This document shows, piece by piece, positions 1 through 64,000 of a stretch of DNA of 64,000 nucleotides. How positions within the stretch are numbered: the stretch's first letter is position 1; each line of letters starts with the position of its first letter. Made by a program: the position numbers and the translations under genes. The stretch is from IMG/VR virus record IMGVR_UViG_3300007513_000003; one strand, given 5' to 3'. The notes under the pieces are model-generated. The model saw nothing but the letters and a program-made list of their open reading frames with translations, was not told where the DNA came from and ran no database searches. This DNA is from a virus. Lineage: Duplodnaviria > Caudoviricetes.

Positions 1-1
1 C

Positions 2-298
2 CGCGCCCAAATCATCTCTATCTAAATGCATTAAGCCTGATGTGCGCGATTTAAAACTAACAACATTACCTTCAGGATCTTTTACCCACAAGTCAATATC
101 ACTGTAATTGCCAACTTCCCAAGTCAATGTAATAATTAGTTCAGACTTAGGGTCTATTTTTTTATTCGTAGGTATAGGAGGTTGTATTAGCAAAAAAGAG
201 ATAACAAACAGAAATACGAAACCTACTAATGTATTAAAAAGTAGATCAGTAAATCCTAGTCCTGAAAATTTTGATCGCTCACGCTTTCCTGTGGTCAT
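2..298 (-). CDS. ExbD/TolR/MotB-like membrane-anchored partner of the MotA-like gene (3' end runs off the window)
   Basis: Not in the ORF track. Read by hand from ATG 298: MTTGKRERSKFSGLGFTDLLFNTLVGFVFLFVISFLLIQPP...SDIDLWVKDPEGNVV. Single TM helix with Asp (FTDLLF); overlaps the stop of the MotA-like gene. Confidence 0.65.
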   Translation of the reverse strand, partial: MTTGKRERSKFSGLGFTDLLFNTLVGFVFLFVISFLLIQPPIPTNKKIDPKSELIITLTWEVGNYSDIDLWVKDPEGNVVSFKSRTSGLMHLDRDDLGA

Positions 299-749
299 AT
301 TCTAAGTTTATCAATTGAAGTTTTGAAAGTAACGAACACGTTAAACCCACCAATGTAGTAGTTAATGCTGTACTCATACCAGCAGCCATGTCGCGAATGA
401 CTTCTTTTGCCTGTCCGATGTTTGATAAATCTAGATCGTTAAACGAGCCACCAAGCATTATAATAAATCCAGTTACTGTTCCAATTAGTCCTAGTGATAC
501 CATCGACTCGGCGAAGAACCAAGATACTTCTATAGATCTAAAGTTTAATGGTTTGCGTTTAGAAACTTTGTATGTTTGTAACCCTATATTGGCTGTTACG
601 CCTGTAAACAATGCTATAATAAAGAAACTAATTTTTGTTTGGTCTAAATACCAAAGAGTACGCCACATATCAAAATAATATAATACTGCGGCACTACATG
701 CTATTACGCAGGTCAATAACCACCACTTTAAGAAACTATTAGACTTCAT
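279..749 (-). CDS. MotA/TolQ/ExbB proton-channel family protein
   Basis: WFFAESMVSLGLIGTVTGFIIML...AGMSTALTTTLVG is the family signature. Start moved to ATG 749, 5 nt after ATAAATA (755-761). Confidence 0.85.
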   Translation of the reverse strand: MKSNSFLKWWLLTCVIACSAAVLYYFDMWRTLWYLDQTKISFFIIALFTGVTANIGLQTYKVSKRKPLNFRSIEVSWFFAESMVSLGLIGTVTGFIIMLGGSFNDLDLSNIGQAKEVIRDMAAGMSTALTTTLVGLTCSLLSKLQLINLEYDHRKA

Positions 750-792
750 TAATATATTTATGTAAAAGAATATTATTATAAATATTTGTACC

Positions 793-1860
793 ATGCACGA
801 CAAAAAGTTCTTTTGTATAGAGCCTTTCGTAAGTCTTTCTATAGTTAAAGAAGATCATATTTTTCCTTGTTGTCTTAATGAAGGGCAAAAAAGCACTCAA
901 AAAGATGACCTATGGAACGATCCTTATCTTGAAAATATACGAAAACAAATTCTAAACAACGAAGTTCCTGAAGAATGTCGCGCCTGTGTTGAACAAGAAA
1001 AGTTTGGTCGATATAGCAGACGATTACATTCTAATGATGTTTGGTTAGAACAACACGGCAATTTTGAAGATGCTCTTGAAAATGATGCTCCGTATAAGTT
1101 AGATTTTTGGACTGGAAACTTGTGTAATTTGGCTTGTAGTACTTGTACATATACAAATAGTTCATCATGGTTTACACTTCTTAAAAAAGCAGATAAAGCA
1201 GGAAAAACTGATTTACGTTATAAAGGAAACTATGTAAGTAATTTAGATTACTCTTATGAATTTAAAAAAGAAGATATTCCGAATATTGACTTTAAAAATA
1301 TGGAAAATATACACTTCAACGGCGGTGAACCCTTGCTAACAGATTCACACTTTAAAATTTTAAATTTAATTCCGCCAGAACAAAGAAAGGATGTTTATGT
1401 CATTTATAACACAAACGGTACCGTCAGAATAGATTTAGAAGATGAAAAATGGAGTATTTTCAAAGAATACAAAAGTGTCGATATGTGTTTTAGTATAGAT
1501 GGCATTGAAGAAACATTTAATTATGTTAGATGGCCTGCTAAATGGGAAGAAGTACAAAGCAACATTGATCTATGGGCTGAATATTGTTATGGAAAATATG
1601 ATGACTGCCACTTTGAAATGAGTGTAAACATGGTAAAAACTCCGCACAATTATACAACGTTTGATAATGCCGTTAAATATGTCACTGATCGTTGGTTTAC
1701 CAAACTTATTGCGATTCGAAACGCAAGCATTGATGAATATGTGTTTACTACTAATGATCATTCTTTTATGGATTGGTCAGACGCACAATTTGAAGAATAC
1801 ACAAAGACAGAAGAATTTTTCTTGCAAACAAAAAATTTAGAAACACTACGAAATCTTTGA
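793..1860 (+). CDS. Radical SAM protein with N-terminal SPASM/Twitch-like Cys cluster
   Basis: CNLACSTC (CxxxCxxC), HFNGGEPLL, N-terminal C..PCC..CRAC; TATAAATA at 777-784. Confidence 0.9.
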   Translation: MHDKKFFCIEPFVSLSIVKEDHIFPCCLNEGQKSTQKDDLWNDPYLENIRKQILNNEVPEECRACVEQEKFGRYSRRLHSNDVWLEQHGNFEDALENDAPYKLDFWTGNLCNLACSTCTYTNSSSWFTLLKKADKAGKTDLRYKGNYVSNLDYSYEFKKEDIPNIDFKNMENIHFNGGEPLLTDSHFKILNLIPPEQRKDVYVIYNTNGTVRIDLEDEKWSIFKEYKSVDMCFSIDGIEETFNYVRWPAKWEEVQSNIDLWAEYCYGKYDDCHFEMSVNMVKTPHNYTTFDNAVKYVTDRWFTKLIAIRNASIDEYVFTTNDHSFMDWSDAQFEEYTKTEEFFLQTKNLETLRNL

Positions 1861-1869
1861 TAAATATTA

Positions 1870-1898
1870 TTGACATATTAAAGCAAAGATGCTATAAT
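1870..1898 (+). promoter_or_regulatory. Consensus sigma70 promoter for hsp20
   Basis: TTGACA (1870-1875), 17 nt, TATAAT (1893-1898). Confidence 0.85.
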
Positions 1899-1937
1899 AT
1901 GTAATATAAGTGCTCAATTGGGAGGCTTATAACTTTA

Positions 1938-1955
1938 CTCGCTTAATATAAGGAG
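1938..1955 (+). promoter_or_regulatory. ROSE-like SD-sequestering hairpin (putative RNA thermometer)
   Basis: CUC-G-CUU / AAG-GAG hairpin with a bulged G. Contains the UCGCU motif opposite the AGGAG SD of a small heat-shock gene. Confidence 0.55.
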
Positions 1956-1964
1956 GAACTTAAA

Positions 1965-2399
1965 ATGACAGAGTATAGAATCACATCTGGGAATCTAATC
2001 CCAACACTTAACCGACACATGGTAGGCTTCGATCGTCTCTTTGGCGATATGGACAGATTGTTTACAAGGGGCCAAGCACCATCTTACCCACCTTACAACA
2101 TCGAAAAACTTAGCGATACAGAATATGTTATCACTATCGCTGTCGCTGGTTTTGATCAAGGTGATCTTTCAGTAACCGTTGACAACGGCGTTCTTAATGT
2201 CTCAGGACACAAAGAAGATTCAGATAAGCAAACATGGTTACACAAGGGCATCGCTACACGCGACTTCCAACGCTCTTGGAACCTTGCTGAATTTGTTAAG
2301 GTTGTCTCAGCAGAGTGTAAAAACGGTATGCTTGAAGTTCGTTTGGTTCAAGAAGTTCCTGAAACCGCTAAACCCAAGGAAATTGAGATTAAATTTTAA
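1965..2399 (+). CDS. hsp20: Small heat shock protein (Hsp20/IbpA family)
   Basis: VGFDRLF, SYPPYNIEK, IAVAGF, LHKGIATRDFQRSWNLAE, NGMLEV; SD AAGGAGG. Confidence 0.96.
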   Translation: MTEYRITSGNLIPTLNRHMVGFDRLFGDMDRLFTRGQAPSYPPYNIEKLSDTEYVITIAVAGFDQGDLSVTVDNGVLNVSGHKEDSDKQTWLHKGIATRDFQRSWNLAEFVKVVSAECKNGMLEVRLVQEVPETAKPKEIEIKF

Positions 2400-2422
2400 T
2401 CTTTTTAGGGAGGAGATGGAAG

Positions 2423-2445
2423 TGGGGGCAGTTTGCCCCCATTTT
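2423..2445 (+). terminator. Rho-independent terminator after hsp20 (between convergent genes)
   Basis: TGGGGGC-AGTTT-GCCCCCA-TTTT. Confidence 0.75.
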
Positions 2446-2470
2446 CATAGCAAATTTTGTATCTTAGTCG

Positions 2471-2782
2471 TTAGTATAATCTATTTTTACTAGGTATTCT
2501 TTCTGCTTGCTCTTTAAGATGCCGCTTGCGGGCAACGTCTCTTGCTCTTTTTCTTTTAATACTTGGCTTTTCATAATGTTCGCGGGCTTTTAGTTCTTGC
2601 AATTTGCCGTCGTTGTCTATTTTCTTCTTAAGTTTACGTATTGCCTTTTCAACATTTCCGTCATTAACCCAAACTCTGAGTCCTGTAATTTTTACTGGAG
2701 CCCGTTTATCTTTTTGTTTGAATGGCGCTCTTCTATTATTATTCCATTTTGTATTTCTATTATTCCAAGTTTGTGCCATCAT
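2471..2782 (-). CDS. rpsU: Ribosomal protein bS21 with N-terminal extension
   Basis: VWVNDGNVEKAIRKLKKKIDNDGKLQELKAREHYEKPSIKRKRARDVARKR is a bS21 core, preceded by ~33 extra N/K/R-rich residues. Confidence 0.92.
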   Translation of the reverse strand: MMAQTWNNRNTKWNNNRRAPFKQKDKRAPVKITGLRVWVNDGNVEKAIRKLKKKIDNDGKLQELKAREHYEKPSIKRKRARDVARKRHLKEQAERIPSKNRLY

Positions 2783-3168
2783 TCCTCCAAGTATTGTAGT
2801 GGCTCTATAATATTTTTTATTCTGTTTTTATTTAATAAACTATATGATTCTGCGATACTATCATCGCAAAAGTAATAGCAGTTATTTTTATTTAACATCC
2901 ATCCAAACACGTGAGCAATAATATGATTGTATCGTAAATCAATTATTATGATATCTGATTGTTGCGTAGTATTAAGCAACCAATCTATATTGTCATTCAT
3001 AACCGGATCATAGATACATAAACTAACATCTAAATCTACATGTTTTAGTGTATTTAAAATTTCTCTTTGATCTTCTAAACCACATGCCGCAATTAATATG
3101 TTTAATGCTGATCCGTAATATTTGTCAGGTGGAGTTATAAGTGTAATTGTGTTATTCGCCGAGGACAT
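2779..3168 (-). CDS. Hypothetical protein
   Basis: 129-aa ORF overlapping both neighbours in the same operon. Confidence 0.7.
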   Translation of the reverse strand: MSSANNTITLITPPDKYYGSALNILIAACGLEDQREILNTLKHVDLDVSLCIYDPVMNDNIDWLLNTTQQSDIIIIDLRYNHIIAHVFGWMLNKNNCYYFCDDSIAESYSLLNKNRIKNIIEPLQYLEE

Positions 3169-5092
3169 CTTTACGTTTTAAGGTTGTTTGTAAGTATTCT
3201 TGTTCTTCTTCTGTAAACTCTGTAACACTTACACCATTATTTACACGTGACATTAAGTCGTCGATCTGTTTTTGACTTAATTTCTTTTGTTTGTCAGACT
3301 TGTTTAATTCTTTCTTAAGTTTTTCTATTTCTTTTTCTAACTTTTTAACTTTTTTAGTATCTTCTTTATGTACCACAAATGGTTTGCCTTCTAACTGTTC
3401 CTTTTCTACTACTTTCTTTTCTACAATTTTCTCTACAATAACTTCAACAGGAACTTCTTTAATCACTTCCTTTTCAACTATTACCTCTACTGGCACTTCC
3501 TTCTCAACCAGTTTCTCAACCTCTACTATCTTTTCAACTTCAACAGGAACTTCCTTTTCTACTATCTTCTCAACCTCTACTATCTTTTCTACAACCTTCT
3601 CTACTTCAACAGGAACTTCCTTCTCAACTAGTTTCTCAACTTCTACAATTTTCTCTACAACTTTCTCTACTTCGACAGGAACTTCCTTTTCTACTATCTT
3701 CTCAACCTCTACTATTTTCTCTACGACTTTTGGCTGATCAGTCTTTTTTTTACTAGCAGGTGGTTCTGTAGGTGGTGTTGGTTTTCGTGGTTTATCTGTG
3801 CGGAATCTTATTAGTGTCATATTACCAGCAATAACTAACAATACTGCTAATGGATCAAATACAAATATAATAACAATAATAACCCATCTTACAGCATCTT
3901 CCAGTAAGTCAGTCGTAATATCATTGCCATATATTAAACCAGCAATGTACTTAATTGGGCCCACTTCTGCTTCTAATTCTCTTACTTGGCTTGCTAACAC
4001 AAAACGTTCTTCATTTAATGTGTCTATTTGTGTATAATAGTTTTCAATTTCTATCTCTAACTCTTTTACTTTGCCTTCTACTTCGTCTGCTTTAACGCCC
4101 ATTTGCTCTTGTAATGATTTAATTTCATTATTAGCGGCGGTAATTTCTGCTTGTGTTTGCTGTCTTAACTCATCAATCTTTTGCTGATGTGGTTTAACTT
4201 TATTAGTGTAGTCTGCTCTTAATGCTGTTATTTGTTTTTGAACATCATCTGATACATCAATCTCTTTTTGTCGCAGTTCATTAATTTCGTTTTCAATTTC
4301 TCTAATTTGTGCGGCAAGTTCATCTCTGCGTGGTTGCTGTTCTTTTCTTAATTCTCTACCTTTTTCAACCCAATCTGTAATATTACCCCACGCACTTTTT
4401 TCTACACCTTTGTCTGTATATGCTTTAACATCAGTGTCTAATTGTGCTATTGTTTGATTAACACGCTCGATGGCTTGTTGTTTTACTACAACATCTTCTT
4501 GAACACGAGATTGTGCTACTTTAATGCGTTCTTCTTCTACGTCAATATTGTTTTCTAACTGCTCACGTAATGACTGTATCTGTGCTTCTTCTTGTGCTAT
4601 TAAACTGCTGACTCTATTCCAAGCACCATCACGTATTTGCTCTTGCTGTTCTATTGCTCTTGCTATATTTGTATTGTGTTGTCCTGTATCATTACTTTCT
4701 AATCTAGTAATTTTTTCTTTAGTAACATTTACTCTGCCATTATAGCGAGCAATTTTTTCATCAATACGTTCTACTTGTGCTTGTGCTTGTCCTGCGCCAG
4801 TAGTTTGTTCTACGTGGGCCTTGGATAAAAAGCCAAAGATACCCATAGAGGTAATAAACATTAGCACAACAACCGCAAGAGTAAGATAATACTTTAAAAA
4901 TTTAGGTATGTTGAACCAAAACTGGTAGAGCCACGAGGCAGTTACTAACTTACCTACTTCAAGAACCGCCCCCATAATAGCAATGGGTACAGCCGCGGCG
5001 GCAAATATAGCCATTAATCCTATAATGCTATAATATGCGGCAACGGCACTGATAGACAGCGCCGTCAATAGTACAAATAATGCAAAACCCAT
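3152..5092 (-). CDS. Membrane-anchored coiled-coil protein with VEK-rich repeats
   Basis: Three N-terminal TM helices, long heptad region, a further TM helix (WVIIVIIFVFDPLAVLLVIAG), then repeated EKIVEVEK/EKEVPVEV units; ATAAATA at 5101-5107. Confidence 0.85.
   Translation of the reverse strand: MGFALFVLLTALSISAVAAYYSIIGLMAIFAAAAVPIAIMGAVLEVGKLVTASWLYQFWFNIPKFLKYYLTLAVVVLMFITSMGIFGFLSKAHVEQTTGAGQAQAQVERIDEKIARYNGRVNVTKEKITRLESNDTGQHNTNIARAIEQQEQIRDGAWNRVSSLIAQEEAQIQSLREQLENNIDVEEERIKVAQSRVQEDVVVKQQAIERVNQTIAQLDTDVKAYTDKGVEKSAWGNITDWVEKGRELRKEQQPRRDELAAQIREIENEINELRQKEIDVSDDVQKQITALRADYTNKVKPHQQKIDELRQQTQAEITAANNEIKSLQEQMGVKADEVEGKVKELEIEIENYYTQIDTLNEERFVLASQVRELEAEVGPIKYIAGLIYGNDITTDLLEDAVRWVIIVIIFVFDPLAVLLVIAGNMTLIRFRTDKPRKPTPPTEPPASKKKTDQPKVVEKIVEVEKIVEKEVPVEVEKVVEKIVEVEKLVEKEVPVEVEKVVEKIVEVEKIVEKEVPVEVEKIVEVEKLVEKEVPVEVIVEKEVIKEVPVEVIVEKIVEKKVVEKEQLEGKPFVVHKEDTKKVKKLEKEIEKLKKELNKSDKQKKLSQKQIDDLMSRVNNGVSVTEFTEEEQEYLQTTLKRKDVLGE
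3410..3730 (-). repeat. Degenerate tandem repeat coding VEK(I/V/L)VE / KEVPVEV units
   Basis: Repeated caacaggaacttcc / ctactatcttctcaac blocks; ends approximate. Confidence 0.85.
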
Positions 5093-5192
5093 TGTACTAG
5101 TATTTATTGTTATATATAAACTTTATAACCACTAATTTTGCTGTAAATATGGGTAACCACACCGAGTGTGGTTATATTATGGAGGTATTATA

Positions 5193-5408
5193 ATGATAAA
5201 GGCTCTTTTAAGCGCAGCTTTATTACTAGGTCTTTCTGGAATCGCATCTGCAGAAGGTCGTGATGTAGCTTGGGAGAATTTCCAAGGAACAGTCGGCACT
5301 CCTGGCCCTTGCGAAGTTCTAGTAAATGATAAAGGTAAACCATATGTTTGTTGGACTATCTTTCCAGGACCTGGTGCAGAAGGCTCCGGAGAAGATTACC
5401 GCAAGTAA
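5193..5408 (+). CDS. Small secreted/exported protein
   Basis: Start moved to ATG 5193 after SD GGAGG. Signal peptide MIKALLSAALLLGLSGIASA; two Cys. Perfect 9-bp leader hairpin at 5154-5174. Confidence 0.65.
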   Translation: MIKALLSAALLLGLSGIASAEGRDVAWENFQGTVGTPGPCEVLVNDKGKPYVCWTIFPGPGAEGSGEDYRK

Positions 5409-5433
5409 ACATTAATTTATTTCTATTATAGGA

Positions 5434-5486
5434 GAAGGGCGTACGGAATGGTTTTGCTATTAGCAGGATTACCGGCGCCCTTTTTC
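5434..5486. terminator. Long hairpin between convergent genes (likely bidirectional terminator)
   Basis: AAGGGCG...CGCCCTTTTT outer stem with an imperfect inner helix. Confidence 0.55.
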
Positions 5487-5492
5487 ACTCCA

Positions 5493-6326
5493 TTAATTAT
5501 TATACATTTCCATAGCACGAATAAAACGTGTCATACCAATGCCACCGCCTACTCTTGGAAAGAAGTCCATTGCTAAAAAGTCTTCCAACTCTTTTTCAAC
5601 TCTTTCTCTACCAAACGTATCAAATAGTATATTAGCATAACCGCCGTCACTAATAGTATGGAACATATGTTTCATTTGTTCTTTATCTGTAGCACGTTCT
5701 GCTGATCCAATTGTTTCTTGTCCAGCAATAATAACATCAATCTTTGCCGCAGTTTCGCCATCGTCGTTTTGTTTCATGTTCCAAAATGGACTTGTGTAGT
5801 TTGGAAAGTTTTTAATCATTGCTACACGGCCATTAAAGTTTTGGCACATTTTTTCTTCATGCTCGTGTTCTAATTCTTTAACGCCGTAAATATCACACCA
5901 TTCTAAATAATCTTTAGCAACAATGTTTTCGCCATCGGACCATGTTAAGTAGTCCATAAGTTCGCGTTCCATCTTCTCTAAATCTAAAATAGTTCCTGGA
6001 AACTCAAACTCAAACATTGGAAATATTAGTTCATGTCTACCAGCTACCGGATTTGGCTCTTGCCTATAGGAGGTGGAAATACAAAAAAACCCCGGAACGT
6101 CGGGGCGTGTTAGTAATTCATGTTCGAGCCACATTTGGCCCGTTTGTGGCAGGGGCCATAGTTGCCCTGCGTAATTATAGGTCGCTATTGTTGTTGGATC
6201 TTCGCATGCCGCTAGTATGCTTAATCTATTTTGTGTGTGTACTTCTAAGAATCCTTTAGCCATAAAAAAAGACCTTAATAGGTCTGCGGCTTGTGTAAAG
6301 TGTTGTGGATTGATAAGTTGTGTCAT
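5493..6326 (-). CDS. Class II aminoacyl-tRNA synthetase catalytic-domain paralog (AsnRS/AspRS-like, no anticodon domain)
   Basis: TGQMWLE, motif 2 SYRQEPNPVAGRHELIFPMFEFE, ETIGSAER, motif 3 GGGIGMTR; only ~277 aa. Start moved to MTQL after SD GGAG. Confidence 0.85.
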   Translation of the reverse strand: MTQLINPQHFTQAADLLRSFFMAKGFLEVHTQNRLSILAACEDPTTIATYNYAGQLWPLPQTGQMWLEHELLTRPDVPGFFCISTSYRQEPNPVAGRHELIFPMFEFEFPGTILDLEKMERELMDYLTWSDGENIVAKDYLEWCDIYGVKELEHEHEEKMCQNFNGRVAMIKNFPNYTSPFWNMKQNDDGETAAKIDVIIAGQETIGSAERATDKEQMKHMFHTISDGGYANILFDTFGRERVEKELEDFLAMDFFPRVGGGIGMTRFIRAMEMYNN

Positions 6327-6374
6327 TGTTTTCTCCATTCAAAATTTTTTTAGGCCTGTTGCCTAAACTGTTTC

Positions 6375-6388
6375 TATTTATATAAATA
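6375..6388. promoter_or_regulatory. Overlapping divergent T4-type late promoters
   Basis: TATAAATA on minus (6375-6382) and on plus (6381-6388). Confidence 0.65.
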
Positions 6389-6421
6389 GTATAAAATAGA
6401 TACTATATATGGAGTAATAAT

Positions 6422-6682
6422 ATGGCAGCAAACGGAATTTCAACACTAGGAACAAGACAAGCAAGGCAAGATGCAAAACTTAATATTGCTGAAGCCAAGC
6501 GACAAGGTAAGGTTGTGGCAACTGATGGCACAATCACTGGCGCGGCTGATCCATCTAAACCATATTATAGAACTTTAAATACATTAGACAAGAATTTACT
6601 TCCTAATCCATATAACGGAAACAATGTCGCTCCGGATGATGGAGCAAGTGCGCCTTTAACTTCTGGTAGGCCCTGGACTTAA
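6422..6682 (+). CDS. Small late (probable virion) protein
   Basis: SD GGAG and late promoter upstream; MAANGISTL...GRPWT. Confidence 0.75.
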   Translation: MAANGISTLGTRQARQDAKLNIAEAKRQGKVVATDGTITGAADPSKPYYRTLNTLDKNLLPNPYNGNNVAPDDGASAPLTSGRPWT

Positions 6683-7275
6683 TACTTGTCTCGGAAGTCT
6701 GAAGGATTATTTTTATCATAGTCATATGCGCGACTATGCTTTTCTAATTTACCAACAGTTTTACTAGCATAATCCTTGGCAATGCCAAGTTCTTTAACTC
6801 TATCTGCCACTGCTCTAGCAACGGCTACTTGGTCCGCTGTTGGTGGATTTGCTTTGGAGGATGATAAGAAGCCTGACAGTAGATTAGCAACATCATCATC
6901 AAATTGCCCTACTACGTCTCTTAAAATATGAAGTAATAACGCAGTAGCGCCGGCTTCTTTTGAAATTAATGCAGGACTTTTGCCTGGTTTTAGGTTTGTT
7001 GTTTTAATTCGACTAATCATATCACTAACATCACGGCCTGCTTTGGTCTGTTGTGTTTCATAATCAGGAATAGACATACCAGTTTGTTTAATAAATTTAT
7101 CATTTACTTCAGTGGCTTGGTTGTTTAACTCTTCGGCGTCTGCTACCTTGCCTTTTTCTTCAAGTTCGCCAGCTTTATCAATTAATTTATTAAATAATTT
7201 AACTTGTCGCTTAAGAATTGCCTGTTTTGCTTTTTCGGCTGCTTTGCTTTCTTGTAGTATGTCTGTAATTTTCAT
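6679..7275 (-). CDS. Putative internal head protein
   Basis: Leader MKITDILQES. Confidence 0.6.
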   Translation of the reverse strand: MKITDILQESKAAEKAKQAILKRQVKLFNKLIDKAGELEEKGKVADAEELNNQATEVNDKFIKQTGMSIPDYETQQTKAGRDVSDMISRIKTTNLKPGKSPALISKEAGATALLLHILRDVVGQFDDDVANLLSGFLSSSKANPPTADQVAVARAVADRVKELGIAKDYASKTVGKLEKHSRAYDYDKNNPSDFRDKY

Positions 7276-7276
7276 T

Positions 7277-7906
7277 TTACTTTCTAGCGTTTAACATCTC
7301 ATCACTCATATCACCTATTGTACCACTAGGCTTTTTCGTTTTCTTTGCAACAGATTTTGGTTGTCTTTGGTTAAACTTATCTTGGGCAGCTTTGCTTGTT
7401 GCAGTACCTGCTACGCTTGAAGTTGAAGCACGTGGTAGTACGCTTCTTGCTCTTTTTGGTGTGCTTGTTGCAGTACCTGCTACGCTTGAAGTTGAAGCAC
7501 GTGGTAGTACGCTTCTTGCTCTTTTTGGTGTGCTTGTTTTTGCTTTTGCACTACCAAATTCGCCGGCGGCGTCAGCAGTTTGTCCTGCTTTAACATTTTT
7601 GTTAACTATAGCTGATTTCTTTGCTTTTGCTACTGGTGTACCAGCAAACTCACCTGCATCCATTGGTGTTGGTGTTTTATCAGCGCCCGTTCCGCCAAAT
7701 GCGTCTAAGCCAACATTTCTTTCTCTTTGGGCGGCAACATTTGTATCTCTTGCTAGTGAGCCTGCGGCAATTTTACCAATTGTGCCTCCTACTTTTTCAT
7801 CTTGTCCTTTATTTAATTCTGCTTTATTTTTCTGAACATATTGCTTCACTTTAGCAGTTGCGTCTGATGTGTTTTTTTTGCCAAATACGAATTCATCAAT
7901 TCTCAT
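7277..7906 (-). CDS. Putative internal head protein, basic low-complexity
   Basis: Leader MRIDEF; internal 23-aa duplication. Confidence 0.6.
   Translation of the reverse strand: MRIDEFVFGKKNTSDATAKVKQYVQKNKAELNKGQDEKVGGTIGKIAAGSLARDTNVAAQRERNVGLDAFGGTGADKTPTPMDAGEFAGTPVAKAKKSAIVNKNVKAGQTADAAGEFGSAKAKTSTPKRARSVLPRASTSSVAGTATSTPKRARSVLPRASTSSVAGTATSKAAQDKFNQRQPKSVAKKTKKPSGTIGDMSDEMLNARK
7393..7538. repeat. Perfect 69-bp tandem repeat (2 copies plus 8 bp)
   Basis: Unit starts at 7393, 7462 and 7531; codes TSTPKRARSVLPRASTSSVAGTA twice. Confidence 0.95.
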
Positions 7907-7918
7907 AATAATTATTCC

Positions 7919-8725
7919 TTATTTTCTATCGTCGTCACTTCGAAAAGCGTTTTGAGATGTTGAAGTATTTGGATTTTTCCAGGATTTCTTACGTTTACCA
8001 TCTCTTACAACAACATCTGAACCTGCTTTACGTGTATCAGGTGATGGTTCAAACAAGTTTCTAAGATCACCGTGTGGGTATTTTAGACGTCTACCATCAG
8101 GTGCCTTATAAGGATATTGTTTATCTAAAGCCATATCTCGCGCCGTTCTCTTAGAACCTTGGGACGTTTTATATTCGCTGTCTTTCATACCGGCATTAGC
8201 CTTGATACGAGCAATAGTATCGTCCAATACACTTGGATCTCGATAGGCTTCTTGATCGCCGGATCCTGCGTCTTGGTGTGCACTTGGATCTCCTCCATAG
8301 GCTTCTTGATCTGTTTTTGCTACTGCTGTTCCAGGTGGAGGAGTATTTGGTAATTTGACCGCTACTGCTGTTCCAGGTGGTGGAGTATTTGGTCCTTTGG
8401 CCGCTACTGCTGTTCCAGGTGGTGGAGTATTTGGTAGTGGTGCTTTCTTTGTTTTTGCTCCTGGTGTACCAGCAAACTCACCTGCATCCATTGGTGTTGA
8501 TGCTTGATCTGTTTTTGCTACAGCACTTGTAGTTGGGTCGCCTTCGCGAGCTCTTCTTGCTCTGTGCCCGTGCCTGATTTTGTCTGCTATTGGGTCTGTA
8601 GTAAACTTCTTTTTAAGCCAGCCCAATAGACCTCCAGACTGCGTTTCGTCCGAGGAACCACTTTTTTGCGGCCATCTTTCCATAATGAGTTCATCATTCT
8701 CTTTAATAATATCTAAAATTTTCAT
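7919..8725 (-). CDS. Putative internal head protein with Pro-rich repeats
   Basis: Leader MKILDIIKEN; PNTPPPGTAVA x3; late promoter at 8757-8763, SD AGGA. Confidence 0.65.
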   Translation of the reverse strand: MKILDIIKENDELIMERWPQKSGSSDETQSGGLLGWLKKKFTTDPIADKIRHGHRARRAREGDPTTSAVAKTDQASTPMDAGEFAGTPGAKTKKAPLPNTPPPGTAVAAKGPNTPPPGTAVAVKLPNTPPPGTAVAKTDQEAYGGDPSAHQDAGSGDQEAYRDPSVLDDTIARIKANAGMKDSEYKTSQGSKRTARDMALDKQYPYKAPDGRRLKYPHGDLRNLFEPSPDTRKAGSDVVVRDGKRKKSWKNPNTSTSQNAFRSDDDRK

Positions 8726-8822
8726 AATTATGAAATCCTGTAAATAATGTTTTATATATTTATACGTTAGAGTATTATTTTACATATTCTTTTTTATTAT
8801 TCAGGTGGTGAAGGGAAAGTAA

Positions 8823-10535
8823 TTAGGATGTATGCGGTGATATTTTATTAGTCGACGGCACACCTACAGCATTTTGTAATGCTTCTTCAAACTGGCCTGA
8901 ATCTGCCAAAGCCTTAGCAGAGCCTTGCAATACTCCATTCAACGCAGCTTTTATTTTAGGATCTTGGAATTTTTGCGGAAGCGACTCGACAAAACTAGTC
9001 ATTGATTGAATATTTTCTACTACTTTTGGTCCTTCAGACAACGGCAGACTCAATTTTTCCCAGTTTGCAGTTTCTTTTTCCATTATGCCCTGTAATTTTG
9101 CCGCGGCGCTTGCTACACCACTTGATGATACAGATTCAATAGCATCTGGAAGTAACATGTTCAGTGTAGCATTTAATGACATCTGATTTGCCGCTGTGTT
9201 AGCAATCGTTACACCGGCCGCACCAGGCCCTTCTAAATCCTCTGCGCTGTCGTCTGCAGATGACGTTACTTCAGACCAATCTCCAGTCAGTGCTTGCCCA
9301 ACGTAATCAATTGGTGATCCTGCTCCCAAACCAGTTAACGCATTTTGATATTCTTGCAATGCTTGTTCAAAAGGACTCAACGTAGTAGTGCCGTCTGCGT
9401 TAACAGTTGATCCCATAACTGTTCCCATTACGTCATCAAATTTCATTTCACCATTTGTACCTGAACCACCGCCAAATTGGCTTGCTAATTCAGTCGCCGA
9501 ATCACTTGAAACTTTACTAGTTCCACTCGGAAATCCTGTATTTGCTGGTATATTATCAAATCCTGAAACCACATCTCCTAGATCGGCTATGACTCCGTTA
9601 GATAATGCACCAAAATCTCCAGCAAAATCGCTAACATAATTGCTGAATTCCGAGGTACCAATAGCACCACCTGATGCTTTTTTAAAATCCAAAAACTGCG
9701 AGCCATCAGTAATGCCTGACGCTTTAGTTGTTCCTAAAACTGCTTTCATTTCTGATATGCCTGTCGGTGTGTTAACTTTTTGTAATATACTTGTTGCTTG
9801 GCTGTCTGTTAAAGTATCTAAATCAATACCGCTATCACGAACAGCATTTGAAACTACAGGAGATACCAATGCTGATTCTAACAAAGATGCAGAACTTTGA
9901 TCTAGTGGTAATCCAGCCAATGTGCCAAGTTGTGATGCGGCATTTGCAAATCCAGCGCCTGCTGTTCCAGAACCAGAAGCCATTTGAGCAAATTGCCCTG
10001 CTACTTTACCAAGTTCTGAAGAAACTGTTTCTTTTGCACCTTGCACAGCGTTATGCATTACATCTGCAGATTGTGCTACAGCAGATTCTATCTGTGCAAA
10101 ATTTTCTGTAAATTTTGATAAATCATCTGGTATAAGTTTTTTTACATGATTTTCAACAGATTCTATTAATGTAGAACTACCTAACGATGCCTGCATATTA
10201 TCGGGAACCATTCCACAATCTGCTCCTAATTGATGAATTGCGTTAGCGTGTGTTTGAGCACAACCAAACATTCCTGCTTCTTGCCCAGTTGCTTCAACGT
10301 TAGCCAAATTCCCTATCATTGTAGTAGTAACGGCTATTTTTGATTTAATACCATCAATAAGTGCCTGTGTAGACGCTGGCATTTGTATTGCTCTGTTAGG
10401 ATCGCCGATCGGCTTCAACATTTCCTTTAAGGCTTCTGTTCCTAAACAATTGTCGCCAGTCTGACATCCGCCGGCATCTGCCGCCGCCTTTTCTTTTTCT
10501 CTTTGTTGATTAAAGTCCGGTAGTAAAAAAGACAT
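8823..10535 (-). CDS. Probable virion/baseplate-associated protein
   Basis: 570-aa A/G/S-rich ORF directly downstream of the PAAR gene. Confidence 0.55.
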   Translation of the reverse strand: MSFLLPDFNQQREKEKAAADAGGCQTGDNCLGTEALKEMLKPIGDPNRAIQMPASTQALIDGIKSKIAVTTTMIGNLANVEATGQEAGMFGCAQTHANAIHQLGADCGMVPDNMQASLGSSTLIESVENHVKKLIPDDLSKFTENFAQIESAVAQSADVMHNAVQGAKETVSSELGKVAGQFAQMASGSGTAGAGFANAASQLGTLAGLPLDQSSASLLESALVSPVVSNAVRDSGIDLDTLTDSQATSILQKVNTPTGISEMKAVLGTTKASGITDGSQFLDFKKASGGAIGTSEFSNYVSDFAGDFGALSNGVIADLGDVVSGFDNIPANTGFPSGTSKVSSDSATELASQFGGGSGTNGEMKFDDVMGTVMGSTVNADGTTTLSPFEQALQEYQNALTGLGAGSPIDYVGQALTGDWSEVTSSADDSAEDLEGPGAAGVTIANTAANQMSLNATLNMLLPDAIESVSSSGVASAAAKLQGIMEKETANWEKLSLPLSEGPKVVENIQSMTSFVESLPQKFQDPKIKAALNGVLQGSAKALADSGQFEEALQNAVGVPSTNKISPHTS

Positions 10536-10536
10536 A

Positions 10537-10827
10537 TTATGAACCTACTATAACATCAGGACTACCTACTGCCCTAGGGTGTCCGCATGTATCTATATCA
10601 ACATCAGTTCTTAATGCTGGTTTACCTTCAATAATAACTGATTCACATGTAGAAACGGTTAACGCACTACAATGCGATCCTGGATTCGGGCACGGAGCGT
10701 GGGGCGTCACTGACATGTCAGGAACACCTGCTTTCCTTCCGTTTATAAGAACAGACTTTGCACCACCAGTCGCAATGCCACCGGCCGTGTTAGGATCTTT
10801 TTCTCTTTGTGCTTTCCAACCTGACAT
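10537..10827 (-). CDS. PAAR-domain tail spike tip (T4 gp5.4-like)
   Basis: SVLINGRKAG, PHAPCP..HC, VIIEGKPALR, DTCGHP, GSPDVIVG; TATAAATA 5 nt upstream. Confidence 0.9.
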   Translation of the reverse strand: MSGWKAQREKDPNTAGGIATGGAKSVLINGRKAGVPDMSVTPHAPCPNPGSHCSALTVSTCESVIIEGKPALRTDVDIDTCGHPRAVGSPDVIVGS

Positions 10828-10861
10828 ATAGTTATTTATAACGTATTATAATAACTATTTA

Positions 10862-11152
10862 TTATCCCACACTAATGCCAGTTGTTCCTTGGATATATTG
10901 ATCTGCCATTGGCTTTACTGTTTTGCCGATAACCATACAATGGGATTTGTCTAGTGTGACAGTAGAATCTAACTCCATAGTAAACATAAACTGAGAAATT
11001 CCGACCCCTTGCGGGCCCATTTGTAGAGACATAGGTTTTTCTATTGTGATATGAGTTTCAGTTTCGTCACTAAATCTACCAATAACTTCTTCACCAGATG
11101 TTAATTTAATTGAGATAACATCATTCTTTTTATAATTGACTTCTAATAACAT
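10862..11152 (-). CDS. Hypothetical protein, possible Sm/LSm-like fold
   Basis: ISIKLTSGEEVIGRF...ITIEKPM beta pattern. Confidence 0.5.
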   Translation of the reverse strand: MLLEVNYKKNDVISIKLTSGEEVIGRFSDETETHITIEKPMSLQMGPQGVGISQFMFTMELDSTVTLDKSHCMVIGKTVKPMADQYIQGTTGISVG

Positions 11153-11750
11153 TTGTACTTTCCTTGAATATTTTTATTGCACTAGTGCATATTAATAAAG
11201 CAATACCTCCGCCTATAACGATATCTGGAATATTGCTTTGTGTAAACATTACCAATAATCCTGCTATAATAATACCAACACTTGATAATGCATCATTTCT
11301 ACAACATATATAAGCACTCTTAAGATTAATATCTTTGTTTCTATAATATAACAATATTACTGCTGATATAATATTTCCTATTAATACAAAAATACCTACA
11401 TAAGTTATAGGGTGTGGATCAGGAACATATCCCGTCATAATGTTATTAAGGACATATACTAATGCCATAATACCAAACGCAAACATTATTATTGATTTGA
11501 CTAACGCTAGTTTGGCTTTTGTTTTTACTGCTGATCCTATAACAACTATACTACTTCCTAATATAAGTGCATCGCCTATATTATGAGCACTATCACTTAA
11601 TAAACTTACTGAATGAGACAATATACCATAATATAACTCTAATCCAAACATAAGTGCATTGATTAAAAAGCATATGATTAGTGCGTTGCGTTCACAGGCT
11701 TGGCATTGATCGACTGGCCGGCACGTATCATCGAGACATAAACGAAACAT
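11130..11750 (-). CDS. Cation diffusion facilitator (CzcD-like) transmembrane domain
   Basis: SVSLLSDSAHNIGD, INLKSAYICCRNDALSS, six TM segments, no C-terminal domain, Cys-rich N-terminus. Confidence 0.85.
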   Translation of the reverse strand: MFRLCLDDTCRPVDQCQACERNALIICFLINALMFGLELYYGILSHSVSLLSDSAHNIGDALILGSSIVVIGSAVKTKAKLALVKSIIMFAFGIMALVYVLNNIMTGYVPDPHPITYVGIFVLIGNIISAVILLYYRNKDINLKSAYICCRNDALSSVGIIIAGLLVMFTQSNIPDIVIGGGIALLICTSAIKIFKESTNVIRSQL

Positions 11751-11983
11751 TATGCAACAAGATCATCAATGGGGTGTGCAATTAATCCGTGAAATCCGCC
11801 TTTAATTAATGTATCGTCTTTATAAATCTGAGGAACAGTTCTAAAACCCTGGCCCAGGATCCATTGCTTTGCTTCTTCGTTTGTATCTAAACTAACTTCT
11901 TTATATTCAATATTGTTTTCTTCTAAATACTTCTTTGCACTAACACAAAAACCACACGTATCTTTACTATATACAGTAATCAT
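11750..11983 (-). CDS. Glutaredoxin (NrdH/NrdC-like)
   Basis: CGFC active site, RTVPQIY, IKGGF. Confidence 0.92.
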   Translation of the reverse strand: MITVYSKDTCGFCVSAKKYLEENNIEYKEVSLDTNEEAKQWILGQGFRTVPQIYKDDTLIKGGFHGLIAHPIDDLVA

Positions 11984-13068
11984 TTATTTAAATACTCCTT
12001 TAAAATTATTGGTTCTTCTCTATTTGGAAAGTAATCTTGTTTCTCTCCTTCTCTATATAAATCTAACGTTAAGCAATGCAAGCCGCCATCCCAGAAATAA
12101 CAATGTCTCCATGGTACATGTACGGGTTCCATTTTATGCTTTTTTAAAAAATCTAATAGATTTTTATTTGTCATACTACTAACACACACATGGCGCTCAT
12201 CTAATACTAAAACGTTAACGTCAAATACACTTTCCTCAACATACCCTACCCATTCATCTAACCAGGTATTAACATAATTTGCAAATTCTGGATTTGAAAC
12301 CGCTTCAGGATGCCACCATTTACCGTTTGTTTTCTGTTTCCAATTAAAAAAATCTCGAATTTTTTCCCAAGATTCATTTTCTATATAACATACATCCCAA
12401 TTTGGAAAGGTTTCATTATAGTCTTGAAAATCAAATACGCTTATAATAGCACCAGGCTTTATTGGATGAAAACATCCATCACTGTGAGAATATGGATTAT
12501 CTAATACATTTATTCGAGTATCTGCAAACATTCTTTTTAAGCCTGCCCAGGGCATACAGCATGTATAATTTATATAAGCATCTTTTCCTAGTAAAAAGAC
12601 ATTTGCACTTGTAGGAGGGTGTTTTTCTATGGAAAAATTTTCTATTTTTAAATAATCATCCGACTCATTTTGAAAATCAAACATATTATGCAATTTATAT
12701 CCGTTTGACTTGAGTCCATTTGTTATATTTAGATTATCAGCATAATTAGTCCATAGTTTATTTCCTATTACTATTTGATTATCTCTTGGTTGTAATGCAT
12801 TTCTAGGGATTTTTACTTCACCTACTTCATTAATATAATTTTCAATTCTATCGGATTTATCAGATGTAGGACGAATAACTTCGCATCCAAAATCTTTTAA
12901 AATTTTTTCATAATTTGATAAGTCTTCGAGTGTTTCTTCTGCAATTCTTTGCAAAGGGTTTCTAACTTTTGCATCTTTGATATTTTCAAAGAAGTCCGGC
13001 CCCCACACGGTGCCAAGCATTACTTTTTTAAGCGGATCCCATTTATTCCAGATGTTACACTCTTTCAT
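11980..13068 (-). CDS. Amidinotransferase (glycine/inosamine-phosphate amidinotransferase family)
   Basis: NKWDPLKKVMLG, QPRD, HSDGCF, DGGLHCLTLDL (Asp/His/Cys triad). Start moved to MKEC. Confidence 0.85.
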   Translation of the reverse strand: MKECNIWNKWDPLKKVMLGTVWGPDFFENIKDAKVRNPLQRIAEETLEDLSNYEKILKDFGCEVIRPTSDKSDRIENYINEVGEVKIPRNALQPRDNQIVIGNKLWTNYADNLNITNGLKSNGYKLHNMFDFQNESDDYLKIENFSIEKHPPTSANVFLLGKDAYINYTCCMPWAGLKRMFADTRINVLDNPYSHSDGCFHPIKPGAIISVFDFQDYNETFPNWDVCYIENESWEKIRDFFNWKQKTNGKWWHPEAVSNPEFANYVNTWLDEWVGYVEESVFDVNVLVLDERHVCVSSMTNKNLLDFLKKHKMEPVHVPWRHCYFWDGGLHCLTLDLYREGEKQDYFPNREEPIILKEYLNK

Positions 13069-13081
13069 TAATAAGGCGCCT

Positions 13082-14995
13082 TTAGATTCCACATCCACCC
13101 GCCACACATGCTAGTTCTTGTGAACTGGTGGTCATATCTTGTTCTTCATATTCACTTAGCAATCCCCAATCAACATCTTTGGGCATTTTAGCTAATAACT
13201 CTTTATACTCTTCTTCTGAGCAATCTTGATATGGTGCTTGTCTGTAAGTATGATCGTTAAATGGCAAGAATGAAACTCCTGACATCATATCAAAGTTGTT
13301 ATATACCCATGCACCTACTTCCATCCATTCTGTTTCTTTTACACTAATGGTTACTGATGGTTTGTGTTCGCACCAGTGTTCTTGATATACTTTCCATAAC
13401 TCTAGTTGCTCAATAGCGGTCATGTCTTTACGGTATACACCGTTTTTAGGACCTTTAACTGGGAATGAGAAAACATAAGTATGGTTTGGTTTTGTCACAT
13501 CATCTTCACAAGGAAACCCTGCTTCCTTCATCATCTTAGCAAGTGGATCCTTCTTATCAGCACGAATAGTTCTAATATAATAAGGATTGTGTCTTGCGTG
13601 AATGCCACTTGCACTATCAACTAGTTGACTAACCGTGCCACTTGGTTTTACACAAGTAATAGCGGCTGATTGAGCAATACCTAACTTTGAAGCAATTTCT
13701 TTGTTTGTTGCAACTGCTACTTGTTTAAGTTCTGATAATAATTCCTCAATACCTTTCTTCTTGCCATTCGTAAAAGCATTATCCATAATGCCCGTCAATG
13801 AAACGCCTAATAGTCTTTCTTCTTGGCAGTTATTTTCCCAACGCTTGTTAAGGTATTTAAAGTTAGTAAGTGTTGATTGGAATGTGCCTAAAATTGTAGC
13901 ATTGATAACTTTGTTCTTTAAAGATTCGAGTGTGTCTTCTGGACGAACAACAACTTCAGATAAATTACAAAATTCTTCAGATCTTAAAATAATTTCACTG
14001 CAAGGATTGGTGCCAAAGTTATGCTCTGGATCTCTACGTCCACTTGAAGCGGCAACCTTTTGTGCGGCTTCTCTATTAAAGATACCACGCTCGCCTGATT
14101 TGGAATCATATAATGCTTTCCACTCTTCCATAAAAATACCTACATCTGGTCTTTCTGTATAACAAGCGGAATTGTTTGCTAACGCACGTTGAGTATTGTT
14201 TTCCCACCATTGACCTGCTTTAGCATGTCTCATTCTGTCATCACTTAGGTTGGATAATGAGATAAGTGCTGAGCGGCGAACGCCACCAACTACAACAATT
14301 TCAGCAATCTTACATGTAATGTCGTGACACTCAAGTGATGTTAGTTTACGGCCCGCGGCGTTTTTAAATATATCTATACAAAATCTAAACAAATCTTCCA
14401 ATGGCTCTGGGCCAGAAGCACGACCGCCAAATGTTTTTAATGGTGCGCCTGCTGGGCGAACTCTTGACAAATCCCACTGAGGAATTTGTCCACCATATAG
14501 CAAATGGATAAGTTCTTTAAGTGCCTTTGCCCATCCAAGTTTAGAGTCACTTACCACGATTGTAGTTTCAGTATCATGAAAATCATCTGCAACTCTAGGC
14601 ATCTCGTTAACCATTTGTCTTTCAACACTAAACCCAACGCCTGTTCCATTCATTAAAATATATAAAATCTCATCAAATGCTCTTGGTGTTTCGATAGCAA
14701 CAAATGAACAATTATATCCTGCGATGTTTTCACGTGATAGTGCTTCACCTGCTGTCATAAGACAACGCATTGAAGGCATTATGTCTAAATTTAGAACAGC
14801 ATCTTTTAATTGTGTTTTAAGTCCAGTGGGTAATTTGTATTCACATTGCTGTTTTAAATGTTCTTCGAAAAAGTCGAAGTATCTGCTAACTGTTTCTTCC
14901 CATGTTTCTCTGCGTTTAACATCATATCTGTAACGAGAGTATCTTGATAAGTGAATATACTGCTGATATAGAGTGGGTAATTGATGGGCCGCCAT
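13082..14995 (-). CDS. nrdJ: Class II (adenosylcobalamin-dependent) ribonucleotide reductase, monomeric type
   Basis: PSMR, YNC, GGVRRSALISLS, TNPCSEI, CNLSEV, TCVKPSGT, C-terminal CVAGGC. No class I YY pair and no adjacent beta subunit. Confidence 0.85.
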   Translation of the reverse strand: MAAHQLPTLYQQYIHLSRYSRYRYDVKRRETWEETVSRYFDFFEEHLKQQCEYKLPTGLKTQLKDAVLNLDIMPSMRCLMTAGEALSRENIAGYNCSFVAIETPRAFDEILYILMNGTGVGFSVERQMVNEMPRVADDFHDTETTIVVSDSKLGWAKALKELIHLLYGGQIPQWDLSRVRPAGAPLKTFGGRASGPEPLEDLFRFCIDIFKNAAGRKLTSLECHDITCKIAEIVVVGGVRRSALISLSNLSDDRMRHAKAGQWWENNTQRALANNSACYTERPDVGIFMEEWKALYDSKSGERGIFNREAAQKVAASSGRRDPEHNFGTNPCSEIILRSEEFCNLSEVVVRPEDTLESLKNKVINATILGTFQSTLTNFKYLNKRWENNCQEERLLGVSLTGIMDNAFTNGKKKGIEELLSELKQVAVATNKEIASKLGIAQSAAITCVKPSGTVSQLVDSASGIHARHNPYYIRTIRADKKDPLAKMMKEAGFPCEDDVTKPNHTYVFSFPVKGPKNGVYRKDMTAIEQLELWKVYQEHWCEHKPSVTISVKETEWMEVGAWVYNNFDMMSGVSFLPFNDHTYRQAPYQDCSEEEYKELLAKMPKDVDWGLLSEYEEQDMTTSSQELACVAGGCGI

Positions 14996-15022
14996 TTATT
15001 GATTCCTTTATTCTGTTATAAC

Positions 15023-15051
15023 ATTATACAACAAAAGTGCTAAGATGTCAC
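15023..15051 (-). promoter_or_regulatory. sigma70-type promoter for the nrdJ operon
   Basis: GTGACA-17-TATAAT on minus. Confidence 0.7.
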
Positions 15052-15161
15052 GAATTTTTGTATTAATAATGTATATATCGTAATCACGATATTAAATGTA
15101 TTTAAATGGTCTGTTAGAAAATTATGTAGGTAGTTAAACGTGTTTCTAGGTACACTATAGG

Positions 15162-16994
15162 CTATGAATGTAAATATTCTATATAATATACAAGTGTTGC
15201 GGCCGAACCAGTACTGGTAGTAGTATATCGCATTGTTGCTGTACCAGCACTGTGCGTTACTGTAAATGTAACACCAGTTGCTCCAGTTTGAGTAATAGAA
15301 TCTGTTACAGTAGAAGCACCTGATTTAATTGCTATGCTAAGTTCGCCAACTTGTGATTCAGTACCTCTTGTTATACTATAATACATTTTTACATATTTAA
15401 CTTCCGACTCAAGGAAAGTAATACCAGTAGACGTGGCTGTTTGATTGTCTAGTAATGACAGTTGATTACTAATAGTATGCTCTCTTCTACCAAATAATTC
15501 CTTAGTGTCAGGTATTAATACATATCCGTCAGCGTGATTTAGTTGCACTCTGTCATATGTGCCAACATCACCATCTGTTCTACCAAATTTATCTGATATA
15601 CTTGTGCAATCTGAAACGTTTACGGAGTTAAAATTAATAACATCAGCAACAGCACTAGCAGTAGCATCTGCGTTGCCGTTATTGGCCACGTCAACAAATG
15701 TATTGCCTATAGAATAAATTCCTTGTGCGCGATCAACATCAATTGCTTCATAATCAATATCACGGAATAAAGAACTTGTAATTTTAATACTGTGTGGGCC
15801 TGTGCCTGATGCGGTTGTCTCACCTAACCAAAAACCTTTATACATTGTATCAAAGTTACAGTTATGGAATGATAATCCTTCGATAGCATCATTGGAATAA
15901 ACACCAAGTGGAACACCCTGGAACGAACAAGCATTAAAAACTAAGTTTCTTGTTCTTAGTGCGAGTGTTTCAGATATATTAAAACCGGCCGGTCTGTCAC
16001 TACTATTCAATCCATCAGTACTGTTATATGTGCCAACAAATGCTACATCTTCAAAATAAGAATTTAATGTAGAATCAATTTGAATACAGTCTTGAATTAA
16101 ATGTGTTGAATCAGTAGTTTTAATAGTCATACCTCTAATCACAATATTTTGCGGTTGGGTTGCACTATTATTACCAATATTTGGAGCGGCTTGGCCTTTG
16201 GAGTCAACTGTACGTATAACGCAACTATCATGCCCTGCCGTTTTACTTGACGTAATAGACACGCTGGCAGTTGAATAGCCGGCACCACCACTTACTTGTG
16301 TAAATGATGTAATTGCGCCGTCTGTTATATTTGCTGTAAATGATGCACCAGCACCATCACCTGTAATTGTTACAACAGGGGCAGTAGCATAACCAGCGCC
16401 TGGTGTGGCAACAGTTAATGAACTTACTGCGCCGGCAGTGATAGTCGCTGTGGCTGTTGCATTGGTTTGTGTCTCTTCATATTGTATAATTGTTTTTCCA
16501 GAGCCATCACCGTATAATGTCGCCCAAGTAGGAACTTCTATAGGTGCAGTGACTTTATATACACCTGCAGGGAAATATAAACTTCTGCGGGCCTTTTGTG
16601 TTGTGTCTCTAACAAACAGTTGGTATATTGCTCTTGCAATCGCCGCAGTATCATCTACTGTGCCGTTGCCACTGGCACCAAAGTCCATTATACTTACGTG
16701 GTCATCAAGTCTATCTTGCAATGTTCTAACAATAGGAGCTCCCGCCGTTGCGCCGGTATCTACTGTTGCGCTTGCATTGCCTTCATAAGTAAAATTGATG
16801 AGACCTGCTAAATCACTGTGTTCTGTTAGAATTGCTGTATTGCCAACTACAGGTGCACCAGCACTTAACGGCCCATTACCGATGTATAATTCTCTTGTGT
16901 TGGTTACCCAACCCAATTCAGCATGTGATAACTGTGGAAGATTTTCTGCTAACCCTCTACGATGTTGAATTCTAGAAATTTGTACAATTGCCAT
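15162..16994 (-). CDS. Tail fibre/spike-like virion protein with pectate-lyase-3-type beta-helix
   Basis: N-terminal QISRIQHRRG..PQL..AELGW..NTRELYIGNG; VSIMDFGASGNGTVDDTAAI..LYFPAGVY; late promoter 5 nt upstream. Confidence 0.75.
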   Translation of the reverse strand: MAIVQISRIQHRRGLAENLPQLSHAELGWVTNTRELYIGNGPLSAGAPVVGNTAILTEHSDLAGLINFTYEGNASATVDTGATAGAPIVRTLQDRLDDHVSIMDFGASGNGTVDDTAAIARAIYQLFVRDTTQKARRSLYFPAGVYKVTAPIEVPTWATLYGDGSGKTIIQYEETQTNATATATITAGAVSSLTVATPGAGYATAPVVTITGDGAGASFTANITDGAITSFTQVSGGAGYSTASVSITSSKTAGHDSCVIRTVDSKGQAAPNIGNNSATQPQNIVIRGMTIKTTDSTHLIQDCIQIDSTLNSYFEDVAFVGTYNSTDGLNSSDRPAGFNISETLALRTRNLVFNACSFQGVPLGVYSNDAIEGLSFHNCNFDTMYKGFWLGETTASGTGPHSIKITSSLFRDIDYEAIDVDRAQGIYSIGNTFVDVANNGNADATASAVADVINFNSVNVSDCTSISDKFGRTDGDVGTYDRVQLNHADGYVLIPDTKELFGRREHTISNQLSLLDNQTATSTGITFLESEVKYVKMYYSITRGTESQVGELSIAIKSGASTVTDSITQTGATGVTFTVTHSAGTATMRYTTTSTGSAATLVYYIEYLHS

Positions 16995-17009
16995 ATGTAT
17001 ATTTATACT

Positions 17010-18449
17010 TTAGGCATTATAATCACAGTTGCTACAAGCAGAGGCACACATATTTAAATTACCACAATCACCGTAGTCGGCATTTAGAGTCTGTAGAAAC
17101 CTATTCTCTGTTGTATTTGGAGTCCATGTATTTGCTATTGTGTCAAAAAATCCTGTTTTGAATACTTCTTCTATACCACCATATTTTAGAGCATTGTTAG
17201 CATCGTTTTTAAAACCAAAAGTTAATAACAATTCTCTCAGATCGTAAGTGTACTCATTTGCAATTCTTGTGTGATTATGACCCATCATACAACACGGATA
17301 AACAAAGCCGTCTGCTGTAATAAAAACTTTAGATTCTGTTACAGCCATGCAATTTATTTTTCTATTACTGTGCTTTTTACTCGATGGTAAACCTCTCAGA
17401 ACTTTATTGACATCAACGTTGTCATATTCTTCAATATTGGTCACTTTCCATAGCGAATCTTTAACCCAAATAAATTTTTCTGCTTCTTCTTCCCATGATT
17501 TATTTTGACTAACATATTTTTCTTGTGCGATTTTTAAAAATGATGTATATTCTTTTATATTAATTTGATCAATTTGGTTATCATCTTCACTAACAAACAT
17601 ATGTGCCTTATATTTTTTTGCAATATTGTATACAGGACCCTTTCCGTGTTTTTGGATAGCCTTTTTAAAAAGATCAGACAATGTTTCATTTACTTCATAA
17701 AGCATTGCATCTAAATATGGATATGATATTTTTATATCTGTTTGTTCTTCATTATTTTTGATGTTTTCTGTTTGATCAGTTAAGTATCTGTCATAATCTT
17801 CTAAGCCTTCCGCACCTTGAAGTTGACCAACATATTCTCCTTTACTGGTATATACTGGAGTATCTTCTGGCCTATCCGTATTGATAATTTCTATTTTTGC
17901 AAAATTATATTCTTTGGCAAGTTCTTTAACATCTTCAAATTGATGTTGATTATGTTTAAAAAGTATAAACTGTAAAATAGCATTTCCACCTGCGTCTATA
18001 AATGCTTTTGCGTTTTCTAAAACTTTTTTAAGATTTGTGTTTTGTCTATAATAAGAATGTACTTCTTGCGTTGTGCCATCTACTGCAAACCATATTTTCA
18101 TATTTTTATACTTTGCAAAATTTGCCCAATAATCAGTACTATGCATTCCGCCGTTGGTATTAATTTCAATTATAATATCATTATTACAGGAATAAAGATA
18201 ATCTACCATTTGAGGTAGATTAGGATTTACTTGGGCGTCTCCAACATTTCCACAAAATATAACACGTTCTAAGTTGGATACCAGTTTTGATGTTAATAAA
18301 AATTTAAACTCATCTAGCGACATGTGTTTTTGATAGGTGCCTGCTAGTTCTCCATATCCATAATATGCTCTACTACAGGCAGGGCATGCCGCGTTACACT
18401 TTTCGGTTATTTCAATTTGTACACTAGTAATATCTTTATATCTATACAT
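17010..18449 (-). CDS. Radical SAM protein (MoaA-like, C-terminal Twitch-like)
   Basis: CNAACPAC, FCGNVGD, NTNGG, FAVDG, VYPCC. Start moved to MYRY. Confidence 0.9.
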   Translation of the reverse strand: MYRYKDITSVQIEITEKCNAACPACSRAYYGYGELAGTYQKHMSLDEFKFLLTSKLVSNLERVIFCGNVGDAQVNPNLPQMVDYLYSCNNDIIIEINTNGGMHSTDYWANFAKYKNMKIWFAVDGTTQEVHSYYRQNTNLKKVLENAKAFIDAGGNAILQFILFKHNQHQFEDVKELAKEYNFAKIEIINTDRPEDTPVYTSKGEYVGQLQGAEGLEDYDRYLTDQTENIKNNEEQTDIKISYPYLDAMLYEVNETLSDLFKKAIQKHGKGPVYNIAKKYKAHMFVSEDDNQIDQINIKEYTSFLKIAQEKYVSQNKSWEEEAEKFIWVKDSLWKVTNIEEYDNVDVNKVLRGLPSSKKHSNRKINCMAVTESKVFITADGFVYPCCMMGHNHTRIANEYTYDLRELLLTFGFKNDANNALKYGGIEEVFKTGFFDTIANTWTPNTTENRFLQTLNADYGDCGNLNMCASACSNCDYNA

Positions 18450-19128
18450 CCAAATTATAATATTGAGCAACGCGTCTGTTCCATTCGTTAGCTGCGTTCT
18501 CAAACTCCTTGCCTTCGATAACAAACTCTTGATAATTTAAGTCTTTAGAGCACATTAACACAACCCCGGTTTTAATGTCTGTACCAAACATTTCATTGTG
18601 TGCTTGTGCGTATGCGGCTAACTGGCAAAAATAGTTGCTAATCCATTCTTTTTTCTTAGGTTTATTAGTTTGCTTAAAGTCAAGTATTGCTAAGTTACCT
18701 TTCCAAAGTCCTACACAATCTGTTGTGCCTGCGTATAATCCTTCATAGTATAGCGAGACTTCTGTACCATATATTTCGCTAACTTTCCTAAGTCCTTCGG
18801 CAATAATAACATTTGACATGTTGTATGCTTTTTGGTGTATGACATTACTGCCAACTTTGCGTTCATGGCTCTCAATATATAATTCTAAATTTTTATGCAT
18901 TAGTGTGCCGACATTTGCGGCTTCTGTACTAATTTGCTGTGCTTGCGTTTCGCCAACACGCTTTTTCCAGTTTGCTAATGCTTCTCTTTCTTGTTGGGAT
19001 TTAGTCGCGTCTAATATAGTTGTAACGCTAGGAACTGCTGATCCATCAGGTAATTGATACTTGCGTTTTCTATCTATAGTCGTAACACGTTTTAATTCGT
19101 TGTAATCGTATTTTTCCAGTAATATCAT
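18442..19128 (-). CDS. PD-(D/E)xK exonuclease
   Basis: PSVTTIL, GTLMH, AGTTDC, ILDFKQ, YFCQLAAYA. Confidence 0.9.
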   Translation of the reverse strand: MILLEKYDYNELKRVTTIDRKRKYQLPDGSAVPSVTTILDATKSQQEREALANWKKRVGETQAQQISTEAANVGTLMHKNLELYIESHERKVGSNVIHQKAYNMSNVIIAEGLRKVSEIYGTEVSLYYEGLYAGTTDCVGLWKGNLAILDFKQTNKPKKKEWISNYFCQLAAYAQAHNEMFGTDIKTGVVLMCSKDLNYQEFVIEGKEFENAANEWNRRVAQYYNLDV

Positions 19129-19134
19129 GTATAT

Positions 19135-19163
19135 ATTATAATTGATTTAAATTTAGATGTCAA
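19135..19163 (-). promoter_or_regulatory. Consensus sigma70 promoter; leaderless exonuclease mRNA
   Basis: TTGACA-17-TATAAT, then 6 nt to ATG 19128. Confidence 0.85.
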
Positions 19164-19176
19164 GATTTATTCCGCA

Positions 19177-21057
19177 TTAACCTATACGTCTGGCTGGATT
19201 ATTCACCGTAAAAGAAGTATTACCAACTGTGACACTTACTGCTGGCTCATACCCATCACCTGGTTTTGGAAAACGGTAGTGTCCACGATTGCCATTGTTA
19301 AATCCTGTAAATACACCAGTATCTCCGCCCACAATAACAGTTGTTTTGGCATATTTGGAAGGCAACACTACAACAAGCTTATTATCTTTTTCAGATTTTG
19401 GTTTCCAAACTGCTCCAGCTCCCAAAGCACTGAATGAATGAATCCCTATAAAAGTTGTAATAGATCCGCCGTTGCCGCCGTCCTTGTCGCCGACTGAAGC
19501 CCAAGCACTTGCTTTATCATGATTCAAAGTAATATTACCGGCAGTAACTGTCACTGACGATAACTTACTAGTGACTGGCCAACTAGATACATTGTGATGT
19601 AACCAAGATGCACCGACCATACCACTTGATTGTGATGATGTTGTCGATCCGCCCGGTGCAGGCCAAGTAACTTTAATTAAGTTAGATCTTTCGTTAACAT
19701 TTCTTTCGCTTCCCCGCGCTAAACCAGATACCATAAAATAGAGTGTTTCTCCTGTGCTTGGAGACCAAGACGCCAATGGCGGCTGTTTTATATGGTCACC
19801 ATTTACGGCTTTTCGTGATTTAGTTACTTGTCCCGGGCGCATCCATTCCCACGTGGCTGCATACCAATGGCCACTTAAATTAACAAATACCCATGGATTT
19901 GCGGCGACCGGTACACCATTAATAGTGACAGTGCCTCCGACGGGGATCTCGTCTATCAACGAGCCACCAGTTAACAGTTTTCCTGTTGGACTAAATGTTG
20001 TTACGTTAGATACATCTTGGACTGTGCCATCTCCACTGTTTATAATGCCAGGCACTCTTGCGAAATCATTATCTACTTCCGTACGGAATAAACCAATTCC
20101 TGATAATTGTCCCATTGAATTATCAATGTTTCCTGCCATAGTATTGATTAAACCCATTACTGCGTTAAGGGCACCATTCGTATCGCCTGGATCTGCAAAG
20201 TCGTATGATCCGCCGCTTATATCTGTATTTAAATCTTCATACAGGTAATTCTCTGTTCCCATTGCTTGGCCGGCAGGTCTCATTACTACTTGTCCATTTC
20301 CTTTATCACCTAAGCCAAAAAAGTTTATCTTTGTTTGTGGGTGTATTGGCTCAGTTAATCCTTCGACTGGCGCAAGGACTCCACTAGTACTTTGTGTTAA
20401 AGCTTCGCCTGACCTTTCTTTAGGCCCCACTGGCCCCATTTGGTCAGGTTTGCCTATAACTAGTGTATCATCTATTATTGAGATATGATCTAATATCGTA
20501 TTATTCCAATTAATTACCCATTTAATAGGTTCAGTTACTCTTGCATCAAACCAATTTCCAGGATGTATTTGGTATCCTAGTTTTCGAAAATGAGTAAGAA
20601 CAGCATTAATTTGTTTGTGTCTTTGGAAAATCTGTGGTTCTTTTTCTTTTATAGCGGCCATAAGTTCTGGCATTGTCATATCTTGGGCATCAGGAATCTC
20701 CATAATGGAAGTGAAAGGATCACCTGTCCATGCCGCGCCATATTGAAATATTTCTTCAAGTAAAAACCAATGGCCATATGTATACTTGCCAGCCATCACT
20801 GGGCCAGTATCTACTACTGCCCTAACATTTCCTGCTTCTGACGATGTTTTAAGAACTTGATTAATGAACTGTACTTCTTGCTTTACAGATGCATCGCCTA
20901 ATATTGTTCTACTGCGTAACGTAGTCGCAGGCGGTGTTTCAGTATTATCTCCAGTAGTACCTACAGCCGGATCATATGTATACCGTATAGTTGTAGGAGT
21001 TCCATACGCTCCGGTTGAGACTTCATCAGTATCATCAGTATTATTATCGTCAGTCAT
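19177..21057 (-). CDS. Multi-domain late protein of unknown function
   Basis: 626 aa, TATAAATA 5 nt upstream; mosaic of beta-rich modules. Confidence 0.75.
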   Translation of the reverse strand: MTDDNNTDDTDEVSTGAYGTPTTIRYTYDPAVGTTGDNTETPPATTLRSRTILGDASVKQEVQFINQVLKTSSEAGNVRAVVDTGPVMAGKYTYGHWFLLEEIFQYGAAWTGDPFTSIMEIPDAQDMTMPELMAAIKEKEPQIFQRHKQINAVLTHFRKLGYQIHPGNWFDARVTEPIKWVINWNNTILDHISIIDDTLVIGKPDQMGPVGPKERSGEALTQSTSGVLAPVEGLTEPIHPQTKINFFGLGDKGNGQVVMRPAGQAMGTENYLYEDLNTDISGGSYDFADPGDTNGALNAVMGLINTMAGNIDNSMGQLSGIGLFRTEVDNDFARVPGIINSGDGTVQDVSNVTTFSPTGKLLTGGSLIDEIPVGGTVTINGVPVAANPWVFVNLSGHWYAATWEWMRPGQVTKSRKAVNGDHIKQPPLASWSPSTGETLYFMVSGLARGSERNVNERSNLIKVTWPAPGGSTTSSQSSGMVGASWLHHNVSSWPVTSKLSSVTVTAGNITLNHDKASAWASVGDKDGGNGGSITTFIGIHSFSALGAGAVWKPKSEKDNKLVVVLPSKYAKTTVIVGGDTGVFTGFNNGNRGHYRFPKPGDGYEPAVSVTVGNTSFTVNNPARRIG

Positions 21058-21065
21058 AATAATAT

Positions 21066-21617
21066 TTATAATAGTTTTAGTTTTGTAAGATACAACTGTA
21101 AATCTTTATCATTAACACCTTTAACAGTGCTAGCTGCCTTATGTAAAGCTACTCCAGAATTATCTCCTCGTTTTTTATATTGTATATAATACTTTGCCGC
21201 CAACTTATATGCCTTATTTTTTATTGCTGTCATTAGTTTACCTTCATCAAGTTCCAATTCAGCATATTTGTTATTCATTACCGCAGGCTTTAATTTAAAC
21301 CCTGGGTCTGGTATAATTATTTCATATTTGTCTGTAGTTTTTGTTGATGTTTCTTTAGGCATACCATCTTTTTTTAATTGTTGAAAACTGTTTTTACTTA
21401 ATTGTTTTACCCAATTTTTTTGTTTCTTACCTTTGGGATTAGTCCAAATCAATTGAAATATTTTCTTTTTAGTAGCTCCAGCTCCCAGGCGATACTCTCT
21501 TTCTTCTCCTTCATCAAGTCCATGCCATTCTTTAAATGTTTTAACACCCATTGCGTTTTGCACAGTTCTAAACAGTGTTAAAGCATCTTTACTATTAGCA
21601 AATTCGAAAAGTCTCAT
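21066..21617 (-). CDS. Putative internal head protein
   Basis: Start moved to MRLFEF (TAATG coupling). Confidence 0.6.
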   Translation of the reverse strand: MRLFEFANSKDALTLFRTVQNAMGVKTFKEWHGLDEGEEREYRLGAGATKKKIFQLIWTNPKGKKQKNWVKQLSKNSFQQLKKDGMPKETSTKTTDKYEIIIPDPGFKLKPAVMNNKYAELELDEGKLMTAIKNKAYKLAAKYYIQYKKRGDNSGVALHKAASTVKGVNDKDLQLYLTKLKLL

Positions 21618-21982
21618 TACCAAGAAATTTCCCAATAAAATGTATCATTTGTTGTGGTGTTTTTCTTTCTAACAATTGTGTACTTTTTATTGGTAAAATG
21701 ACTCATTACTTCTGACATTTGTTCAGATCGTAGTGTGCTTTCTGTATTACCTTTCCATACACTATAAAACGCTTCACCTGTTGCGTCATCATTTGTCATT
21801 GGGCTACCTGTAACTACTGTGCCATTAATAGTAACTGTGGTTGTATCAGTTGCCGTTGTTGACAAAGCGTTACTAGCAACAGCGGCTAATACACGTAATT
21901 CTAGTATTAATATTTCTTGAGCAATTAACTGATTATCTTGTCCGCGATCTCTTGCGTGGGATGCCGTTGGAAAATATGCCAT
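21617..21982 (-). CDS. Hypothetical late/virion protein
   Basis: 121-aa ORF in the late cluster. Confidence 0.65.
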   Translation of the reverse strand: MAYFPTASHARDRGQDNQLIAQEILILELRVLAAVASNALSTTATDTTTVTINGTVVTGSPMTNDDATGEAFYSVWKGNTESTLRSEQMSEVMSHFTNKKYTIVRKKNTTTNDTFYWEISW

Positions 21983-21985
21983 AAT

Positions 21986-22366
21986 TTATGTTCTCTTCTT
22001 CAATGCTCTTTTAGCCATACTGTCAACTTTGTTTTGACTTGGCTCATCAATATTTGCTTCATCCGAAACATCTACTTCTAATTCTTCTTCTGTGTTTAAT
22101 GTAATGAAATCTTTATCGAAGTTTTTAATTAAATTTTGGACTCCGGGGTCCATATCATAAATTTGTTTAAAACCATCAAAATCTATAACATGCCCTAAGT
22201 TTCTCATAGTATGAACTAATTCTACAAAACTTATTTCATTATCACCTATTTCTGCTGAATTATCTGCACTTTTAAGTTCGTGATTTAATACGGTAATCAA
22301 CGCTTCGACCATGTCGTCGTCTACAGGTCCTTGCTCCGTCAAATTTAAAATTTCAGCAAATCGCAT
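21986..22366 (-). CDS. Putative internal head protein
   Basis: Leader MRFAEILNLTE. Confidence 0.6.
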   Translation of the reverse strand: MRFAEILNLTEQGPVDDDMVEALITVLNHELKSADNSAEIGDNEISFVELVHTMRNLGHVIDFDGFKQIYDMDPGVQNLIKNFDKDFITLNTEEELEVDVSDEANIDEPSQNKVDSMAKRALKKRT

Positions 22367-22367
22367 A

Positions 22368-23516
22368 TTACTCGCGCTCTTCTCTTCCTTCTGGCTCTTC
22401 TGCGCCAGCCGCTACATCAGCAGTTGAAAACTCTTCTTCACCTGGAATTTCTTCACCTGGAATTTCTTCAACATCAGCACCCATTTGCTCTACAGGTTGT
22501 TCTTCACCTGTAATGATTCTGCTTGCTTGTGCTAATGTTTCACGTCCTTGTCCATTTGTATCAACCAAATTGTCTAATGTAGGAAGGGCAATGTTAGCAT
22601 ATGCTTCGCTCATCTCGGAGCCTAATTCATCACGCATTGCATCTAACAATGGTGGTAAATCTTCGTTGCGTAGTTTGCTTAAATCATCAACTGCTTTTTG
22701 TACTCTATCTACAACATCTTTAGATGCTAGTAGTAGTTCTGCTTGGTCTTCTTGACTTTCGTACAATGCGCGTAATCTTTCTGAAATCTCTACCTCTGTT
22801 GATTCTAAGCCAAGTTGTTTCTTTGCTCTTTTATCAATATTTTTTAGTAGTTGCACATTAGCCATGCCTGATCGCATAATGTCATCTAAAATATTAATTA
22901 GAGGAAGGAATGTTTTAACATATATAGCAGGAACAGACTTGCCATTCATAGCCATTTCAATAGCAGTTTTCGCTCGCACCATGTTTTGACCGCCAACTAG
23001 AATACGAAGTGCTTGCATACCTTTAGGATCAAATGTATATCTGTCGTCTTTCTCTTTCTTTTCTGAAATTTCTTCTTCATTTACATCTTCCGGACAAGGT
23101 TTCTTTTTCTTCATCTTACCTGCCGCTTCTTTTACTTTTGCTTTCTTTTTGCCTGGTCTTGCTTTCTTTTTGCCTGGTCCTGCACCAAATCCAGCATCGG
23201 CAGTACTGCCTTGGTTTGGAATTTTTTCTGCATCTGCGGCCTTTTCATTTTCAGGACTAAATTCTAACAACTCTTCAATATGCTTTTCTAAATTTTCTTT
23301 AATAAAGATCTTTGCTAGATATGATTTTGAGTTATGCAAATTGTGCCTATCTTCTGATAAGCGTTGCTTTTTAATCTCTTCATTTACTGTTAGGAGTAAT
23401 TTTTGTGTATGATCTAGGTCCAATTTAGTAATGTCTACCTTTACACCAAAGGCATTTTGGACACTATTGCTTAATTCTCCTGCTGTTTGTGTTGTATTTA
23501 AATCTGTTAAATTCAT
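22368..23516 (-). CDS. Acidic helical late protein (possible prohead core/scaffold)
   Basis: E-rich and helical; late promoter at 23556-23562. Confidence 0.5.
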   Translation of the reverse strand: MNLTDLNTTQTAGELSNSVQNAFGVKVDITKLDLDHTQKLLLTVNEEIKKQRLSEDRHNLHNSKSYLAKIFIKENLEKHIEELLEFSPENEKAADAEKIPNQGSTADAGFGAGPGKKKARPGKKKAKVKEAAGKMKKKKPCPEDVNEEEISEKKEKDDRYTFDPKGMQALRILVGGQNMVRAKTAIEMAMNGKSVPAIYVKTFLPLINILDDIMRSGMANVQLLKNIDKRAKKQLGLESTEVEISERLRALYESQEDQAELLLASKDVVDRVQKAVDDLSKLRNEDLPPLLDAMRDELGSEMSEAYANIALPTLDNLVDTNGQGRETLAQASRIITGEEQPVEQMGADVEEIPGEEIPGEEEFSTADVAAGAEEPEGREERE

Positions 23517-23561
23517 AATATGTTTCCAAATCTGTAATATAAAATAAGTTATTCGTATTTA

Positions 23562-24041
23562 TTAAAAAACGCAATTATAATATAGTTGCGTTAAGTTGTC
23601 TTTTGCCTCTTGGGCATTCCAAACGTAGGTTTTAACTCTAGATTCTATAAAATCTACTTTAAACCAATCGCTTTCTTCAGCATAATACTTAATTTTTTCT
23701 TTGGATATTAATAATTTTTCAACTGCATTGCCATATTTTATATCGCTCTCGAGTACTTGCTTATATTTTACTTGATCACCATTATTATGAAAAACAGCCA
23801 GCATAATAGCAGCCTTTTTTGTGTATATATTTTTCTCGATAATTGAATAACCTTTGTTATATCCTTTCTTAAGAACATATCCATTTTGTGTTTTTCTAAT
23901 TCGAATATCGCCTACTTTTATGCCTTTATTAAGTTTTTTAATTTTTAAATAATGTAATCTTCCATGCTTTTCTAACTTCTCCATCATGTCGTCATACATG
24001 TCCGAAAAAGTCGCATCGATTTTTTTCTTAGATTGGTTCAT
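23562..24041 (-). CDS. Hypothetical late protein
   Basis: TTAAATA 5 nt upstream of ATG. Confidence 0.65.
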   Translation of the reverse strand: MNQSKKKIDATFSDMYDDMMEKLEKHGRLHYLKIKKLNKGIKVGDIRIRKTQNGYVLKKGYNKGYSIIEKNIYTKKAAIMLAVFHNNGDQVKYKQVLESDIKYGNAVEKLLISKEKIKYYAEESDWFKVDFIESRVKTYVWNAQEAKDNLTQLYYNCVF

Positions 24042-24077
24042 ACTAATATTTAACCGTATACGGTTGTTTAAAAAATA

Positions 24078-24914
24078 TTATTGGTCAGCAATCATGTTAA
24101 CAATTGTTTTACCACGATTACCAACTTGATTGTACCACTTACTATTTTGTAGTTCTTTTGCGGCAGTTTTCCAATCACCTTTTTCGGCCGCCGCGGAAAA
24201 TTTTGGCCATGTCTTGTGCCAATTTGGACCCATATTATAAGCCAAATCAACCATCGCTTGTTTGCGTCTTTGGTCCGCTAAATTATAACCAGGTGTTGTT
24301 CTTGCACCCTTTACATGATGCTCAAAGTCTTTGTCAAACATTTCGTCTGCTTGTTGGTCTGTAATGCCTTTGGAAAAGTCTTCGCCAGGCTTAACTAAGT
24401 GTCCATAACCAATTGTGTCCTTGCCAACTGTGTCTTTATAAACTTTTAAGCGTTTGCCTTCGTGATGCTTAATCATACTCTTAAGAGCATTTACATCACC
24501 AAATTCTTTGTCATATGGATCTTGTTCGATTGTTTGTGTTATTTGTGTTTTTGTTTGTAGATCAGGCTGTGGTGTATTTTGATCAATTGAATGTATGCCA
24601 CTTGCCGCCAATGCTCCAGCGGCCGCAACACTGGCCGCAGTTTTTTTGAGATCTTCGTTCAATATATCTTTATATAATGACACTTTTATTTGAGACTCAT
24701 CTAGTTTAAAGTTGCGTATATACGCTATCTTACCTTCAACTTTTACACGTTTAAGAATATCCTTCTTAACTAAGCCATCAGCAATCCACTGCTCATGCTC
24801 ATTTAGATCTCTTTTAAATACTCTCTTATCAGTGTATTTTAACAAATAGTCACTCTCTTGTAAATTAACATAAACTAAACTTACGTCAGGATTCTGTATT
24901 TGTGCAAATCTCAT
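24078..24914 (-). CDS. T4-lysozyme-like muramidase (GH24) with long N-terminal extension
   Basis: IKHHEGKRLKVYKDTVGKDTIGYGHL, AMVDLAYNMG, ELQNSKWYNQVGNRG. Confidence 0.9.
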   Translation of the reverse strand: MRFAQIQNPDVSLVYVNLQESDYLLKYTDKRVFKRDLNEHEQWIADGLVKKDILKRVKVEGKIAYIRNFKLDESQIKVSLYKDILNEDLKKTAASVAAAGALAASGIHSIDQNTPQPDLQTKTQITQTIEQDPYDKEFGDVNALKSMIKHHEGKRLKVYKDTVGKDTIGYGHLVKPGEDFSKGITDQQADEMFDKDFEHHVKGARTTPGYNLADQRRKQAMVDLAYNMGPNWHKTWPKFSAAAEKGDWKTAAKELQNSKWYNQVGNRGKTIVNMIADQ

Positions 24915-24923
24915 TTCTTTTTC

Positions 24924-25376
24924 CTAATTTATTTTGTTCAACTCATACTGCACCATGTCGCCTTGGTCTTCAACGTATGCGTTATAGCCTAACTGTCTAG
25001 CAAACTTTTGTACCATTCTAGAATAAAGGTTTGTTCTGCTTGGGTTGTCGCCTATATCTCCTTTTTCACCGGAAAAAAATATCATTTCGGGACTACGTTC
25101 TTTAATAAACTTTTTTATAGCGTGTAAAACTGTAGCAAATATTTTATAAGCATCGCCTTCACCTGATACATCTTGACTATGATTTCTATGAAACTCTACT
25201 TGATATTCCCCGTTCCCTTCATGATTGAACATAATAAGCAGTGGTGTGTCGTCAGGTAAGTTGGCAAATGCTCGCATGCCGCCATGGGGGCCCGGGCCCT
25301 GGAAGCCATCCGTTTCACCTGTCCATGATAGAGGATAAGGTTGGTCAAATGTTTCAAACAGTTCTGCTATTTTCAT
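24924..25376 (-). CDS. Putative internal head protein
   Basis: Leader MKIAELFE. Confidence 0.6.
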   Translation of the reverse strand: MKIAELFETFDQPYPLSWTGETDGFQGPGPHGGMRAFANLPDDTPLLIMFNHEGNGEYQVEFHRNHSQDVSGEGDAYKIFATVLHAIKKFIKERSPEMIFFSGEKGDIGDNPSRTNLYSRMVQKFARQLGYNAYVEDQGDMVQYELNKIN

Positions 25377-25906
25377 TTCTTACCGCCTTTCATGTTAAAG
25401 TTCTCGCTTAGGTATTCGTCTAGAGCATCTTCACCAGTTGGACTAATTGCCCAAGCACCATCGCCACCATAAATTAAACCTGAGCCATCTAGTTCATCAT
25501 ATAATCTGCTCATAGCAGGTGTAAGACTGTGTGAATCTTCTTCAAAGTCCATACCTAATTCGTCTGCTGTGGCTATTGCTTTTAACAATAGCATGCCGCC
25601 GTGTCCTTTATTACGAAACTCTGGGAATATTTCTGCAAAGTTACGCACATTATCTTCGTTGCGTGTATGTGTATATTGTCCTGCGTGTTTACCGTCTACG
25701 TATAAATCTACAGTAAAACCATTTTTTTGTTTGGTTACGCGAAACTGCTTACCGTCAACAAAGCTTTCGTTTGTAAGTAATTTTGGCTTTCCGCTACCAA
25801 GTCCTAACTTTTTAACATTAGCATATTCGCTTCCAATTGGAGCGTCTTTTGTGGCATTTTGTTTTGTAATAATGCCTACTGCTTCAGTTAATTCTGCAAT
25901 TTTCAT
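25373..25906 (-). CDS. Putative internal head protein with GNAT acetyltransferase-like motif
   Basis: Leader MKIAELTEA; EIFPEFRNKGHGGMLL matches GNAT motif A. Confidence 0.6.
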   Translation of the reverse strand: MKIAELTEAVGIITKQNATKDAPIGSEYANVKKLGLGSGKPKLLTNESFVDGKQFRVTKQKNGFTVDLYVDGKHAGQYTHTRNEDNVRNFAEIFPEFRNKGHGGMLLLKAIATADELGMDFEEDSHSLTPAMSRLYDELDGSGLIYGGDGAWAISPTGEDALDEYLSENFNMKGGKK

Positions 25907-25913
25907 ACTGTAT

Positions 25914-26504
25914 TTATAGGTTATTGTTAGCTAACCAAGCAGTATATATACTCCGATAATAACTTTCTATCTCAATAACATCTAACAACTTTCCATTAAC
26001 TATATCTTCTAGTTTAATAATATTATCAGTGTGCTGTTTAATTAGGTGAGAGAAATGTATATACATTTCTGCATATTGTTTTATAGTTGTAGCGTCACAT
26101 ACTTGGGTCATTTCTTCCCACGTGTGGGGGCGATGTAACTGTTTAAATCGCTCTGCGGCCCACATTGCTATGTCAAAGTCATCGACAGTAATACCTATGA
26201 AGTCGTGTTTTCGTTCAATATGGTAGGCCAAATCATGACTTGGAATACTACCATAATATTTTGCAATTTCTATTAGGTAATGATCTTTCTCACTATTATT
26301 TTTAAATAAATGGGGTTTTTTAAGTCTACTACGATCTTTTGATAACCTGATTCTATTAGAATCAGACCTGATTCTATTAGAATCAGACCTGATATCAGAC
26401 CTGATTCTATTCTTATTAATTTTGCCATTGCATGAATCATATAGCATAGTAATAAGATCACCGCATGATCCGCCCATGTAAACTATAAGGAATAAGTCTT
26501 TCAT
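25914..26504 (-). CDS. Hypothetical protein (YMGGSCGD motif, possibly sulfotransferase/P-loop-like)
   Basis: Start moved to MKDLF, 5 nt after ATAAATC. Confidence 0.55.
   Translation of the reverse strand: MKDLFLIVYMGGSCGDLITMLYDSCNGKINKNRIRSDIRSDSNRIRSDSNRIRLSKDRSRLKKPHLFKNNSEKDHYLIEIAKYYGSIPSHDLAYHIERKHDFIGITVDDFDIAMWAAERFKQLHRPHTWEEMTQVCDATTIKQYAEMYIHFSHLIKQHTDNIIKLEDIVNGKLLDVIEIESYYRSIYTAWLANNNL
26345..26411. repeat. Tandem array of palindromic units
   Basis: ACCTGATTCTATTAGAATCAG x2 (21 bp), ACCTGATATCAG, then partial ACCTGATTCTATT. Confidence 0.9.
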
Positions 26505-26640
26505 TAATTGATTTATGATTGGGTGTGGCGTTTTGTTTTGTAACGAGTTCTGCTTTACCTTTACTATACTGCTCGTCATACCATTTACGTAAATTTTCTA
26601 GAATACGTAAATCTTCTGTAAGTAATTCGTTTATTAACAT
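26458..26640 (-). CDS. Short putative internal head protein, possibly truncated
   Basis: Leader MLINELLTED; overlaps the next gene by 47 nt. Confidence 0.5.
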   Translation of the reverse strand: MLINELLTEDLRILENLRKWYDEQYSKGKAELVTKQNATPNHKSINERLIPYSLHGRIMR

Positions 26641-26649
26641 TATTTTTTC

Positions 26650-27156
26650 TTATTTATTGGTCAGACTAACACTTTCTACATTTAATGGAATATCACGTCT
26701 ATCTAATTTATTAATTTCTCTAGACTTTTCTCCGATTCCTCTTTCTTGTGCAAAACTAATCTTGGGCGTGCCATCTTGGTTGACGTCATCAATATAATAA
26801 TTTGCTATGAGAAACTCCTTGGTACTGGGATTGTCCGCACTAGGATCTTGTGTCGCGACTACGCGAGAAGGACTTTTAGATACTACAAACCAAAGCTCTG
26901 CCACGTCTGTTAATTTTGGTATTACCGTAAACTGTTGGCCCGGCACCATACCGCGCACTATTTGTTTTTGTTCCGCTTCCGACTTTTTCTTCATTAAAGT
27001 GGGGCCATTGGGATTATCTAGATCAATACGTTTATCTCTAAGATCTATACTAGTCTCTGTACTATCACCCGCATTAGAAGCCAGCGGCAAGGTTGTGCCT
27101 CGAACAGGTCCAGAAATTTGATATACTGCTTCTGTAAATAATTCTTCTAGCTTCAT
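26650..27156 (-). CDS. Putative internal head protein
   Basis: Leader MKLEELFTEA. Confidence 0.6.
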   Translation of the reverse strand: MKLEELFTEAVYQISGPVRGTTLPLASNAGDSTETSIDLRDKRIDLDNPNGPTLMKKKSEAEQKQIVRGMVPGQQFTVIPKLTDVAELWFVVSKSPSRVVATQDPSADNPSTKEFLIANYYIDDVNQDGTPKISFAQERGIGEKSREINKLDRRDIPLNVESVSLTNK

Positions 27157-27434
27157 TTGGAGGCCTTATTTAACCGTTGTTTCATAATGCTTGCCGGATT
27201 AGTTCTTTTTGTTCTAGCAGATTTTCTCGCAATTCTTGCTCCTAACTTTGCTTTAGTCATACGTAATTTAAAACGCTTTTTGATATCTGGAGCCGCAAAA
27301 CATTGGGCAGGTTTGGACACAATGCGTCCTTTTCTTCTGCCGCCGGTGCAACGATACTTTCGAACTAATTTATTTCCTTGGCGTTGCCATGCCATTTTTG
27401 TTTCGTTTATGCCAAAGAGTTCTTCTAAATACAT
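27153..27434 (-). CDS. Small basic putative internal head protein
   Basis: Leader MYLEELFGINE; K/R-rich with two Cys. Confidence 0.65.
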   Translation of the reverse strand: MYLEELFGINETKMAWQRQGNKLVRKYRCTGGRRKGRIVSKPAQCFAAPDIKKRFKLRMTKAKLGARIARKSARTKRTNPASIMKQRLNKASK

Positions 27435-28663
27435 TATAATGTATTTAGTAATTTTGCTACGTCTTTTTCAATTACACTGTAAGATACGTTAGCAAGAACA
27501 AAACTAAAAAAATCACCATTATGGGCGCTGTCTCTTGCAAGAAGTTTAAGATGCATATTTGGAAGTTTGCAGTTAGAGTCAACGCCTTCAAAATAATCGT
27601 CGTATAATCCGCTAGTTATACCTTTATATATTTTCACCATTGCTTTTTTTAAATTTCTAGAATCATACCCAATAACATTTTTTTGTGTTTTAATTACTAA
27701 GTAATCCATCATAGCCTCTTCTTGGGCAATGACATTTATAAACGATCTGTTGTCTTTGTCTAAAACATATTCTCGTGTATTAATAAATTTAAGGTAATAC
27801 ATTAAATTCCGTATACCAGACGAACAGGTATACGCCTTGCATAATTCAGTAAATAACCCATTAAACTGTTGAAAATTAGCAAAGGAATAAAATATTATAT
27901 TGTTATATTCACACAAATCACGAACTATCGAAAAATTCTTACAAAAGTTTTGATATCGTGTTTGTATATCAAGACTACCGGTGTTTGCGTAATCTATAAC
28001 AGCCCTGTTGTAAATTGCTAAAAATTCTTCACCCGGCACCAATGTGTATGTGCCGTGTTCAATTACATTTTCAAATAAATCAATAAATTCAGAATTTATT
28101 GATAGTAACGAATTGATTCCTATATCATACCTTCTCCAGGCCGGAGGTACCCACAGCACAATATTTGGTTTTATAATATCAATTAATTGATATAATTGTA
28201 CTGTATTTAAATCTGAACTAGCACCAGGTGTACCAAGGTTAAAAACTTCAACGTCATTGGTATTAAATTGAGCAGATATTAATTTTTTGAGTTGTTCTGC
28301 CCAAGTGCTACTATCGTCTATTCCTAAACCAAATGCGTGACTGCATCCAATGGTTACTATTTTTAATTTTGCATCTGAATTAAAGCTAGGACCGCGATAT
28401 CCGTGTGCATTTAAGGTATACTTGACTGTTTTGCCTTTCCAATACGGATTTATTATTTTTTTATCGTACTCAAAAAAATCAAACTCATAAGTTCGTGAAG
28501 GATTTAATATATAATTATTATAAATCTCATAACCGTATATATTATTTGGACCTGAAAAGTCTTCACCTTCTGGAAATAACGGCGGTTTAGATAAAGCTGA
28601 TAATTCAGGATCCCAAAATCCCTTCGTCCACTTTGAAGTGCTACGATATTCTTCGTAATTCAT
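27434..28663 (-). CDS. SGNH/GDSL-like hydrolase-domain protein
   Basis: LNAHGYRG, IVTIGCSHAFG, TWAEQL, FNLGTPGASSD. Confidence 0.65.
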   Translation of the reverse strand: MNYEEYRSTSKWTKGFWDPELSALSKPPLFPEGEDFSGPNNIYGYEIYNNYILNPSRTYEFDFFEYDKKIINPYWKGKTVKYTLNAHGYRGPSFNSDAKLKIVTIGCSHAFGLGIDDSSTWAEQLKKLISAQFNTNDVEVFNLGTPGASSDLNTVQLYQLIDIIKPNIVLWVPPAWRRYDIGINSLLSINSEFIDLFENVIEHGTYTLVPGEEFLAIYNRAVIDYANTGSLDIQTRYQNFCKNFSIVRDLCEYNNIIFYSFANFQQFNGLFTELCKAYTCSSGIRNLMYYLKFINTREYVLDKDNRSFINVIAQEEAMMDYLVIKTQKNVIGYDSRNLKKAMVKIYKGITSGLYDDYFEGVDSNCKLPNMHLKLLARDSAHNGDFFSFVLANVSYSVIEKDVAKLLNTL

Positions 28664-28675
28664 ATACGATACTTA

Positions 28676-28924
28676 TTATTGAATGGTTAATAGATAGATC
28701 AATGCTGAAAATAGTGCGGTGATAATGGAGCCACTAAGGACCCACATAGATTTGTATTTGTTTTTTTCTTGGACTAGCAAGTTATGCCTAATCTCATCGA
28801 GTTGCTGTTCAATGACAGTCAAACGACTTTCGATTCGTTCCATATTCTCCTCCAGGTACCCGTATCTCTCTGAGCAAATCTCAACGTGTGCCTCAAGGCT
28901 CTGCCTTTCAATTTCTGATGGCAT
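28676..28924 (-). CDS. Coiled-coil protein with C-terminal TM helix (holin/XhlA-like)
   Basis: SD AGGAG; heptads followed by WVLSGSIITALFSALIYLL. Confidence 0.6.
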   Translation of the reverse strand: MPSEIERQSLEAHVEICSERYGYLEENMERIESRLTVIEQQLDEIRHNLLVQEKNKYKSMWVLSGSIITALFSALIYLLTIQ

Positions 28925-28949
28925 AACAACTCCTAAAATGTGTAATAAT

Positions 28950-29040
28950 GCCTACCGCCCGCCCTGTATTATATGTGCCTTTTATATGCCTCTTCATTTC
29001 GCCTAAAATGAGCCTAAGTCTTTGCCTAGTACTGTATTTA
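28950..29040 (-). promoter_or_regulatory. Late promoter plus 5' leader with six AGGC motifs
   Basis: TAAATA at 29035-29040; GCCT on plus at 28950, 28977, 28988, 29001, 29012 and 29024. Confidence 0.55.
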
Positions 29041-29051
29041 CTCAAAAATTT

Positions 29052-29603
29052 CTAGAAATTAACTAATAGTTTATCGGAGGAAGTAATATAAATGTTTTTA
29101 ATTTTAGGGTTTAAAGCATTCCAAACGGGGGTTTTTATTTTAGCAGTTTCTGTTAAATTTAAAATAACTGGAACGTTTGTTAGATCTTTCATTAATCCAG
29201 ATGCAGGTATGGCTTCTTCGCCTCGCTCTAGATATAATCCAGGTTGTTCAACAGTAAAGGAAGTAGTCCAAAAAACATGTTTTCCTTTAAATGAAGATCC
29301 AAAATTTAAAGCTTTGATGTCGTCTACTGAATATTTTTGGGGTTTTTCGATATACATAGGATTGCCGCGTAAACTAATAGTTTGAATTAAAGTTTCTAAA
29401 TTACTTTGTTGTCCTCTACTTTTATTCCAAGACTTTTCATTATTAACCAATTGATTAATGTCATCTACAAAAGCAGGGGCGTCAGGTCTGTATTGTGCTA
29501 CAAGGCCAGTTTGTGATATATCAATTAAAGTATGTATTGTCAAAAACTCACCAACACCTGAACCAAATCTGCCGCCGGCGGCTAATCCTTTTTCTCTTGC
29601 CAT
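29052..29603 (-). CDS. Hypothetical late protein
   Basis: 183-aa ORF; CTAAATA upstream. Confidence 0.65.
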   Translation of the reverse strand: MAREKGLAAGGRFGSGVGEFLTIHTLIDISQTGLVAQYRPDAPAFVDDINQLVNNEKSWNKSRGQQSNLETLIQTISLRGNPMYIEKPQKYSVDDIKALNFGSSFKGKHVFWTTSFTVEQPGLYLERGEEAIPASGLMKDLTNVPVILNLTETAKIKTPVWNALNPKIKNIYITSSDKLLVNF

Positions 29604-29653
29604 TTGTATACCTATAATATGCTACTATTATATTTAGTATAGATTATTTAGCC

Positions 29654-29683
29654 AAATAAAAAGCGGAATGTTACCATTCCGCT
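29654..29683 (-). terminator. Rho-independent terminator
   Basis: AGCGGAATG-loop-CATTCCGCT with a U-tract on minus. Confidence 0.8.
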
Positions 29684-29706
29684 GTTTTATTATATAATAT
29701 ATTAAA

Positions 29707-30078
29707 TTATAGAACGTATGTTTTTGCTGTTACTGTTGCTGATGCAAAGTTTACAGAATCAACTGTACCCAAAGCAATTAAAACATCTTCTAAGTGAGCG
29801 GCCAATGTTTCACTGGCTGAGCCATCATATGTGTCTGTACCGTATTCACCCTCGACACAAACTGAAATATTGTTGTCTGCACTATGTAGTGCGCCAATAA
29901 TTACAATGTTAAAGCCTGCGCCTTGAATTGCATCCATGGCGGCTGCTACTGCTGATGTTGGGCCTAGCTTTCCTGAAACATCTGCGCCAAAATCAATATC
30001 TAAGTGTGCTAATGTTTTACCTAGAAAATTGGTGCTAAGACCAAATGATGCAGGTACTGTTCTTGTTACTGAAGCCAT
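29707..30078 (-). CDS. Abundant small virion protein (possible head decoration)
   Basis: Own late promoter (30110-30116), SD AGGAG and own terminator; A/V/T-rich. Confidence 0.6.
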   Translation of the reverse strand: MASVTRTVPASFGLSTNFLGKTLAHLDIDFGADVSGKLGPTSAVAAAMDAIQGAGFNIVIIGALHSADNNISVCVEGEYGTDTYDGSASETLAAHLEDVLIALGTVDSVNFASATVTAKTYVL

Positions 30079-30130
30079 TTTAAATCTCCTAATCTAGCGT
30101 TGTTATCTTTATTTATATACAAAAATACAA

Positions 30131-30163
30131 AATAAAAAAGCGGGATATTTCTATCCCGCTTTT
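30131..30163 (-). terminator. Rho-independent terminator
   Basis: 12-bp stem AAAAGCGGGATA/TATCCCGCTTTT. Confidence 0.8.
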
Positions 30164-30216
30164 CTTGGAATCATTTGTTTCTAGCAATGCTAAAAACTGT
30201 GATTTTACGCTAATAA

Positions 30217-30546
30217 TTAAGCTAAGCTAACACCTGTGATTGTTTTGACACTTAGTGTTTGTGCGGCAATTGCGTCTAGACGTGCTTCTAGTGCTGTCCA
30301 TACTGCGCCTGAACCGGCTGCAATGTGAGCGTGTGCGCCTGAAAGACCTACTACGAAGCCAGCGGCTGTAACTGTGCCTACGAACTCAACTGTACCGTGC
30401 TGTGCAATTGCTTCTAGTGCTAGTTGTGCATCTGTATCTGTTGTAAAGTCGCCACCTGTTGAACATACCCATGTAATGTCACGAACACCTGCGTACTCTG
30501 AATTATCTTGTGCTGTTGAATAAGCTGGATTTGTATAACCTGCCAT
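30217..30546 (-). CDS. Abundant small virion protein (possible paralog of neighbour)
   Basis: Own late promoter (30600-30606), SD AGGAG and own terminator. Confidence 0.6.
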   Translation of the reverse strand: MAGYTNPAYSTAQDNSEYAGVRDITWVCSTGGDFTTDTDAQLALEAIAQHGTVEFVGTVTAAGFVVGLSGAHAHIAAGSGAVWTALEARLDAIAAQTLSVKTITGVSLA

Positions 30547-30646
30547 TTTTCTAATCTCCTATATCTTGTAATGTATAGATTTCTCTATACCGTTAATATT
30601 ATTTATATCTAATTAGAAAAAATAAACTACGCTATTTCATTGCATA

Positions 30647-31336
30647 TTATTTATTGGCTAGCCACTTTCCTATTCCTTTGCCTACCACATAACCACCGGC
30701 TGTCGCTAGTGCAATTTTTGCTGGTGTACTAATGCCTGTTTTTTCTGGATCTTTAGCACTTTTATCTTCATATCCACCCTTACGCATAAATCCTTCATAT
30801 GGGCCGCGTAAATCACTTTTAGGTGTTTTGGCCCTCAATGCCTGTAACAATCTAGTAGTACCTTGCTTGCGCTCAGTACCATATAATCTATTCCAATCAC
30901 TTAACAATCTTCTTACAGCACTATACTGCCCATTTCTAATACCTAAATTACGCTCTAAACTCATTAAAAATTGTTTGTCGAAGTTCGGATTAGCCTTACC
31001 TTGTGCCACATCTCTGAGATACCTTTTAAATTGTAATAAAGGCATACTTGCCCTACCAACTGGGCCAATTTGATTTGCGTATCTTTCTGGATTACTAAAA
31101 ACAGCTACCCAGTTGTGTAAATCTGTTGCTGTTGATCTAATATTACTGAAATCTTGATATTGCAAAGTTTTTCTAGCATATTCTGATGCCTGCGCGGCTG
31201 TGCTGGGATCAAATCGCATTGCCTGCAATGATAATACCGTCAAGTAAATACTTTCTGCCACTTGTTCAGCACTAAGATTCAAACCACGCTGGGTGCGTAG
31301 TGCTCGTGCTTCTGTTAAATCTTTAATAAAACCCAT
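30647..31336 (-). CDS. Putative virion protein
   Basis: Start moved to MGFIKDLTEA after SD AAGGAG. Confidence 0.65.
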   Translation of the reverse strand: MGFIKDLTEARALRTQRGLNLSAEQVAESIYLTVLSLQAMRFDPSTAAQASEYARKTLQYQDFSNIRSTATDLHNWVAVFSNPERYANQIGPVGRASMPLLQFKRYLRDVAQGKANPNFDKQFLMSLERNLGIRNGQYSAVRRLLSDWNRLYGTERKQGTTRLLQALRAKTPKSDLRGPYEGFMRKGGYEDKSAKDPEKTGISTPAKIALATAGGYVVGKGIGKWLANK

Positions 31337-32679
31337 CAACCCCACTCCTTTTGACTTAAAAAGTTTCTTCTTGAAAACTCCATTCTATCTACTAATTTTA
31401 CGGCATTACCTATTCTATCAATTGCTACAAAACCCTCGGGGTCTGCTACCTCGTAGCCGCCATCTGTTTTATAAAATGTTCCAATACCTTCTACTTTGTT
31501 TAATTTGTTTACTAAGATCATTTTAATCTGTACGATTTGTTTATATATGCCAAGTATTGCTAATAATGTATTACTGTTATCTTCGATAAACTGTTTGTTT
31601 GCTTCTATTTTTTGTACACGCGCCTGTCCTGCAGGCCCTTCAATACCAGTTTTTAGTTTATCAATTTCGGCTTGCATACGATCATCATAATAGTTAATAA
31701 AGTCTTGCAAGAAATTTGTAGCATTGGATACTTGTCCTTCTCCTTGGCGAATCTTTTCGTTAATAAAGATGGGAATATATTTCATAAACTCTTCATTTTT
31801 CAACATTGTGTTGAATTTTGAGGCATTTGTTTTAGATAAAATATCACTCATCTTCTCAACACCGCGCCTTACAGAATCTGTTTCTCTTGCAGTTAATGTA
31901 GCAACGCCTGTTAAATCTTTATACGTAGCATCATCCATCCAAACTTTTTTGTTACCTTCTGGTGCTATTACACCATATTGTGTTTGCATGTCACTAATCT
32001 CAGGCCCGCCAGTATATTGCGTATGCCATACTATACCAAAGTCTGCGGCCAGTAATTGCTGTGCTAATTCACTGCCGACAGGGACAGCATATGTAATTTC
32101 TTGTGGTCTAAAAGCAATATATTTTTCCCCTTCAATAGTTACTGTTTTTAAATCACCTTTAGCAAACATAAAGTCGCCATGCAGTATGCCATCAAAGTTT
32201 AATTTTGGCAATTCTTTTAAAGCCATCTTAAACTTATTACGCAGGCCTGCTCTTGTCTTACCTTTTTCTAAACCAGCATCAGAATGGTTCTTGTCAATAT
32301 CTTTAGGTGTTTTGTTTAATTTAGGATTTTTATTAAAAAAGCCGTGCTTTGTTGCTACAAAAAACTTACCGTCCTTTGGATCAGTGCCAGCAACAATAGC
32401 AGGAGCACCATCCCACTTAGTTGTTATTTTGGTACGTTTGCCTCCGTGTCCGGAAAGCATACCAGCAACGTTGGCCAAATAGTTTAATGCTTGTTTAGCG
32501 CCTTTGTATCCTTGCGTAAATACCAAGTCTTCAAGGTGTGTCATATGTGTGCGGTCTTCTTTTTCAAAAAGCCATTTAGATTCGTTAATAAGATTTCCTT
32601 CGCGGTCTTTGCGTGGTGCACGGTCCTTGCGACGTTTTGCTCTTGCTGGTCGTTCTTCGTGTAGATCAGATATCTTCAT
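31336..32679 (-). CDS. Ligase-like covalent nucleotidyltransferase-fold protein (recalled as DUF6267-like)
   Basis: TTKWDGAP (motif I KxDG), LHGDFMF, PEGFVA (motif IV), VKLVDR (motif V); leader MKISDLHEE. Confidence 0.6.
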   Translation of the reverse strand: MKISDLHEERPARAKRRKDRAPRKDREGNLINESKWLFEKEDRTHMTHLEDLVFTQGYKGAKQALNYLANVAGMLSGHGGKRTKITTKWDGAPAIVAGTDPKDGKFFVATKHGFFNKNPKLNKTPKDIDKNHSDAGLEKGKTRAGLRNKFKMALKELPKLNFDGILHGDFMFAKGDLKTVTIEGEKYIAFRPQEITYAVPVGSELAQQLLAADFGIVWHTQYTGGPEISDMQTQYGVIAPEGNKKVWMDDATYKDLTGVATLTARETDSVRRGVEKMSDILSKTNASKFNTMLKNEEFMKYIPIFINEKIRQGEGQVSNATNFLQDFINYYDDRMQAEIDKLKTGIEGPAGQARVQKIEANKQFIEDNSNTLLAILGIYKQIVQIKMILVNKLNKVEGIGTFYKTDGGYEVADPEGFVAIDRIGNAVKLVDRMEFSRRNFLSQKEWG

Positions 32680-32911
32680 TATTAACAATATCCAATAATT
32701 CTGTTATAGCATCACTAAAACGTTTTTTAGTTGCTTCATCAACATCGTCCCAATCTATTTTAATCCAATCATCTACAACGTTTTCTAATTCGCCGGACAT
32801 TTGATCTACAATACCACTTGTTTTACCTGGTGGGAATCTTTTATAACGTGGGGGCGGCCGCCTAGTTAAAACTTTTGAGTCTACGTACGGCGATATTTCA
32901 CTCAGTTTCAC
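32666..32911 (-). CDS. Small putative internal head protein
   Basis: GTG start giving MKLSEIS. Confidence 0.5.
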   Translation of the reverse strand: MKLSEISPYVDSKVLTRRPPPRYKRFPPGKTSGIVDQMSGELENVVDDWIKIDWDDVDEATKKRFSDAITELLDIVNNEDI

Positions 32912-33152
32912 TGTCGCCCGCCTTGCGAATACTACGCACAAATTTTTTATTATCTTGTCCGCGTATACTATTAAGAAGTCGTCTTTCTAGTTCAGAAGCA
33001 GTAGCATGGTCATAGTTTTCATAAATATTATTAATAAGATTTACTGCACTGTCAATGATATGTATAGCGCGACTTTCAATAATCGCACTCTTATTTTTCT
33101 CGCTATATAGAGAATTCAATTCTTCAAGTATAGTTCTAGTTTTACGTTTCAT
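32898..33152 (-). CDS. Small late protein
   Basis: Start moved to MKRKTRTILEEL; CTAAATA upstream. Confidence 0.65.
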   Translation of the reverse strand: MKRKTRTILEELNSLYSEKNKSAIIESRAIHIIDSAVNLINNIYENYDHATASELERRLLNSIRGQDNKKFVRSIRKAGDSETE

Positions 33153-33193
33153 ATTAATATACACTCTGTATATATTTAGTTAAATTTCCACTA

Positions 33194-33682
33194 TTAATTG
33201 TTAAATTTTGCTTTCTTATTAATAGATGTCCAACCAAATCCTCTAACAGAGTAGTAACAAGAAACAACTTTCCAACTTGGAATTTTAGGTTCTGCTGATT
33301 CCATTCCCAATTTGAATATATTGTCTGCTTGTTTTCGAAGGCTTTTGATACTTGTTTTGTCTAAAGCGCCTTGGTCTTTGTGTTTTCTAATAGCACCGTA
33401 AAGAGCATCATGTATAACTGCACCACGGGCAACATCCCACGGAGAAATAATACTCCACATTGCTCTGGATATTGATGCTAAATCTGTTTTATATCCAACT
33501 GGAGCTGTGATCATAATATGATCATCAGTTTCTCTAATTTTTACATCTGTAAGTTTCCAAACTGACATTGAATTAACAATATCAGCAACTCTACTTTTTT
33601 CAATCTCAAATGTAAGAGACTCAGTTAATACCCATTCTCTCGGGCCAAGAAAATCTGCTTGTAAATAATCATGCCACCGCAT
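33194..33682 (-). CDS. DUF1353-family protein
   Basis: APVGYKTDLASIS..W, AVIHDALY, RKQADNIF. Confidence 0.8.
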   Translation of the reverse strand: MRWHDYLQADFLGPREWVLTESLTFEIEKSRVADIVNSMSVWKLTDVKIRETDDHIMITAPVGYKTDLASISRAMWSIISPWDVARGAVIHDALYGAIRKHKDQGALDKTSIKSLRKQADNIFKLGMESAEPKIPSWKVVSCYYSVRGFGWTSINKKAKFNN

Positions 33683-33714
33683 AGTATAAATTCCTGTTAG
33701 GTTGTTTATACTAT

Positions 33715-35133
33715 TTATAATTCCTCGTTGTTTCGCATGTTGCTGAGTAGAGAACGAATTTTACTACCACTTGCTTCTGCTGTAACTTTGGGAGCATCAC
33801 CTGCACTACTGACTGTTGCACTTCTGTTAATTTTGTTGAATATGTCTGTTTGGGATCCTGCTGGTGTATATTCTGTGCTTTCATCATTTTGATATGACTG
33901 TGCATCTTCTCCCAGATCTCTAATACGTAAACTTTCCAAATCAAATTCTAGATCAAGTTTTTGGCCAACACCACTACTACTTCTAGTTTTCATAAACTGT
34001 ATTTGATATCTTCCACGCTCACGCATTGCTCTACTTGTAAAAATACCAATAACATTGTCTGCTGTATTAACTTTACTAATACCGCCTGCAATATGTGAAT
34101 GATCAAACTCAATTTCATCCACAGCACCTCTGTTTAACTGCGATGCTGTAACTAATACAGTGTCTAGTTCTTTAGCAAAGTTTCTTAGTTCTTCTGCTAC
34201 ATACTTGTCTTTAACAAACAAATCACTTGGTGCTACTTTAGCACTTACCGGCATACACAGATCTAAGTAATCAATCAAAATCGCATCTGGCTTTATACCC
34301 TTTTGCACACTTAATTCTTTTACATAACTGCGAAAATCATTAATGTTACTTTGTGCTGGCATATACTTAATTTGTAATTTACCCGCCTTCTTAGATACTA
34401 ACTTAATTTTCATTTCAACTGTATCAAGATCTTTAAAAATTTCTTTTGTTGCAATGTTAGATATCATACTGTCAATACGCATTGCTGTAAGTTCTTCGCT
34501 TAATTCCAATGTAAAATATAAAACATTTAATCCGGCCAATACCCAGTTAACTGCTACGTTTTGCATAAACAAACTTTTACCACTACCACTGCCACCTGCA
34601 AAAATATTTAACTCGCCCTTGTTAAAGCCACCAAACAGTTTCTTGTCAAACGTTGGCCAACCTGTGCTCAACTGTCCGTTATTAGATTTTAGCGATAGTA
34701 GTCTTTCTCTTGGATTGTCCCAATAGTCTGTACCCATATCTTTTGTAAGACCAATCTGTACTGCTTTCTTAATTTTAGACTCAACTAGGTTGTAGTCACC
34801 CTTTTCTAATAGATCAGCACTATCTAAAATTGCTCTCTCAAGTTCTTTATGCCTACTAAAAGTTTCAAACTCATCCATTAACCAATTAGTGTGGTCTTCT
34901 GCTACTTCTTCTATAATATTTAATTTAGAACCTGTTTTACTGTTTATTTGTTTTATTTCGGGCAAAGATTTATATTCATTCACATATTCTTTTATAAACT
35001 TTGCTACTGGACGCAAACTTCTATCAAAGTTTTGCGGATTAAAAATGTTCTGTACTCTTACGTATGCTTCCGGATTTGCCACAAGCATTTCAAGATACAG
35101 TTTTTGTAGATCTACGTTATACTCTTTGTTCAT
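33715..35133 (-). CDS. gp41: Replicative DnaB-like helicase (T4 gp41-like)
   Basis: AGGSGSGKS, FTLELSE, ILIDYLD, TASQLNRG, MKTRSS. Confidence 0.93.
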   Translation of the reverse strand: MNKEYNVDLQKLYLEMLVANPEAYVRVQNIFNPQNFDRSLRPVAKFIKEYVNEYKSLPEIKQINSKTGSKLNIIEEVAEDHTNWLMDEFETFSRHKELERAILDSADLLEKGDYNLVESKIKKAVQIGLTKDMGTDYWDNPRERLLSLKSNNGQLSTGWPTFDKKLFGGFNKGELNIFAGGSGSGKSLFMQNVAVNWVLAGLNVLYFTLELSEELTAMRIDSMISNIATKEIFKDLDTVEMKIKLVSKKAGKLQIKYMPAQSNINDFRSYVKELSVQKGIKPDAILIDYLDLCMPVSAKVAPSDLFVKDKYVAEELRNFAKELDTVLVTASQLNRGAVDEIEFDHSHIAGGISKVNTADNVIGIFTSRAMRERGRYQIQFMKTRSSSGVGQKLDLEFDLESLRIRDLGEDAQSYQNDESTEYTPAGSQTDIFNKINRSATVSSAGDAPKVTAEASGSKIRSLLSNMRNNEEL

Positions 35134-36100
35134 TTAGTCTTTTCTTTGCCATTAAGTTTATCTTGAGACTCGATGTCTCAACATTATCTATTATATTTTT
35201 TAGTGTAAATATTCTACCATATTGGACTATTGCTTCGTTTATATCCTTACAAGTGTCGTGCCACGTTGGAAAACTTACGTCCCAGTTATATTTTAGTGCT
35301 TGCTGTATAAGTTTGTTTCCGGCACTATCGTTATCAGGTACCATTATAACTTGCCTGTTTAAACTCTCAATCAAATCAACCTGTGCATCACTTATATCAC
35401 TGCCTAGTATAGCAACGCCTTCTACAGCAATAGCATCAAATGGGCCTTCTGTCACAATAACAAACTTGCGATCTTCTGTTTGCCCATCCATATTAAACAC
35501 AAACCCCTGTGGTGTGCTAGTAAAATATTTTGGATTACCACGCACAGTTAAACGTGCGGTGTATCCTACAATTTCTCCTTTCCAAAAGAATGGTATTATT
35601 ACACGCCTGTCAAACTTTGTTTCTGTTATTGGCGTCCAATAAAAATTGTAGTCATTAATACTTAGCCCTCTGTTTGCCAAATACTTTACAATTTGGGTAT
35701 TATCGCTTTTTAGCAGGTTGCTTTCTTTTGGAAAATCTTTAAGTTCAAAGTTAAACTCTGTTTCTTCTTCAATAAGATCGTGTTCAATAGCAGTTTCTTT
35801 TAACTGTATTGCTGTTAATACAAGGCGCTTAATATCACCTTCCGGAACACTTAGCCACGACATTAACTGCCGCATTTTTCTGCTTAAATGTCTTCCGGGT
35901 TGCCAGCCTGTTTTATACCCACAGTTGAAACAATTATATGAGATCGCCTCACCGTTGATTATAATACCGCCTCGGCCACGCTTATCTTGTGTTTCTCCGT
36001 TATGTATGCAACAAGGCGCATTAAATGAATTCCAGCCACTAGAACTTTTCTTTACCCTTCCAGGCAAATTGTTCATAATAACTGACTGTACTAAGTTCAT
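35117..36100 (-). CDS. gp61: DNA primase (Zn-finger plus TOPRIM; T4 gp61-like)
   Basis: CCIH..CFNC, RRVIIPF, VTEGPFDA, VPDND. Start moved to ATG 36100. Confidence 0.9.
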   Translation of the reverse strand: MNLVQSVIMNNLPGRVKKSSSGWNSFNAPCCIHNGETQDKRGRGGIIINGEAISYNCFNCGYKTGWQPGRHLSRKMRQLMSWLSVPEGDIKRLVLTAIQLKETAIEHDLIEEETEFNFELKDFPKESNLLKSDNTQIVKYLANRGLSINDYNFYWTPITETKFDRRVIIPFFWKGEIVGYTARLTVRGNPKYFTSTPQGFVFNMDGQTEDRKFVIVTEGPFDAIAVEGVAILGSDISDAQVDLIESLNRQVIMVPDNDSAGNKLIQQALKYNWDVSFPTWHDTCKDINEAIVQYGRIFTLKNIIDNVETSSLKINLMAKKRLNEQRV

Positions 36101-36106
36101 AGTACT

Positions 36107-36135
36107 ATTATACAACCTGATGTGCTATATGTCAA
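36107..36135 (-). promoter_or_regulatory. Consensus sigma70 promoter; leaderless primase mRNA
   Basis: TTGACA-17-TATAAT, then 6 nt to ATG 36100. Confidence 0.85.
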
Positions 36136-36149
36136 GAATCATAATGATA

Positions 36150-37892
36150 TTATTCAATAGCAAATGAATTAGTAATATTTGCTATACCTTCCTGGGAAAA
36201 AGAATGATAAAGATATTGTTCAATAACAAATGAATGACTATATAATTTATTATTAATTTCAATGACGTCTATAAAAAATCCATACTTTTCATTGAAAAAG
36301 TTTAACTTTTTTACTAATTGGTCTGCCATAAACTTTAGAAAATAATAATGCTTATCTAGATAATACGAAAATGGTGCCAAGTCATAGCTATTTTGTTGCC
36401 TCTGCAATTGGTAATGGTTATACAGTGCCGATATGTTCCTAGATAAAAAATAATCTTGTATGTAATTTGTATCCATTATTAAATTTACATCTATCAAATC
36501 TAAATCTACATCTTTGTTTATAATACTTTTATATGTGCTATCAATGCCATTTAATGGAATTTCCTCGCCAAACGAATAACTTGAATTACTAAATTTAATA
36601 AATCTTATCTTAGATAAATTGTGTTTTTTTTGATAATTAATATCATAGGCTGGTGAATTTGGAAGTATTATCCAGGGATGAAGTAATACCAAGTCTATAT
36701 TAACGAGAGAAAATTCTTTAAACATATATATATTTTTTTCTAAGGTGGCGCCTGGTAAGCCATTTATAACCTCTGCTTTTATATATTGTCCTGCTTTTTT
36801 TAATGTTTTTATAAGTTCTTTATTTTCTTCCCAAGTAATACTTGGTCTATTAATATTATCCAAAACTTCTTTATCTATGTGTTGCAAAGAAACTTTAGAT
36901 ATGCTGCCTTTGGGTGTTTTTGAATTTTTGGCTTTATATAACTCAAGTTCTAATACACGATCTTTATGTAATTTTGCATTACTAGGATTTTCAAAATAAT
37001 GGTAATCATTACTAAAATTATCATGGCCAAACTTAACTACATCTACGTCATCTTTAAGTATTCCCACATTTGCATCCGTAATCATAAGAACTACATATTT
37101 AAGTTTTGATAAAAATTTTATTTCTTCCCTCCAATCCAATGTAGCTACATTAACTTTATGATGTAACCCAGAAGACCAGTCGCAAAAAGTACAAGCATAC
37201 GGACATCCTCGGACTCTTTCCCATGGAATAAATATAAACGAATCCGAATTACTGTCATTTTGTTTTGCATCCAGGCCTTTCGCCTCTAACCATTTTACTC
37301 TATTCTTTTTTGCAACTTCATACTCTTGTAGTAGATCTTGTTTTAAATCCAAGTAAGGATTATATGCTAGATGATCTTTAAATTTAAAAATCTTATACCG
37401 GGTTTTAAACTCTTTAGTTATTAAATTAGGAATAGTCTGCTCGTTTATTGGAGTAATAAAACTATCTAATAGCATTTGGAATGTTTCTTCACCATCTCCA
37501 TAACAAACATAGTCAAAATAAGGATTCTTTTTTGCGTATTCTGTGCCCAAAACATGTTCAACTTCAGGACCACCTGCTATTATAATACAATTAGGAAAGA
37601 CCTTTTTAATTTTCTTTGCTAATCGAATCGAATTATTAGAATTCCAAAGATAAAGGGTAAGACAAACAATATCAGGTTTTTTTTCTTTGATTACGTTAAA
37701 CGCTTTATTAACTTGGTTACCTTTTGTGTTGGGGCTGAACCCATTCTCATTCGGTAACCAGGTATAATTTTTATAATGTTTTCCTGTCTTTTTATAAAAA
37801 GATCTTAAACTATAAGAAACTAAACTGATTATGGGGCCGGTGTATCTCGACTGATCCGTGCCTGTATGTAAATTAATAAACTGCACTTTCAT
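36150..37892 (-). CDS. B12-binding radical SAM protein
   Basis: PDIVCLTLYLWN, IIIAGGPEV, DYVCYGDGEETF, RGCPYACTFC. Confidence 0.9.
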   Translation of the reverse strand: MKVQFINLHTGTDQSRYTGPIISLVSYSLRSFYKKTGKHYKNYTWLPNENGFSPNTKGNQVNKAFNVIKEKKPDIVCLTLYLWNSNNSIRLAKKIKKVFPNCIIIAGGPEVEHVLGTEYAKKNPYFDYVCYGDGEETFQMLLDSFITPINEQTIPNLITKEFKTRYKIFKFKDHLAYNPYLDLKQDLLQEYEVAKKNRVKWLEAKGLDAKQNDSNSDSFIFIPWERVRGCPYACTFCDWSSGLHHKVNVATLDWREEIKFLSKLKYVVLMITDANVGILKDDVDVVKFGHDNFSNDYHYFENPSNAKLHKDRVLELELYKAKNSKTPKGSISKVSLQHIDKEVLDNINRPSITWEENKELIKTLKKAGQYIKAEVINGLPGATLEKNIYMFKEFSLVNIDLVLLHPWIILPNSPAYDINYQKKHNLSKIRFIKFSNSSYSFGEEIPLNGIDSTYKSIINKDVDLDLIDVNLIMDTNYIQDYFLSRNISALYNHYQLQRQQNSYDLAPFSYYLDKHYYFLKFMADQLVKKLNFFNEKYGFFIDVIEINNKLYSHSFVIEQYLYHSFSQEGIANITNSFAIE

Positions 37893-37926
37893 AACGTATT
37901 ATATATTACATTATTATTTAACAATG

Positions 37927-38697
37927 TTATGAGCGGTAAAGAATTTTTTCCATACTACCTGCAGTTGGTGTGTGTACAAATCGTACTCTGTTATAAACTC
38001 CATTCCAGTTAGTATATGCAATGCCGGTTTTTGATGCCAAAGTTACAGTTTTAATGTCAAAATAATCGGCAGGCGCCACATTATCATTTAATGTTGCTTG
38101 TACTTTGATATCACCACTGTAACCATTTACATAAAATGCGGCAGTATGTAATCCTGTATTTTGGTTTAATTTTGACTCTGCCACTAAAGGATCACTGGTA
38201 TATGTACCGCCTGCTTCCTGGAAGTCTGCTAATTTTAATTCTAGACTTTCTTTTATGTCTGGGAACACTCCATCTAAGATTTGTAATTGGCCAATAACAT
38301 CATATGCGCCGTCTACGTACCCAATCATTTGATTTTCTTCACCGTCTACAACCTTCACTGAATAATTTAGATATTGGCTATCTAAATTTAACAAATCACC
38401 TTCTGTAATAGTAACCTTTGCCTTGCCATTAATACCATCTACAATCGTTGCTGTTTTATTTAAAAGCACACTTGTTCCGTCCGACGAGTTTAGTATACTA
38501 AACGTAATCGTCTTGTCTGTAATGGTTAAAGTTTTTTGGTTATCGTTTTTCAATTGTATTTGTATTGTGTTATCAATACCTTTGTATAATTTAATCGGAT
38601 GATTATACATTTCATACCCCCAATGTTGTTTGTCAGTGTCAACCTTAATTTTCAAATTAATAATTTGGTCATATAAATAGACAGTAGTAACTAGCAT
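37927..38697 (-). CDS. Probable baseplate/tail-associated structural protein
   Basis: Beta-rich; IKLYKGIDNTIQIQLKN; late promoter at 38717-38723. Confidence 0.55.
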   Translation of the reverse strand: MLVTTVYLYDQIINLKIKVDTDKQHWGYEMYNHPIKLYKGIDNTIQIQLKNDNQKTLTITDKTITFSILNSSDGTSVLLNKTATIVDGINGKAKVTITEGDLLNLDSQYLNYSVKVVDGEENQMIGYVDGAYDVIGQLQILDGVFPDIKESLELKLADFQEAGGTYTSDPLVAESKLNQNTGLHTAAFYVNGYSGDIKVQATLNDNVAPADYFDIKTVTLASKTGIAYTNWNGVYNRVRFVHTPTAGSMEKILYRS

Positions 38698-38726
38698 TTT
38701 ATAAAATCCTTTACTATATTTATTTT

Positions 38727-39101
38727 ATGTCTAACATTTATCAAGAACTAACCGAGAAATACCCGTTTATAAGTTATATCAAGTATGTTGATAAAGAGTT
38801 TATTGGCATTATTTTAAATAAAGATGCATCAATTATTAGTATATATGACTATAATGCGCTTCCTAGCATTAAAGTAAAGCAAAAATTTTTAGAATTGGGA
38901 GATGTCTGGTGGTGGGAATCCAATAGATTATTTCCTATTAACGTTTTTCTTAAAAAAGAATTTGTACCTTTCAAACCTTATATTAAAACATTTATGGCGA
39001 AAGATGTAGAAATAGTCCATGGCCCATATGTTAGTATGAATGAACTTGCTCAACGCAGAACAAAACGTAGAAATATTCAATTAGTCCAAAAGGTAAAATA
39101 G
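38727..39101 (+). CDS. Hypothetical protein
   Basis: 124-aa ORF with a WWWESNR motif. Confidence 0.7.
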   Translation: MSNIYQELTEKYPFISYIKYVDKEFIGIILNKDASIISIYDYNALPSIKVKQKFLELGDVWWWESNRLFPINVFLKKEFVPFKPYIKTFMAKDVEIVHGPYVSMNELAQRRTKRRNIQLVQKVK

Positions 39102-39106
39102 GTAAA

Positions 39107-40420
39107 ATGAGTGATAATGCACATCAAGTACACAATAGATCAATTATTAACACTAAACAGTCTAAATTACAATGTAGATTAAAATGGTCACTTAGCACCA
39201 TATTTTTAACTACAAATACGACTGCAAGTTGCCATAGATGTGATCATAATCCAATTACGGAAGATTTTAATTTTCATAATACTCATCAAAAGGTACATGC
39301 TCGATTGCAGATGTTGCGCGATGAGTGGCCAGAGTTAGGATGCGAACACTGTAGAGTTATTGAGCAGGCAGGAGGAATGAGTGATAGACTCTTACATGAC
39401 GACATGGGATTTGCCCCGTCATCTCCGCCTGAATTATTTGATAATCCAAATGCAGTTCATGTTACTCCAACGCAACTTGAAATATATTTCAGTAATCTTT
39501 GCCAATTATCCTGTACATATTGTGGTTCGTATTTTAGTAGTACATGGGAGGCAGAAGACAAAAAATATGGTGACATACATGATTTCATGTATCCTGATGA
39601 CCACAAGGCCGGCCGGCCTAATTATCAAGAACTTAAATATTTAGATAAAGTATTTGACTGGTTAGATAAAAATGGCCAGCACCTAAGATCATTATACATT
39701 TTAGGGGGAGAACCCTTTATACAACCACAGTCTGATCGTTTGTTAGATTTCATTGCAGGAAATGGTGATAAATTTAAAAATTTAGATTTATTCTTTTTTA
39801 GTAATCTATCAAGTGATAATATAGAACCAAAAATTATTAAATTAAAGCAACTTCTAGAAGAGGGTAGATTACACAATGCTCATATTGTCGGCAGTATTGA
39901 TTGTTGGGGTAAGGAAGCAGAGTATGTAAGATATGGACTAGATATAGAATTATTTGATAAAAACATGAAATATATAATCGACGCCGGACTTGACACTACA
40001 ATAAACATATGTTGGTCTCCTATATCTACTTTTACTATGCCTGATCTTATTGAAAAATATCAAGAATGGAATCAACGACATATTACGAGAGGGAAGGAAT
40101 GGGGTATGAATATTAGTTTAATGCAAGCCTCTGGTAAAGACTGGATGCACCCTTCAATATTTGGTCCGAAAATTTTAGATTGGGGATACAACCAATCAAT
40201 TGACATGTTAATAAATATTGCAAACGAAAATTCTGAAAGCACAACCAGGGAATCTGTCATTGAATATCTTGAAGGAATAAAAAAAGCAATTGAGTCGGAT
40301 ATTCCTAATAAAAAAGCACAACAGGAATTACATAGATATCTAACAGAACTGGATCGCAGGCGTGGAACAGATTATAGAGAACTTTTCCCTATAATCTACG
40401 AAGAGATTCATAAGCAATAA
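39107..40420 (+). CDS. Radical SAM protein with N-terminal SPASM/Twitch-like cluster
   Basis: SCHRC..CEHC, NLCQLSCTYC, LGGEPF. Confidence 0.88.
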   Translation: MSDNAHQVHNRSIINTKQSKLQCRLKWSLSTIFLTTNTTASCHRCDHNPITEDFNFHNTHQKVHARLQMLRDEWPELGCEHCRVIEQAGGMSDRLLHDDMGFAPSSPPELFDNPNAVHVTPTQLEIYFSNLCQLSCTYCGSYFSSTWEAEDKKYGDIHDFMYPDDHKAGRPNYQELKYLDKVFDWLDKNGQHLRSLYILGGEPFIQPQSDRLLDFIAGNGDKFKNLDLFFFSNLSSDNIEPKIIKLKQLLEEGRLHNAHIVGSIDCWGKEAEYVRYGLDIELFDKNMKYIIDAGLDTTINICWSPISTFTMPDLIEKYQEWNQRHITRGKEWGMNISLMQASGKDWMHPSIFGPKILDWGYNQSIDMLINIANENSESTTRESVIEYLEGIKKAIESDIPNKKAQQELHRYLTELDRRRGTDYRELFPIIYEEIHKQ

Positions 40421-40435
40421 AACATAAATACAGTT

Positions 40436-42061
40436 ATGCGTTTTAATGAATTTAAATTATTTGAAGCAAATTTATCGTTTGGTGATTTCCATCAAGCTGC
40501 TGAAGAACGATGGGATGTTTTTTTAAATCGCGTCAAAGGAAAGATTCCATGGGACGGCACAATTGCACCTACTTTGGGTGGGCAAGAATATGATTATCCC
40601 AAAGCAAGATCCGGAACGTATCCTTATAATATATACATTGGATACGCAAATGCCACCAGCCAAAGTAAACTTTTAAAGTCAATTCAATCAGGATCCTTCT
40701 ATGGCTATCTAGACGGTAAATCTTGGGTAGTACCGGTTTATGATCCTAAAACTAATACACAATTAGACAATTATAGAATTTCAAATCTCTTTAAAGATCA
40801 TCAATTTGCCGAACCACATCGTATTAAAAGTAAAGATCAAATCGCAAATTTTGGTAATTTAACAGAATCCTTGGCAGGTGCAGGTTTAACAGCAAAATTT
40901 ACTAAACGTGTACAAGGCGGAGTCCAGCCTATCGAAGTTAAAGACATTCTTAAAATAATTTCAAAATTAACAGTAGATAATAGTAGTAGTCAAGAAGTAA
41001 AAATTAATTCAAAAGAATTACACAAAGAAGACGTGGTGTATGCTTCTGCAGAATATAAAAGTAATTTACAAGATAAAATTGTTTGGAGAATTAAAACTCA
41101 AGAACAGGCTTTTAGGGAACTAGTAGCGATTGGAGAAGGGAAGCATTTAGATAATCCAAAACTATTAGGCTTGCTTGGGGCAGTTGCAAATTATGCTAAT
41201 TCTCGATTAATGACGCAATACTCTAGATTTTTTGCAACGAATCTCAAAGTTGATGAGATTATAGTAGATACCGACGGTATAGGTGGTGCCGCTTCCTTGC
41301 AGTCTGGAGGAGGTACTAAAGCAGACCTATTTATAGTTGCTAACGGAAAAAAACTTAGATATGCAAATCTTTCATTAAAAGCCACTAATCCAGATATTGG
41401 ACAACAAGCACTTGTTGGTAAACCACAAGGAAACCTAACAGCAGAAAAACTAAAAGATCATTTGTGGAACAATTTGATAACTTTATGGAAAGGGTTTGAC
41501 GATGGTACAAACTATATCAATGTTGAAAATATACTTTCAAAAGAAGAGTATTTAAATTCCATTGGTATCACTAGTGATATGGATTCTAATCAAATCGAAA
41601 AGGCAATAAACAGCCAATTACAAGCTAGCCAGAAAAAGGTTCGGCCCGGTATACAAAAAATGTTCAGCGCAGTTGCGAACAATATTAAACAAATTTGGCT
41701 TAAAAACGATGATTCACAATCAGAATACGATTTTATACAAGCACTGGTAAACTTTGTTGAATATCATGCAGCCAGAGAAGATAATGTAGAGTTAGTTGAT
41801 TTTAAGGCAACCGGCGATTATAGTGTCCATTCTTTTAAAAACTTATATAAACTACTTAAAGATATAGATTTTGATGTCGGGGAATATAAGACAAACGCGG
41901 GTAACGTAGGATTTAAAGTTTATGATATCAATAATCCAAAAGATGTATTGGTGTCTTTATATTTTCAGCCGAGAGCAGGGCAATCCACATATAAACTGGC
42001 TGTAAAAAAGGGACCTCTACTGAAGAAAGTTACTAATGTGAGTCACAAACGTAATAAGTAA
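40436..42061 (+). CDS. Putative internal head protein with a possible PD-(D/E)xK nuclease motif
   Basis: Leader MRFNEFKLFEA; ATAAATA 5 nt upstream; TKADLFI..LSLKA. Confidence 0.5.
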   Translation: MRFNEFKLFEANLSFGDFHQAAEERWDVFLNRVKGKIPWDGTIAPTLGGQEYDYPKARSGTYPYNIYIGYANATSQSKLLKSIQSGSFYGYLDGKSWVVPVYDPKTNTQLDNYRISNLFKDHQFAEPHRIKSKDQIANFGNLTESLAGAGLTAKFTKRVQGGVQPIEVKDILKIISKLTVDNSSSQEVKINSKELHKEDVVYASAEYKSNLQDKIVWRIKTQEQAFRELVAIGEGKHLDNPKLLGLLGAVANYANSRLMTQYSRFFATNLKVDEIIVDTDGIGGAASLQSGGGTKADLFIVANGKKLRYANLSLKATNPDIGQQALVGKPQGNLTAEKLKDHLWNNLITLWKGFDDGTNYINVENILSKEEYLNSIGITSDMDSNQIEKAINSQLQASQKKVRPGIQKMFSAVANNIKQIWLKNDDSQSEYDFIQALVNFVEYHAAREDNVELVDFKATGDYSVHSFKNLYKLLKDIDFDVGEYKTNAGNVGFKVYDINNPKDVLVSLYFQPRAGQSTYKLAVKKGPLLKKVTNVSHKRNK

Positions 42062-42069
42062 GGTATATA

Positions 42070-42639
42070 TTACTTTAATAAATTCATATGCACAACCACT
42101 AAATGTGCATAACCTACTGAGTGACTCTTTTTAAAATAATACGAATTAGGATCAGTTGGTACTTTCCAAACTTCTTGCCCTATTTCCTTCCACGTTCTAT
42201 TTGCTAGATAGCGTTTAGCAGGGCGTATTACTGCTAAAAACATTGCCATTCTAGGAATACTGTCAGGCATCATCTTCTTTATTAAATCATAATGATTGCT
42301 GATATGTATAATCTGTTCAGTATATTCTCTTTCAGCAAGTCTTTCCCACGGTGGCTCTGTAAACATTAAATCTATTAAATGTTCTTCGCTTTGTACTTGG
42401 TTGTATATATTAACATTAAGTAAATCTAATTTAAAGTATCCTCGCTCTTCTGCGTCCTTATGATCGAGTGAGCAAATACCTTTTACTGGGTCTGTTGGAA
42501 CATCAGTAAAATAAACTCCAGTATTATGTTTTATTAGTTCATTATTGCGTATAATAGTCGCAGGAGTATGGTTTTGTAACTTTTCAAGTACTTCGTTTCT
42601 ATTCGCGAAGTCTATATCAATGTCAAATTTAAGGCTCAT
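42070..42639 (-). CDS. Miniature DnaE-like (family C) DNA polymerase core
   Basis: DIDIDF, HNTGVY, FKLDLL, LAVIRP and YYFKKSHSVGY in DnaE order within 189 aa. Confidence 0.8.
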   Translation of the reverse strand: MSLKFDIDIDFANRNEVLEKLQNHTPATIIRNNELIKHNTGVYFTDVPTDPVKGICSLDHKDAEERGYFKLDLLNVNIYNQVQSEEHLIDLMFTEPPWERLAEREYTEQIIHISNHYDLIKKMMPDSIPRMAMFLAVIRPAKRYLANRTWKEIGQEVWKVPTDPNSYYFKKSHSVGYAHLVVVHMNLLK

Positions 42640-42830
42640 ATTGGTTTCTTGCTCTTGGTACAATTGGTAATGCTAACTAAATTCATAATTGGACGAACAA
42701 TGTATTCATCATTACGTGATACATTTACGCCACCAGGACCACATTTATATCCTAATTTTTCACTTAACCATAACTTATTAAACCATTTATGGTGGTGTGG
42801 GTATTTTTTATAGGCTTCCGAATCATCCAA
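42636..42830 (-). CDS. Short, probably truncated hypothetical protein
   Basis: WFNKLWLSEKLGYKCGPGG..YIVRPIMNL followed by a featureless tail. Confidence 0.45.
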   Translation of the reverse strand: MDDSEAYKKYPHHHKWFNKLWLSEKLGYKCGPGGVNVSRNDEYIVRPIMNLVSITNCTKSKKPI

Positions 42831-43008
42831 ATTTACTTTCCATCCATGCTATTTTATCTTTGAGGTGTAACTTTTCTTTCTTGAGTTCAGTTAACTTTGA
42901 GTGAGTTTCGCCTATGTCATTATTCTCTAGTTTCCAAATTATGTTATCTAATTCTTTATGCCGTTTCTTTAACAATTTTAAATCAAAATCTACTATATTA
43001 TCTGTCAT
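42823..43008 (-). CDS. DUF465/YdcH-like small coiled-coil protein
   Basis: LKKRHKELDNII..LKKEKLHLKDKI. Confidence 0.75.
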   Translation of the reverse strand: MTDNIVDFDLKLLKKRHKELDNIIWKLENNDIGETHSKLTELKKEKLHLKDKIAWMESKFG

Positions 43009-43017
43009 CGTTTTCTC

Positions 43018-43719
43018 CTACATGGTTGCTTCACTTAAAATGTGCTTTGCCCATTCTACGTCCGCCGGAAACGCTTCGAAGCGTTTACTCCAGTATACCG
43101 GATCTATGAAGTCATTTATTAATCCTAACTGCTCGTCTGTCATTTTATCGAGCATATCCATTCCTGTATCGCTATGGTATATAACCCATGGACTTATTTT
43201 CCCATTTCTTATTAGTGCTACTGCTTTATTAAAACTTACAAATTTAAAAAAATGATTGAACGAAGAATTGTTATTATTTGCCCAATCCTCCATACTTAAT
43301 ATGCTACGCTCTAATGCATCTCTAGCATTTTCTGTTTTAATATATGGAAGTAAATATTCTTCATACACAGAATCCTTACACCAATTATCTAACTTAATGT
43401 TACTTTTAATAACATAATCAATAAAGTAATCCGGATTGATTACGTTGATGTTTATAATATGTTTGCCAAACTTTACAAACGCATTATAATATTGGCTACT
43501 AGCAAAGTGCTGGTAGTCTTTAAAGTTAGCAGAACCTTGTGTTAGTTCATAAAAACGTTTATAAGCAATGTATCCTATCTGTACATGCTTTTCGTCTTTC
43601 TGTCCGTGTCTACGTTTTTGTTCACATACATGAGCCGCTAGTGTTTTTTCTCTAGCAAAACTCCTGTTACAAAATTTACATTCATAGCCACTGTTTGATT
43701 GACTTATCGTCGTATCCAT
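43018..43719 (-). CDS. Protein with N-terminal C2H2-like zinc finger
   Basis: CKFCNRSFAREKTLAAHVC. Confidence 0.7.
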   Translation of the reverse strand: MDTTISQSNSGYECKFCNRSFAREKTLAAHVCEQKRRHGQKDEKHVQIGYIAYKRFYELTQGSANFKDYQHFASSQYYNAFVKFGKHIININVINPDYFIDYVIKSNIKLDNWCKDSVYEEYLLPYIKTENARDALERSILSMEDWANNNNSSFNHFFKFVSFNKAVALIRNGKISPWVIYHSDTGMDMLDKMTDEQLGLINDFIDPVYWSKRFEAFPADVEWAKHILSEATM

Positions 43720-44149
43720 GTTCTATTGCTAATTGTTTGAGTTCCTTTTTATCGCATACTTCTGCATATGCTTCTATGTCACTAAGTTTCCACGACGTAT
43801 ATATTTCTTTGAGAAACCTAGTTTTCTTATTATCTTTTGTTTCTTTTTTCATTGGCAAATACTTGCGTTTAAATGTGCCAATGCTTGGATTGATAGCACA
43901 CAGTATTTTGTAAGTTAAGTCGGGATGCTTACTTACCTCCCAAAAGTTAATGTTTAGTTCATTATTGGTTGCGCGAATCATATACTCCTGTAGATCATTG
44001 GAGCCTGTTGCACTTGCGGAATATTTAAGTTGTAAATATGGGCTAAACGCTTTCTTTTTTTCTGCGCTTAAATTCTTGTACCAGTTGTAATCCTTTTTAT
44101 CTATTGCGTTAAATATTTCGCTTAATGGTAATACTGCTGGCTTAGGCAT
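43682..44149 (-). CDS. Possible clamp-loader small subunit (T4 gp62-like)
   Basis: IFNAID.K.Y..Y...KAFSPYL; size and context fit. Confidence 0.45.
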   Translation of the reverse strand: MPKPAVLPLSEIFNAIDKKDYNWYKNLSAEKKKAFSPYLQLKYSASATGSNDLQEYMIRATNNELNINFWEVSKHPDLTYKILCAINPSIGTFKRKYLPMKKETKDNKKTRFLKEIYTSWKLSDIEAYAEVCDKKELKQLAIEHGYDDKSIKQWL

Positions 44150-44681
44150 TCTCGAGTCCTTTTATATACTCTTTTATTGTAACATTTTCTAAGTATTTGT
44201 CAAGTTCAAATGGGCAATTATTAGCAATTCTAACAATTCTGCCTTTTCCTCTGTATCTGTTACATACTGCTTTAATGTTATATTGTTCGATAATAAAACC
44301 GCCTGATTCTTTATTACCGCTATAATAGTTTTCTGTGTCGTTATATATATTATTTACCTTTCCACTTGTACTTTCTAAATCAAAACCAATCATATGTATT
44401 TCGTTATGTGTTCGCATTGCTATTATTAATGCAATTAATCCTGAATTCATCATTGGTTCATATTCAGGAATATCTTCTAAATAATGCACATTTGCTACAT
44501 TAACGCCACTTTGTTCAAACTCCTCACGCATTGGTGAATCAAGTATTATTAAGTGATCTGGAATAAACTCTCTATATAAAGCATTGCATCCATAAATTTC
44601 CCACTCGTTTCTTTTAAACAAGTTTAAATCTATTTGCCTACGGCTTTCGCCATTGCCTACTACTAATGCTTTCACCACCAT
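44142..44681 (-). CDS. Glycosyltransferase/MptE-like Rossmann protein
   Basis: ALVVGNGESR, YGCNALYRE, NSG..A, HMIGFD. Start moved to MVVKA. Confidence 0.55.
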   Translation of the reverse strand: MVVKALVVGNGESRRQIDLNLFKRNEWEIYGCNALYREFIPDHLIILDSPMREEFEQSGVNVANVHYLEDIPEYEPMMNSGLIALIIAMRTHNEIHMIGFDLESTSGKVNNIYNDTENYYSGNKESGGFIIEQYNIKAVCNRYRGKGRIVRIANNCPFELDKYLENVTIKEYIKGLENA

Positions 44682-44953
44682 CCTGCCGCTACAACTATTC
44701 CTATTACATTTACAACGGCAAAATAACCTGTTAGTAATACCGGCCAAGCAAGTTTACGTCTGTAATATGCATAAATTCCTGTTATTGATCCTATTAAAAA
44801 GGCCGGATATACTATTAACATATTAGGATCGTCTGCTGTTAATGCCAAATTTAAACTCGCGGCTACAGTAAAAATAAAACTTACTAATTCAAAATAAAAT
44901 GCTACCTTGTCACTGTAGTAAGACTCTTCCCAAAATTTTAAAATTTTACCCAT
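44672..44953 (-). CDS. Small membrane protein (3 TM)
   Basis: Hydrophobic throughout; start moved to MGKIL. Confidence 0.65.
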   Translation of the reverse strand: MGKILKFWEESYYSDKVAFYFELVSFIFTVAASLNLALTADDPNMLIVYPAFLIGSITGIYAYYRRKLAWPVLLTGYFAVVNVIGIVVAAGWW

Positions 44954-46106
44954 TGCCAAATGTGCCAGAAAAGCCAAAGAAAATTCTATTTCTATTAAAG
45001 TCATCTGTAACTATATGAGAAAAATCCATCTCAAAGTTTAATGAGTTATCATCTTTCTCAAACAAATTGAATGTTTTTTTAGTTCCATACATTTGATAGT
45101 TGTCCGTCAAGTCAAACTTTAATTCAAAATCATAACTAGTGTGTAGGTAATAGGCGCCTATAGCAATGGCGGCTATACCTATGACTGCTAGAGCAGTATC
45201 AGAATCACTATTTTTCTTCTTAGGTGCATCTTCATGGCCACAGTATGTTATGTTTCTACCATTGCCTGTACCTACGGCACCCATAGAGCACATTAGATCA
45301 CCTAATGCTTTTGCTTGTGCCGACTCACTGAATAACGAATACTCAGAAACTACTACTGGTTTGCCCAGTTTCAATGCCTCAGTCAACATTCTTTTTGCTG
45401 TCTCTACATCTGATATGTAATCACCTGTAGTATGTCTACCTATTTGTAGATAGATGTAATCTGCATTGGTGTAGTATCGTGTATCGTGTTTGTATCCACC
45501 AACACCATCTGACAAATGTACCGCAACAGGTTTGTCTGTCTTTGACTTTATGAAAGCAACATAATCATTCACTTGTTCGGGTGACCAATACTCATCACAT
45601 TCTAGACAAGCAACATAGGCAGATGCTTGGTCATCATAGAGTCGGATGATTTTCTCCATGAATACCTTGTGGTGGGCGGCATTACCTTTCCAATCCCTGT
45701 GTGCAGATTCGGGTGTCATCCACAATACAGGTTTGAGTCCTGCTTGATTTAGTTCTATAAGTCTTTGCCTAAAGTTATCATTGGGGTCTACTATACCACC
45801 TGGCAAATGACCTCTAGAGGCACGGACATACATATCAATATGTGTATCACCGGTGTTGACTAGTCGTTGTCTAAAGTTTGCTCGTTCTGCATCTGTCCAA
45901 GTGTTAGACAAATACATTAAGGTTGTGTTAAACTTCTTTGACTGATCGCCAGTGTGTGGGCCTATCTTGCCTAATAGAAACGATGATCTTACGCCGTGAA
46001 GTGAATATGTTTTATCGTATGCTTGGCTTACACTTATACCTACTATGCTTAAACAAGAAAGATATATTACTAGTAGCGTGGGCCAAATAATTCGTCGAAT
46101 ATTCAT
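44946..46106 (-). CDS. Exported protein of unknown function
   Basis: Signal peptide, alpha/beta core, internal TM-like segment, beta-strand C-terminus; CTAAATA 5 nt upstream. Confidence 0.7.
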   Translation of the reverse strand: MNIRRIIWPTLLVIYLSCLSIVGISVSQAYDKTYSLHGVRSSFLLGKIGPHTGDQSKKFNTTLMYLSNTWTDAERANFRQRLVNTGDTHIDMYVRASRGHLPGGIVDPNDNFRQRLIELNQAGLKPVLWMTPESAHRDWKGNAAHHKVFMEKIIRLYDDQASAYVACLECDEYWSPEQVNDYVAFIKSKTDKPVAVHLSDGVGGYKHDTRYYTNADYIYLQIGRHTTGDYISDVETAKRMLTEALKLGKPVVVSEYSLFSESAQAKALGDLMCSMGAVGTGNGRNITYCGHEDAPKKKNSDSDTALAVIGIAAIAIGAYYLHTSYDFELKFDLTDNYQMYGTKKTFNLFEKDDNSLNFEMDFSHIVTDDFNRNRIFFGFSGTFGNG

Positions 46107-46145
46107 ATGAATATTTAGTTGTTTTCATATGAATATTTAGTTGTT
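46102..46145. repeat. 22-bp tandem duplication of a late promoter plus ATG
   Basis: TTCATATGAATATTTAGTTGTT x2. Confidence 0.9.
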
Positions 46146-46153
46146 TAGTTTTT

Positions 46154-46654
46154 TTACATAACTTGAGTGACATCAATAACTTCCGATTGTTTATTAATTT
46201 CACTAATAAAATAAGCACATTGTGGCTTAGGACCATCATGTAAAGGAACTGCCAGTAATTGTCCTGTTTTAAGTTTAGGAAAGTACCATTTAACTTCTGT
46301 ATAGATATCTACAATGTCAATTTCCGCATAATTGTGCATATAGCCACTTAGTGGATTGTATAAAAAGGCTTCAAACCCTCTATCATTTACACTAGTAAGA
46401 GGCAACACTTCTAAATCACCTACTTCAGGACTACCTACCACGATATGCCAATCTACAGGCATTGGAATTTTATACTTACCAAGTTGTAGTACTACTGCCG
46501 GTGCGTTAAAAGATTCCAAAAAGATAAGTGGTATAAAAAAGTAATCCGGATCGGCAGGATTACTATTATCTAATATACAAAATCTTACATCATCTACCTT
46601 TTCAGGCATAGCGTTCATTGGGTATGAAACGTCATCTAACGTTAATATTCTCAT
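46154..46654 (-). CDS. Hypothetical protein
   Basis: 166-aa ORF, MRILTLDD. Confidence 0.7.
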   Translation of the reverse strand: MRILTLDDVSYPMNAMPEKVDDVRFCILDNSNPADPDYFFIPLIFLESFNAPAVVLQLGKYKIPMPVDWHIVVGSPEVGDLEVLPLTSVNDRGFEAFLYNPLSGYMHNYAEIDIVDIYTEVKWYFPKLKTGQLLAVPLHDGPKPQCAYFISEINKQSEVIDVTQVM

Positions 46655-46672
46655 TGAGTTTTCTCTTATAAT

Positions 46673-47095
46673 TTAAAATGGTGGATCATCATCAGTAGGA
46701 TCACTAATTTGATCATCTGCTGGTTTGGGTTTGTAATCTGGATTTTTAACTATTTGTTTTGTTCGTGGGTTAATTATATAATATTGGTGTGTTCTGTCTT
46801 TTGATCTAGCCGGAATTGGGTTACCTTTAATTGTAGGGCGTGTAGGATTACCAGCATCATCATAATCCGGAGTAGATGGAGAGCCCGGACCTGTATTCAT
46901 ATATTTTGTATGAACGAGTTTTTCCAGTGAAGCCATCTGCTTTACTAATAATATAATTTCGGATTGTAAATCTTTATTTTCAAGTTTAACCTTATCAATT
47001 TTGTCTATTAGACTTTTGTGTTCTAATTTAATATCGTCTAATTCTTTGATTAAGTCGTGGTACTTTTTATAAAGATCGCTAACTTGTGAACTCAT
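46673..47095 (-). CDS. Hypothetical coiled-coil late protein
   Basis: ATAAATA 7 nt upstream. Confidence 0.6.
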   Translation of the reverse strand: MSSQVSDLYKKYHDLIKELDDIKLEHKSLIDKIDKVKLENKDLQSEIILLVKQMASLEKLVHTKYMNTGPGSPSTPDYDDAGNPTRPTIKGNPIPARSKDRTHQYYIINPRTKQIVKNPDYKPKPADDQISDPTDDDPPF

Positions 47096-47108
47096 TGCTT
47101 ATTATTTA

Positions 47109-48560
47109 TTATCCTTGCCAATTCACTTTTTCTACAGTAAATGGATATTCTGCTTCCCTGTAATAACTTTTTCTTTTAGTTAAATGTCGTTTAGCATACT
47201 TGCAAGTGCTAGTTATATCCCAAATTTGTACAAAGTCTTTATCTTCTGCTTTTCTAATACCACGGCCAATACTTTGTATTACTCTAACAAAACTTTTGCC
47301 TGGTTCAATTAATACCAAATTAAATATACGTGGTATGTTAATGCCAACTGCCGCAACGCCATATGTTGCAATAATTATTTTTGCGTCTGCTGTTCTAACA
47401 TCATCATAATGTTCTTTTCTTTCATCTGCCTTAGTAGCACCGCTCACAAATACACTTCCATCTAACCTTTGTTCAAGCAGTTTGCCGGCGCTTATTCTAT
47501 CAACTAATATCAAAGTGTTTCCACTATCTTTAACATCATCAATAAAATTGCCTATGTAATCTATTCTATCTTCGTTGCTTAAAAGATACTTCAATTCACT
47601 CTGATAATTATTATATTCGCCATAATCATTAAGTTGTACTATATTAACGTGGCAATTTGCTAAGACGCCCTTGTCTTGCAGGTCAGCGGCGGCTATTCTA
47701 TTAACTACATCACCAATACTAACTTTTAGTGACATCCATTCATACTTTTCTTTTGGTATTGTGCCTGTTAAACCCCAACGTATAGGCACATTAGCAAACT
47801 GTTGCGTTAGCAATTGCTTCAGCACATCTGCCTTACTCATATGGACTTCGTCTACCATAATACACGCCACGCCCTCTATGAAGTCTTCTATAGTAACATC
47901 TACTTCTGCATTACGTGTTTTCTTTGTAAGTATGTTTAAACTTTGCCAAGTGCAAATGGTATGCGTTCTGCCGTATTCTTTTCTGTCACCATAAAAGACA
48001 CCCACATCAAGTCCTAAGTTTATGTAGTCCTCTTCGGTTTGAGTCACAAGACTTTTGTTTGGCACAATAACTATAGTGCGCCCATATTTCTCGCATATAT
48101 TACTAAGTGCGGCAGTAATAAGTGTTTTGCCTGCGCCAGTCGCGACCTCTTGTATGGACTGTGGATTTTCTAAAAAGCGATTAATTACTTCAACTTGATA
48201 ATCTCGTAATACAATAGACTGTCCTTCATGCGTATGTCCGCTAGGCCATTTGACGTGATTATAACTGTTTACATTTACTTTATCAAAAGTTAGTTCAACA
48301 GGATTCCTATAATCAATTAATTCTATTTTGTAATTGTCGAGTAATGGTAATATATCGCCCAACAAGTTTGTATATGTACTACCACCAAGATTAAAGAAAG
48401 ACGCTTTACCATCCCAGCGTCCTAAACGAACTGCTGGCATAAATCTTGCGTGGGGGATATCAAATTTAAATTTATCGACTAACTTTCGTCTGTCTGTTAA
48501 ATCTAATCCTTCAAATTTACAATTTACTTCGTCTTTTAAATATAACTTACACTTTGGCAT
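47109..48560 (-). CDS. uvsW: SF2 DNA helicase UvsW
   Basis: LRDYQ, ATGAGKT, DEVH, GLTGT, ATYGVAAVGINIP, QSIGRGIR. Confidence 0.93.
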   Translation of the reverse strand: MPKCKLYLKDEVNCKFEGLDLTDRRKLVDKFKFDIPHARFMPAVRLGRWDGKASFFNLGGSTYTNLLGDILPLLDNYKIELIDYRNPVELTFDKVNVNSYNHVKWPSGHTHEGQSIVLRDYQVEVINRFLENPQSIQEVATGAGKTLITAALSNICEKYGRTIVIVPNKSLVTQTEEDYINLGLDVGVFYGDRKEYGRTHTICTWQSLNILTKKTRNAEVDVTIEDFIEGVACIMVDEVHMSKADVLKQLLTQQFANVPIRWGLTGTIPKEKYEWMSLKVSIGDVVNRIAAADLQDKGVLANCHVNIVQLNDYGEYNNYQSELKYLLSNEDRIDYIGNFIDDVKDSGNTLILVDRISAGKLLEQRLDGSVFVSGATKADERKEHYDDVRTADAKIIIATYGVAAVGINIPRIFNLVLIEPGKSFVRVIQSIGRGIRKAEDKDFVQIWDITSTCKYAKRHLTKRKSYYREAEYPFTVEKVNWQG

Positions 48561-49581
48561 AATATGCTGGGCCAGGACCTAACTGTTTTAATATCTTTTT
48601 ATCCTCATCGCTCAGCGGCGAGTTTACAGTATTATAATAACATACCTTAGGTATTTGGTCAAGATAAATGTTGAATGTTTTTTCATTAACCATTCTTGTA
48701 ACAAATATTAACTGCGGGTTTACTTCGCTTTCTATTAATTCTTGAACGTTATGAGCGTAATAAACTAAGCAGTCTTTTTTACACACTCTTTCTGCTTTGC
48801 CTATAGCATCATCCTTAATAAACTGCTTTATTACTTTAACCACCATCGGTTCAAACTGTGTATCTATCATTACTTGTTGTTTAGTTACGGCCCTCACTTC
48901 ACTGTTTTGTTTAGCAATGCCTGCGTCTACCTTTGGACCAAATAATAAACGCTCTGGTGAATAAAATACTATTGGAAGTCTATTGTATTTCAAAGCATAC
49001 AAAATCATATGCTTTAGTTTCTTTTCCTTGTCTTTTACTGAGCCTGTTAACGACACACGAGTATTGGATGCCATAATATGCTCTACAGAATCGTTAAGCA
49101 ATAGTTTTATTTTATTACTTAAACCATAACCAAGTTCTGCAGACTTGTCTATTAAATCCCAAAGATCAATTATTTCTTTTTTTTCTAAATAATCTAACAA
49201 TGCCTGTGATGCGTTTTTAATATACGGTTTAAAACTATTATCAACACAAAGTTCAACTCTGTATTCATCTTCAGACTGCTTTATTTCGTTTATAGTATCT
49301 AAATATTCTTGTATTTCGTTGCTGTATTCTACTTCGGTAATCTCAAGGCTTTGTAAAAAGTCTTGTATAAAAGTAAAATTAATCTCTGCTAAACTAAAAG
49401 CCCAAGCTTTACGCTCTACATCCCAAGTCAAGTCTGTATTGCTTTGCTTACCGTGTGCGAATAGTCTGCGTGGTATATCTGAAGTGCTAAATCTTTCAGT
49501 AATGTCTAATCCCGTCATTGAAAACGGAAGTTTTAGATAAATCTTTTTGTCGTCTATATAAACTTTGACAGGTTTATTCAT
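48547..49581 (-). CDS. Hypothetical protein
   Basis: 344-aa ORF upstream of uvsW. Confidence 0.7.
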   Translation of the reverse strand: MNKPVKVYIDDKKIYLKLPFSMTGLDITERFSTSDIPRRLFAHGKQSNTDLTWDVERKAWAFSLAEINFTFIQDFLQSLEITEVEYSNEIQEYLDTINEIKQSEDEYRVELCVDNSFKPYIKNASQALLDYLEKKEIIDLWDLIDKSAELGYGLSNKIKLLLNDSVEHIMASNTRVSLTGSVKDKEKKLKHMILYALKYNRLPIVFYSPERLLFGPKVDAGIAKQNSEVRAVTKQQVMIDTQFEPMVVKVIKQFIKDDAIGKAERVCKKDCLVYYAHNVQELIESEVNPQLIFVTRMVNEKTFNIYLDQIPKVCYYNTVNSPLSDEDKKILKQLGPGPAYYAKV

Positions 49582-49584
49582 AAT

Positions 49585-49614
49585 AAAAAGAAAGGGGAGA
49601 CACTAGGCCTCCCC
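49585..49614 (-). terminator. Rho-independent terminator of the early operon
   Basis: GGGGAG..CTCCCC followed by TTTCTTTTTA on minus. Confidence 0.7.
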
Positions 49615-49671
49615 AAGTGTATTAGATACTTATCGCCGGAGCGAGGCAATAAGTATCTATTTTGGCGGGTG

Positions 49672-50736
49672 TTAACGAAGTATGCTAACCTCCGCCATAC
49701 GTCTCCAATTATCTTTGGAGATTTTACGCAAGTCACCAATCTTGAGAGCAGTACGAAGTGACATTTCTCGAACTCGGTCTTTGTTCTTTTCCATGTAGTC
49801 AAGAACCTCGTCTTGCGTTTGTTTATTAAACTTGTATCCGTTGAACAATTCACCGCTTTTGGCAATCTGTTTGATACGCAGGATCTTGTCACGCATTGTG
49901 TCCAACGTAAGGTCCAAGTAGTGGCAACGTGACTGGAGTGCTTCCAAGTGGTCCTGTACTTTCTTAGAGCGTATATTCTCAAACTTCACGTTAGTGATGA
50001 AGATTGCTGACCCGCGGAAGTCAAACGAATTAGGAATGCCTTCTGCACGGAGTTTGACACTGTCAGCATTCCAATGGATTCGGCGTCTCTTACCCGAGTC
50101 CAATGCCGCTTTCAGTATGTTGAGTGACAAGTCATCAAACAATACAGTGTCGCAGTCATCAAACACCAACACGTTGCCTGGATCGCTGTACTCATACAGT
50201 TTCGCGTACAGTCCAAGAGCAGTCATCGCACCTTTTACAACATCGTATCGTGTACGAGTGCCTTTGATTTTGTCGAACAGTGAGGCCTTTTCCAGGGTGG
50301 TCTCTACACCGTAGGACTTACCAACTCCAGGAGGGCCTGTGACAATCATTGCACGGACATCACCATTGATAGTCGCTTCAGTCATTTCGTTGAGGATGCT
50401 GAAACGCTCTTCAATGCGGTTCATGACCTCTTCGTCAGTTTCTTCGACCTTCTCTACAACGGGACTTTTAGACGAGGTATTTCCTGCAGCCATTTTCTTT
50501 GCATATTCCTCGGCTTCACTCTCGCCCACCATTTCAATATGTAGTGGAGACTCAACCTGGATTGCGAATGTATACTGCGGGAATCCCAGCATATCAGTTC
50601 CGTCTACGGTAATCTTGCCGCCGCCTTTAGTAGACGGACGATAATTTTTGACCAGTGGGAAAATGACATTTTCCACATCCTTAGTGGGAGAGTCTTTACG
50701 GTTGATGATGCCTTTGAGGACTTTAATGTGTGACAT
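49672..50736 (-). CDS. AAA+ ATPase
   Basis: TGPPGVGKS, VLVFDDCD, FITN, ALQSRC. Start moved to MSHIK after SD AAGGAG. Confidence 0.88.
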   Translation of the reverse strand: MSHIKVLKGIINRKDSPTKDVENVIFPLVKNYRPSTKGGGKITVDGTDMLGFPQYTFAIQVESPLHIEMVGESEAEEYAKKMAAGNTSSKSPVVEKVEETDEEVMNRIEERFSILNEMTEATINGDVRAMIVTGPPGVGKSYGVETTLEKASLFDKIKGTRTRYDVVKGAMTALGLYAKLYEYSDPGNVLVFDDCDTVLFDDLSLNILKAALDSGKRRRIHWNADSVKLRAEGIPNSFDFRGSAIFITNVKFENIRSKKVQDHLEALQSRCHYLDLTLDTMRDKILRIKQIAKSGELFNGYKFNKQTQDEVLDYMEKNKDRVREMSLRTALKIGDLRKISKDNWRRMAEVSILR

Positions 50737-50761
50737 AATTCGCTCCTTATATGTCAGTGGA

Positions 50762-51007
50762 TTAAACTTGGCGGGGGACGTCATATCGTCCCTGCATGGT
50801 GAAGGTGCCGAGGCGCGTGGCATTGCCAGTTGCGGGCCAATGTACTTCGCCCTTGAACGCCTGCACTCTCAACGGAGTATCGAAGCCACTGGTTTTGGGA
50901 TTGGCATTAAACTGCCCAACAGCACCCACCAGCGTGTCGTCGTAAACACAAGTCTCACGCTGAGATCCAGCAATGTTTCGAAAGTTGATTACAAAAGTAT
51001 TACGCAT
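50762..51007 (-). CDS. Small early protein
   Basis: SD AAGGAG, 81 aa, GC-rich. Confidence 0.65.
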   Translation of the reverse strand: MRNTFVINFRNIAGSQRETCVYDDTLVGAVGQFNANPKTSGFDTPLRVQAFKGEVHWPATGNATRLGTFTMQGRYDVPRQV

Positions 51008-51184
51008 CTATCGCTCCTTGTTAGTTGGGTCTGACAAGAAATCATTTATCGCTTCGACAAACATATTCATTACTTCTTGTCTCCAAAGACTAGTATATCC
51101 TATGCCGATAGCATTTCCTACTGACTTTATTTCTTCATCATTGTAAGACTCAAGAAGTTTGTTTACAATTTCTGTTCTAGTCAT
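51008..51184 (-). CDS. Small early protein
   Basis: Start moved to MTRTE after SD AAGGAG. Confidence 0.65.
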   Translation of the reverse strand: MTRTEIVNKLLESYNDEEIKSVGNAIGIGYTSLWRQEVMNMFVEAINDFLSDPTNKER

Positions 51185-51218
51185 CACGTTTCTCCTTGTT
51201 TCTTTAGCGTATATATAC

Positions 51219-51246
51219 ATTATACTGATTTTGTCAGATCTGTCAC
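51219..51246 (-). promoter_or_regulatory. sigma70-type early promoter
   Basis: GTGACA-16-TATAAT on minus. Confidence 0.6.
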
Positions 51247-51260
51247 TTTTTTTTGTACTC

Positions 51261-51355
51261 TAAGTGCTTGATTTTATTGAAGAATCAACTATTTTTGATA
51301 TTTTGGTAAGTGTTTGAAATCATTGAAGAAAAAAGCCAATAAAATCAATGACTTA
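51261..51355. repeat. Three copies of a 19-bp motif TAAGTnnTTGAwwwyATTG (two direct, one inverted)
   Basis: Copies at 51261-51279 and 51307-51325, and inverted at 51337-51355. Confidence 0.8.
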
Positions 51356-51362
51356 CTAATTG

Positions 51363-52232
51363 CTACTTTTTCTTAGTTTTCTTAGTAGTCTTTTTCTTGG
51401 ATTTTTTAGTGGTTTTTGGAGATTTCCACTTATCTGTAACTTTGCGGATTTTAGTCAAATTATCTATTTTGATGTCAATTTCTTTAGGGTGGGCAAAAAC
51501 GTTGATTACAGCACCTGTGGGATCTACAAAAATACACTCAGAATTTTCAAAGTAATTATCTGGATTAAAATCCGGAGAGGGAAGCCAATAACAGTCATAA
51601 TCCATATCTTTAAAAGTTTGTAGCAATTCTTTTTGGTTTTCTTGGCATTCTGCAATAACAAATGGTCTATGAGTTGAGAATAGCCTTGTACCAGTATGTA
51701 GAACATCTGATTCATTACCTTCTACATCTACTTTAACCAAATTACAATAATCGAGACCAATATCATCTAAATTAAACACCGCGCAACGTTCTACATCATT
51801 GCCTGTATCATTGTCAGATGTTTTTAATGCGCCATGATTCATTTCGTCATCTACTCTATTCAATGGCAAGTATAATGGCCGTTTTGTTCCCACTGCTCCT
51901 TTGACTGGCGTTACGTTAAATGCACTATTAATAGTCAGATTAGTCATTAAGAAAAAATAATTTAAATGGCTTGGTTCAAAAGCATATACTTCTCCTTCCT
52001 TGCCTACTATTCTAGAATAAAACACAGAATGTAATCCTATATTAGCCCCTACATCAATAACTTTAGCACCTGGTCGTAATAATTGTGATGCCAATGCTAG
52101 TTCTGCCTCTGCATATTCACCGTATAAATCTAAACTACGACCGACAATTGTGTCTTTGATATTATATGCAAAATCTCCGTGCTTACACGGCTTAACTCTA
52201 ACATTTTCACATTGTAGTATAGGAAAACCCAT
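51363..52232 (-). CDS. FkbM-family SAM methyltransferase
   Basis: VIDVGANIG, VYAFEP, VKVDVEGNE. Confidence 0.9.
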   Translation of the reverse strand: MGFPILQCENVRVKPCKHGDFAYNIKDTIVGRSLDLYGEYAEAELALASQLLRPGAKVIDVGANIGLHSVFYSRIVGKEGEVYAFEPSHLNYFFLMTNLTINSAFNVTPVKGAVGTKRPLYLPLNRVDDEMNHGALKTSDNDTGNDVERCAVFNLDDIGLDYCNLVKVDVEGNESDVLHTGTRLFSTHRPFVIAECQENQKELLQTFKDMDYDCYWLPSPDFNPDNYFENSECIFVDPTGAVINVFAHPKEIDIKIDNLTKIRKVTDKWKSPKTTKKSKKKTTKKTKKK

Positions 52233-52987
52233 TACACTCTACTTCCATAATCAGTAATTGAGCCATTCATCCACGTTAGCATTAACGCAGACTCGTCAAA
52301 ATAACCTTTTGCTTTTATCATATCATCCGTACTTTCAGGCAAGACTTCTCTTTCCATAAGATCTACTGGTCCTAAATCCATTGGATCATCTAGTTCTTCC
52401 CAATCTTGTTTGGGTTTAACAATACCGTAAATATTACGATCATTAAAATTTTTAAGAAAATATCCCTTTCTACAATCCCAGCCTGTTATTGCTAACTGAT
52501 TTATAAATGTAGGTAAGGTATAAAAGTTTCTATCATATCTTCCAAATTTAGTTTTTAGTCTACCAAACTCTGTATCTAATGTTTGTGGAACAGTTATAAA
52601 CAGTAATGAAAAAGGAGTAAGTACTCTACGCATTTCTAATAACCCTTGTATAGGGTCTTTCAATTGTTGTAATGTATAGTGACACCAACCAATATTAAAT
52701 TCATCGTCTTTGTATGGCATATTTAAAATATCGCCACAAGTAAAGTCAAATTTATCAGTTTCCCTATCAATTAAATCAATACCAGAAACTTTTGTGTGAT
52801 TAGCGTATGGTGCAGATTCTTCATATGATGCTTGGTTACACCACCATTCTGTATTAGATCCATCCCCACAGCCAAAATCACATACATGCAACATGTTCTC
52901 AAACAATTGTTTAGAAACTACTTTGAAAACTTCTTGGGCTGATTTTCTTTGTTCGACTAAATCACCATATATAAGTGTTTTATTCAT
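52232..52987 (-). CDS. Class I SAM-dependent methyltransferase
   Basis: VCDFGCGDG, CGDILNMPYKD, EMRRVL. Confidence 0.85.
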   Translation of the reverse strand: MNKTLIYGDLVEQRKSAQEVFKVVSKQLFENMLHVCDFGCGDGSNTEWWCNQASYEESAPYANHTKVSGIDLIDRETDKFDFTCGDILNMPYKDDEFNIGWCHYTLQQLKDPIQGLLEMRRVLTPFSLLFITVPQTLDTEFGRLKTKFGRYDRNFYTLPTFINQLAITGWDCRKGYFLKNFNDRNIYGIVKPKQDWEELDDPMDLGPVDLMEREVLPESTDDMIKAKGYFDESALMLTWMNGSITDYGSRV

Positions 52988-53439
52988 TATACTGTAACAT
53001 CCTCCATACCTGCTGTGCGAAGTCTTATTACATTACTTACCTGAAATTGCTTAACATCAAGTCCTTTAATAACTCCTAACCATTTGTTGCGAACCAATGC
53101 AACTTCATTAATAACAGTTTCTAGATCAACCACTTCATCTTCGCCGTCTACATATTTTTCAGCGTCACGAGCACTCAAGGCTCTATTATAACTTTCTAAG
53201 TATTTTTTAAAGTGTTTACGTCTAAGTTTGCGTAGTTGAATATTAAGATGTTGCAGGATTGCTTCTAACTCTTGAAGTTGATTAAAGCGATGCTCTACAA
53301 TACCTGGTAACGCTGTTGCATTTTTTTCTAAGACGCCAGAAATTTTGACGTCTTTTTTAGCACCAGTTAATTCGTTCTCGAAATATTCTAGAGCATCCGG
53401 TATATTACCCATGTCTTGGACAATTTTATTATACCACAC
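52987..53439 (-). CDS. uvsY: Recombination mediator UvsY
   Basis: YLESYNRALSARDAEKYVDGE, KGLDVKQFQVSNVIRLRTAG; adjacent to uvsX. Confidence 0.85.
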   Translation of the reverse strand: MWYNKIVQDMGNIPDALEYFENELTGAKKDVKISGVLEKNATALPGIVEHRFNQLQELEAILQHLNIQLRKLRRKHFKKYLESYNRALSARDAEKYVDGEDEVVDLETVINEVALVRNKWLGVIKGLDVKQFQVSNVIRLRTAGMEDVTV

Positions 53440-53445
53440 TATAAG

Positions 53446-53673
53446 TCACCACTCTGTGTCCTCGTCATAATCTTCATCTTCGTAATCTTCTTCATCTAAA
53501 TCATTTAAAAGTTGTGCAATAGTTGGACAGTTGTTTGCTAATTCATCTATTACTTCAGACATATCTTCATCAGTTAGATAGTTTACTAGTTGTTCTGCGG
53601 CAAGTGGTAACTCTTTTTTCGGAATGTATGCTTTCAACATTTCCCATGTATGAACTAAAACAATTTTATCCAC
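53446..53673 (-). CDS. Small acidic protein
   Basis: 75 aa, D/E-rich tail. Confidence 0.65.
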   Translation of the reverse strand: MDKIVLVHTWEMLKAYIPKKELPLAAEQLVNYLTDEDMSEVIDELANNCPTIAQLLNDLDEEDYEDEDYDEDTEW

Positions 53674-53703
53674 AAATATTCCTCAAGTTAAAGTTAAGGA
53701 TAT

Positions 53704-54774
53704 TTATGCTTCTGTTTCAGTTTCTTCAAATTCTACATCGGGGTCTGATTCTACATTTTCGCCAATACCACCTGACATTACATCACGCATAACGCGATCT
53801 AATTTCTCGCCAGTCCATCCTTTTCTAAACTCTAGAATTTCAGTACCATCTTTACATGTATAACCAAGTCTATTGCCGGTTTTCTTAACCCAGCCTTGTG
53901 CTTCAAACATTTCTATCAAGCCACTATAAGGATCCATGCCTGTTTCATAAGGAATTTTAACTTGAACACCTTCAAATGGTTTGGCATAGCGTGTTTTCAT
54001 TACCTTACAACCTGCCCTAATACCATAGACTTGTGATGTTTTGTTGCCATCTGCATCTTCTTTAAGTTTTAACTTTTTCATAGCAATAACGATAGAACTT
54101 GCGTAGATAAAGCCTTGACCCCCTGAAATCTTATCATCTGGATCAAACATATCTTGAGATGCATAAGTGTGGTTTGTTGCTACTAATCCTACATTGTGTC
54201 CGCCAAACATATTAACGCAATTGCGAACAAGTGCGGTTAATGCTTTAGGTTTGCGGCCCATATCACCTTTTAGATCACCTTTATCAAATTGATCTACGTC
54301 TGTGGGAGTAAGTAACATACCTAAAGAGTCAATAACAAAAAGAACTTTAGGGCGTTCTTCCTCTTCCATTGTCTTGTAGTCTTTCATAAAGACGCTGATA
54401 GTTTTAGCAACGTCATCAATCATACTCATAGACAAGCGAAGTAGTTTTTCTTCGCTAGTATCAACACCTAGTCTTTCTAACCACTCCTTATCTAGAGCAG
54501 ATTCAGAGTCGATCAAAACTACAAAAATATCTTGTTTTTGTGCTTCTTTAACGATATTCCCAGAAGCAATATAAGATTTGCCTGAGCCTGATTCTCCTGC
54601 TAATACAGTGACTCTTCCTAATGGAATGCCTTTGTAAAAGTCTCCACTGACAAGATAGTTTAAACAATAATTACCTACAGAAATCCAATCGGTAGGATCG
54701 CTAAAGCCTACTGACAAGCCGTCAATAGACTTTGTAATATCTTTTCTAAATTTTGCCACGTCAAACGGTCTCAT
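53704..54774 (-). CDS. uvsX: RecA-like recombinase UvsX
   Basis: AGESGSGKS, IDSE, VIDSLG, ATNHTY, SGGQG, KTRY. Confidence 0.93.
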   Translation of the reverse strand: MRPFDVAKFRKDITKSIDGLSVGFSDPTDWISVGNYCLNYLVSGDFYKGIPLGRVTVLAGESGSGKSYIASGNIVKEAQKQDIFVVLIDSESALDKEWLERLGVDTSEEKLLRLSMSMIDDVAKTISVFMKDYKTMEEEERPKVLFVIDSLGMLLTPTDVDQFDKGDLKGDMGRKPKALTALVRNCVNMFGGHNVGLVATNHTYASQDMFDPDDKISGGQGFIYASSIVIAMKKLKLKEDADGNKTSQVYGIRAGCKVMKTRYAKPFEGVQVKIPYETGMDPYSGLIEMFEAQGWVKKTGNRLGYTCKDGTEILEFRKGWTGEKLDRVMRDVMSGGIGENVESDPDVEFEETETEA

Positions 54775-54920
54775 TTCTTCCTCCCGTTTTCGCCATATCT
54801 TTTTCTACGTGTCTCCCAACCTTTTGATGCATTTTTTCTTTGTATTTCTTTACGCCATTCAGGCATGGGTCCCCTTGGGCCTCGCATCTTTTCTTTTGTT
54901 TCATTAGTATGTTTCCATCC
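54771..54920 (-). pseudogene. Homing-endonuclease 3' remnant (NUMOD3 motif)
   Basis: Frame reads GWKHTNETKEKMRGPRG...KK*. It is preceded by an in-frame TAA and its stop overlaps the uvsX ATG. Confidence 0.55.
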
Positions 54921-54943
54921 TTATAATTTTCCTCTAATAGAAT

Positions 54944-54971
54944 AAAGACGGGGCGAGCGTTAACCCGCCCC
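54944..54971 (-). terminator. Probable terminator after gp32
   Basis: GGGGCG..CGCCCC stem followed by TCTTTATT on minus. Confidence 0.55.
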
Positions 54972-54983
54972 TATTACTTTATA

Positions 54984-55928
54984 TTACTGGCCCTGTCTAG
55001 CACGGATAGTTGCTAAAATATCCTCTGCTTTGGAACCACCACTACTCTGCGGAGTTTCGGAGACTACCGATTCTTGTTTTTCTTCCTTAGGTTCAGAAGC
55101 GGTAGTGGTTGCTTTTGAATCGTTGGAAGTTGTTTCTGGTTTGTACATACCTGCTGGACGGAAATATTGTCCATAAAGATCTGGATCATACTGCTTTCCG
55201 TCTACAGATGCTTCAAACATATCTTTAATAACATTGACCGCCGTTTCATCCGGTTTGTTAGGAAGGAAACTGCTAAGATCAAACAAGCCATATTGTGAGA
55301 TTGCATCCATTTCTTCTTTGTCAAGAGCACGTTCGCGTCTTGCCCAAGTAGATGTTGAATAATCAGCATATCCACCTTTAGTTGTTTTTGTCAAACGGAA
55401 GTCCAATCCATTTGTATAATCAGTTGGAAGTTCCTCCAGTTCAGGATCCATCAATGCCGCTTTAAGTAATTGGAAAATTTGTGGTCCAATAATAAAACGA
55501 CGAATTGGATTTTCCGGAACAGTATCCTCAGCAAGTGGACTATCCAATACAAATCCTTGGAAAATGTAAGAACGCTTTTTCCAGTACTTACGACCCATAT
55601 CTTCTAGTGCTGGGTCCTTAAACCAAGTGCGAACCTCGGTCAAAACTGGACAAGTTTCGTTCCACATTTCCATACACGGAACCTGTACGAAAGTATTCTT
55701 AGAATCACTATCGCCTTTAATTCCGCTAAATGGAAGTCTAATCATAAGTCTTTCTACCCAGAAAAACGGATTACTTTCATTACCGTCGGGTAAAAACCTT
55801 AGTACTGCTGTGGATTGTTCTGGAATATTCCAGAAAGGATAAATGGCGTTGTCGCCAATAAATGAAGAACCGCTACCTTTGTTTTCTTGAGCCTGTAGCT
55901 TAGCTCGTATATCTGCTAATGATGCCAT
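54984..55928 (-). CDS. gp32: Single-stranded DNA-binding protein (T4 gp32-like)
   Basis: AVLRFLP, CPV, KYWKKRSY, GLDF.L.K..KGGYADYSTS. Confidence 0.9.
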   Translation of the reverse strand: MASLADIRAKLQAQENKGSGSSFIGDNAIYPFWNIPEQSTAVLRFLPDGNESNPFFWVERLMIRLPFSGIKGDSDSKNTFVQVPCMEMWNETCPVLTEVRTWFKDPALEDMGRKYWKKRSYIFQGFVLDSPLAEDTVPENPIRRFIIGPQIFQLLKAALMDPELEELPTDYTNGLDFRLTKTTKGGYADYSTSTWARRERALDKEEMDAISQYGLFDLSSFLPNKPDETAVNVIKDMFEASVDGKQYDPDLYGQYFRPAGMYKPETTSNDSKATTTASEPKEEKQESVVSETPQSSGGSKAEDILATIRARQGQ

Positions 55929-55982
55929 AATAATTTGCCTCTTGTTGTTTGCCTAAATTTGTGCCTAAAACACATACTATAT

Positions 55983-56011
55983 AGTATATGATAAAGTATT
56001 TAGTTTGTCAA
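55983..56011 (-). promoter_or_regulatory. sigma70 promoter for gp32 with nested late promoter
   Basis: TTGACA-17-TATACT; CTAAATA at 55997-56003; 14-bp palindrome at 55974-55987. Confidence 0.7.
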
Positions 56012-56033
56012 GTAAAAAAGAGGGATTTTATGG

Positions 56034-56834
56034 TTAACCTGATAGTCCCAGGGCATCATTCGGATTCGCAAGGAGTTCTTTGGCTTTTTCTACTTCGGAT
56101 TTTCTTTTACTTTTTGTACTAGTGGAGTCACTGCCTGAGTTGTTTTTATCTTGATACCAATTATAGATATCCCAAACATCCCAACCTAATGCAGCCGCGT
56201 TAGTTGCCCAGGAGAGAAATCCGCCACCAAGTAATGTTGCGGCCGCGTGCCTTGCGGCTATTTTTGATGCGATATTGGCTGCTTTCTTTTTTGCTGGTTT
56301 GACCTTTTCAGGATCGAATTTATTGTCAGGATATTTCTTGTTCCAGTCTTTAACGTTATCATCAACGTTGGCTTGGGCTCGCTTCGCAGCATCGGCCTGG
56401 GCGGCAGTTATACTGCCTCTTGTTCGTAGCTTGTTTGATTTAGCATTCTGTCCAACTTCAGATCCTATGGCTTTTGCATTAAGTTTTGCTTTTTTTAATA
56501 CCCCGCGCTTGGTTCTCGGAGTCGTTTTGTTTACCAATTGGGCTCTTTTCTGATTCAATGCATGGCCCGCTGCTCGGCGCATTTTATTTGCAGCTCTATA
56601 AGCCAACACGGCACTAGTGGCCGCCGGCATGCCCCCTGGCACATTGGCAAGGATGCCTGACTCATCTTCTCCTTCTCCTTCTCCTGACCTTTTTTCTGGG
56701 TGAAGATGAAATGGATTTGTTTCTACTAATATGAATGATTCAAAAACATAATCGCCTATATCTTCAGGCGTGAGTTTATTAAGAACTTCTAACATTTTTG
56801 TATCATTATCATTAAAAAGTTCTTCTAAAAGCAT
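56034..56834 (-). CDS. Putative internal head protein
   Basis: Leader MLLEELFN; A/K-rich. Confidence 0.6.
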   Translation of the reverse strand: MLLEELFNDNDTKMLEVLNKLTPEDIGDYVFESFILVETNPFHLHPEKRSGEGEGEDESGILANVPGGMPAATSAVLAYRAANKMRRAAGHALNQKRAQLVNKTTPRTKRGVLKKAKLNAKAIGSEVGQNAKSNKLRTRGSITAAQADAAKRAQANVDDNVKDWNKKYPDNKFDPEKVKPAKKKAANIASKIAARHAAATLLGGGFLSWATNAAALGWDVWDIYNWYQDKNNSGSDSTSTKSKRKSEVEKAKELLANPNDALGLSG

Positions 56835-56835
56835 T

Positions 56836-58203
56836 TTAGTAACCTTGTGTAATTTCGTCTGCCCATTCTTCTACTAGATCTGCTTCATCTTTAAATGACT
56901 TGCTTTCTACTGCGTGAGTATATCTTACACGTTGAGTATATTCTTCATCTTCGTTAATACGGCCCAAGTCGCTTACATATTTCTTTGCTAGTTGTACTGC
57001 TAATGCACCTTCCTCTGATTCGGAAAGTTCTGCACCAACAAACTTATGTGCAAACTCTCTAACAATGTCATTGTCAACAATACGATTGCTGATATCTTCT
57101 AGAGCAGTGCTCACTAAACTTCTTACATCATCGTGCTGAACTGAACGAGCAAATTGATCTGTATCAACTGAACTCTCTAATACTAGATCACCGCTTTCAA
57201 TAAACTCTCTGATTTGGTTTAGTTTGTTTGCTTTATTTTCCATAGCAGTTTTGTAAATGCTATTAATTAATGGTAGGGACTCAAATACGCTTTCATCAAA
57301 CTTCTTAACTGTAAAGAAGTCTTTCATTTCATCTAAGTTATCTTCGGATAGTGTTTCTTCTTGTGCTTCAAAACTTTCTGCAAATGAGGTGTATCCACGT
57401 GCTGTTGAGATACGTGCTAAACTGCTCCTAATACCATTGTAAGCATCACGTACACTTTCTACAATGTCTGCTGTATCTTCATTTACTAAGCTATTGCGTC
57501 TGCTGTATGCTACAAAGTTCTTTAATTGGCCTAATTGGTTAACATTGTTAACAATGTGTGTGCCAATGTCATCATGCAAGTTGCCACCTTCACTAATGTG
57601 CCTTGCAACTGCTCTTGCACCTAGTAAGTTAGTAAATGGAAGTAGTGTTCTTTCACCGCTTGTAGTTTCAACAAAAATTTTGCTAATATTTCTACTGCGT
57701 GATCCTCTAACTTCTTCATCTACTGGGCGTCTATGTCTGACAATAATTCTTGCAGTCTCACCTAAATCTTGGTAACTACTTTTAATGCTACCATACATTT
57801 TTGACTCGTTCATATCACTATCCTTAAATTCTGCTTGCTGATTGCGTAAAAATTCAAAATCTTTTCTTTCCAAATTGGACTTATTAATATCTCTTACATC
57901 AAACGTCAACATTCTGCGTTTTGCAAATTGACGCATTTCTTTTAAAAAATTATACCATTGCTGTTTACTATCACCCAAACTTTCTACTAAATCATTACCA
58001 TAGTAAACTTTAAATTTGTCGTCTACTAAACTAATAGTAACTGTGCCAACGTCTGTACCATTGTCTTCAAATACAAAATCAAAGAAGCGGGCTTCTCTTG
58101 GCTCAAGTGTTTTCATTGCACTTGCATCACCAATTGTTAGTGTTGGATAAACTGATCTTAATTTATTAAAAAGATCTTCAGCAATTTTTTCAATATTTTC
58201 CAT
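56836..58203 (-). CDS. Late virion-associated protein
   Basis: 455 aa; ATAAATA 6 nt upstream; next to terL. Confidence 0.65.
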   Translation of the reverse strand: MENIEKIAEDLFNKLRSVYPTLTIGDASAMKTLEPREARFFDFVFEDNGTDVGTVTISLVDDKFKVYYGNDLVESLGDSKQQWYNFLKEMRQFAKRRMLTFDVRDINKSNLERKDFEFLRNQQAEFKDSDMNESKMYGSIKSSYQDLGETARIIVRHRRPVDEEVRGSRSRNISKIFVETTSGERTLLPFTNLLGARAVARHISEGGNLHDDIGTHIVNNVNQLGQLKNFVAYSRRNSLVNEDTADIVESVRDAYNGIRSSLARISTARGYTSFAESFEAQEETLSEDNLDEMKDFFTVKKFDESVFESLPLINSIYKTAMENKANKLNQIREFIESGDLVLESSVDTDQFARSVQHDDVRSLVSTALEDISNRIVDNDIVREFAHKFVGAELSESEEGALAVQLAKKYVSDLGRINEDEEYTQRVRYTHAVESKSFKDEADLVEEWADEITQGY

Positions 58204-58218
58204 TGTTAGTATTTATGC

Positions 58219-59802
58219 TTAAACCACAATAAACGGCATTGGCATATCTTGTTCAGAATCAATATCATCCTTTAATCTATCAAATAATCCAGTATCCCAT
58301 TGCCTTACTTCATAACTCATTCGAACTATCAACAATGTAGCAGATACTAAATCATCTGTTTCGCCGTCTTTTGCGGCATAACTTTGCCCTCTTGCTATAT
58401 ATGTTTTTAGTTCAGAGATTAAATTTTTACTTTTTATTTCAATTTTATCTGTTTCAATTAGGTTTTTTAATCTACTACATGCTAATAACTTTGATTTATG
58501 CGTAGTATTAAAACCTTTTCTAAATCTACGCGAATTGCCGTGCTTTTTAGTCTCAGATAAAAATATACCTTTAAACTGTTCTTCACCTAGATCATCTATA
58601 ACGACTAATGCCGCTTCGCCTAGTGTATTATTTTCTATACTAAACCATATTTGTGGTGTATCTAAATTCTTTGCACCTATTTCTTCTGCAATATAATATG
58701 TAATATCTCTTAATATTTTTATTTGTCCTTGTACTGGTGTTTTATTATGCATCCACTCTGCTACTTGTTTCATTGTAGGTATTTCAAATACCTGTATAGC
58801 GGCATTGTCTCCACCTGTGCCTAAACTTGGATCCAATGCTATTAAGTAATTGTGTCCTTTTTGTGGCTTGGTGTACCATTTAACTTGACCGTGTTTTTCC
58901 AATACATGTATTGGACGTAATGATGCCAATACGCGAGAGTCAATTAATGTCTCGTCGTTAATAACAAACTCGCAATCATGTTCGCGAGCAAAGCGTTCTG
59001 CACCAATGCGTCCTAGTTCTTCCTGTCGCCACTTCTCATCACGCTCTGGATGTTCGTTCCAATATGCTCTAAACGCAAAAAAGCCATTGCGTCCTACGTC
59101 TGTTTCATTACCGTAATCATCAATAGTTTTATTTGCGTCTCTCCAAATCATAGCAAACTGGTCTTCATCACTGTTTGGCGTTGAGGTAATAATAGCACCA
59201 CCGCCTGTTGCTAGTGTTGGAGATATGGACGTCCAGAATTCTTTCGCAATGCTAGGCTTTACAAACGCAAACTCGTCTAAGTATAGTAGTGAGATGGACA
59301 AACCACGTCCTGTGTTTTCTGTAGTAGTTGTGCTAACAATTCTACTACTGTTATCAAAGTCTATACTACCTTTATTATATGAATAAACACCCGGACGAAT
59401 AAAATCAGGAACGTCTTCATATGAATATCGTATGCGTTGCATAATCTCTTGTGAGCCAGCATACTTGTGCGCCGCAACAAGTATTGTGCTATCTGGAATA
59501 AACATAGCATGCCATAACAAATATCCTGCCGCGGTGGTAGTTTTACCAGTTTGCCTAGGCATTAGATTAACACTAAATCTATGTTTGTGATAACTGTCCA
59601 ACAAACGTGTTTGATATTCATACGCATGGTATTTTATTCTACCTCTGCGTGGATGTTGTATCCAAAAATAGTTCTCTAAAAAATAAGCAGGGCCGGTGTC
59701 AGGATCAGCACATTTTGCCAGTTCCAATAACTGTTCATCTGTGTATGATTCTCTAGTGTGTGCTTTTTTGACTAAATTGCCGTCAAGTGATTTATTGGAC
59801 AT
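58219..59802 (-). CDS. terL: Terminase large subunit
   Basis: MPRQTGKT, LYLDEFAF, ITSTPN, ALDPSLGTGGDN, TDDLV. Confidence 0.95.
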   Translation of the reverse strand: MSNKSLDGNLVKKAHTRESYTDEQLLELAKCADPDTGPAYFLENYFWIQHPRRGRIKYHAYEYQTRLLDSYHKHRFSVNLMPRQTGKTTTAAGYLLWHAMFIPDSTILVAAHKYAGSQEIMQRIRYSYEDVPDFIRPGVYSYNKGSIDFDNSSRIVSTTTTENTGRGLSISLLYLDEFAFVKPSIAKEFWTSISPTLATGGGAIITSTPNSDEDQFAMIWRDANKTIDDYGNETDVGRNGFFAFRAYWNEHPERDEKWRQEELGRIGAERFAREHDCEFVINDETLIDSRVLASLRPIHVLEKHGQVKWYTKPQKGHNYLIALDPSLGTGGDNAAIQVFEIPTMKQVAEWMHNKTPVQGQIKILRDITYYIAEEIGAKNLDTPQIWFSIENNTLGEAALVVIDDLGEEQFKGIFLSETKKHGNSRRFRKGFNTTHKSKLLACSRLKNLIETDKIEIKSKNLISELKTYIARGQSYAAKDGETDDLVSATLLIVRMSYEVRQWDTGLFDRLKDDIDSEQDMPMPFIVV

Positions 59803-59829
59803 AACTGTATTTAACAGTTTTTAAGGGGG

Positions 59830-59982
59830 TTATTTCTTTTTCTTTTTGTTATGCTGTGACCAAGCAATGGCGTATGCGGCGGGACAATCGTCATCCCCGC
59901 CGCACATCTTTTTCTTTAACTTCTTAACTTACTTCTCTCTACCTGGAGGTGCTTTTTCGAGAAGTAGTTCGGAAATACGCAC
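59830..59982 (-). pseudogene. Small internal-head-type gene interrupted by one in-frame TAA
   Basis: GTG start adjacent to the upstream stop: MRISELLLEKAPPGREK*VKKLKKKMCGGDDDCPAAYAIAWSQHNKKKKK*; internal TAA at 59929-59931. Confidence 0.6.
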
Positions 59983-60879
59983 TTAGGCTACTACACCCCA
60001 GGTTTTTCCTTTACCGTCGTCTTTCTTTTCTGGTGCTTTTTTTGCCTCTTCAGGCTTTTTCCGTTTTCCTGCGGCTTCATCCAAACCTGCTAGTTGTCTA
60101 ATACGATTAACATCTTCTTCTACATTTGCTTTATATAATGCATCTTGTACAGCATCATCATTTAAAACATCTTCACCATAAGCATCTTTAATTGCAGCCC
60201 ACGCACCATCGTAATCGCCTGCCATATCGTGTACTACTTTTATTGCGGCTTTGATTGCATCTTCTTTCCAACCCGGTTTTACACCTTTAGTAGGAAACTC
60301 CATGTTATCTATTTCTTTACTTTTGGCCCATCCAGCGGGTGTTTCATGAACTTCTTCTACTTCTTCTTCTACCTCTTCTTTTTCTAAAGGTTTTCTAGCA
60401 CGGTGAGGAACTTCTTTCTTTGTGCGGTAATTGACTCTAATTGCCTCTTCAACTTCCTCAGCTTCTTCTTCACTTTCAGCAATAAACTCGTCATACGCAT
60501 TGCGTAATTTATTTTCTGCAGATTCCAATGCCATTGGATTGTCACCGCCTGCTACTGGAGGATAACTTTTCTTTACCCTATGCAAGTCGTCACCTACTTT
60601 AAAAACTTCTTCTGGTGAATGAACTGTTGCTTCTGGCTCATTATCCCAACTTTCGCCTTCTGTCATACCGCAACCACATGGTGAATCACCACAGTCTGGG
60701 CATGGAGCATCATACTCTTCTTCAGGACTTACATTTAATGCTACAGGATGAGATTGGCTCATGCCTGCTAAATTTAGCAACTCTGCTAGTTTGTTTGCAT
60801 CTGTAGTAGAAATTGATGTTGTTGCGTTATCACCGTTCTCTCCAGATGTTGTAATATTTAGGTTATATTTTGTTTCCAT
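59983..60879 (-). CDS. Acidic late/virion protein
   Basis: E-rich, contains CPDC..PCGC. Confidence 0.65.
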   Translation of the reverse strand: METKYNLNITTSGENGDNATTSISTTDANKLAELLNLAGMSQSHPVALNVSPEEEYDAPCPDCGDSPCGCGMTEGESWDNEPEATVHSPEEVFKVGDDLHRVKKSYPPVAGGDNPMALESAENKLRNAYDEFIAESEEEAEEVEEAIRVNYRTKKEVPHRARKPLEKEEVEEEVEEVHETPAGWAKSKEIDNMEFPTKGVKPGWKEDAIKAAIKVVHDMAGDYDGAWAAIKDAYGEDVLNDDAVQDALYKANVEEDVNRIRQLAGLDEAAGKRKKPEEAKKAPEKKDDGKGKTWGVVA

Positions 60880-60880
60880 T

Positions 60881-61483
60881 TTAATTAGTTCCTACTGGTG
60901 ATGTAGTACCCATCGGTGCTTTCAAAAATTCGTCCGGCTCGTGCTCAATTTCACTACTTGGATCTTTTGCAAAATTAACCATATCAAACAATCTACCTTT
61001 GCGTTTTTCATCTTCATCTGCAAGCATCTTATCTGTGTGTTCTTGTCCAGCAGGTAAGTCGCCTTCTGATTCTGGATAATCACTATCTAATAGTGATTCT
61101 GGTTTAGCATCTGGATCCTTTTCGTCTAGTTCCTTTTGGTCTTTGTCATTTTGAACTTCTTCTGGATGATCTGGACTACGAACAACAATATGACTTTCAG
61201 GAATTCCTAACATGCTATGAATATAATTTTGTAATACGTTGGGAGTAGTAGGATATTCTAATACAATATCTACAATATAAATTTCACCAGCTCCTAAATT
61301 ACCAAAATCCATTGGATGTTTTTGCATAATTGTTTTGTTTGCTTTAGATACGCTTTTAACGCCGTATCTATTCAAACATCCTTCTAGGCGATCTAAGTGT
61401 TCGTCTGTAATATCTACAGCAAACTTCAATCTAAAAGGATAATCTGTTTTTGCTTCTGTAATGTATTGTTTTAAACTTTTCAT
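60881..61483 (-). CDS. Putative virion protein with T4 CTS-like leader
   Basis: MKSLKQYITEAK; late promoter at 61513-61519. Confidence 0.65.
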   Translation of the reverse strand: MKSLKQYITEAKTDYPFRLKFAVDITDEHLDRLEGCLNRYGVKSVSKANKTIMQKHPMDFGNLGAGEIYIVDIVLEYPTTPNVLQNYIHSMLGIPESHIVVRSPDHPEEVQNDKDQKELDEKDPDAKPESLLDSDYPESEGDLPAGQEHTDKMLADEDEKRKGRLFDMVNFAKDPSSEIEHEPDEFLKAPMGTTSPVGTN

Positions 61484-61529
61484 AAGGGTACTCTTTTAAG
61501 TTTTATATTACTTATTTATTTAAATCACA

Positions 61530-62021
61530 CTATTTTTTATCTTTGCTGTCTTTATTTTGATCTAGGATTTGCTTAATTAGTTCGTTGCGATCTGCTACAA
61601 TAGTTGCTTCTGCTTCTATTTCTAGTCCGCCAACATCCCTTTCTTGTTGATCTACACGTTGCTTCTTAATTTGCAATTCAACCATACGCAATTTCTTATC
61701 AATTTTTGCGGCTTTAGCATCAATGGCGTTCTTCATCATAGTGCCTGCTACTTCAAATATCTTACCTGCGTATCGTGCTTCTACATTCATGCCCAAATCC
61801 ATTAGATCATTAAATGTTGTTATGGACTTTTCAGCAATGTTGTCCATTTCTTTATCATTAGATTCTAAATCTCTAACTAGTGGTAATGCACTATCAATTT
61901 TATCTACATCGCTTAATACTGACTGTAGTTTTGTTGCTTCTTCGGGTTTAAAGTCCGAGGGCTTCTCTTCTTCTTGCTCTGATTGTGCTAAATCAAAAAG
62001 TTCTTCTAGTTTTTTTGTCAT
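61530..62021 (-). CDS. terS: Probable terminase small subunit
   Basis: Helical; FNDLMDLGMNVEARY..IFEVA; close to terL; TTAAATA 5 nt upstream. Confidence 0.6.
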   Translation of the reverse strand: MTKKLEELFDLAQSEQEEEKPSDFKPEEATKLQSVLSDVDKIDSALPLVRDLESNDKEMDNIAEKSITTFNDLMDLGMNVEARYAGKIFEVAGTMMKNAIDAKAAKIDKKLRMVELQIKKQRVDQQERDVGGLEIEAEATIVADRNELIKQILDQNKDSKDKK

Positions 62022-62025
62022 AACG

Positions 62026-62979
62026 TTATTTAATCACTCCGCATACTTCTAAACATGTCTTTCGATACAATCCTTGGGAAAATTCTTTTGCTATGTTTAA
62101 AGTTTCAATATCATAAACTTCTTTTCTTTCATCTTCCCAAAAACAGCAAGGATGAATTACGCCATCTGCGCTTATAAAAAGTTGATAATGCTCATCATCG
62201 TCAGAGCACTGTAAATGATCACAAACATTTGGATCGACATAATTATTGGAAATAATCTTATCTAAATAGGCTTTTTTATCTACTTCATTTGAAATTGCTG
62301 TGTTTTCGAATACTTGAGTCTTTACTGAGTCATATGAATTATTATCTTCATCAGGAAACTCTAATAAATATCTTTCATTAGTTTTCCAATGAAATGCCTC
62401 TGGCACATAGGGCAATTCTGTATAAAATTCTGAAAACCCTAATTTATGAGACAATTCCCTTGCCTCTTCAACTTGGTGCTGGTTATGTTTAAACGTTAAA
62501 AATTTCCACACCGCGTGGCCGCCGGCGTCGATATATGCCTTTGCATTATCTATTATTTTATTAAAATTTGTGCCTTGTCTATAGATATGATTTGTATCCT
62601 CTAGTCCATCAATTGAGAAAGTAACTTCAAGTTGATTGCTTTTATAACTTCCTAAATCGGCCCACCAAGTCGTAGATCTTAAACTACCGCTTGTGTGCAT
62701 TGAAACAAAAAATTCTCTGTTATCGAATGATACCAATCTTAAAAGATCTTTAAGATGCTTATAGGCTGCAGGGTCTCCTCGATTTCCACATAAATGAATA
62801 TTTTTTAATATATTACATTTATTAACAAAATCAATAAAAAAATCTAGATCAAGATCAATTAATTCAAAATTGTCTTTAAGTCCATATCCATTATTATTGC
62901 GCGGACATCCTGGGCAACTAGCATTACATTTGGTTGTTGGCTCTACATGAACAATTGTTATTTTATTCCATATTTCCAT
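62026..62979 (-). CDS. Radical SAM protein (paralog of 17010..18449)
   Basis: CNASCPGC, LCGNRGD, FSIDGLEDTNHIYR, IHPCC. Confidence 0.9.
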   Translation of the reverse strand: MEIWNKITIVHVEPTTKCNASCPGCPRNNNGYGLKDNFELIDLDLDFFIDFVNKCNILKNIHLCGNRGDPAAYKHLKDLLRLVSFDNREFFVSMHTSGSLRSTTWWADLGSYKSNQLEVTFSIDGLEDTNHIYRQGTNFNKIIDNAKAYIDAGGHAVWKFLTFKHNQHQVEEARELSHKLGFSEFYTELPYVPEAFHWKTNERYLLEFPDEDNNSYDSVKTQVFENTAISNEVDKKAYLDKIISNNYVDPNVCDHLQCSDDDEHYQLFISADGVIHPCCFWEDERKEVYDIETLNIAKEFSQGLYRKTCLEVCGVIK

Positions 62980-63766
62980 ATAATTTTCTTAAATTTTGTG
63001 CCAATTTAATGCTATGTTTTTGTAATCGTTCGATATCAAAATTTATAGTAGTAAAATAGTCATTTAATATTGGTATTATATATTTAACATAAAAATCAAT
63101 TTGAAACGCACTGTTGGGTGACATATATCTTGCATCTTTATCAAATACGTCTAATTCAAACTCTTCACTTTCTTTATAAATTTCATATATTGGTTTTGGC
63201 GTTATAAACTTATTCCAATTTATATTATAATATAAATGCTGTAATTCAGGTGTCTCTTTTATAAAATCAAAATTAAAAGCATAGCCAAAGAAAAAATAAT
63301 ATGGAATTCCATGCAACTCACACAATGTTTGTATATCTAATATTTGCTCTAGATCTTTCATGTGCTCATATATATTAGATTTAAAAACATCGTTGTAAAC
63401 TTCTTTAATTACGTTATCATCACTGCTACTGCTCGCCCAAAAACCTCTTCCATCGACGACATTAGCATCCATATCGACAATAAAATTTCGTAAATTAAAG
63501 TCTTTTATTTGAGAAAGTATTTCTTCGTTCTCTACAAATAAATCAAGTTTACCAATACTAGTCCATTGTATAATAACTGCTTCAACATCTAAGTTTTCTA
63601 ATATATGTTTTTTGCAAGTGCGGCCAATATACTCATTGCCCACTGCTGGGCCGCCAATAGAAATGTGTTTTAATTTGTGCGTAAGTGTGGGAAAGTGTAC
63701 CCAAATTGGATAATGTTTAAAGTCTCGCTGGCTAATACCACAGCCGGCTGTGATTAATTTACTCAT
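62963..63766 (-). CDS. SGNH-like hypothetical protein
   Basis: LITAGCGIS, ISIGGPAVGNEYI, VIIQWT. Confidence 0.5.
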   Translation of the reverse strand: MSKLITAGCGISQRDFKHYPIWVHFPTLTHKLKHISIGGPAVGNEYIGRTCKKHILENLDVEAVIIQWTSIGKLDLFVENEEILSQIKDFNLRNFIVDMDANVVDGRGFWASSSSDDNVIKEVYNDVFKSNIYEHMKDLEQILDIQTLCELHGIPYYFFFGYAFNFDFIKETPELQHLYYNINWNKFITPKPIYEIYKESEEFELDVFDKDARYMSPNSAFQIDFYVKYIIPILNDYFTTINFDIERLQKHSIKLAQNLRKLYGNME

Positions 63767-63999
63767 TTTATTTTATTATATTCTTTCCTTGTAATAACAT
63801 TTCCGAGTGCATAATGATCATATTCAATCTCTTGCGAATTACTGCTACATGCTCTACATGCTACTGGATCTGGTTTATATATATTTCCTATAAACTTATC
63901 TAAATCGCTATTATAGTCTAATCCAGTATTTAAGTATGGTGCCCATTGTTCTTCGTTCTCTTTACCAAAAACTCTTAATGTATCTTCTAGGTTAGCAAT
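63763..63999 (-). CDS. C-terminal end of a probable radical SAM protein (5' part outside window)
   Basis: Not in the ORF track: ...EQWAPYLNTGL...KPDPVACRACS...KIK*, ATGA-coupled to the next gene. Confidence 0.45.
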   Translation of the reverse strand: MANLEDTLRVFGKENEEQWAPYLNTGLDYNSDLDKFIGNIYKPDPVACRACSSNSQEIEYDHYALGNVITRKEYNKIK

Positions 64000-64000
64000 T

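Follow-up and report, generated by a model that had tools for sequence, protein, structure and literature searches.

How is a gene expressed when the hexamer TAAATA lies only a few nucleotides before its ATG and no SD sequence is present? This arrangement recurs in the 64,000-nt stretch of IMGVR_UViG_3300007513_000003, an uncultured marine jumbo phage, that was analyzed here (the window). A preliminary description had listed 13 promoter-ATG sites of this kind. The cores and spacers of all 13 were reread from the sequence and proved to be as claimed, including the lack of an SD at every one of them (Table 1). Besides TAAATA-N5-ATG, the list comprises single sites with spacers of 4, 6, and 7 nt and an ATAAATC variant; the start of the gene behind this variant is uncertain because its ORF extends upstream to 26579. 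Two additional TAAATA sites, with spacer 8, precede genes 793 and 5092.

TAAATA is concentrated 5 nt before start codons in the window

The TAAATA-N5-ATG pattern is real and far beyond chance. In the motif-to-start distance histogram of the window, 11 ATGs follow TAAATA at spacer 5, and 9 of these open ORFs of at least 96 amino acids; the 11 exact matches include a 22-nt tandem duplicate (46128) and an antisense chance match (17723). With ORF-opening ATGs at spacers 11 to 60 as background (approximately 0.64 per spacer), the nine at spacer 5 correspond to a Poisson probability of 2.8e-8. Across 15 hexamer permutations, a peak was seen only for TAAATA and its frame-shifted readings. When all hexamers were scanned without bias at 25 offsets, TAAATA at spacer 5 came first upstream of ORF-opening ATGs, making it the most position-specific hexamer at this location in the window.

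Fused genes with an assignable function all encode virion or packaging proteins (PAAR, baseplate wedge, structural protein, terL, and terS-like). Among these labels, PAAR and terL were confirmed, and terS is kept tentatively, based on a weak match to phrog_445 (E = 5.5e-5). The fused motif is absent from the replication genes, namely those for RNR, the DnaB-like protein, primase, helicase, UvsX, UvsY, and the gp32-like protein.

A second set of genes carries TAAATA 19 to 53 nt upstream of the start (6422, 8725, 30078, 30546, 33682, and others). These SD-led genes with longer leaders, some of them also mentioned in the preliminary description, constitute a real class, in which gene 28924 has its box 110 nt upstream, together with AGGAG. 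No gene in the window has 11 to 18 nt between TAAATA and its start. Several independent, indirect lines of evidence back the distinction between two late gene classes, one fused to the ATG and predicted to be leaderless, the other SD-led.

Table 1. TAAATA-associated gene starts and the bS21 gene in the window (Start, position of the start codon)
Arrangement	Position	Strand	Start	Gene and remarks
TAAATA-N5-ATG	747..760	-	749	gene 279-749, no assigned function; divergent from gene 793
TAAATA-N8-ATG	779..795	+	793	radical SAM gene 793-1860; predicted 3-nt leader; N8 also in G001 orthologue
bS21 gene	2471..2782	-		36-aa N-terminal extension; SD GGAGGA; ATGA overlap with upstream gene
TAAATA-N8-ATG	5090..5106	-	5092	heads operon 5092->3152->2779->bS21; N7 in G001 orthologue
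TATAAATA, 33 nt, ATG	6383..6424	+	6422	gene 6422; SD GGAG
TAAATA-N5-ATG	10825..10838	-	10827	PAAR protein gene; N5 retained in G001
TAAATA-N5-ATG	16992..17005	-	16994	baseplate-wedge-like gene 15162-16994; N5 retained in G001
TAAATA-N5-ATG	21055..21068	-	21057	gene 19177-21057; TAA of motif is stop codon of upstream ORF
TAAATA-N5-ATG	24039..24052	-	24041	gene 23562-24041
TAAATA-N4-ATG	25904..25916	-	25906	gene 25373-25906
ATAAATC-N5-ATG (variant)	26502..26516	-	26504	gene 25914-26504
TAAATA, 110 nt, ATG	28922..29040	-	28924	gene 28676-28924; SD AGGAG
TATAAATA, 31 nt, ATG	30076..30115	-	30078	gene 29707-30078; SD AGGAG
TAAATA, 53 nt, ATG	30544..30605	-	30546	gene 30217-30546; SD AGGAG
TATAAATA, 29 nt, ATG	33680..33717	-	33682	tail-assembly-chaperone-like gene 33194-33682
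TAAATA-N5-ATG	40425..40438	+	40436	gene 40436-42061
tandem CAACTAAATATTCATATG x2, 22 nt apart	46104..46139	-	46106	downstream copy heads gene 44946-46106
TAAATA-N7-ATG	47093..47108	-	47095	gene 46673-47095; N5 in G001 orthologue
TAAATA-N6-ATG	58201..58215	-	58203	virion structural (portal-like) gene 56836-58203
TAAATA-N5-ATG	59800..59813	-	59802	large terminase (terL) gene
TAAATA-N5-ATG	62019..62032	-	62021	small-terminase-like gene 61530-62021

The fused arrangement recurs in relatives and in cultured SAR11 phages

Its terL places the phage in the PA5oct/RaK2-like jumbo group. The pattern recurs in about 80 IMG/VR relatives, in which N5 accounts for 160 sites, N4 for 16, and N6 for 9, counted over sites that are not phylogenetically independent. 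In G001, a relative of 322 kb, 34 TAAATA-N5-ATG sites were found versus 2.6 expected, and GTG and TTG starts occur at this spacing once each, at background level. In G001 and HTVC008M, too, no hexamer/offset combination ranks above TAAATA at spacer 5. In T4 and PA5oct, the pattern is absent and SD-like hexamers head the same ranking.

Seven sites retain N5 in G001 despite a changed spacer sequence. Most of the 80 relatives keep the terL arrangement, in many cases with a hairpin + T7 terminator immediately before it. For genes 749 and 46106, the G001 orthologues have TAAATA and a leader of approximately 24 nt with AGGAG or GGAGG (for gene 749, 24 nt with AGGAG and the same start residue). Orthologues thus switch between the fused and the SD-leader form, and the box therefore persists while the mode of translation changes.

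An excess of TAAATA-N5-ATG is shared by the cultured T4-like SAR11 myoviruses HTVC008M (12 sites versus approximately 1 expected) and Mosig (11 sites versus 3 control matches). The HTVC008M sites fall where RefSeq places the starts of late genes, namely those for the tape measure, end protector, head closure, tube cap, and wedge. Some of them follow terminators, and the divergent pair 18916/18943 has 26 nt between its start codons. Both phages encode bS21, as the window does, but they differ from the window phage in having T4-like genomes of ordinary size (141 to 147 kb) and from the jumbo relatives in that their sigma factor is a short T4-type gp55 and their bS21 is short.

Geometry, context, and sigma factors point to a probable T4-type late promoter

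Late transcription in T4 involves the sigma factor gp55, the co-activator gp33, and the sliding clamp gp45. According to a T4 review, the first T of the TATA box is at -13 and the late box TATAAATA occupies -13 to -6. TAAATA then corresponds to -11 to -6, and TAAATA-N5 therefore puts the A of the ATG at +1. Six nucleotides past the box, A is found in 64% of T4 late promoters and in 66% of the SD-led promoters of this clade, and it is this position that the A of the ATG takes in the fused class. At the fused sites, the base at -1 is a pyrimidine in 160 of 168 cases (T in 79%), compared to 51% in controls whose gene starts were crudely taken as the first ATG of long ORFs (p = 6e-32). Together, the geometry and this pyrimidine predict a leaderless 5' end at the A of the AUG. 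The SD-led promoters do not show this strong T at -1, however, so it may reflect something besides start-site choice.

The 5-nt spacer is G-poor and variable. Among sites selected for an invariant TAAATA core, T at -13 (17%) and A at -12 (51%) are relaxed relative to T4. No -35 element was found, and the upstream sequence is unconserved or taken up by terminators or tRNAs. A strict hairpin with a T-run lies 2 to 10 nt before 30 of 173 distinct sites, versus 7 of 905 control starts. In the terL upstream hairpin, 3 of the 9 pairs show compensatory changes, and none is broken. Moreover, two G001 sites adjoin tRNA 3' ends, and the start codons of the divergent pair 749/793 are just 43 nt apart. 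Many fused sites lie within co-directional gene strings, where read-through transcripts would carry the gene too.

A gp55-like late sigma factor is encoded by four of five long relatives (phrog_12791, E = 1e-75 to 1e-79), including G004, with a terL identity of 93%. This sigma factor also matches the family of T4 itself (phrog_234, E = 1e-25), but unlike the T4 protein it is of the longer PA5oct type (approximately 270 to 290 aa). HTVC008M likewise encodes a gp55-like sigma factor, and none was found within the 64-kb window itself. Searches for the gp45 clamp with T4 gp45 and PF02916 gave nothing in G001, G002, G004, and PA5oct, and the PF02916 signal was weak even in HTVC008M.

These features resemble T4 late promoters in the TAAATA core without a -35 element, the AT-rich downstream segment, the A enriched 6 nt after the box, the association with virion genes, and the gp55-family sigma, here in relatives. 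In contrast, T4 late genes have leaders, with a spacer peak near 28 nt and no excess at 5 nt, whereas an entire class of genes here has the box fused to the start codon. Leaderless mRNAs known elsewhere (lambda cI from PRM; numerous genes in mycobacteria, Deinococcus, and archaea) similarly have a -10-type element fixed a few nucleotides before the ATG, no SD, and a strict AUG start. Their boxes are those of housekeeping sigma factors (TANNNT), which TAAATA does not fit; here, a phage late-sigma box would serve a temporally regulated phage regulon.

Probable leaderless late mRNAs and competing explanations

The explanation we consider likely, judging from sequence comparison, is a T4-type late promoter that has TAAATA as its core and its +1 at the A of the ATG. 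TAAATA would act as a -10-like box without a -35 element and be read by host RNA polymerase bearing a phage gp55-like sigma. The exact N5 would place the A of the ATG at +1, and about a dozen window genes, mostly for virion and packaging proteins, would be transcribed late into leaderless mRNAs that have the AUG at their 5' end and need no SD for translation. The second late set, with the same box 19 to 53 nt upstream, would carry conventional SD leaders.

Alternatively, the promoter could be real, with the fused genes expressed mainly from polycistronic or read-through RNA, or with a start a few nucleotides off the A. The mRNAs would then not be truly leaderless, and translation would rely on coupling or on an A/U-rich context. 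Most window sites indeed lie 5 to 40 nt past a co-directional upstream gene, the motifs at 21057 and 25906 include the stop codon of that gene, spacers of 4, 6, 7, and 8 nt occur, and an RNA contig of a relative passes through a late promoter. We nevertheless regard this as unlikely, given the sharp N5 peak among the relatives, its confinement to ATG starts, and the sites after terminators or tRNAs or in divergent pairs, where there is no upstream translation to couple; an in-frame upstream stop is overlapped by only 2 of 12 motifs. In the RNA data, assembled metatranscriptome contigs that cannot resolve starts, contigs over gene 19177-21057 end at 21025 or 21046 and none reaches the upstream gene, a weak hint, and a single adapter-joined contig terminates 11 nt within this gene instead of at its ATG, which speaks against the leaderless reading.

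The spacing, much sharper than that of SD sequences, also speaks against TAAATA at -11 to -6 being an SD-replacing translation element (such as an A/U-rich ribosome or S1 site) on a leadered mRNA. The box does sit where an SD normally is, in genes that lack one, and T at -1 is peculiar to the fused class. But the identical hexamer precedes SD-led genes by 19 to 53 nt, orthologues retain the box yet insert an SD leader, and the phage's early and replication genes, read by the same ribosomes, do without it. It is also found past terminators and tRNAs, positions that call for a promoter, and it matches the T4 late box in a clade that encodes a gp55-like sigma, which makes a translation element quite improbable. 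We give hardly any credence to a third option, in which an endonuclease would cut polycistronic late RNA at the motif and leave ends close to the AUG. T4-family phages do process mRNAs, the T4 review cautions that mapped 5' ends may stem from processing, and adapter-joined RNA ends were seen at the AGGAG of two SD-led genes. Processing, however, leaves the gp55-like sigma and the T4 late-box match unexplained, lacks a precursor RNA at sites after terminators or in divergent pairs, and offers no reason why A is found at +6 in T4 and the SD-led promoters.

In the literature searched, we found no publication that describes a late promoter box fused to start codons as a leaderless phage class. Confirmation of the start sites would make this the first late regulon of a phage to consist of leaderless mRNAs. 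A minimal 8-bp promoter would double as the entire 5' end of the gene, which would explain how independently regulated late genes can lie directly past terminators or tRNAs or back-to-back within 26 to 43 nt. Gene finders can also use the pattern as a strong indicator of start codons in a large group of uncultured aquatic phages, and it raises the question of how efficiently 5'-AUG messages are translated in marine hosts. Since the cultured SAR11 phages HTVC008M and Mosig share it, the idea is directly testable.

The phage bS21 and the predicted leaderless class

Phage-encoded bS21 was reportedly described by Mizuno in 2019. The bS21 label in the window was confirmed against PF01165 (E = 4.4e-16; 58.8 bits versus a cut-off of 27; residues 37 to 88). 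As for the phage bS21 genes of Chen et al. (2022; PMC9723584), whose discussion does not extend to promoters and leaderless mRNAs, this is a PF01165 gene in a late-type operon of an aquatic jumbo phage; it has its own strong SD.

The preliminary description had suggested that the phage bS21 could work as a system together with the leaderless class, re-tuning host ribosomes toward phage late mRNAs. In line with this, bS21 and the fused class co-occur in the window, G001 to G003, HTVC008M, and Mosig, the bS21 of the clade has an unusual N-terminal extension of approximately 36 aa, and phage bS21 expression is tied to the late stage (Chen et al. 2022; PMC9723584). The data do not support the link, however: PA5oct and Salicola phage SCTP-2 carry bS21 and the same gp55-like sigma family without a TAAATA-N5-ATG excess, the bS21 that accompanies the fused class in HTVC008M is ordinary and short, and the bS21 gene of the window is itself SD-led. 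In addition, E. coli ribosomes without bS21/uS2 favor leaderless mRNA, translating it better, not worse (PMC10491246). A joint system thus appears very doubtful. The same low probability applies to a leaderless late regulon widespread in aquatic phages in which the extended bS21 would split ribosomes between 5'-AUG and SD-led late messages, and to such a two-channel translation program being phage-run. The two natural mRNA classes do offer a means to probe the role of phage bS21, which the present data do not tie to the leaderless class. Among the best 80 cellular matches, none of which is from Bacteroidota, the nearest bS21 proteins are those of Nitrospirota, Alphaproteobacteria, Oligoflexia, and Geobacter.

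Gene content and relatives of the phage

The window, with a GC content of approximately 36%, is 64 kb of sequence from an uncultured marine phage, whose DNA was found in marine and seawater metagenome runs. Its terL (PF03237/PF17289) shows distant kinship at the DNA level to terL of the jumbo phages PA5oct, RaK2, and Atu_ph07. A relative of this gene is encoded by 466 IMG/VR contigs, among them G001, which comprises 322,647 bp and is estimated to be 90% complete. The window combines T4-style replication genes (gp32-like, UvsX-like, UvsY-like, DnaB-like helicase, primase, and RNR) with virion genes (PAAR, baseplate wedge, structural proteins, terL, and a weakly matching terS), five radical-SAM genes, and one bS21 gene. 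When the PAAR protein was used as a query for encoding contigs, only long DNA scaffolds were retrieved. The nearest cellular homologues of bS21 are spread across Nitrospirota, Alphaproteobacteria, Oligoflexia, and Geobacter (45 to 61% identity) and gave no host call.

Coordinates of selected features in the window and in its relative G001 (L103). One of the five radical-SAM-type genes has a B12-binding domain.
Feature	Sequence	Position	Strand	Details
bS21 gene	Window	2471-2782	-	GGAGGA SD; ATGA overlap with the upstream gene
Radical-SAM-type gene	Window	793-1860
Radical-SAM-type gene	Window	17010-18524
Radical-SAM-type gene	Window	36150-37892
Radical-SAM-type gene	Window	39107-40420
Radical-SAM-type gene	Window	62026-62979
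tRNA 3' end, then TAAATA-N5-ATG	G001	267545	-	…GGTTCGAATCC…ACCA; box 0-8 nt on
tRNA 3' end, then TAAATA-N5-ATG	G001	274029	-	…GGTTCGAATCC…ACCA; box 0-8 nt on

TAAATA lies at a fixed distance from start codons

The TAAATA-ATG sites of the preliminary description were all in place with their spacers when the sequence was read back. The motif-to-start distance histogram that it proposed was computed for the window by counting, downstream of each TAAATA, ATGs that begin ORFs of 60 or more codons. Nine such starts fall at spacer 5 (5 nt between TAAATA and ATG), compared to a mean of 0.64 per spacer at spacers 11 to 60 (Poisson, 2.8e-8). In G001, 34 TAAATA-N5-ATG sites stand against a background of 2.6 (p ~2e-26), with GTG and TTG at spacer 5 at background level. 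Across 80 fetched relatives, the totals are 160 at spacer 5, 16 at spacer 4, and 9 at spacer 6.

Chance or base composition is ruled out as the cause of the motif by two controls. Among 15 permutations of its letters, TAAATA is the rarest in the window (107 copies), and only TAAATA and its frame-shifted readings give a positional peak. When every hexamer was scored blindly at 25 offsets before ORF-opening ATGs, TAAATA at spacer 5 ranked first in the window, G001, and the cultured Pelagibacter phage HTVC008M; the top entries of the same scan in T4 and PA5oct are SD-like. The TAA of the motif could also be the stop codon of the upstream gene, which holds for just two of 12 sites. A σ70 -10 box would require TANNNT, with which TAAATA is incompatible. 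Spread as a repeated mobile cassette is rejected because flanks and spacers vary between sites, barring one local 22-nt duplication. The latter lies at 46104-46139 (minus strand) as two head-to-tail copies of CAACTAAATATTCATATG and appears to have doubled a promoter together with its start; the ORF opened by the upstream copy is out of frame and just 38 codons long.

Two classes of genes behind the same box

The nearest upstream TAAATA lies 4 to 8 nt from the start of 14 called genes in the window (the fused class) and 19 to 53 nt from that of about a dozen others, most of which have AGGA or GGAG at SD distance (the SD-led class). No called gene in the window has a distance of 11 to 18 nt. Gene 28924 has an AGGAG, and its TAAATA is 110 nt upstream. 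Most fused genes received no function from PHROG or Pfam annotation; every fused gene whose function is recognizable belongs to the virion or packaging genes, and none of the window's replication genes carries the fused motif.

In G001, orthologues of seven window sites retain N5 with a changed spacer sequence, and one N7 site of the window is N5. In the G001 orthologues of genes 749 and 46106, by contrast, a leader of about 24 nt that bears AGGAG or GGAGG separates TAAATA from the start codon. Such changes between orthologues are what would be expected of a promoter, and on sequence and comparative evidence the division into fused and SD-led genes is well supported.

A probable T4-type late promoter with a predicted start at the A of ATG

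A review of T4 late genes describes an 8-bp TATA box without a -35 element, with the first T numbered -13. Because the numbering of the T4 box starts at -13, TAAATA would occupy -11 to -6, and the base after N5 would be +1. A stands at box+6 in 64% of T4 promoters and in 66% of the SD-led promoters of the clade (C, 2 to 4%).

Four of five long relative contigs, one of these with a terL 93% identical to that of the window, encode a gp55-like late sigma factor (phrog_12791, E 1e-75 to 1e-79; T4's own family phrog_234, E about 1e-25), as do PA5oct, the Salicola phage SCTP-2, and HTVC008M. For the gp45 clamp, searches with T4 gp45 and PF02916 found no match in the jumbo clade, and the PF02916 match is weak even in HTVC008M.

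The N5 spacer of fused sites is variable and G-poor. Bacterial RNA polymerase prefers a pyrimidine at -1 and a purine at +1 of the start site. A pyrimidine precedes ATG at 160 of 168 distinct fused sites (T, 79%), compared to 51% in controls (p 6e-32), which fits this preference. T at -1 is far stronger in the fused than in the SD-led class, one interpretation of which is a need for an exact start. A T4-type late promoter at this position would direct transcription from the A of ATG and produce a predicted leaderless late mRNA. Leaderless transcription of the fused genes is the best, and a fairly likely, explanation of these patterns.

In several sister clades (L017, L022, L028, L035, L057, L059, and L077 to L079), terL and a small number of further genes carry TAAGTA-N5-ATG, invariably at spacer 5. 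TAAGTA is perhaps a variant of the box that has coevolved with the sigma factor.

Genomic contexts of fused sites

The surroundings of fused sites leave no space for another promoter or a leader. In many relatives, the sequence leading up to terL consists of a GC-rich hairpin, a T-run (T7), 2 to 3 nt, TAAATA, a variable N5, and ATG. The hairpin shows compensatory changes in three of nine pairs and no broken pair among relatives. A strict hairpin with a T-run just before the box was found at 30 of 173 distinct sites, compared to 7 of 905 control starts. In the window, the 180-nt gap upstream of terL (59803-59982, minus strand) contains a strong GC hairpin (GCGGCGGGGA…TCCCGCCGC) without a T-run, at a position that is occupied by a canonical terminator in more distant relatives. 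In G001, two fused sites directly follow tRNA 3' ends (see the table). The ATGs of the divergent window genes 749 and 793 are 43 nt apart, and the divergent end-protector and head-closure genes of HTVC008M share 26 nt that consist of two back-to-back boxes.

RNA contigs

RNA evidence consists of assembled contigs from four marine metatranscriptomes over 14001-34000, which lack start resolution. Over gene 19177-21057, contig cover extends to 21025 in two of the studies; in a third it ends at 21046, where the sequence is joined to adapter. The gene upstream of it and the stretch upstream of 25906 have no RNA contig cover in the four runs. These ends are at most a weak hint, agreeing with a boundary near the ATG of 19177-21057 rather than marking a start site. 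One relative's RNA contig crosses a late promoter, so the data contain read-through RNA or contaminating DNA.

At the SD-led genes 29707-30078 and 30217-30546, Illumina adapter is joined 12 to 13 nt before the ATGs, at AGGAG (30090-30091 and 30559, minus strand). These ends lie away from the predicted starts and may reflect a processing site or fragmentation. RNA contigs are deepest at these two genes in each of the four runs; such depth cannot rank genes.

The phage bS21

The preliminary description had joined leaderless and SD-led late mRNAs with the phage's own bS21 into a possible system for re-tuning host ribosomes. The two classes and the bS21 gene itself stand; the coupling is unsupported, because there are bS21 phages without the excess and because ribosomes without uS2 and bS21 favor leaderless mRNA. 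Phages similar to PA5oct, as well as SCTP-2, encode bS21 and the same sigma family as the window's relatives. PA5oct shows no spacer-5 excess (three sites against a background of two to three), and neither does SCTP-2 for TAAATA-N5-ATG (24 pattern matches against 19 control matches). In a cryo-EM study with the leaderless lambda cI mRNA, ribosomes that lack uS2 and bS21 are reported to be better at handling leaderless mRNA (PMC10491246). If anything, extra bS21 would rather serve the SD-led class.

The bS21 gene is the last in an operon headed by an N8 box at 5092, and its product has an N-terminal extension of approximately 36 amino acids rich in N, K, R, and W. The extended form is kept as ORFs of 120 to 122 amino acids in three relatives, G001 to G003. 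PA5oct, HTVC008M, and two sister-clade contigs have a short bS21 (67 to 86 amino acids); the Pelagibacter phages HTVC008M and Mosig both combine the fused pattern with a short bS21.

Comparison with known late promoters

In its box, the absence of a -35 element, the gp55-family sigma factor of relatives, and the association with late genes, the TAAATA element resembles the T4 late promoter and would work in the same manner. T4 promoters are not fused to start codons, whereas in the window's phage they are for a whole class of genes, and this fusion is what is new here. The SAR11 phages HTVC008M and Mosig show the TAAATA-N5-ATG pattern, which T4, when tested, lacks; the HTVC008M sites match the starts that RefSeq annotates for classical late genes. 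Literature searches returned no account of leaderless mRNAs from T4-type late promoters, and promoters go unmentioned in the study of bS21 phages by Chen et al. 2022 (PMC9723584).

In HTVC008M (L145), a TAAATA-N5-ATG site heads genes at 7562-9557 that are annotated as curli CsgF/CsgG/CsgB-like. In PA5oct (L110 to L124), AATTAG occurs at spacer 5 before eight ORF-opening ATGs, compared to a median of 0 at other offsets, and may represent a different fixed-distance signal.

Follow-up and report, generated by a model that had tools for sequence, protein, structure and literature searches.

The question raised by the locus described here is what an open reading frame of only 189 codons can encode when it carries the catalytic motifs of bacterial DNA polymerase III alpha (Pol III alpha, DnaE), a protein of 1160 aa in Escherichia coli. 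The frame lies at 42070..42639 on the minus strand of a 64-kb stretch of DNA, referred to below as the window, from an uncultured phage (IMG/VR record IMGVR_UViG_3300007513_000003). In a preliminary description it was read as a miniature DnaE reduced to its catalytic core, and it was proposed to be either part of a split or multi-subunit replicase, with the adjacent zinc-finger and gp62-like ORFs as possible partners, or a stand-alone minimal nucleotidyltransferase. Our analysis indicates that 42070-42639 very probably encodes the C-terminal unit (C-unit) of a two-chain minimal family C polymerase, an enzyme characteristic of jumbo phages of the Rak2/Atu_ph07/PA5oct type ('group 2.2').

A minimal form of Pol III alpha that is specific to phages has been described computationally in this group by Iyer, Anantharaman, Krishnan, Burroughs and Aravind (Iyer et al., 2021, Viruses; PMC7824862, sections 3.4.1 and 3.5). 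According to these authors, the enzyme consists of two proteins whose genes lie far apart, one N-terminal and binding the NTP, the other C-terminal and binding Mg2+ and the template; it occurs alongside a family B polymerase, and it has been proposed as a model of the ancestral Pol III module (PMC7824862). Our search of the literature returned neither a follow-up to this work nor any biochemistry of the mini enzyme, and the PA5oct omics paper states nothing on the C-unit, N-unit or zinc-finger genes.

Sequence motifs and predicted fold of the 189-aa protein

The motifs that had been recognized by eye are all present in the 189-aa protein, namely D6-I-D8-I-D10-F11, H38-N-T-G41-V-Y, K70-L-D72-L-L, L135-A-V-I-R139-P140 and Y168-F-K-K-S-H173-S-V-G-Y177, and they are collinear with those of E. 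coli DnaE (K-12 gene), in which PDFDVDF is found at 400-406, HAGGV at 511-515, KFDFLGL at 553-559, RPGP at 639-642 and FNKSH at 756-760. Two further E. coli motifs, GRGSG (361-365) and FERFLN (388-393), precede this series. Over its full length the protein matches phrog_11778, a PHROGs family of 197 positions annotated as 'DNA polymerase', with an E value of 3e-65, and two separate segments match long DnaE-type PHROGs in the correct order (E 5e-7 and 7e-6). Direct sequence similarity to cellular DnaE is weak: searches of the PDB sequences with the protein and with a C-unit profile gave no match, and the profile reached an E value of only 1e-3 against single DnaE sequences.

The AlphaFold2 model of the C-unit, computed from the family alignment, has a pLDDT of 90, and each of the 14 PDB entries that Foldseek ranks highest is a Pol III alpha or a DnaE1, with probabilities of up to 0.97. 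Using VIA-align, residues 77-189 align to residues 563-776 of the E. coli alpha subunit (Z 9.3, rmsd 3.7, 111 residues), and the whole model (residues 6-189) spans Taq 463-833, E. coli 403-776 and PolC 969-1291; an unrelated fold follows only at Z 3.6. Taken together, the match to phrog_11778, the ordered matches to DnaE-type PHROGs and the Foldseek and VIA matches place the likeness to DnaE beyond chance.

From the motif register and the structural start points, D6 and D8 correspond to E. coli D401 and D403, and D72 to D555, so that the aspartates of the Pol-beta-like palm, the DxD pair and the third Asp, are present in the C-unit. The fingers domain is also present with its RP and KSH..Y motifs, although it is about 100 residues shorter, the E. 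coli alpha segment 642-738 being replaced by about 10 residues. The thumb is gone, with 26 residues between DIDIDF and HNTGV where E. coli has 104. The PHP, HhH and OB domains had been noted as absent, and this agrees with our finding that half of the palm and the fingers fill the 189 residues and that a Pfam search gave no match. The notion of a catalytic core is nearly right; however, the chain starts 5 residues before the DxD strand, lacks the first strand of the palm together with the GRGS loop, and thus contains just one half of the palm.

A family of uniform length under purifying selection

Homologues of the C-unit were found by tblastn in 96 isolated-phage records, all of them jumbo phages (Atu_ph07, Phosso, PA5oct, 121Q/Rak2, SCTP-2 and XacN1 types), at 39-48% identity and with the same length. 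The copy studied here, from an uncultured phage, is thus at most 48% identical to those of isolates, and it has no near match among them at the DNA level, a megablast of the region against isolated phages having given no match. A further 169 loci were collected from IMG/VR, at most 94% identical, each with an open frame of 190-215 aa. Among 1.84 billion proteins, 502 representative clusters match the C-unit profile with an E value of 0.001 or better, and the best 150 of these are all of 233 aa or less, with the exception of one fusion protein of 375 aa. As a side observation, the exact 189-aa sequence occurs on contigs in at least 35 blocks of a public collection, two of which include contigs of 0.2-1 Mb, so that the phage is a common one in environments that have been sequenced.

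In an alignment of 36 C-units, D6, D8, D10, H38, G41, K70, D72, R139, P140, K142, H173 and Y177 are invariant, and the K171-S-H173..Y177 and R139-P140 motifs as wholes are invariant or nearly so. Pairwise dN/dS values among close relatives, a comparison that had been suggested at the outset, are 0.05-0.12. These data bear on the explanation that the ORF derives from a full-length dnaE gene and is in decay, for which the small size of the ORF, and nothing further, can be cited. The homologues are not full-length polymerases but share one length, the dN/dS values are low, and the catalytic residues, including the Asp residues in 36 of 36 sequences, do not vary; the gene is thus not a decaying fragment, and we regard this explanation as having a negligible probability. 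The ORF at 42070-42639 is a real, intact gene under selection.

In relatives, the N-terminal half is encoded by a separate, distant gene

A search of the Phosso genome with PF07733 led to a 177-aa ORF ending ...GVGRGSSVASYVL...EFLN, which represents the N-terminal unit (N-unit) of the polymerase. The closest large relative of the phage studied here is an IMG/VR contig of 322,647 bp (90% complete). Its C-unit shares 81% identity with the 42070-42639 protein, and the contig encodes an N-unit of 169 aa about 205 kb from its own C-unit gene. Separate N-unit genes were found in two further relatives (G004 and G005) in addition to G001 and Phosso, and in about 85 isolates. N-unit and C-unit occur in the same isolates, with equal counts of the two among phages of Escherichia (34 and 34), Salmonella (8 and 8), Erwinia (8 and 8), Xanthomonas (4 and 4) and Yersinia (4 and 4), and the distance between the two genes in relatives is 31-205 kb (31-182 kb in the isolates checked). 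The GRGS motif is invariant in the N-unit profile (n=38), and this profile matches E. coli DnaE at 322-392 (E 2e-8) and the DnaE of Bacillus phage PBC2 at 342-416 (E 2e-16). As the N-unit ends at E. coli residue 392 and the C-unit starts at residue 401 (PBC2 residue 425), the break in the chain falls in a linker of 8 residues within the Pol-beta-like palm.

No N-unit or other piece of DnaE was detected in the 64-kb window by tblastn with the proteins of relatives, or by PHROG scans of the large ORFs; the presence of an N-unit in this phage itself is inferred from its relatives. The proposal of a split or multi-subunit replicase stands as far as the splitting of the enzyme is concerned, but the partner that completes the fold is the N-unit of about 170 aa, encoded far off in relatives, and neither of the adjacent ORFs.

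In XacN1 it is the N-unit gene, rather than that of the C-unit, that sits in the replication module, with the order helicase, N-unit, clamp loader, 155-aa protein and zinc-finger protein. A second conserved neighbourhood, at L083:509-1454 and L002:1761-2576, is that of the N-unit gene. In G001 as well as in Phosso, the gene after it encodes an Ala/Pro/Lys-rich protein of 150-177 aa, and the one after that a protein which, by eye, resembles GroES/gp31.

Natural fusions of the two units

In three cases the two units were found as one chain. These diverged fusions, one of 375 aa and two of 376 aa (78-81% identical), come from different samples and are intact ORFs on their contigs (e.g. L173:1066-2193 and L174:519-1649). 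The N-unit occupies residues 14-180 and is joined by a 9-residue linker to the C-unit at 190-373. A maximum-likelihood tree of 103 C-units places the fused forms in one clade (support 100/100), which lies inside three successive, well-supported clades whose members are of split size; the fusion of the halves therefore looks secondary. From the sequences, we take such a gene fusion as evidence that the two halves work together. On the short contigs L173 and L174, the N-unit part lies directly upstream of the C-unit part, which is where the sister clade (L175) has its zinc-finger gene.

The separate N-unit and its fusions also bear on the proposal that the 189-aa chain alone is an enzyme, a stand-alone minimal nucleotidyltransferase. 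All three Asp residues and K70 are present and invariant, and the structure of the chain is predicted with confidence on its own, as would be expected from this proposal. However, the C-unit starts at the DxD strand, so that neither the strand before it nor the GS loop of a Pol-beta-like fold is included, and the missing elements are found on a separate protein that co-occurs with the C-unit and, in one lineage, is fused ahead of it. Since the first strand and the GRGS motif that binds the triphosphate are missing, we consider a stand-alone C-unit enzyme highly improbable and favour the two-chain polymerase.

Genes adjacent to the C-unit

The ATG of the C-unit gene overlaps the TGA of a 64-aa ORF (42636..42830, minus strand), and the C-unit ORF had been described as ATGA-coupled. 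While the ATGA overlap is present, the upstream ORF is what remains of a 235-aa gene of the phrog_3577 type: compared with the closest relative, L003 (2352-2857), a clean deletion of 506 bp has shifted its frame onto the TGA. A functional partnership of the 64-aa ORF with the C-unit is improbable. Next upstream comes a gene for a 61-aa DUF465 protein (42823..43008, minus strand), which is confined to the closest relatives, as an insertion between the genes for the zinc-finger protein and the C-unit.

The next gene upstream (43018..43719, minus strand) encodes a 233-aa C2H2 zinc-finger protein of phrog_11058, with a conserved zinc finger followed by a helical domain. It lies upstream of the C-unit gene in 78 of 81 loci, and in many of these it overlaps or directly adjoins the beginning of that gene; in PA5oct the two are separated by 22 nt. 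The gene upstream of it (43682..44149, minus strand) encodes a conserved 155-aa protein (phrog_11758), which precedes the zinc-finger gene in 76 of the 81 loci. It has no Pfam match and gives a weak lead to the T4 clamp-loader small subunit gp62; the designation 'gp62-like' is based on one Atlas lead and one depositor's label in a relative. The genes for the 155-aa protein, the zinc-finger protein and the C-unit are thus consecutive on one strand in 76-78 of the 81 loci. The zinc-finger protein is encoded in 93 phage records, compared with 96 for the C-unit.

The zinc-finger protein is modelled with a pLDDT of 91 as a zinc finger and a helical domain, for which no fold match was obtained in the PDB (Foldseek E values above 1; best VIA-wide Z 4.2). 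A relationship to the C-terminal domain of T4 gp59 was considered and rejected, as the Z of 3.7 was tied with unrelated chains. The model suggests that this protein may represent a new fold restricted to these jumbo phages. In complex predictions of N-unit and C-unit with the zinc-finger protein as partner, the median score was 0.02 and a single run reached 0.37, values that speak neither for nor against binding.

The genes for the zinc-finger and gp62-like proteins are conserved neighbours of the C-unit gene. We regard the zinc-finger protein as a candidate accessory subunit. That it is, with or without the gp62-like protein, a third subunit of a three-part minimal family C polymerase is rather unlikely in our estimation; in such an enzyme it would supply the grip on DNA or the link to the clamp loader that in Pol III comes from the thumb, HhH and clamp-binding domains. 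As the entire replication module keeps its synteny between Phosso and this window, shared descent alone could explain the linkage of both genes to that of the C-unit.

On the other side of the C-unit gene, a conserved 124-aa protein (phrog_11637; 38727..39101, plus strand) is encoded by a gene that in most relatives is convergent with, and directly downstream of, that of the C-unit. In the window it has been displaced by two inserted genes (39107-42061, plus strand), one for a radical SAM protein (437 aa) and one for a 541-aa protein that belongs to no family. The closest relative, L003, lacks the 541-aa gene, which is thus a recent insertion. Several radical SAM proteins are encoded in the window, at 793-1860, 17010-18524, 39107-40420 and 62026-62979.

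Relation to the family B polymerase and the replication module

Of the T4-like replication genes reported for the window, a DnaB-like helicase, a primase, a gp32-like SSB, an SF2 helicase and UvsX were identified in our analysis. The C-unit gene is situated within this replication module, between the SF2 helicase gene and the primase-DnaB pair. The statement that a family B polymerase (PolB) is missing from the window was also borne out, since none was found by tblastn with the proteins of relatives or by PHROG scans of the large ORFs. However, this absence probably reflects the 64-kb extent of the window. PolB proteins of 884-1013 aa are encoded by relatives (G001, G002 and Phosso), and in the closest large relatives a PolB of 884 aa is encoded about 160 kb from the C-unit gene; for this phage itself, a PolB is inferred from these relatives.

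It might be argued that the mini enzyme is the main replicase, a multi-subunit family C enzyme that includes the zinc-finger and gp62-like proteins and replaces a missing PolB. This would be in line with the location of the C-unit gene in the middle of the replication module, with the order of the 155-aa, zinc-finger and C-unit genes kept in nearly all loci, with the overlap that many relatives show between the zinc-finger gene and the beginning of the C-unit gene and with the same phyletic spread of the two proteins. However, a T4-type PolB is present in close and distant relatives alike, as also reported by Iyer et al. (PMC7824862), the mini enzyme has no thumb, clamp-binding or DNA-binding domains, and the conserved gene order covers the whole module and may reflect common descent only. 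We therefore regard a role as main replicase as quite improbable. Since PolB is carried by the relatives, the mini enzyme would accompany the T4-type replicase and not replace it.

Model and comparison with known enzymes

According to the two-chain model, the N-unit of about 170 aa, encoded elsewhere, would contribute the first strand of the palm and, with its G-R-G-S loop, would hold the nucleotide triphosphate. The C-unit would supply the second and later Pol-beta-like palm strands, with the metal-binding residues D6 and D8 (and D10 beside them), K70 and the third Asp, D72, and would then add the shortened fingers with R139-P140, K142 and the KSH..Y motif. The two chains would assemble into one palm and active site of about 360 aa, in which the C-unit would bind two metals through D6, D8 and D72, while K70 and the RP/KSH fingers would surround the nascent pair. 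As the thumb, PHP, clamp-binding, HhH and OB domains are lacking, such an enzyme would be distributive. It is probably a short-patch DNA polymerase beside the T4-type PolB, with a putative role in gap filling, repair or recombination-dependent synthesis.

The mini enzyme shares with bacterial Pol III alpha (E. coli structures 2hnh and 5fkw; Taq structures 4iqj and 3e0d) the Asp triad and the Lys residue, the HxxG strand and the RP and KSH..Y motifs in the same order, and the similarity of the fingers is reflected in the Z of 9.3. It differs in that the chain is split after E. coli residue 392, that the thumb region and segment 642-738 are reduced to the remnants described above, and that the PHP, beta-clamp-binding, HhH, OB and tau-binding regions are absent from the two chains. 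In the Taq ternary complex, an Arg residue that contacts the triphosphate lies within the segment equivalent to E. coli 642-738. This finger segment is missing from the mini enzyme and the Arg of the FERFL motif is not conserved among N-units, and nucleotide binding may therefore be different from that of Pol III, as judged from the sequences.

Full-length phage DnaE proteins, such as that of Bacillus phage PBC2 (1113 aa), are a separate case. DIDIDF is found in identical form at 425-430 in the PBC2 protein, but such enzymes are host-like single chains with all domains, unlike the mini enzyme, and they have been placed in a different jumbo-phage group, 3.2 (Iyer et al., PMC7824862). The locus studied here instead matches the split minimal Pol III alpha of that study (PMC7824862) in its C-unit of about 190 aa, encoded by a stand-alone gene; its relatives carry the distant N-unit and the T4-type PolB, and it belongs to the same group of phages (Atu_ph07, Phosso, PA5oct, 121Q/Rak2, SCTP-2 and XacN1). 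The C-unit is hence of a kind that is already known, and the window brings no new kind of element. New in this analysis are the natural 375-aa fusions, the zinc-finger neighbour, the remnant nature of the upstream ORF and the exact split point.

If the active site is indeed assembled from two small chains of about 360 aa together, it would be the smallest known family C enzyme. The split mini enzyme is widespread in environmental jumbo phages and under strong selection. The natural 375-aa fusions are ready-made constructs, and the zinc-finger neighbour, which is often translationally coupled to the C-unit, is a candidate for a cofactor of this minimal polymerase.
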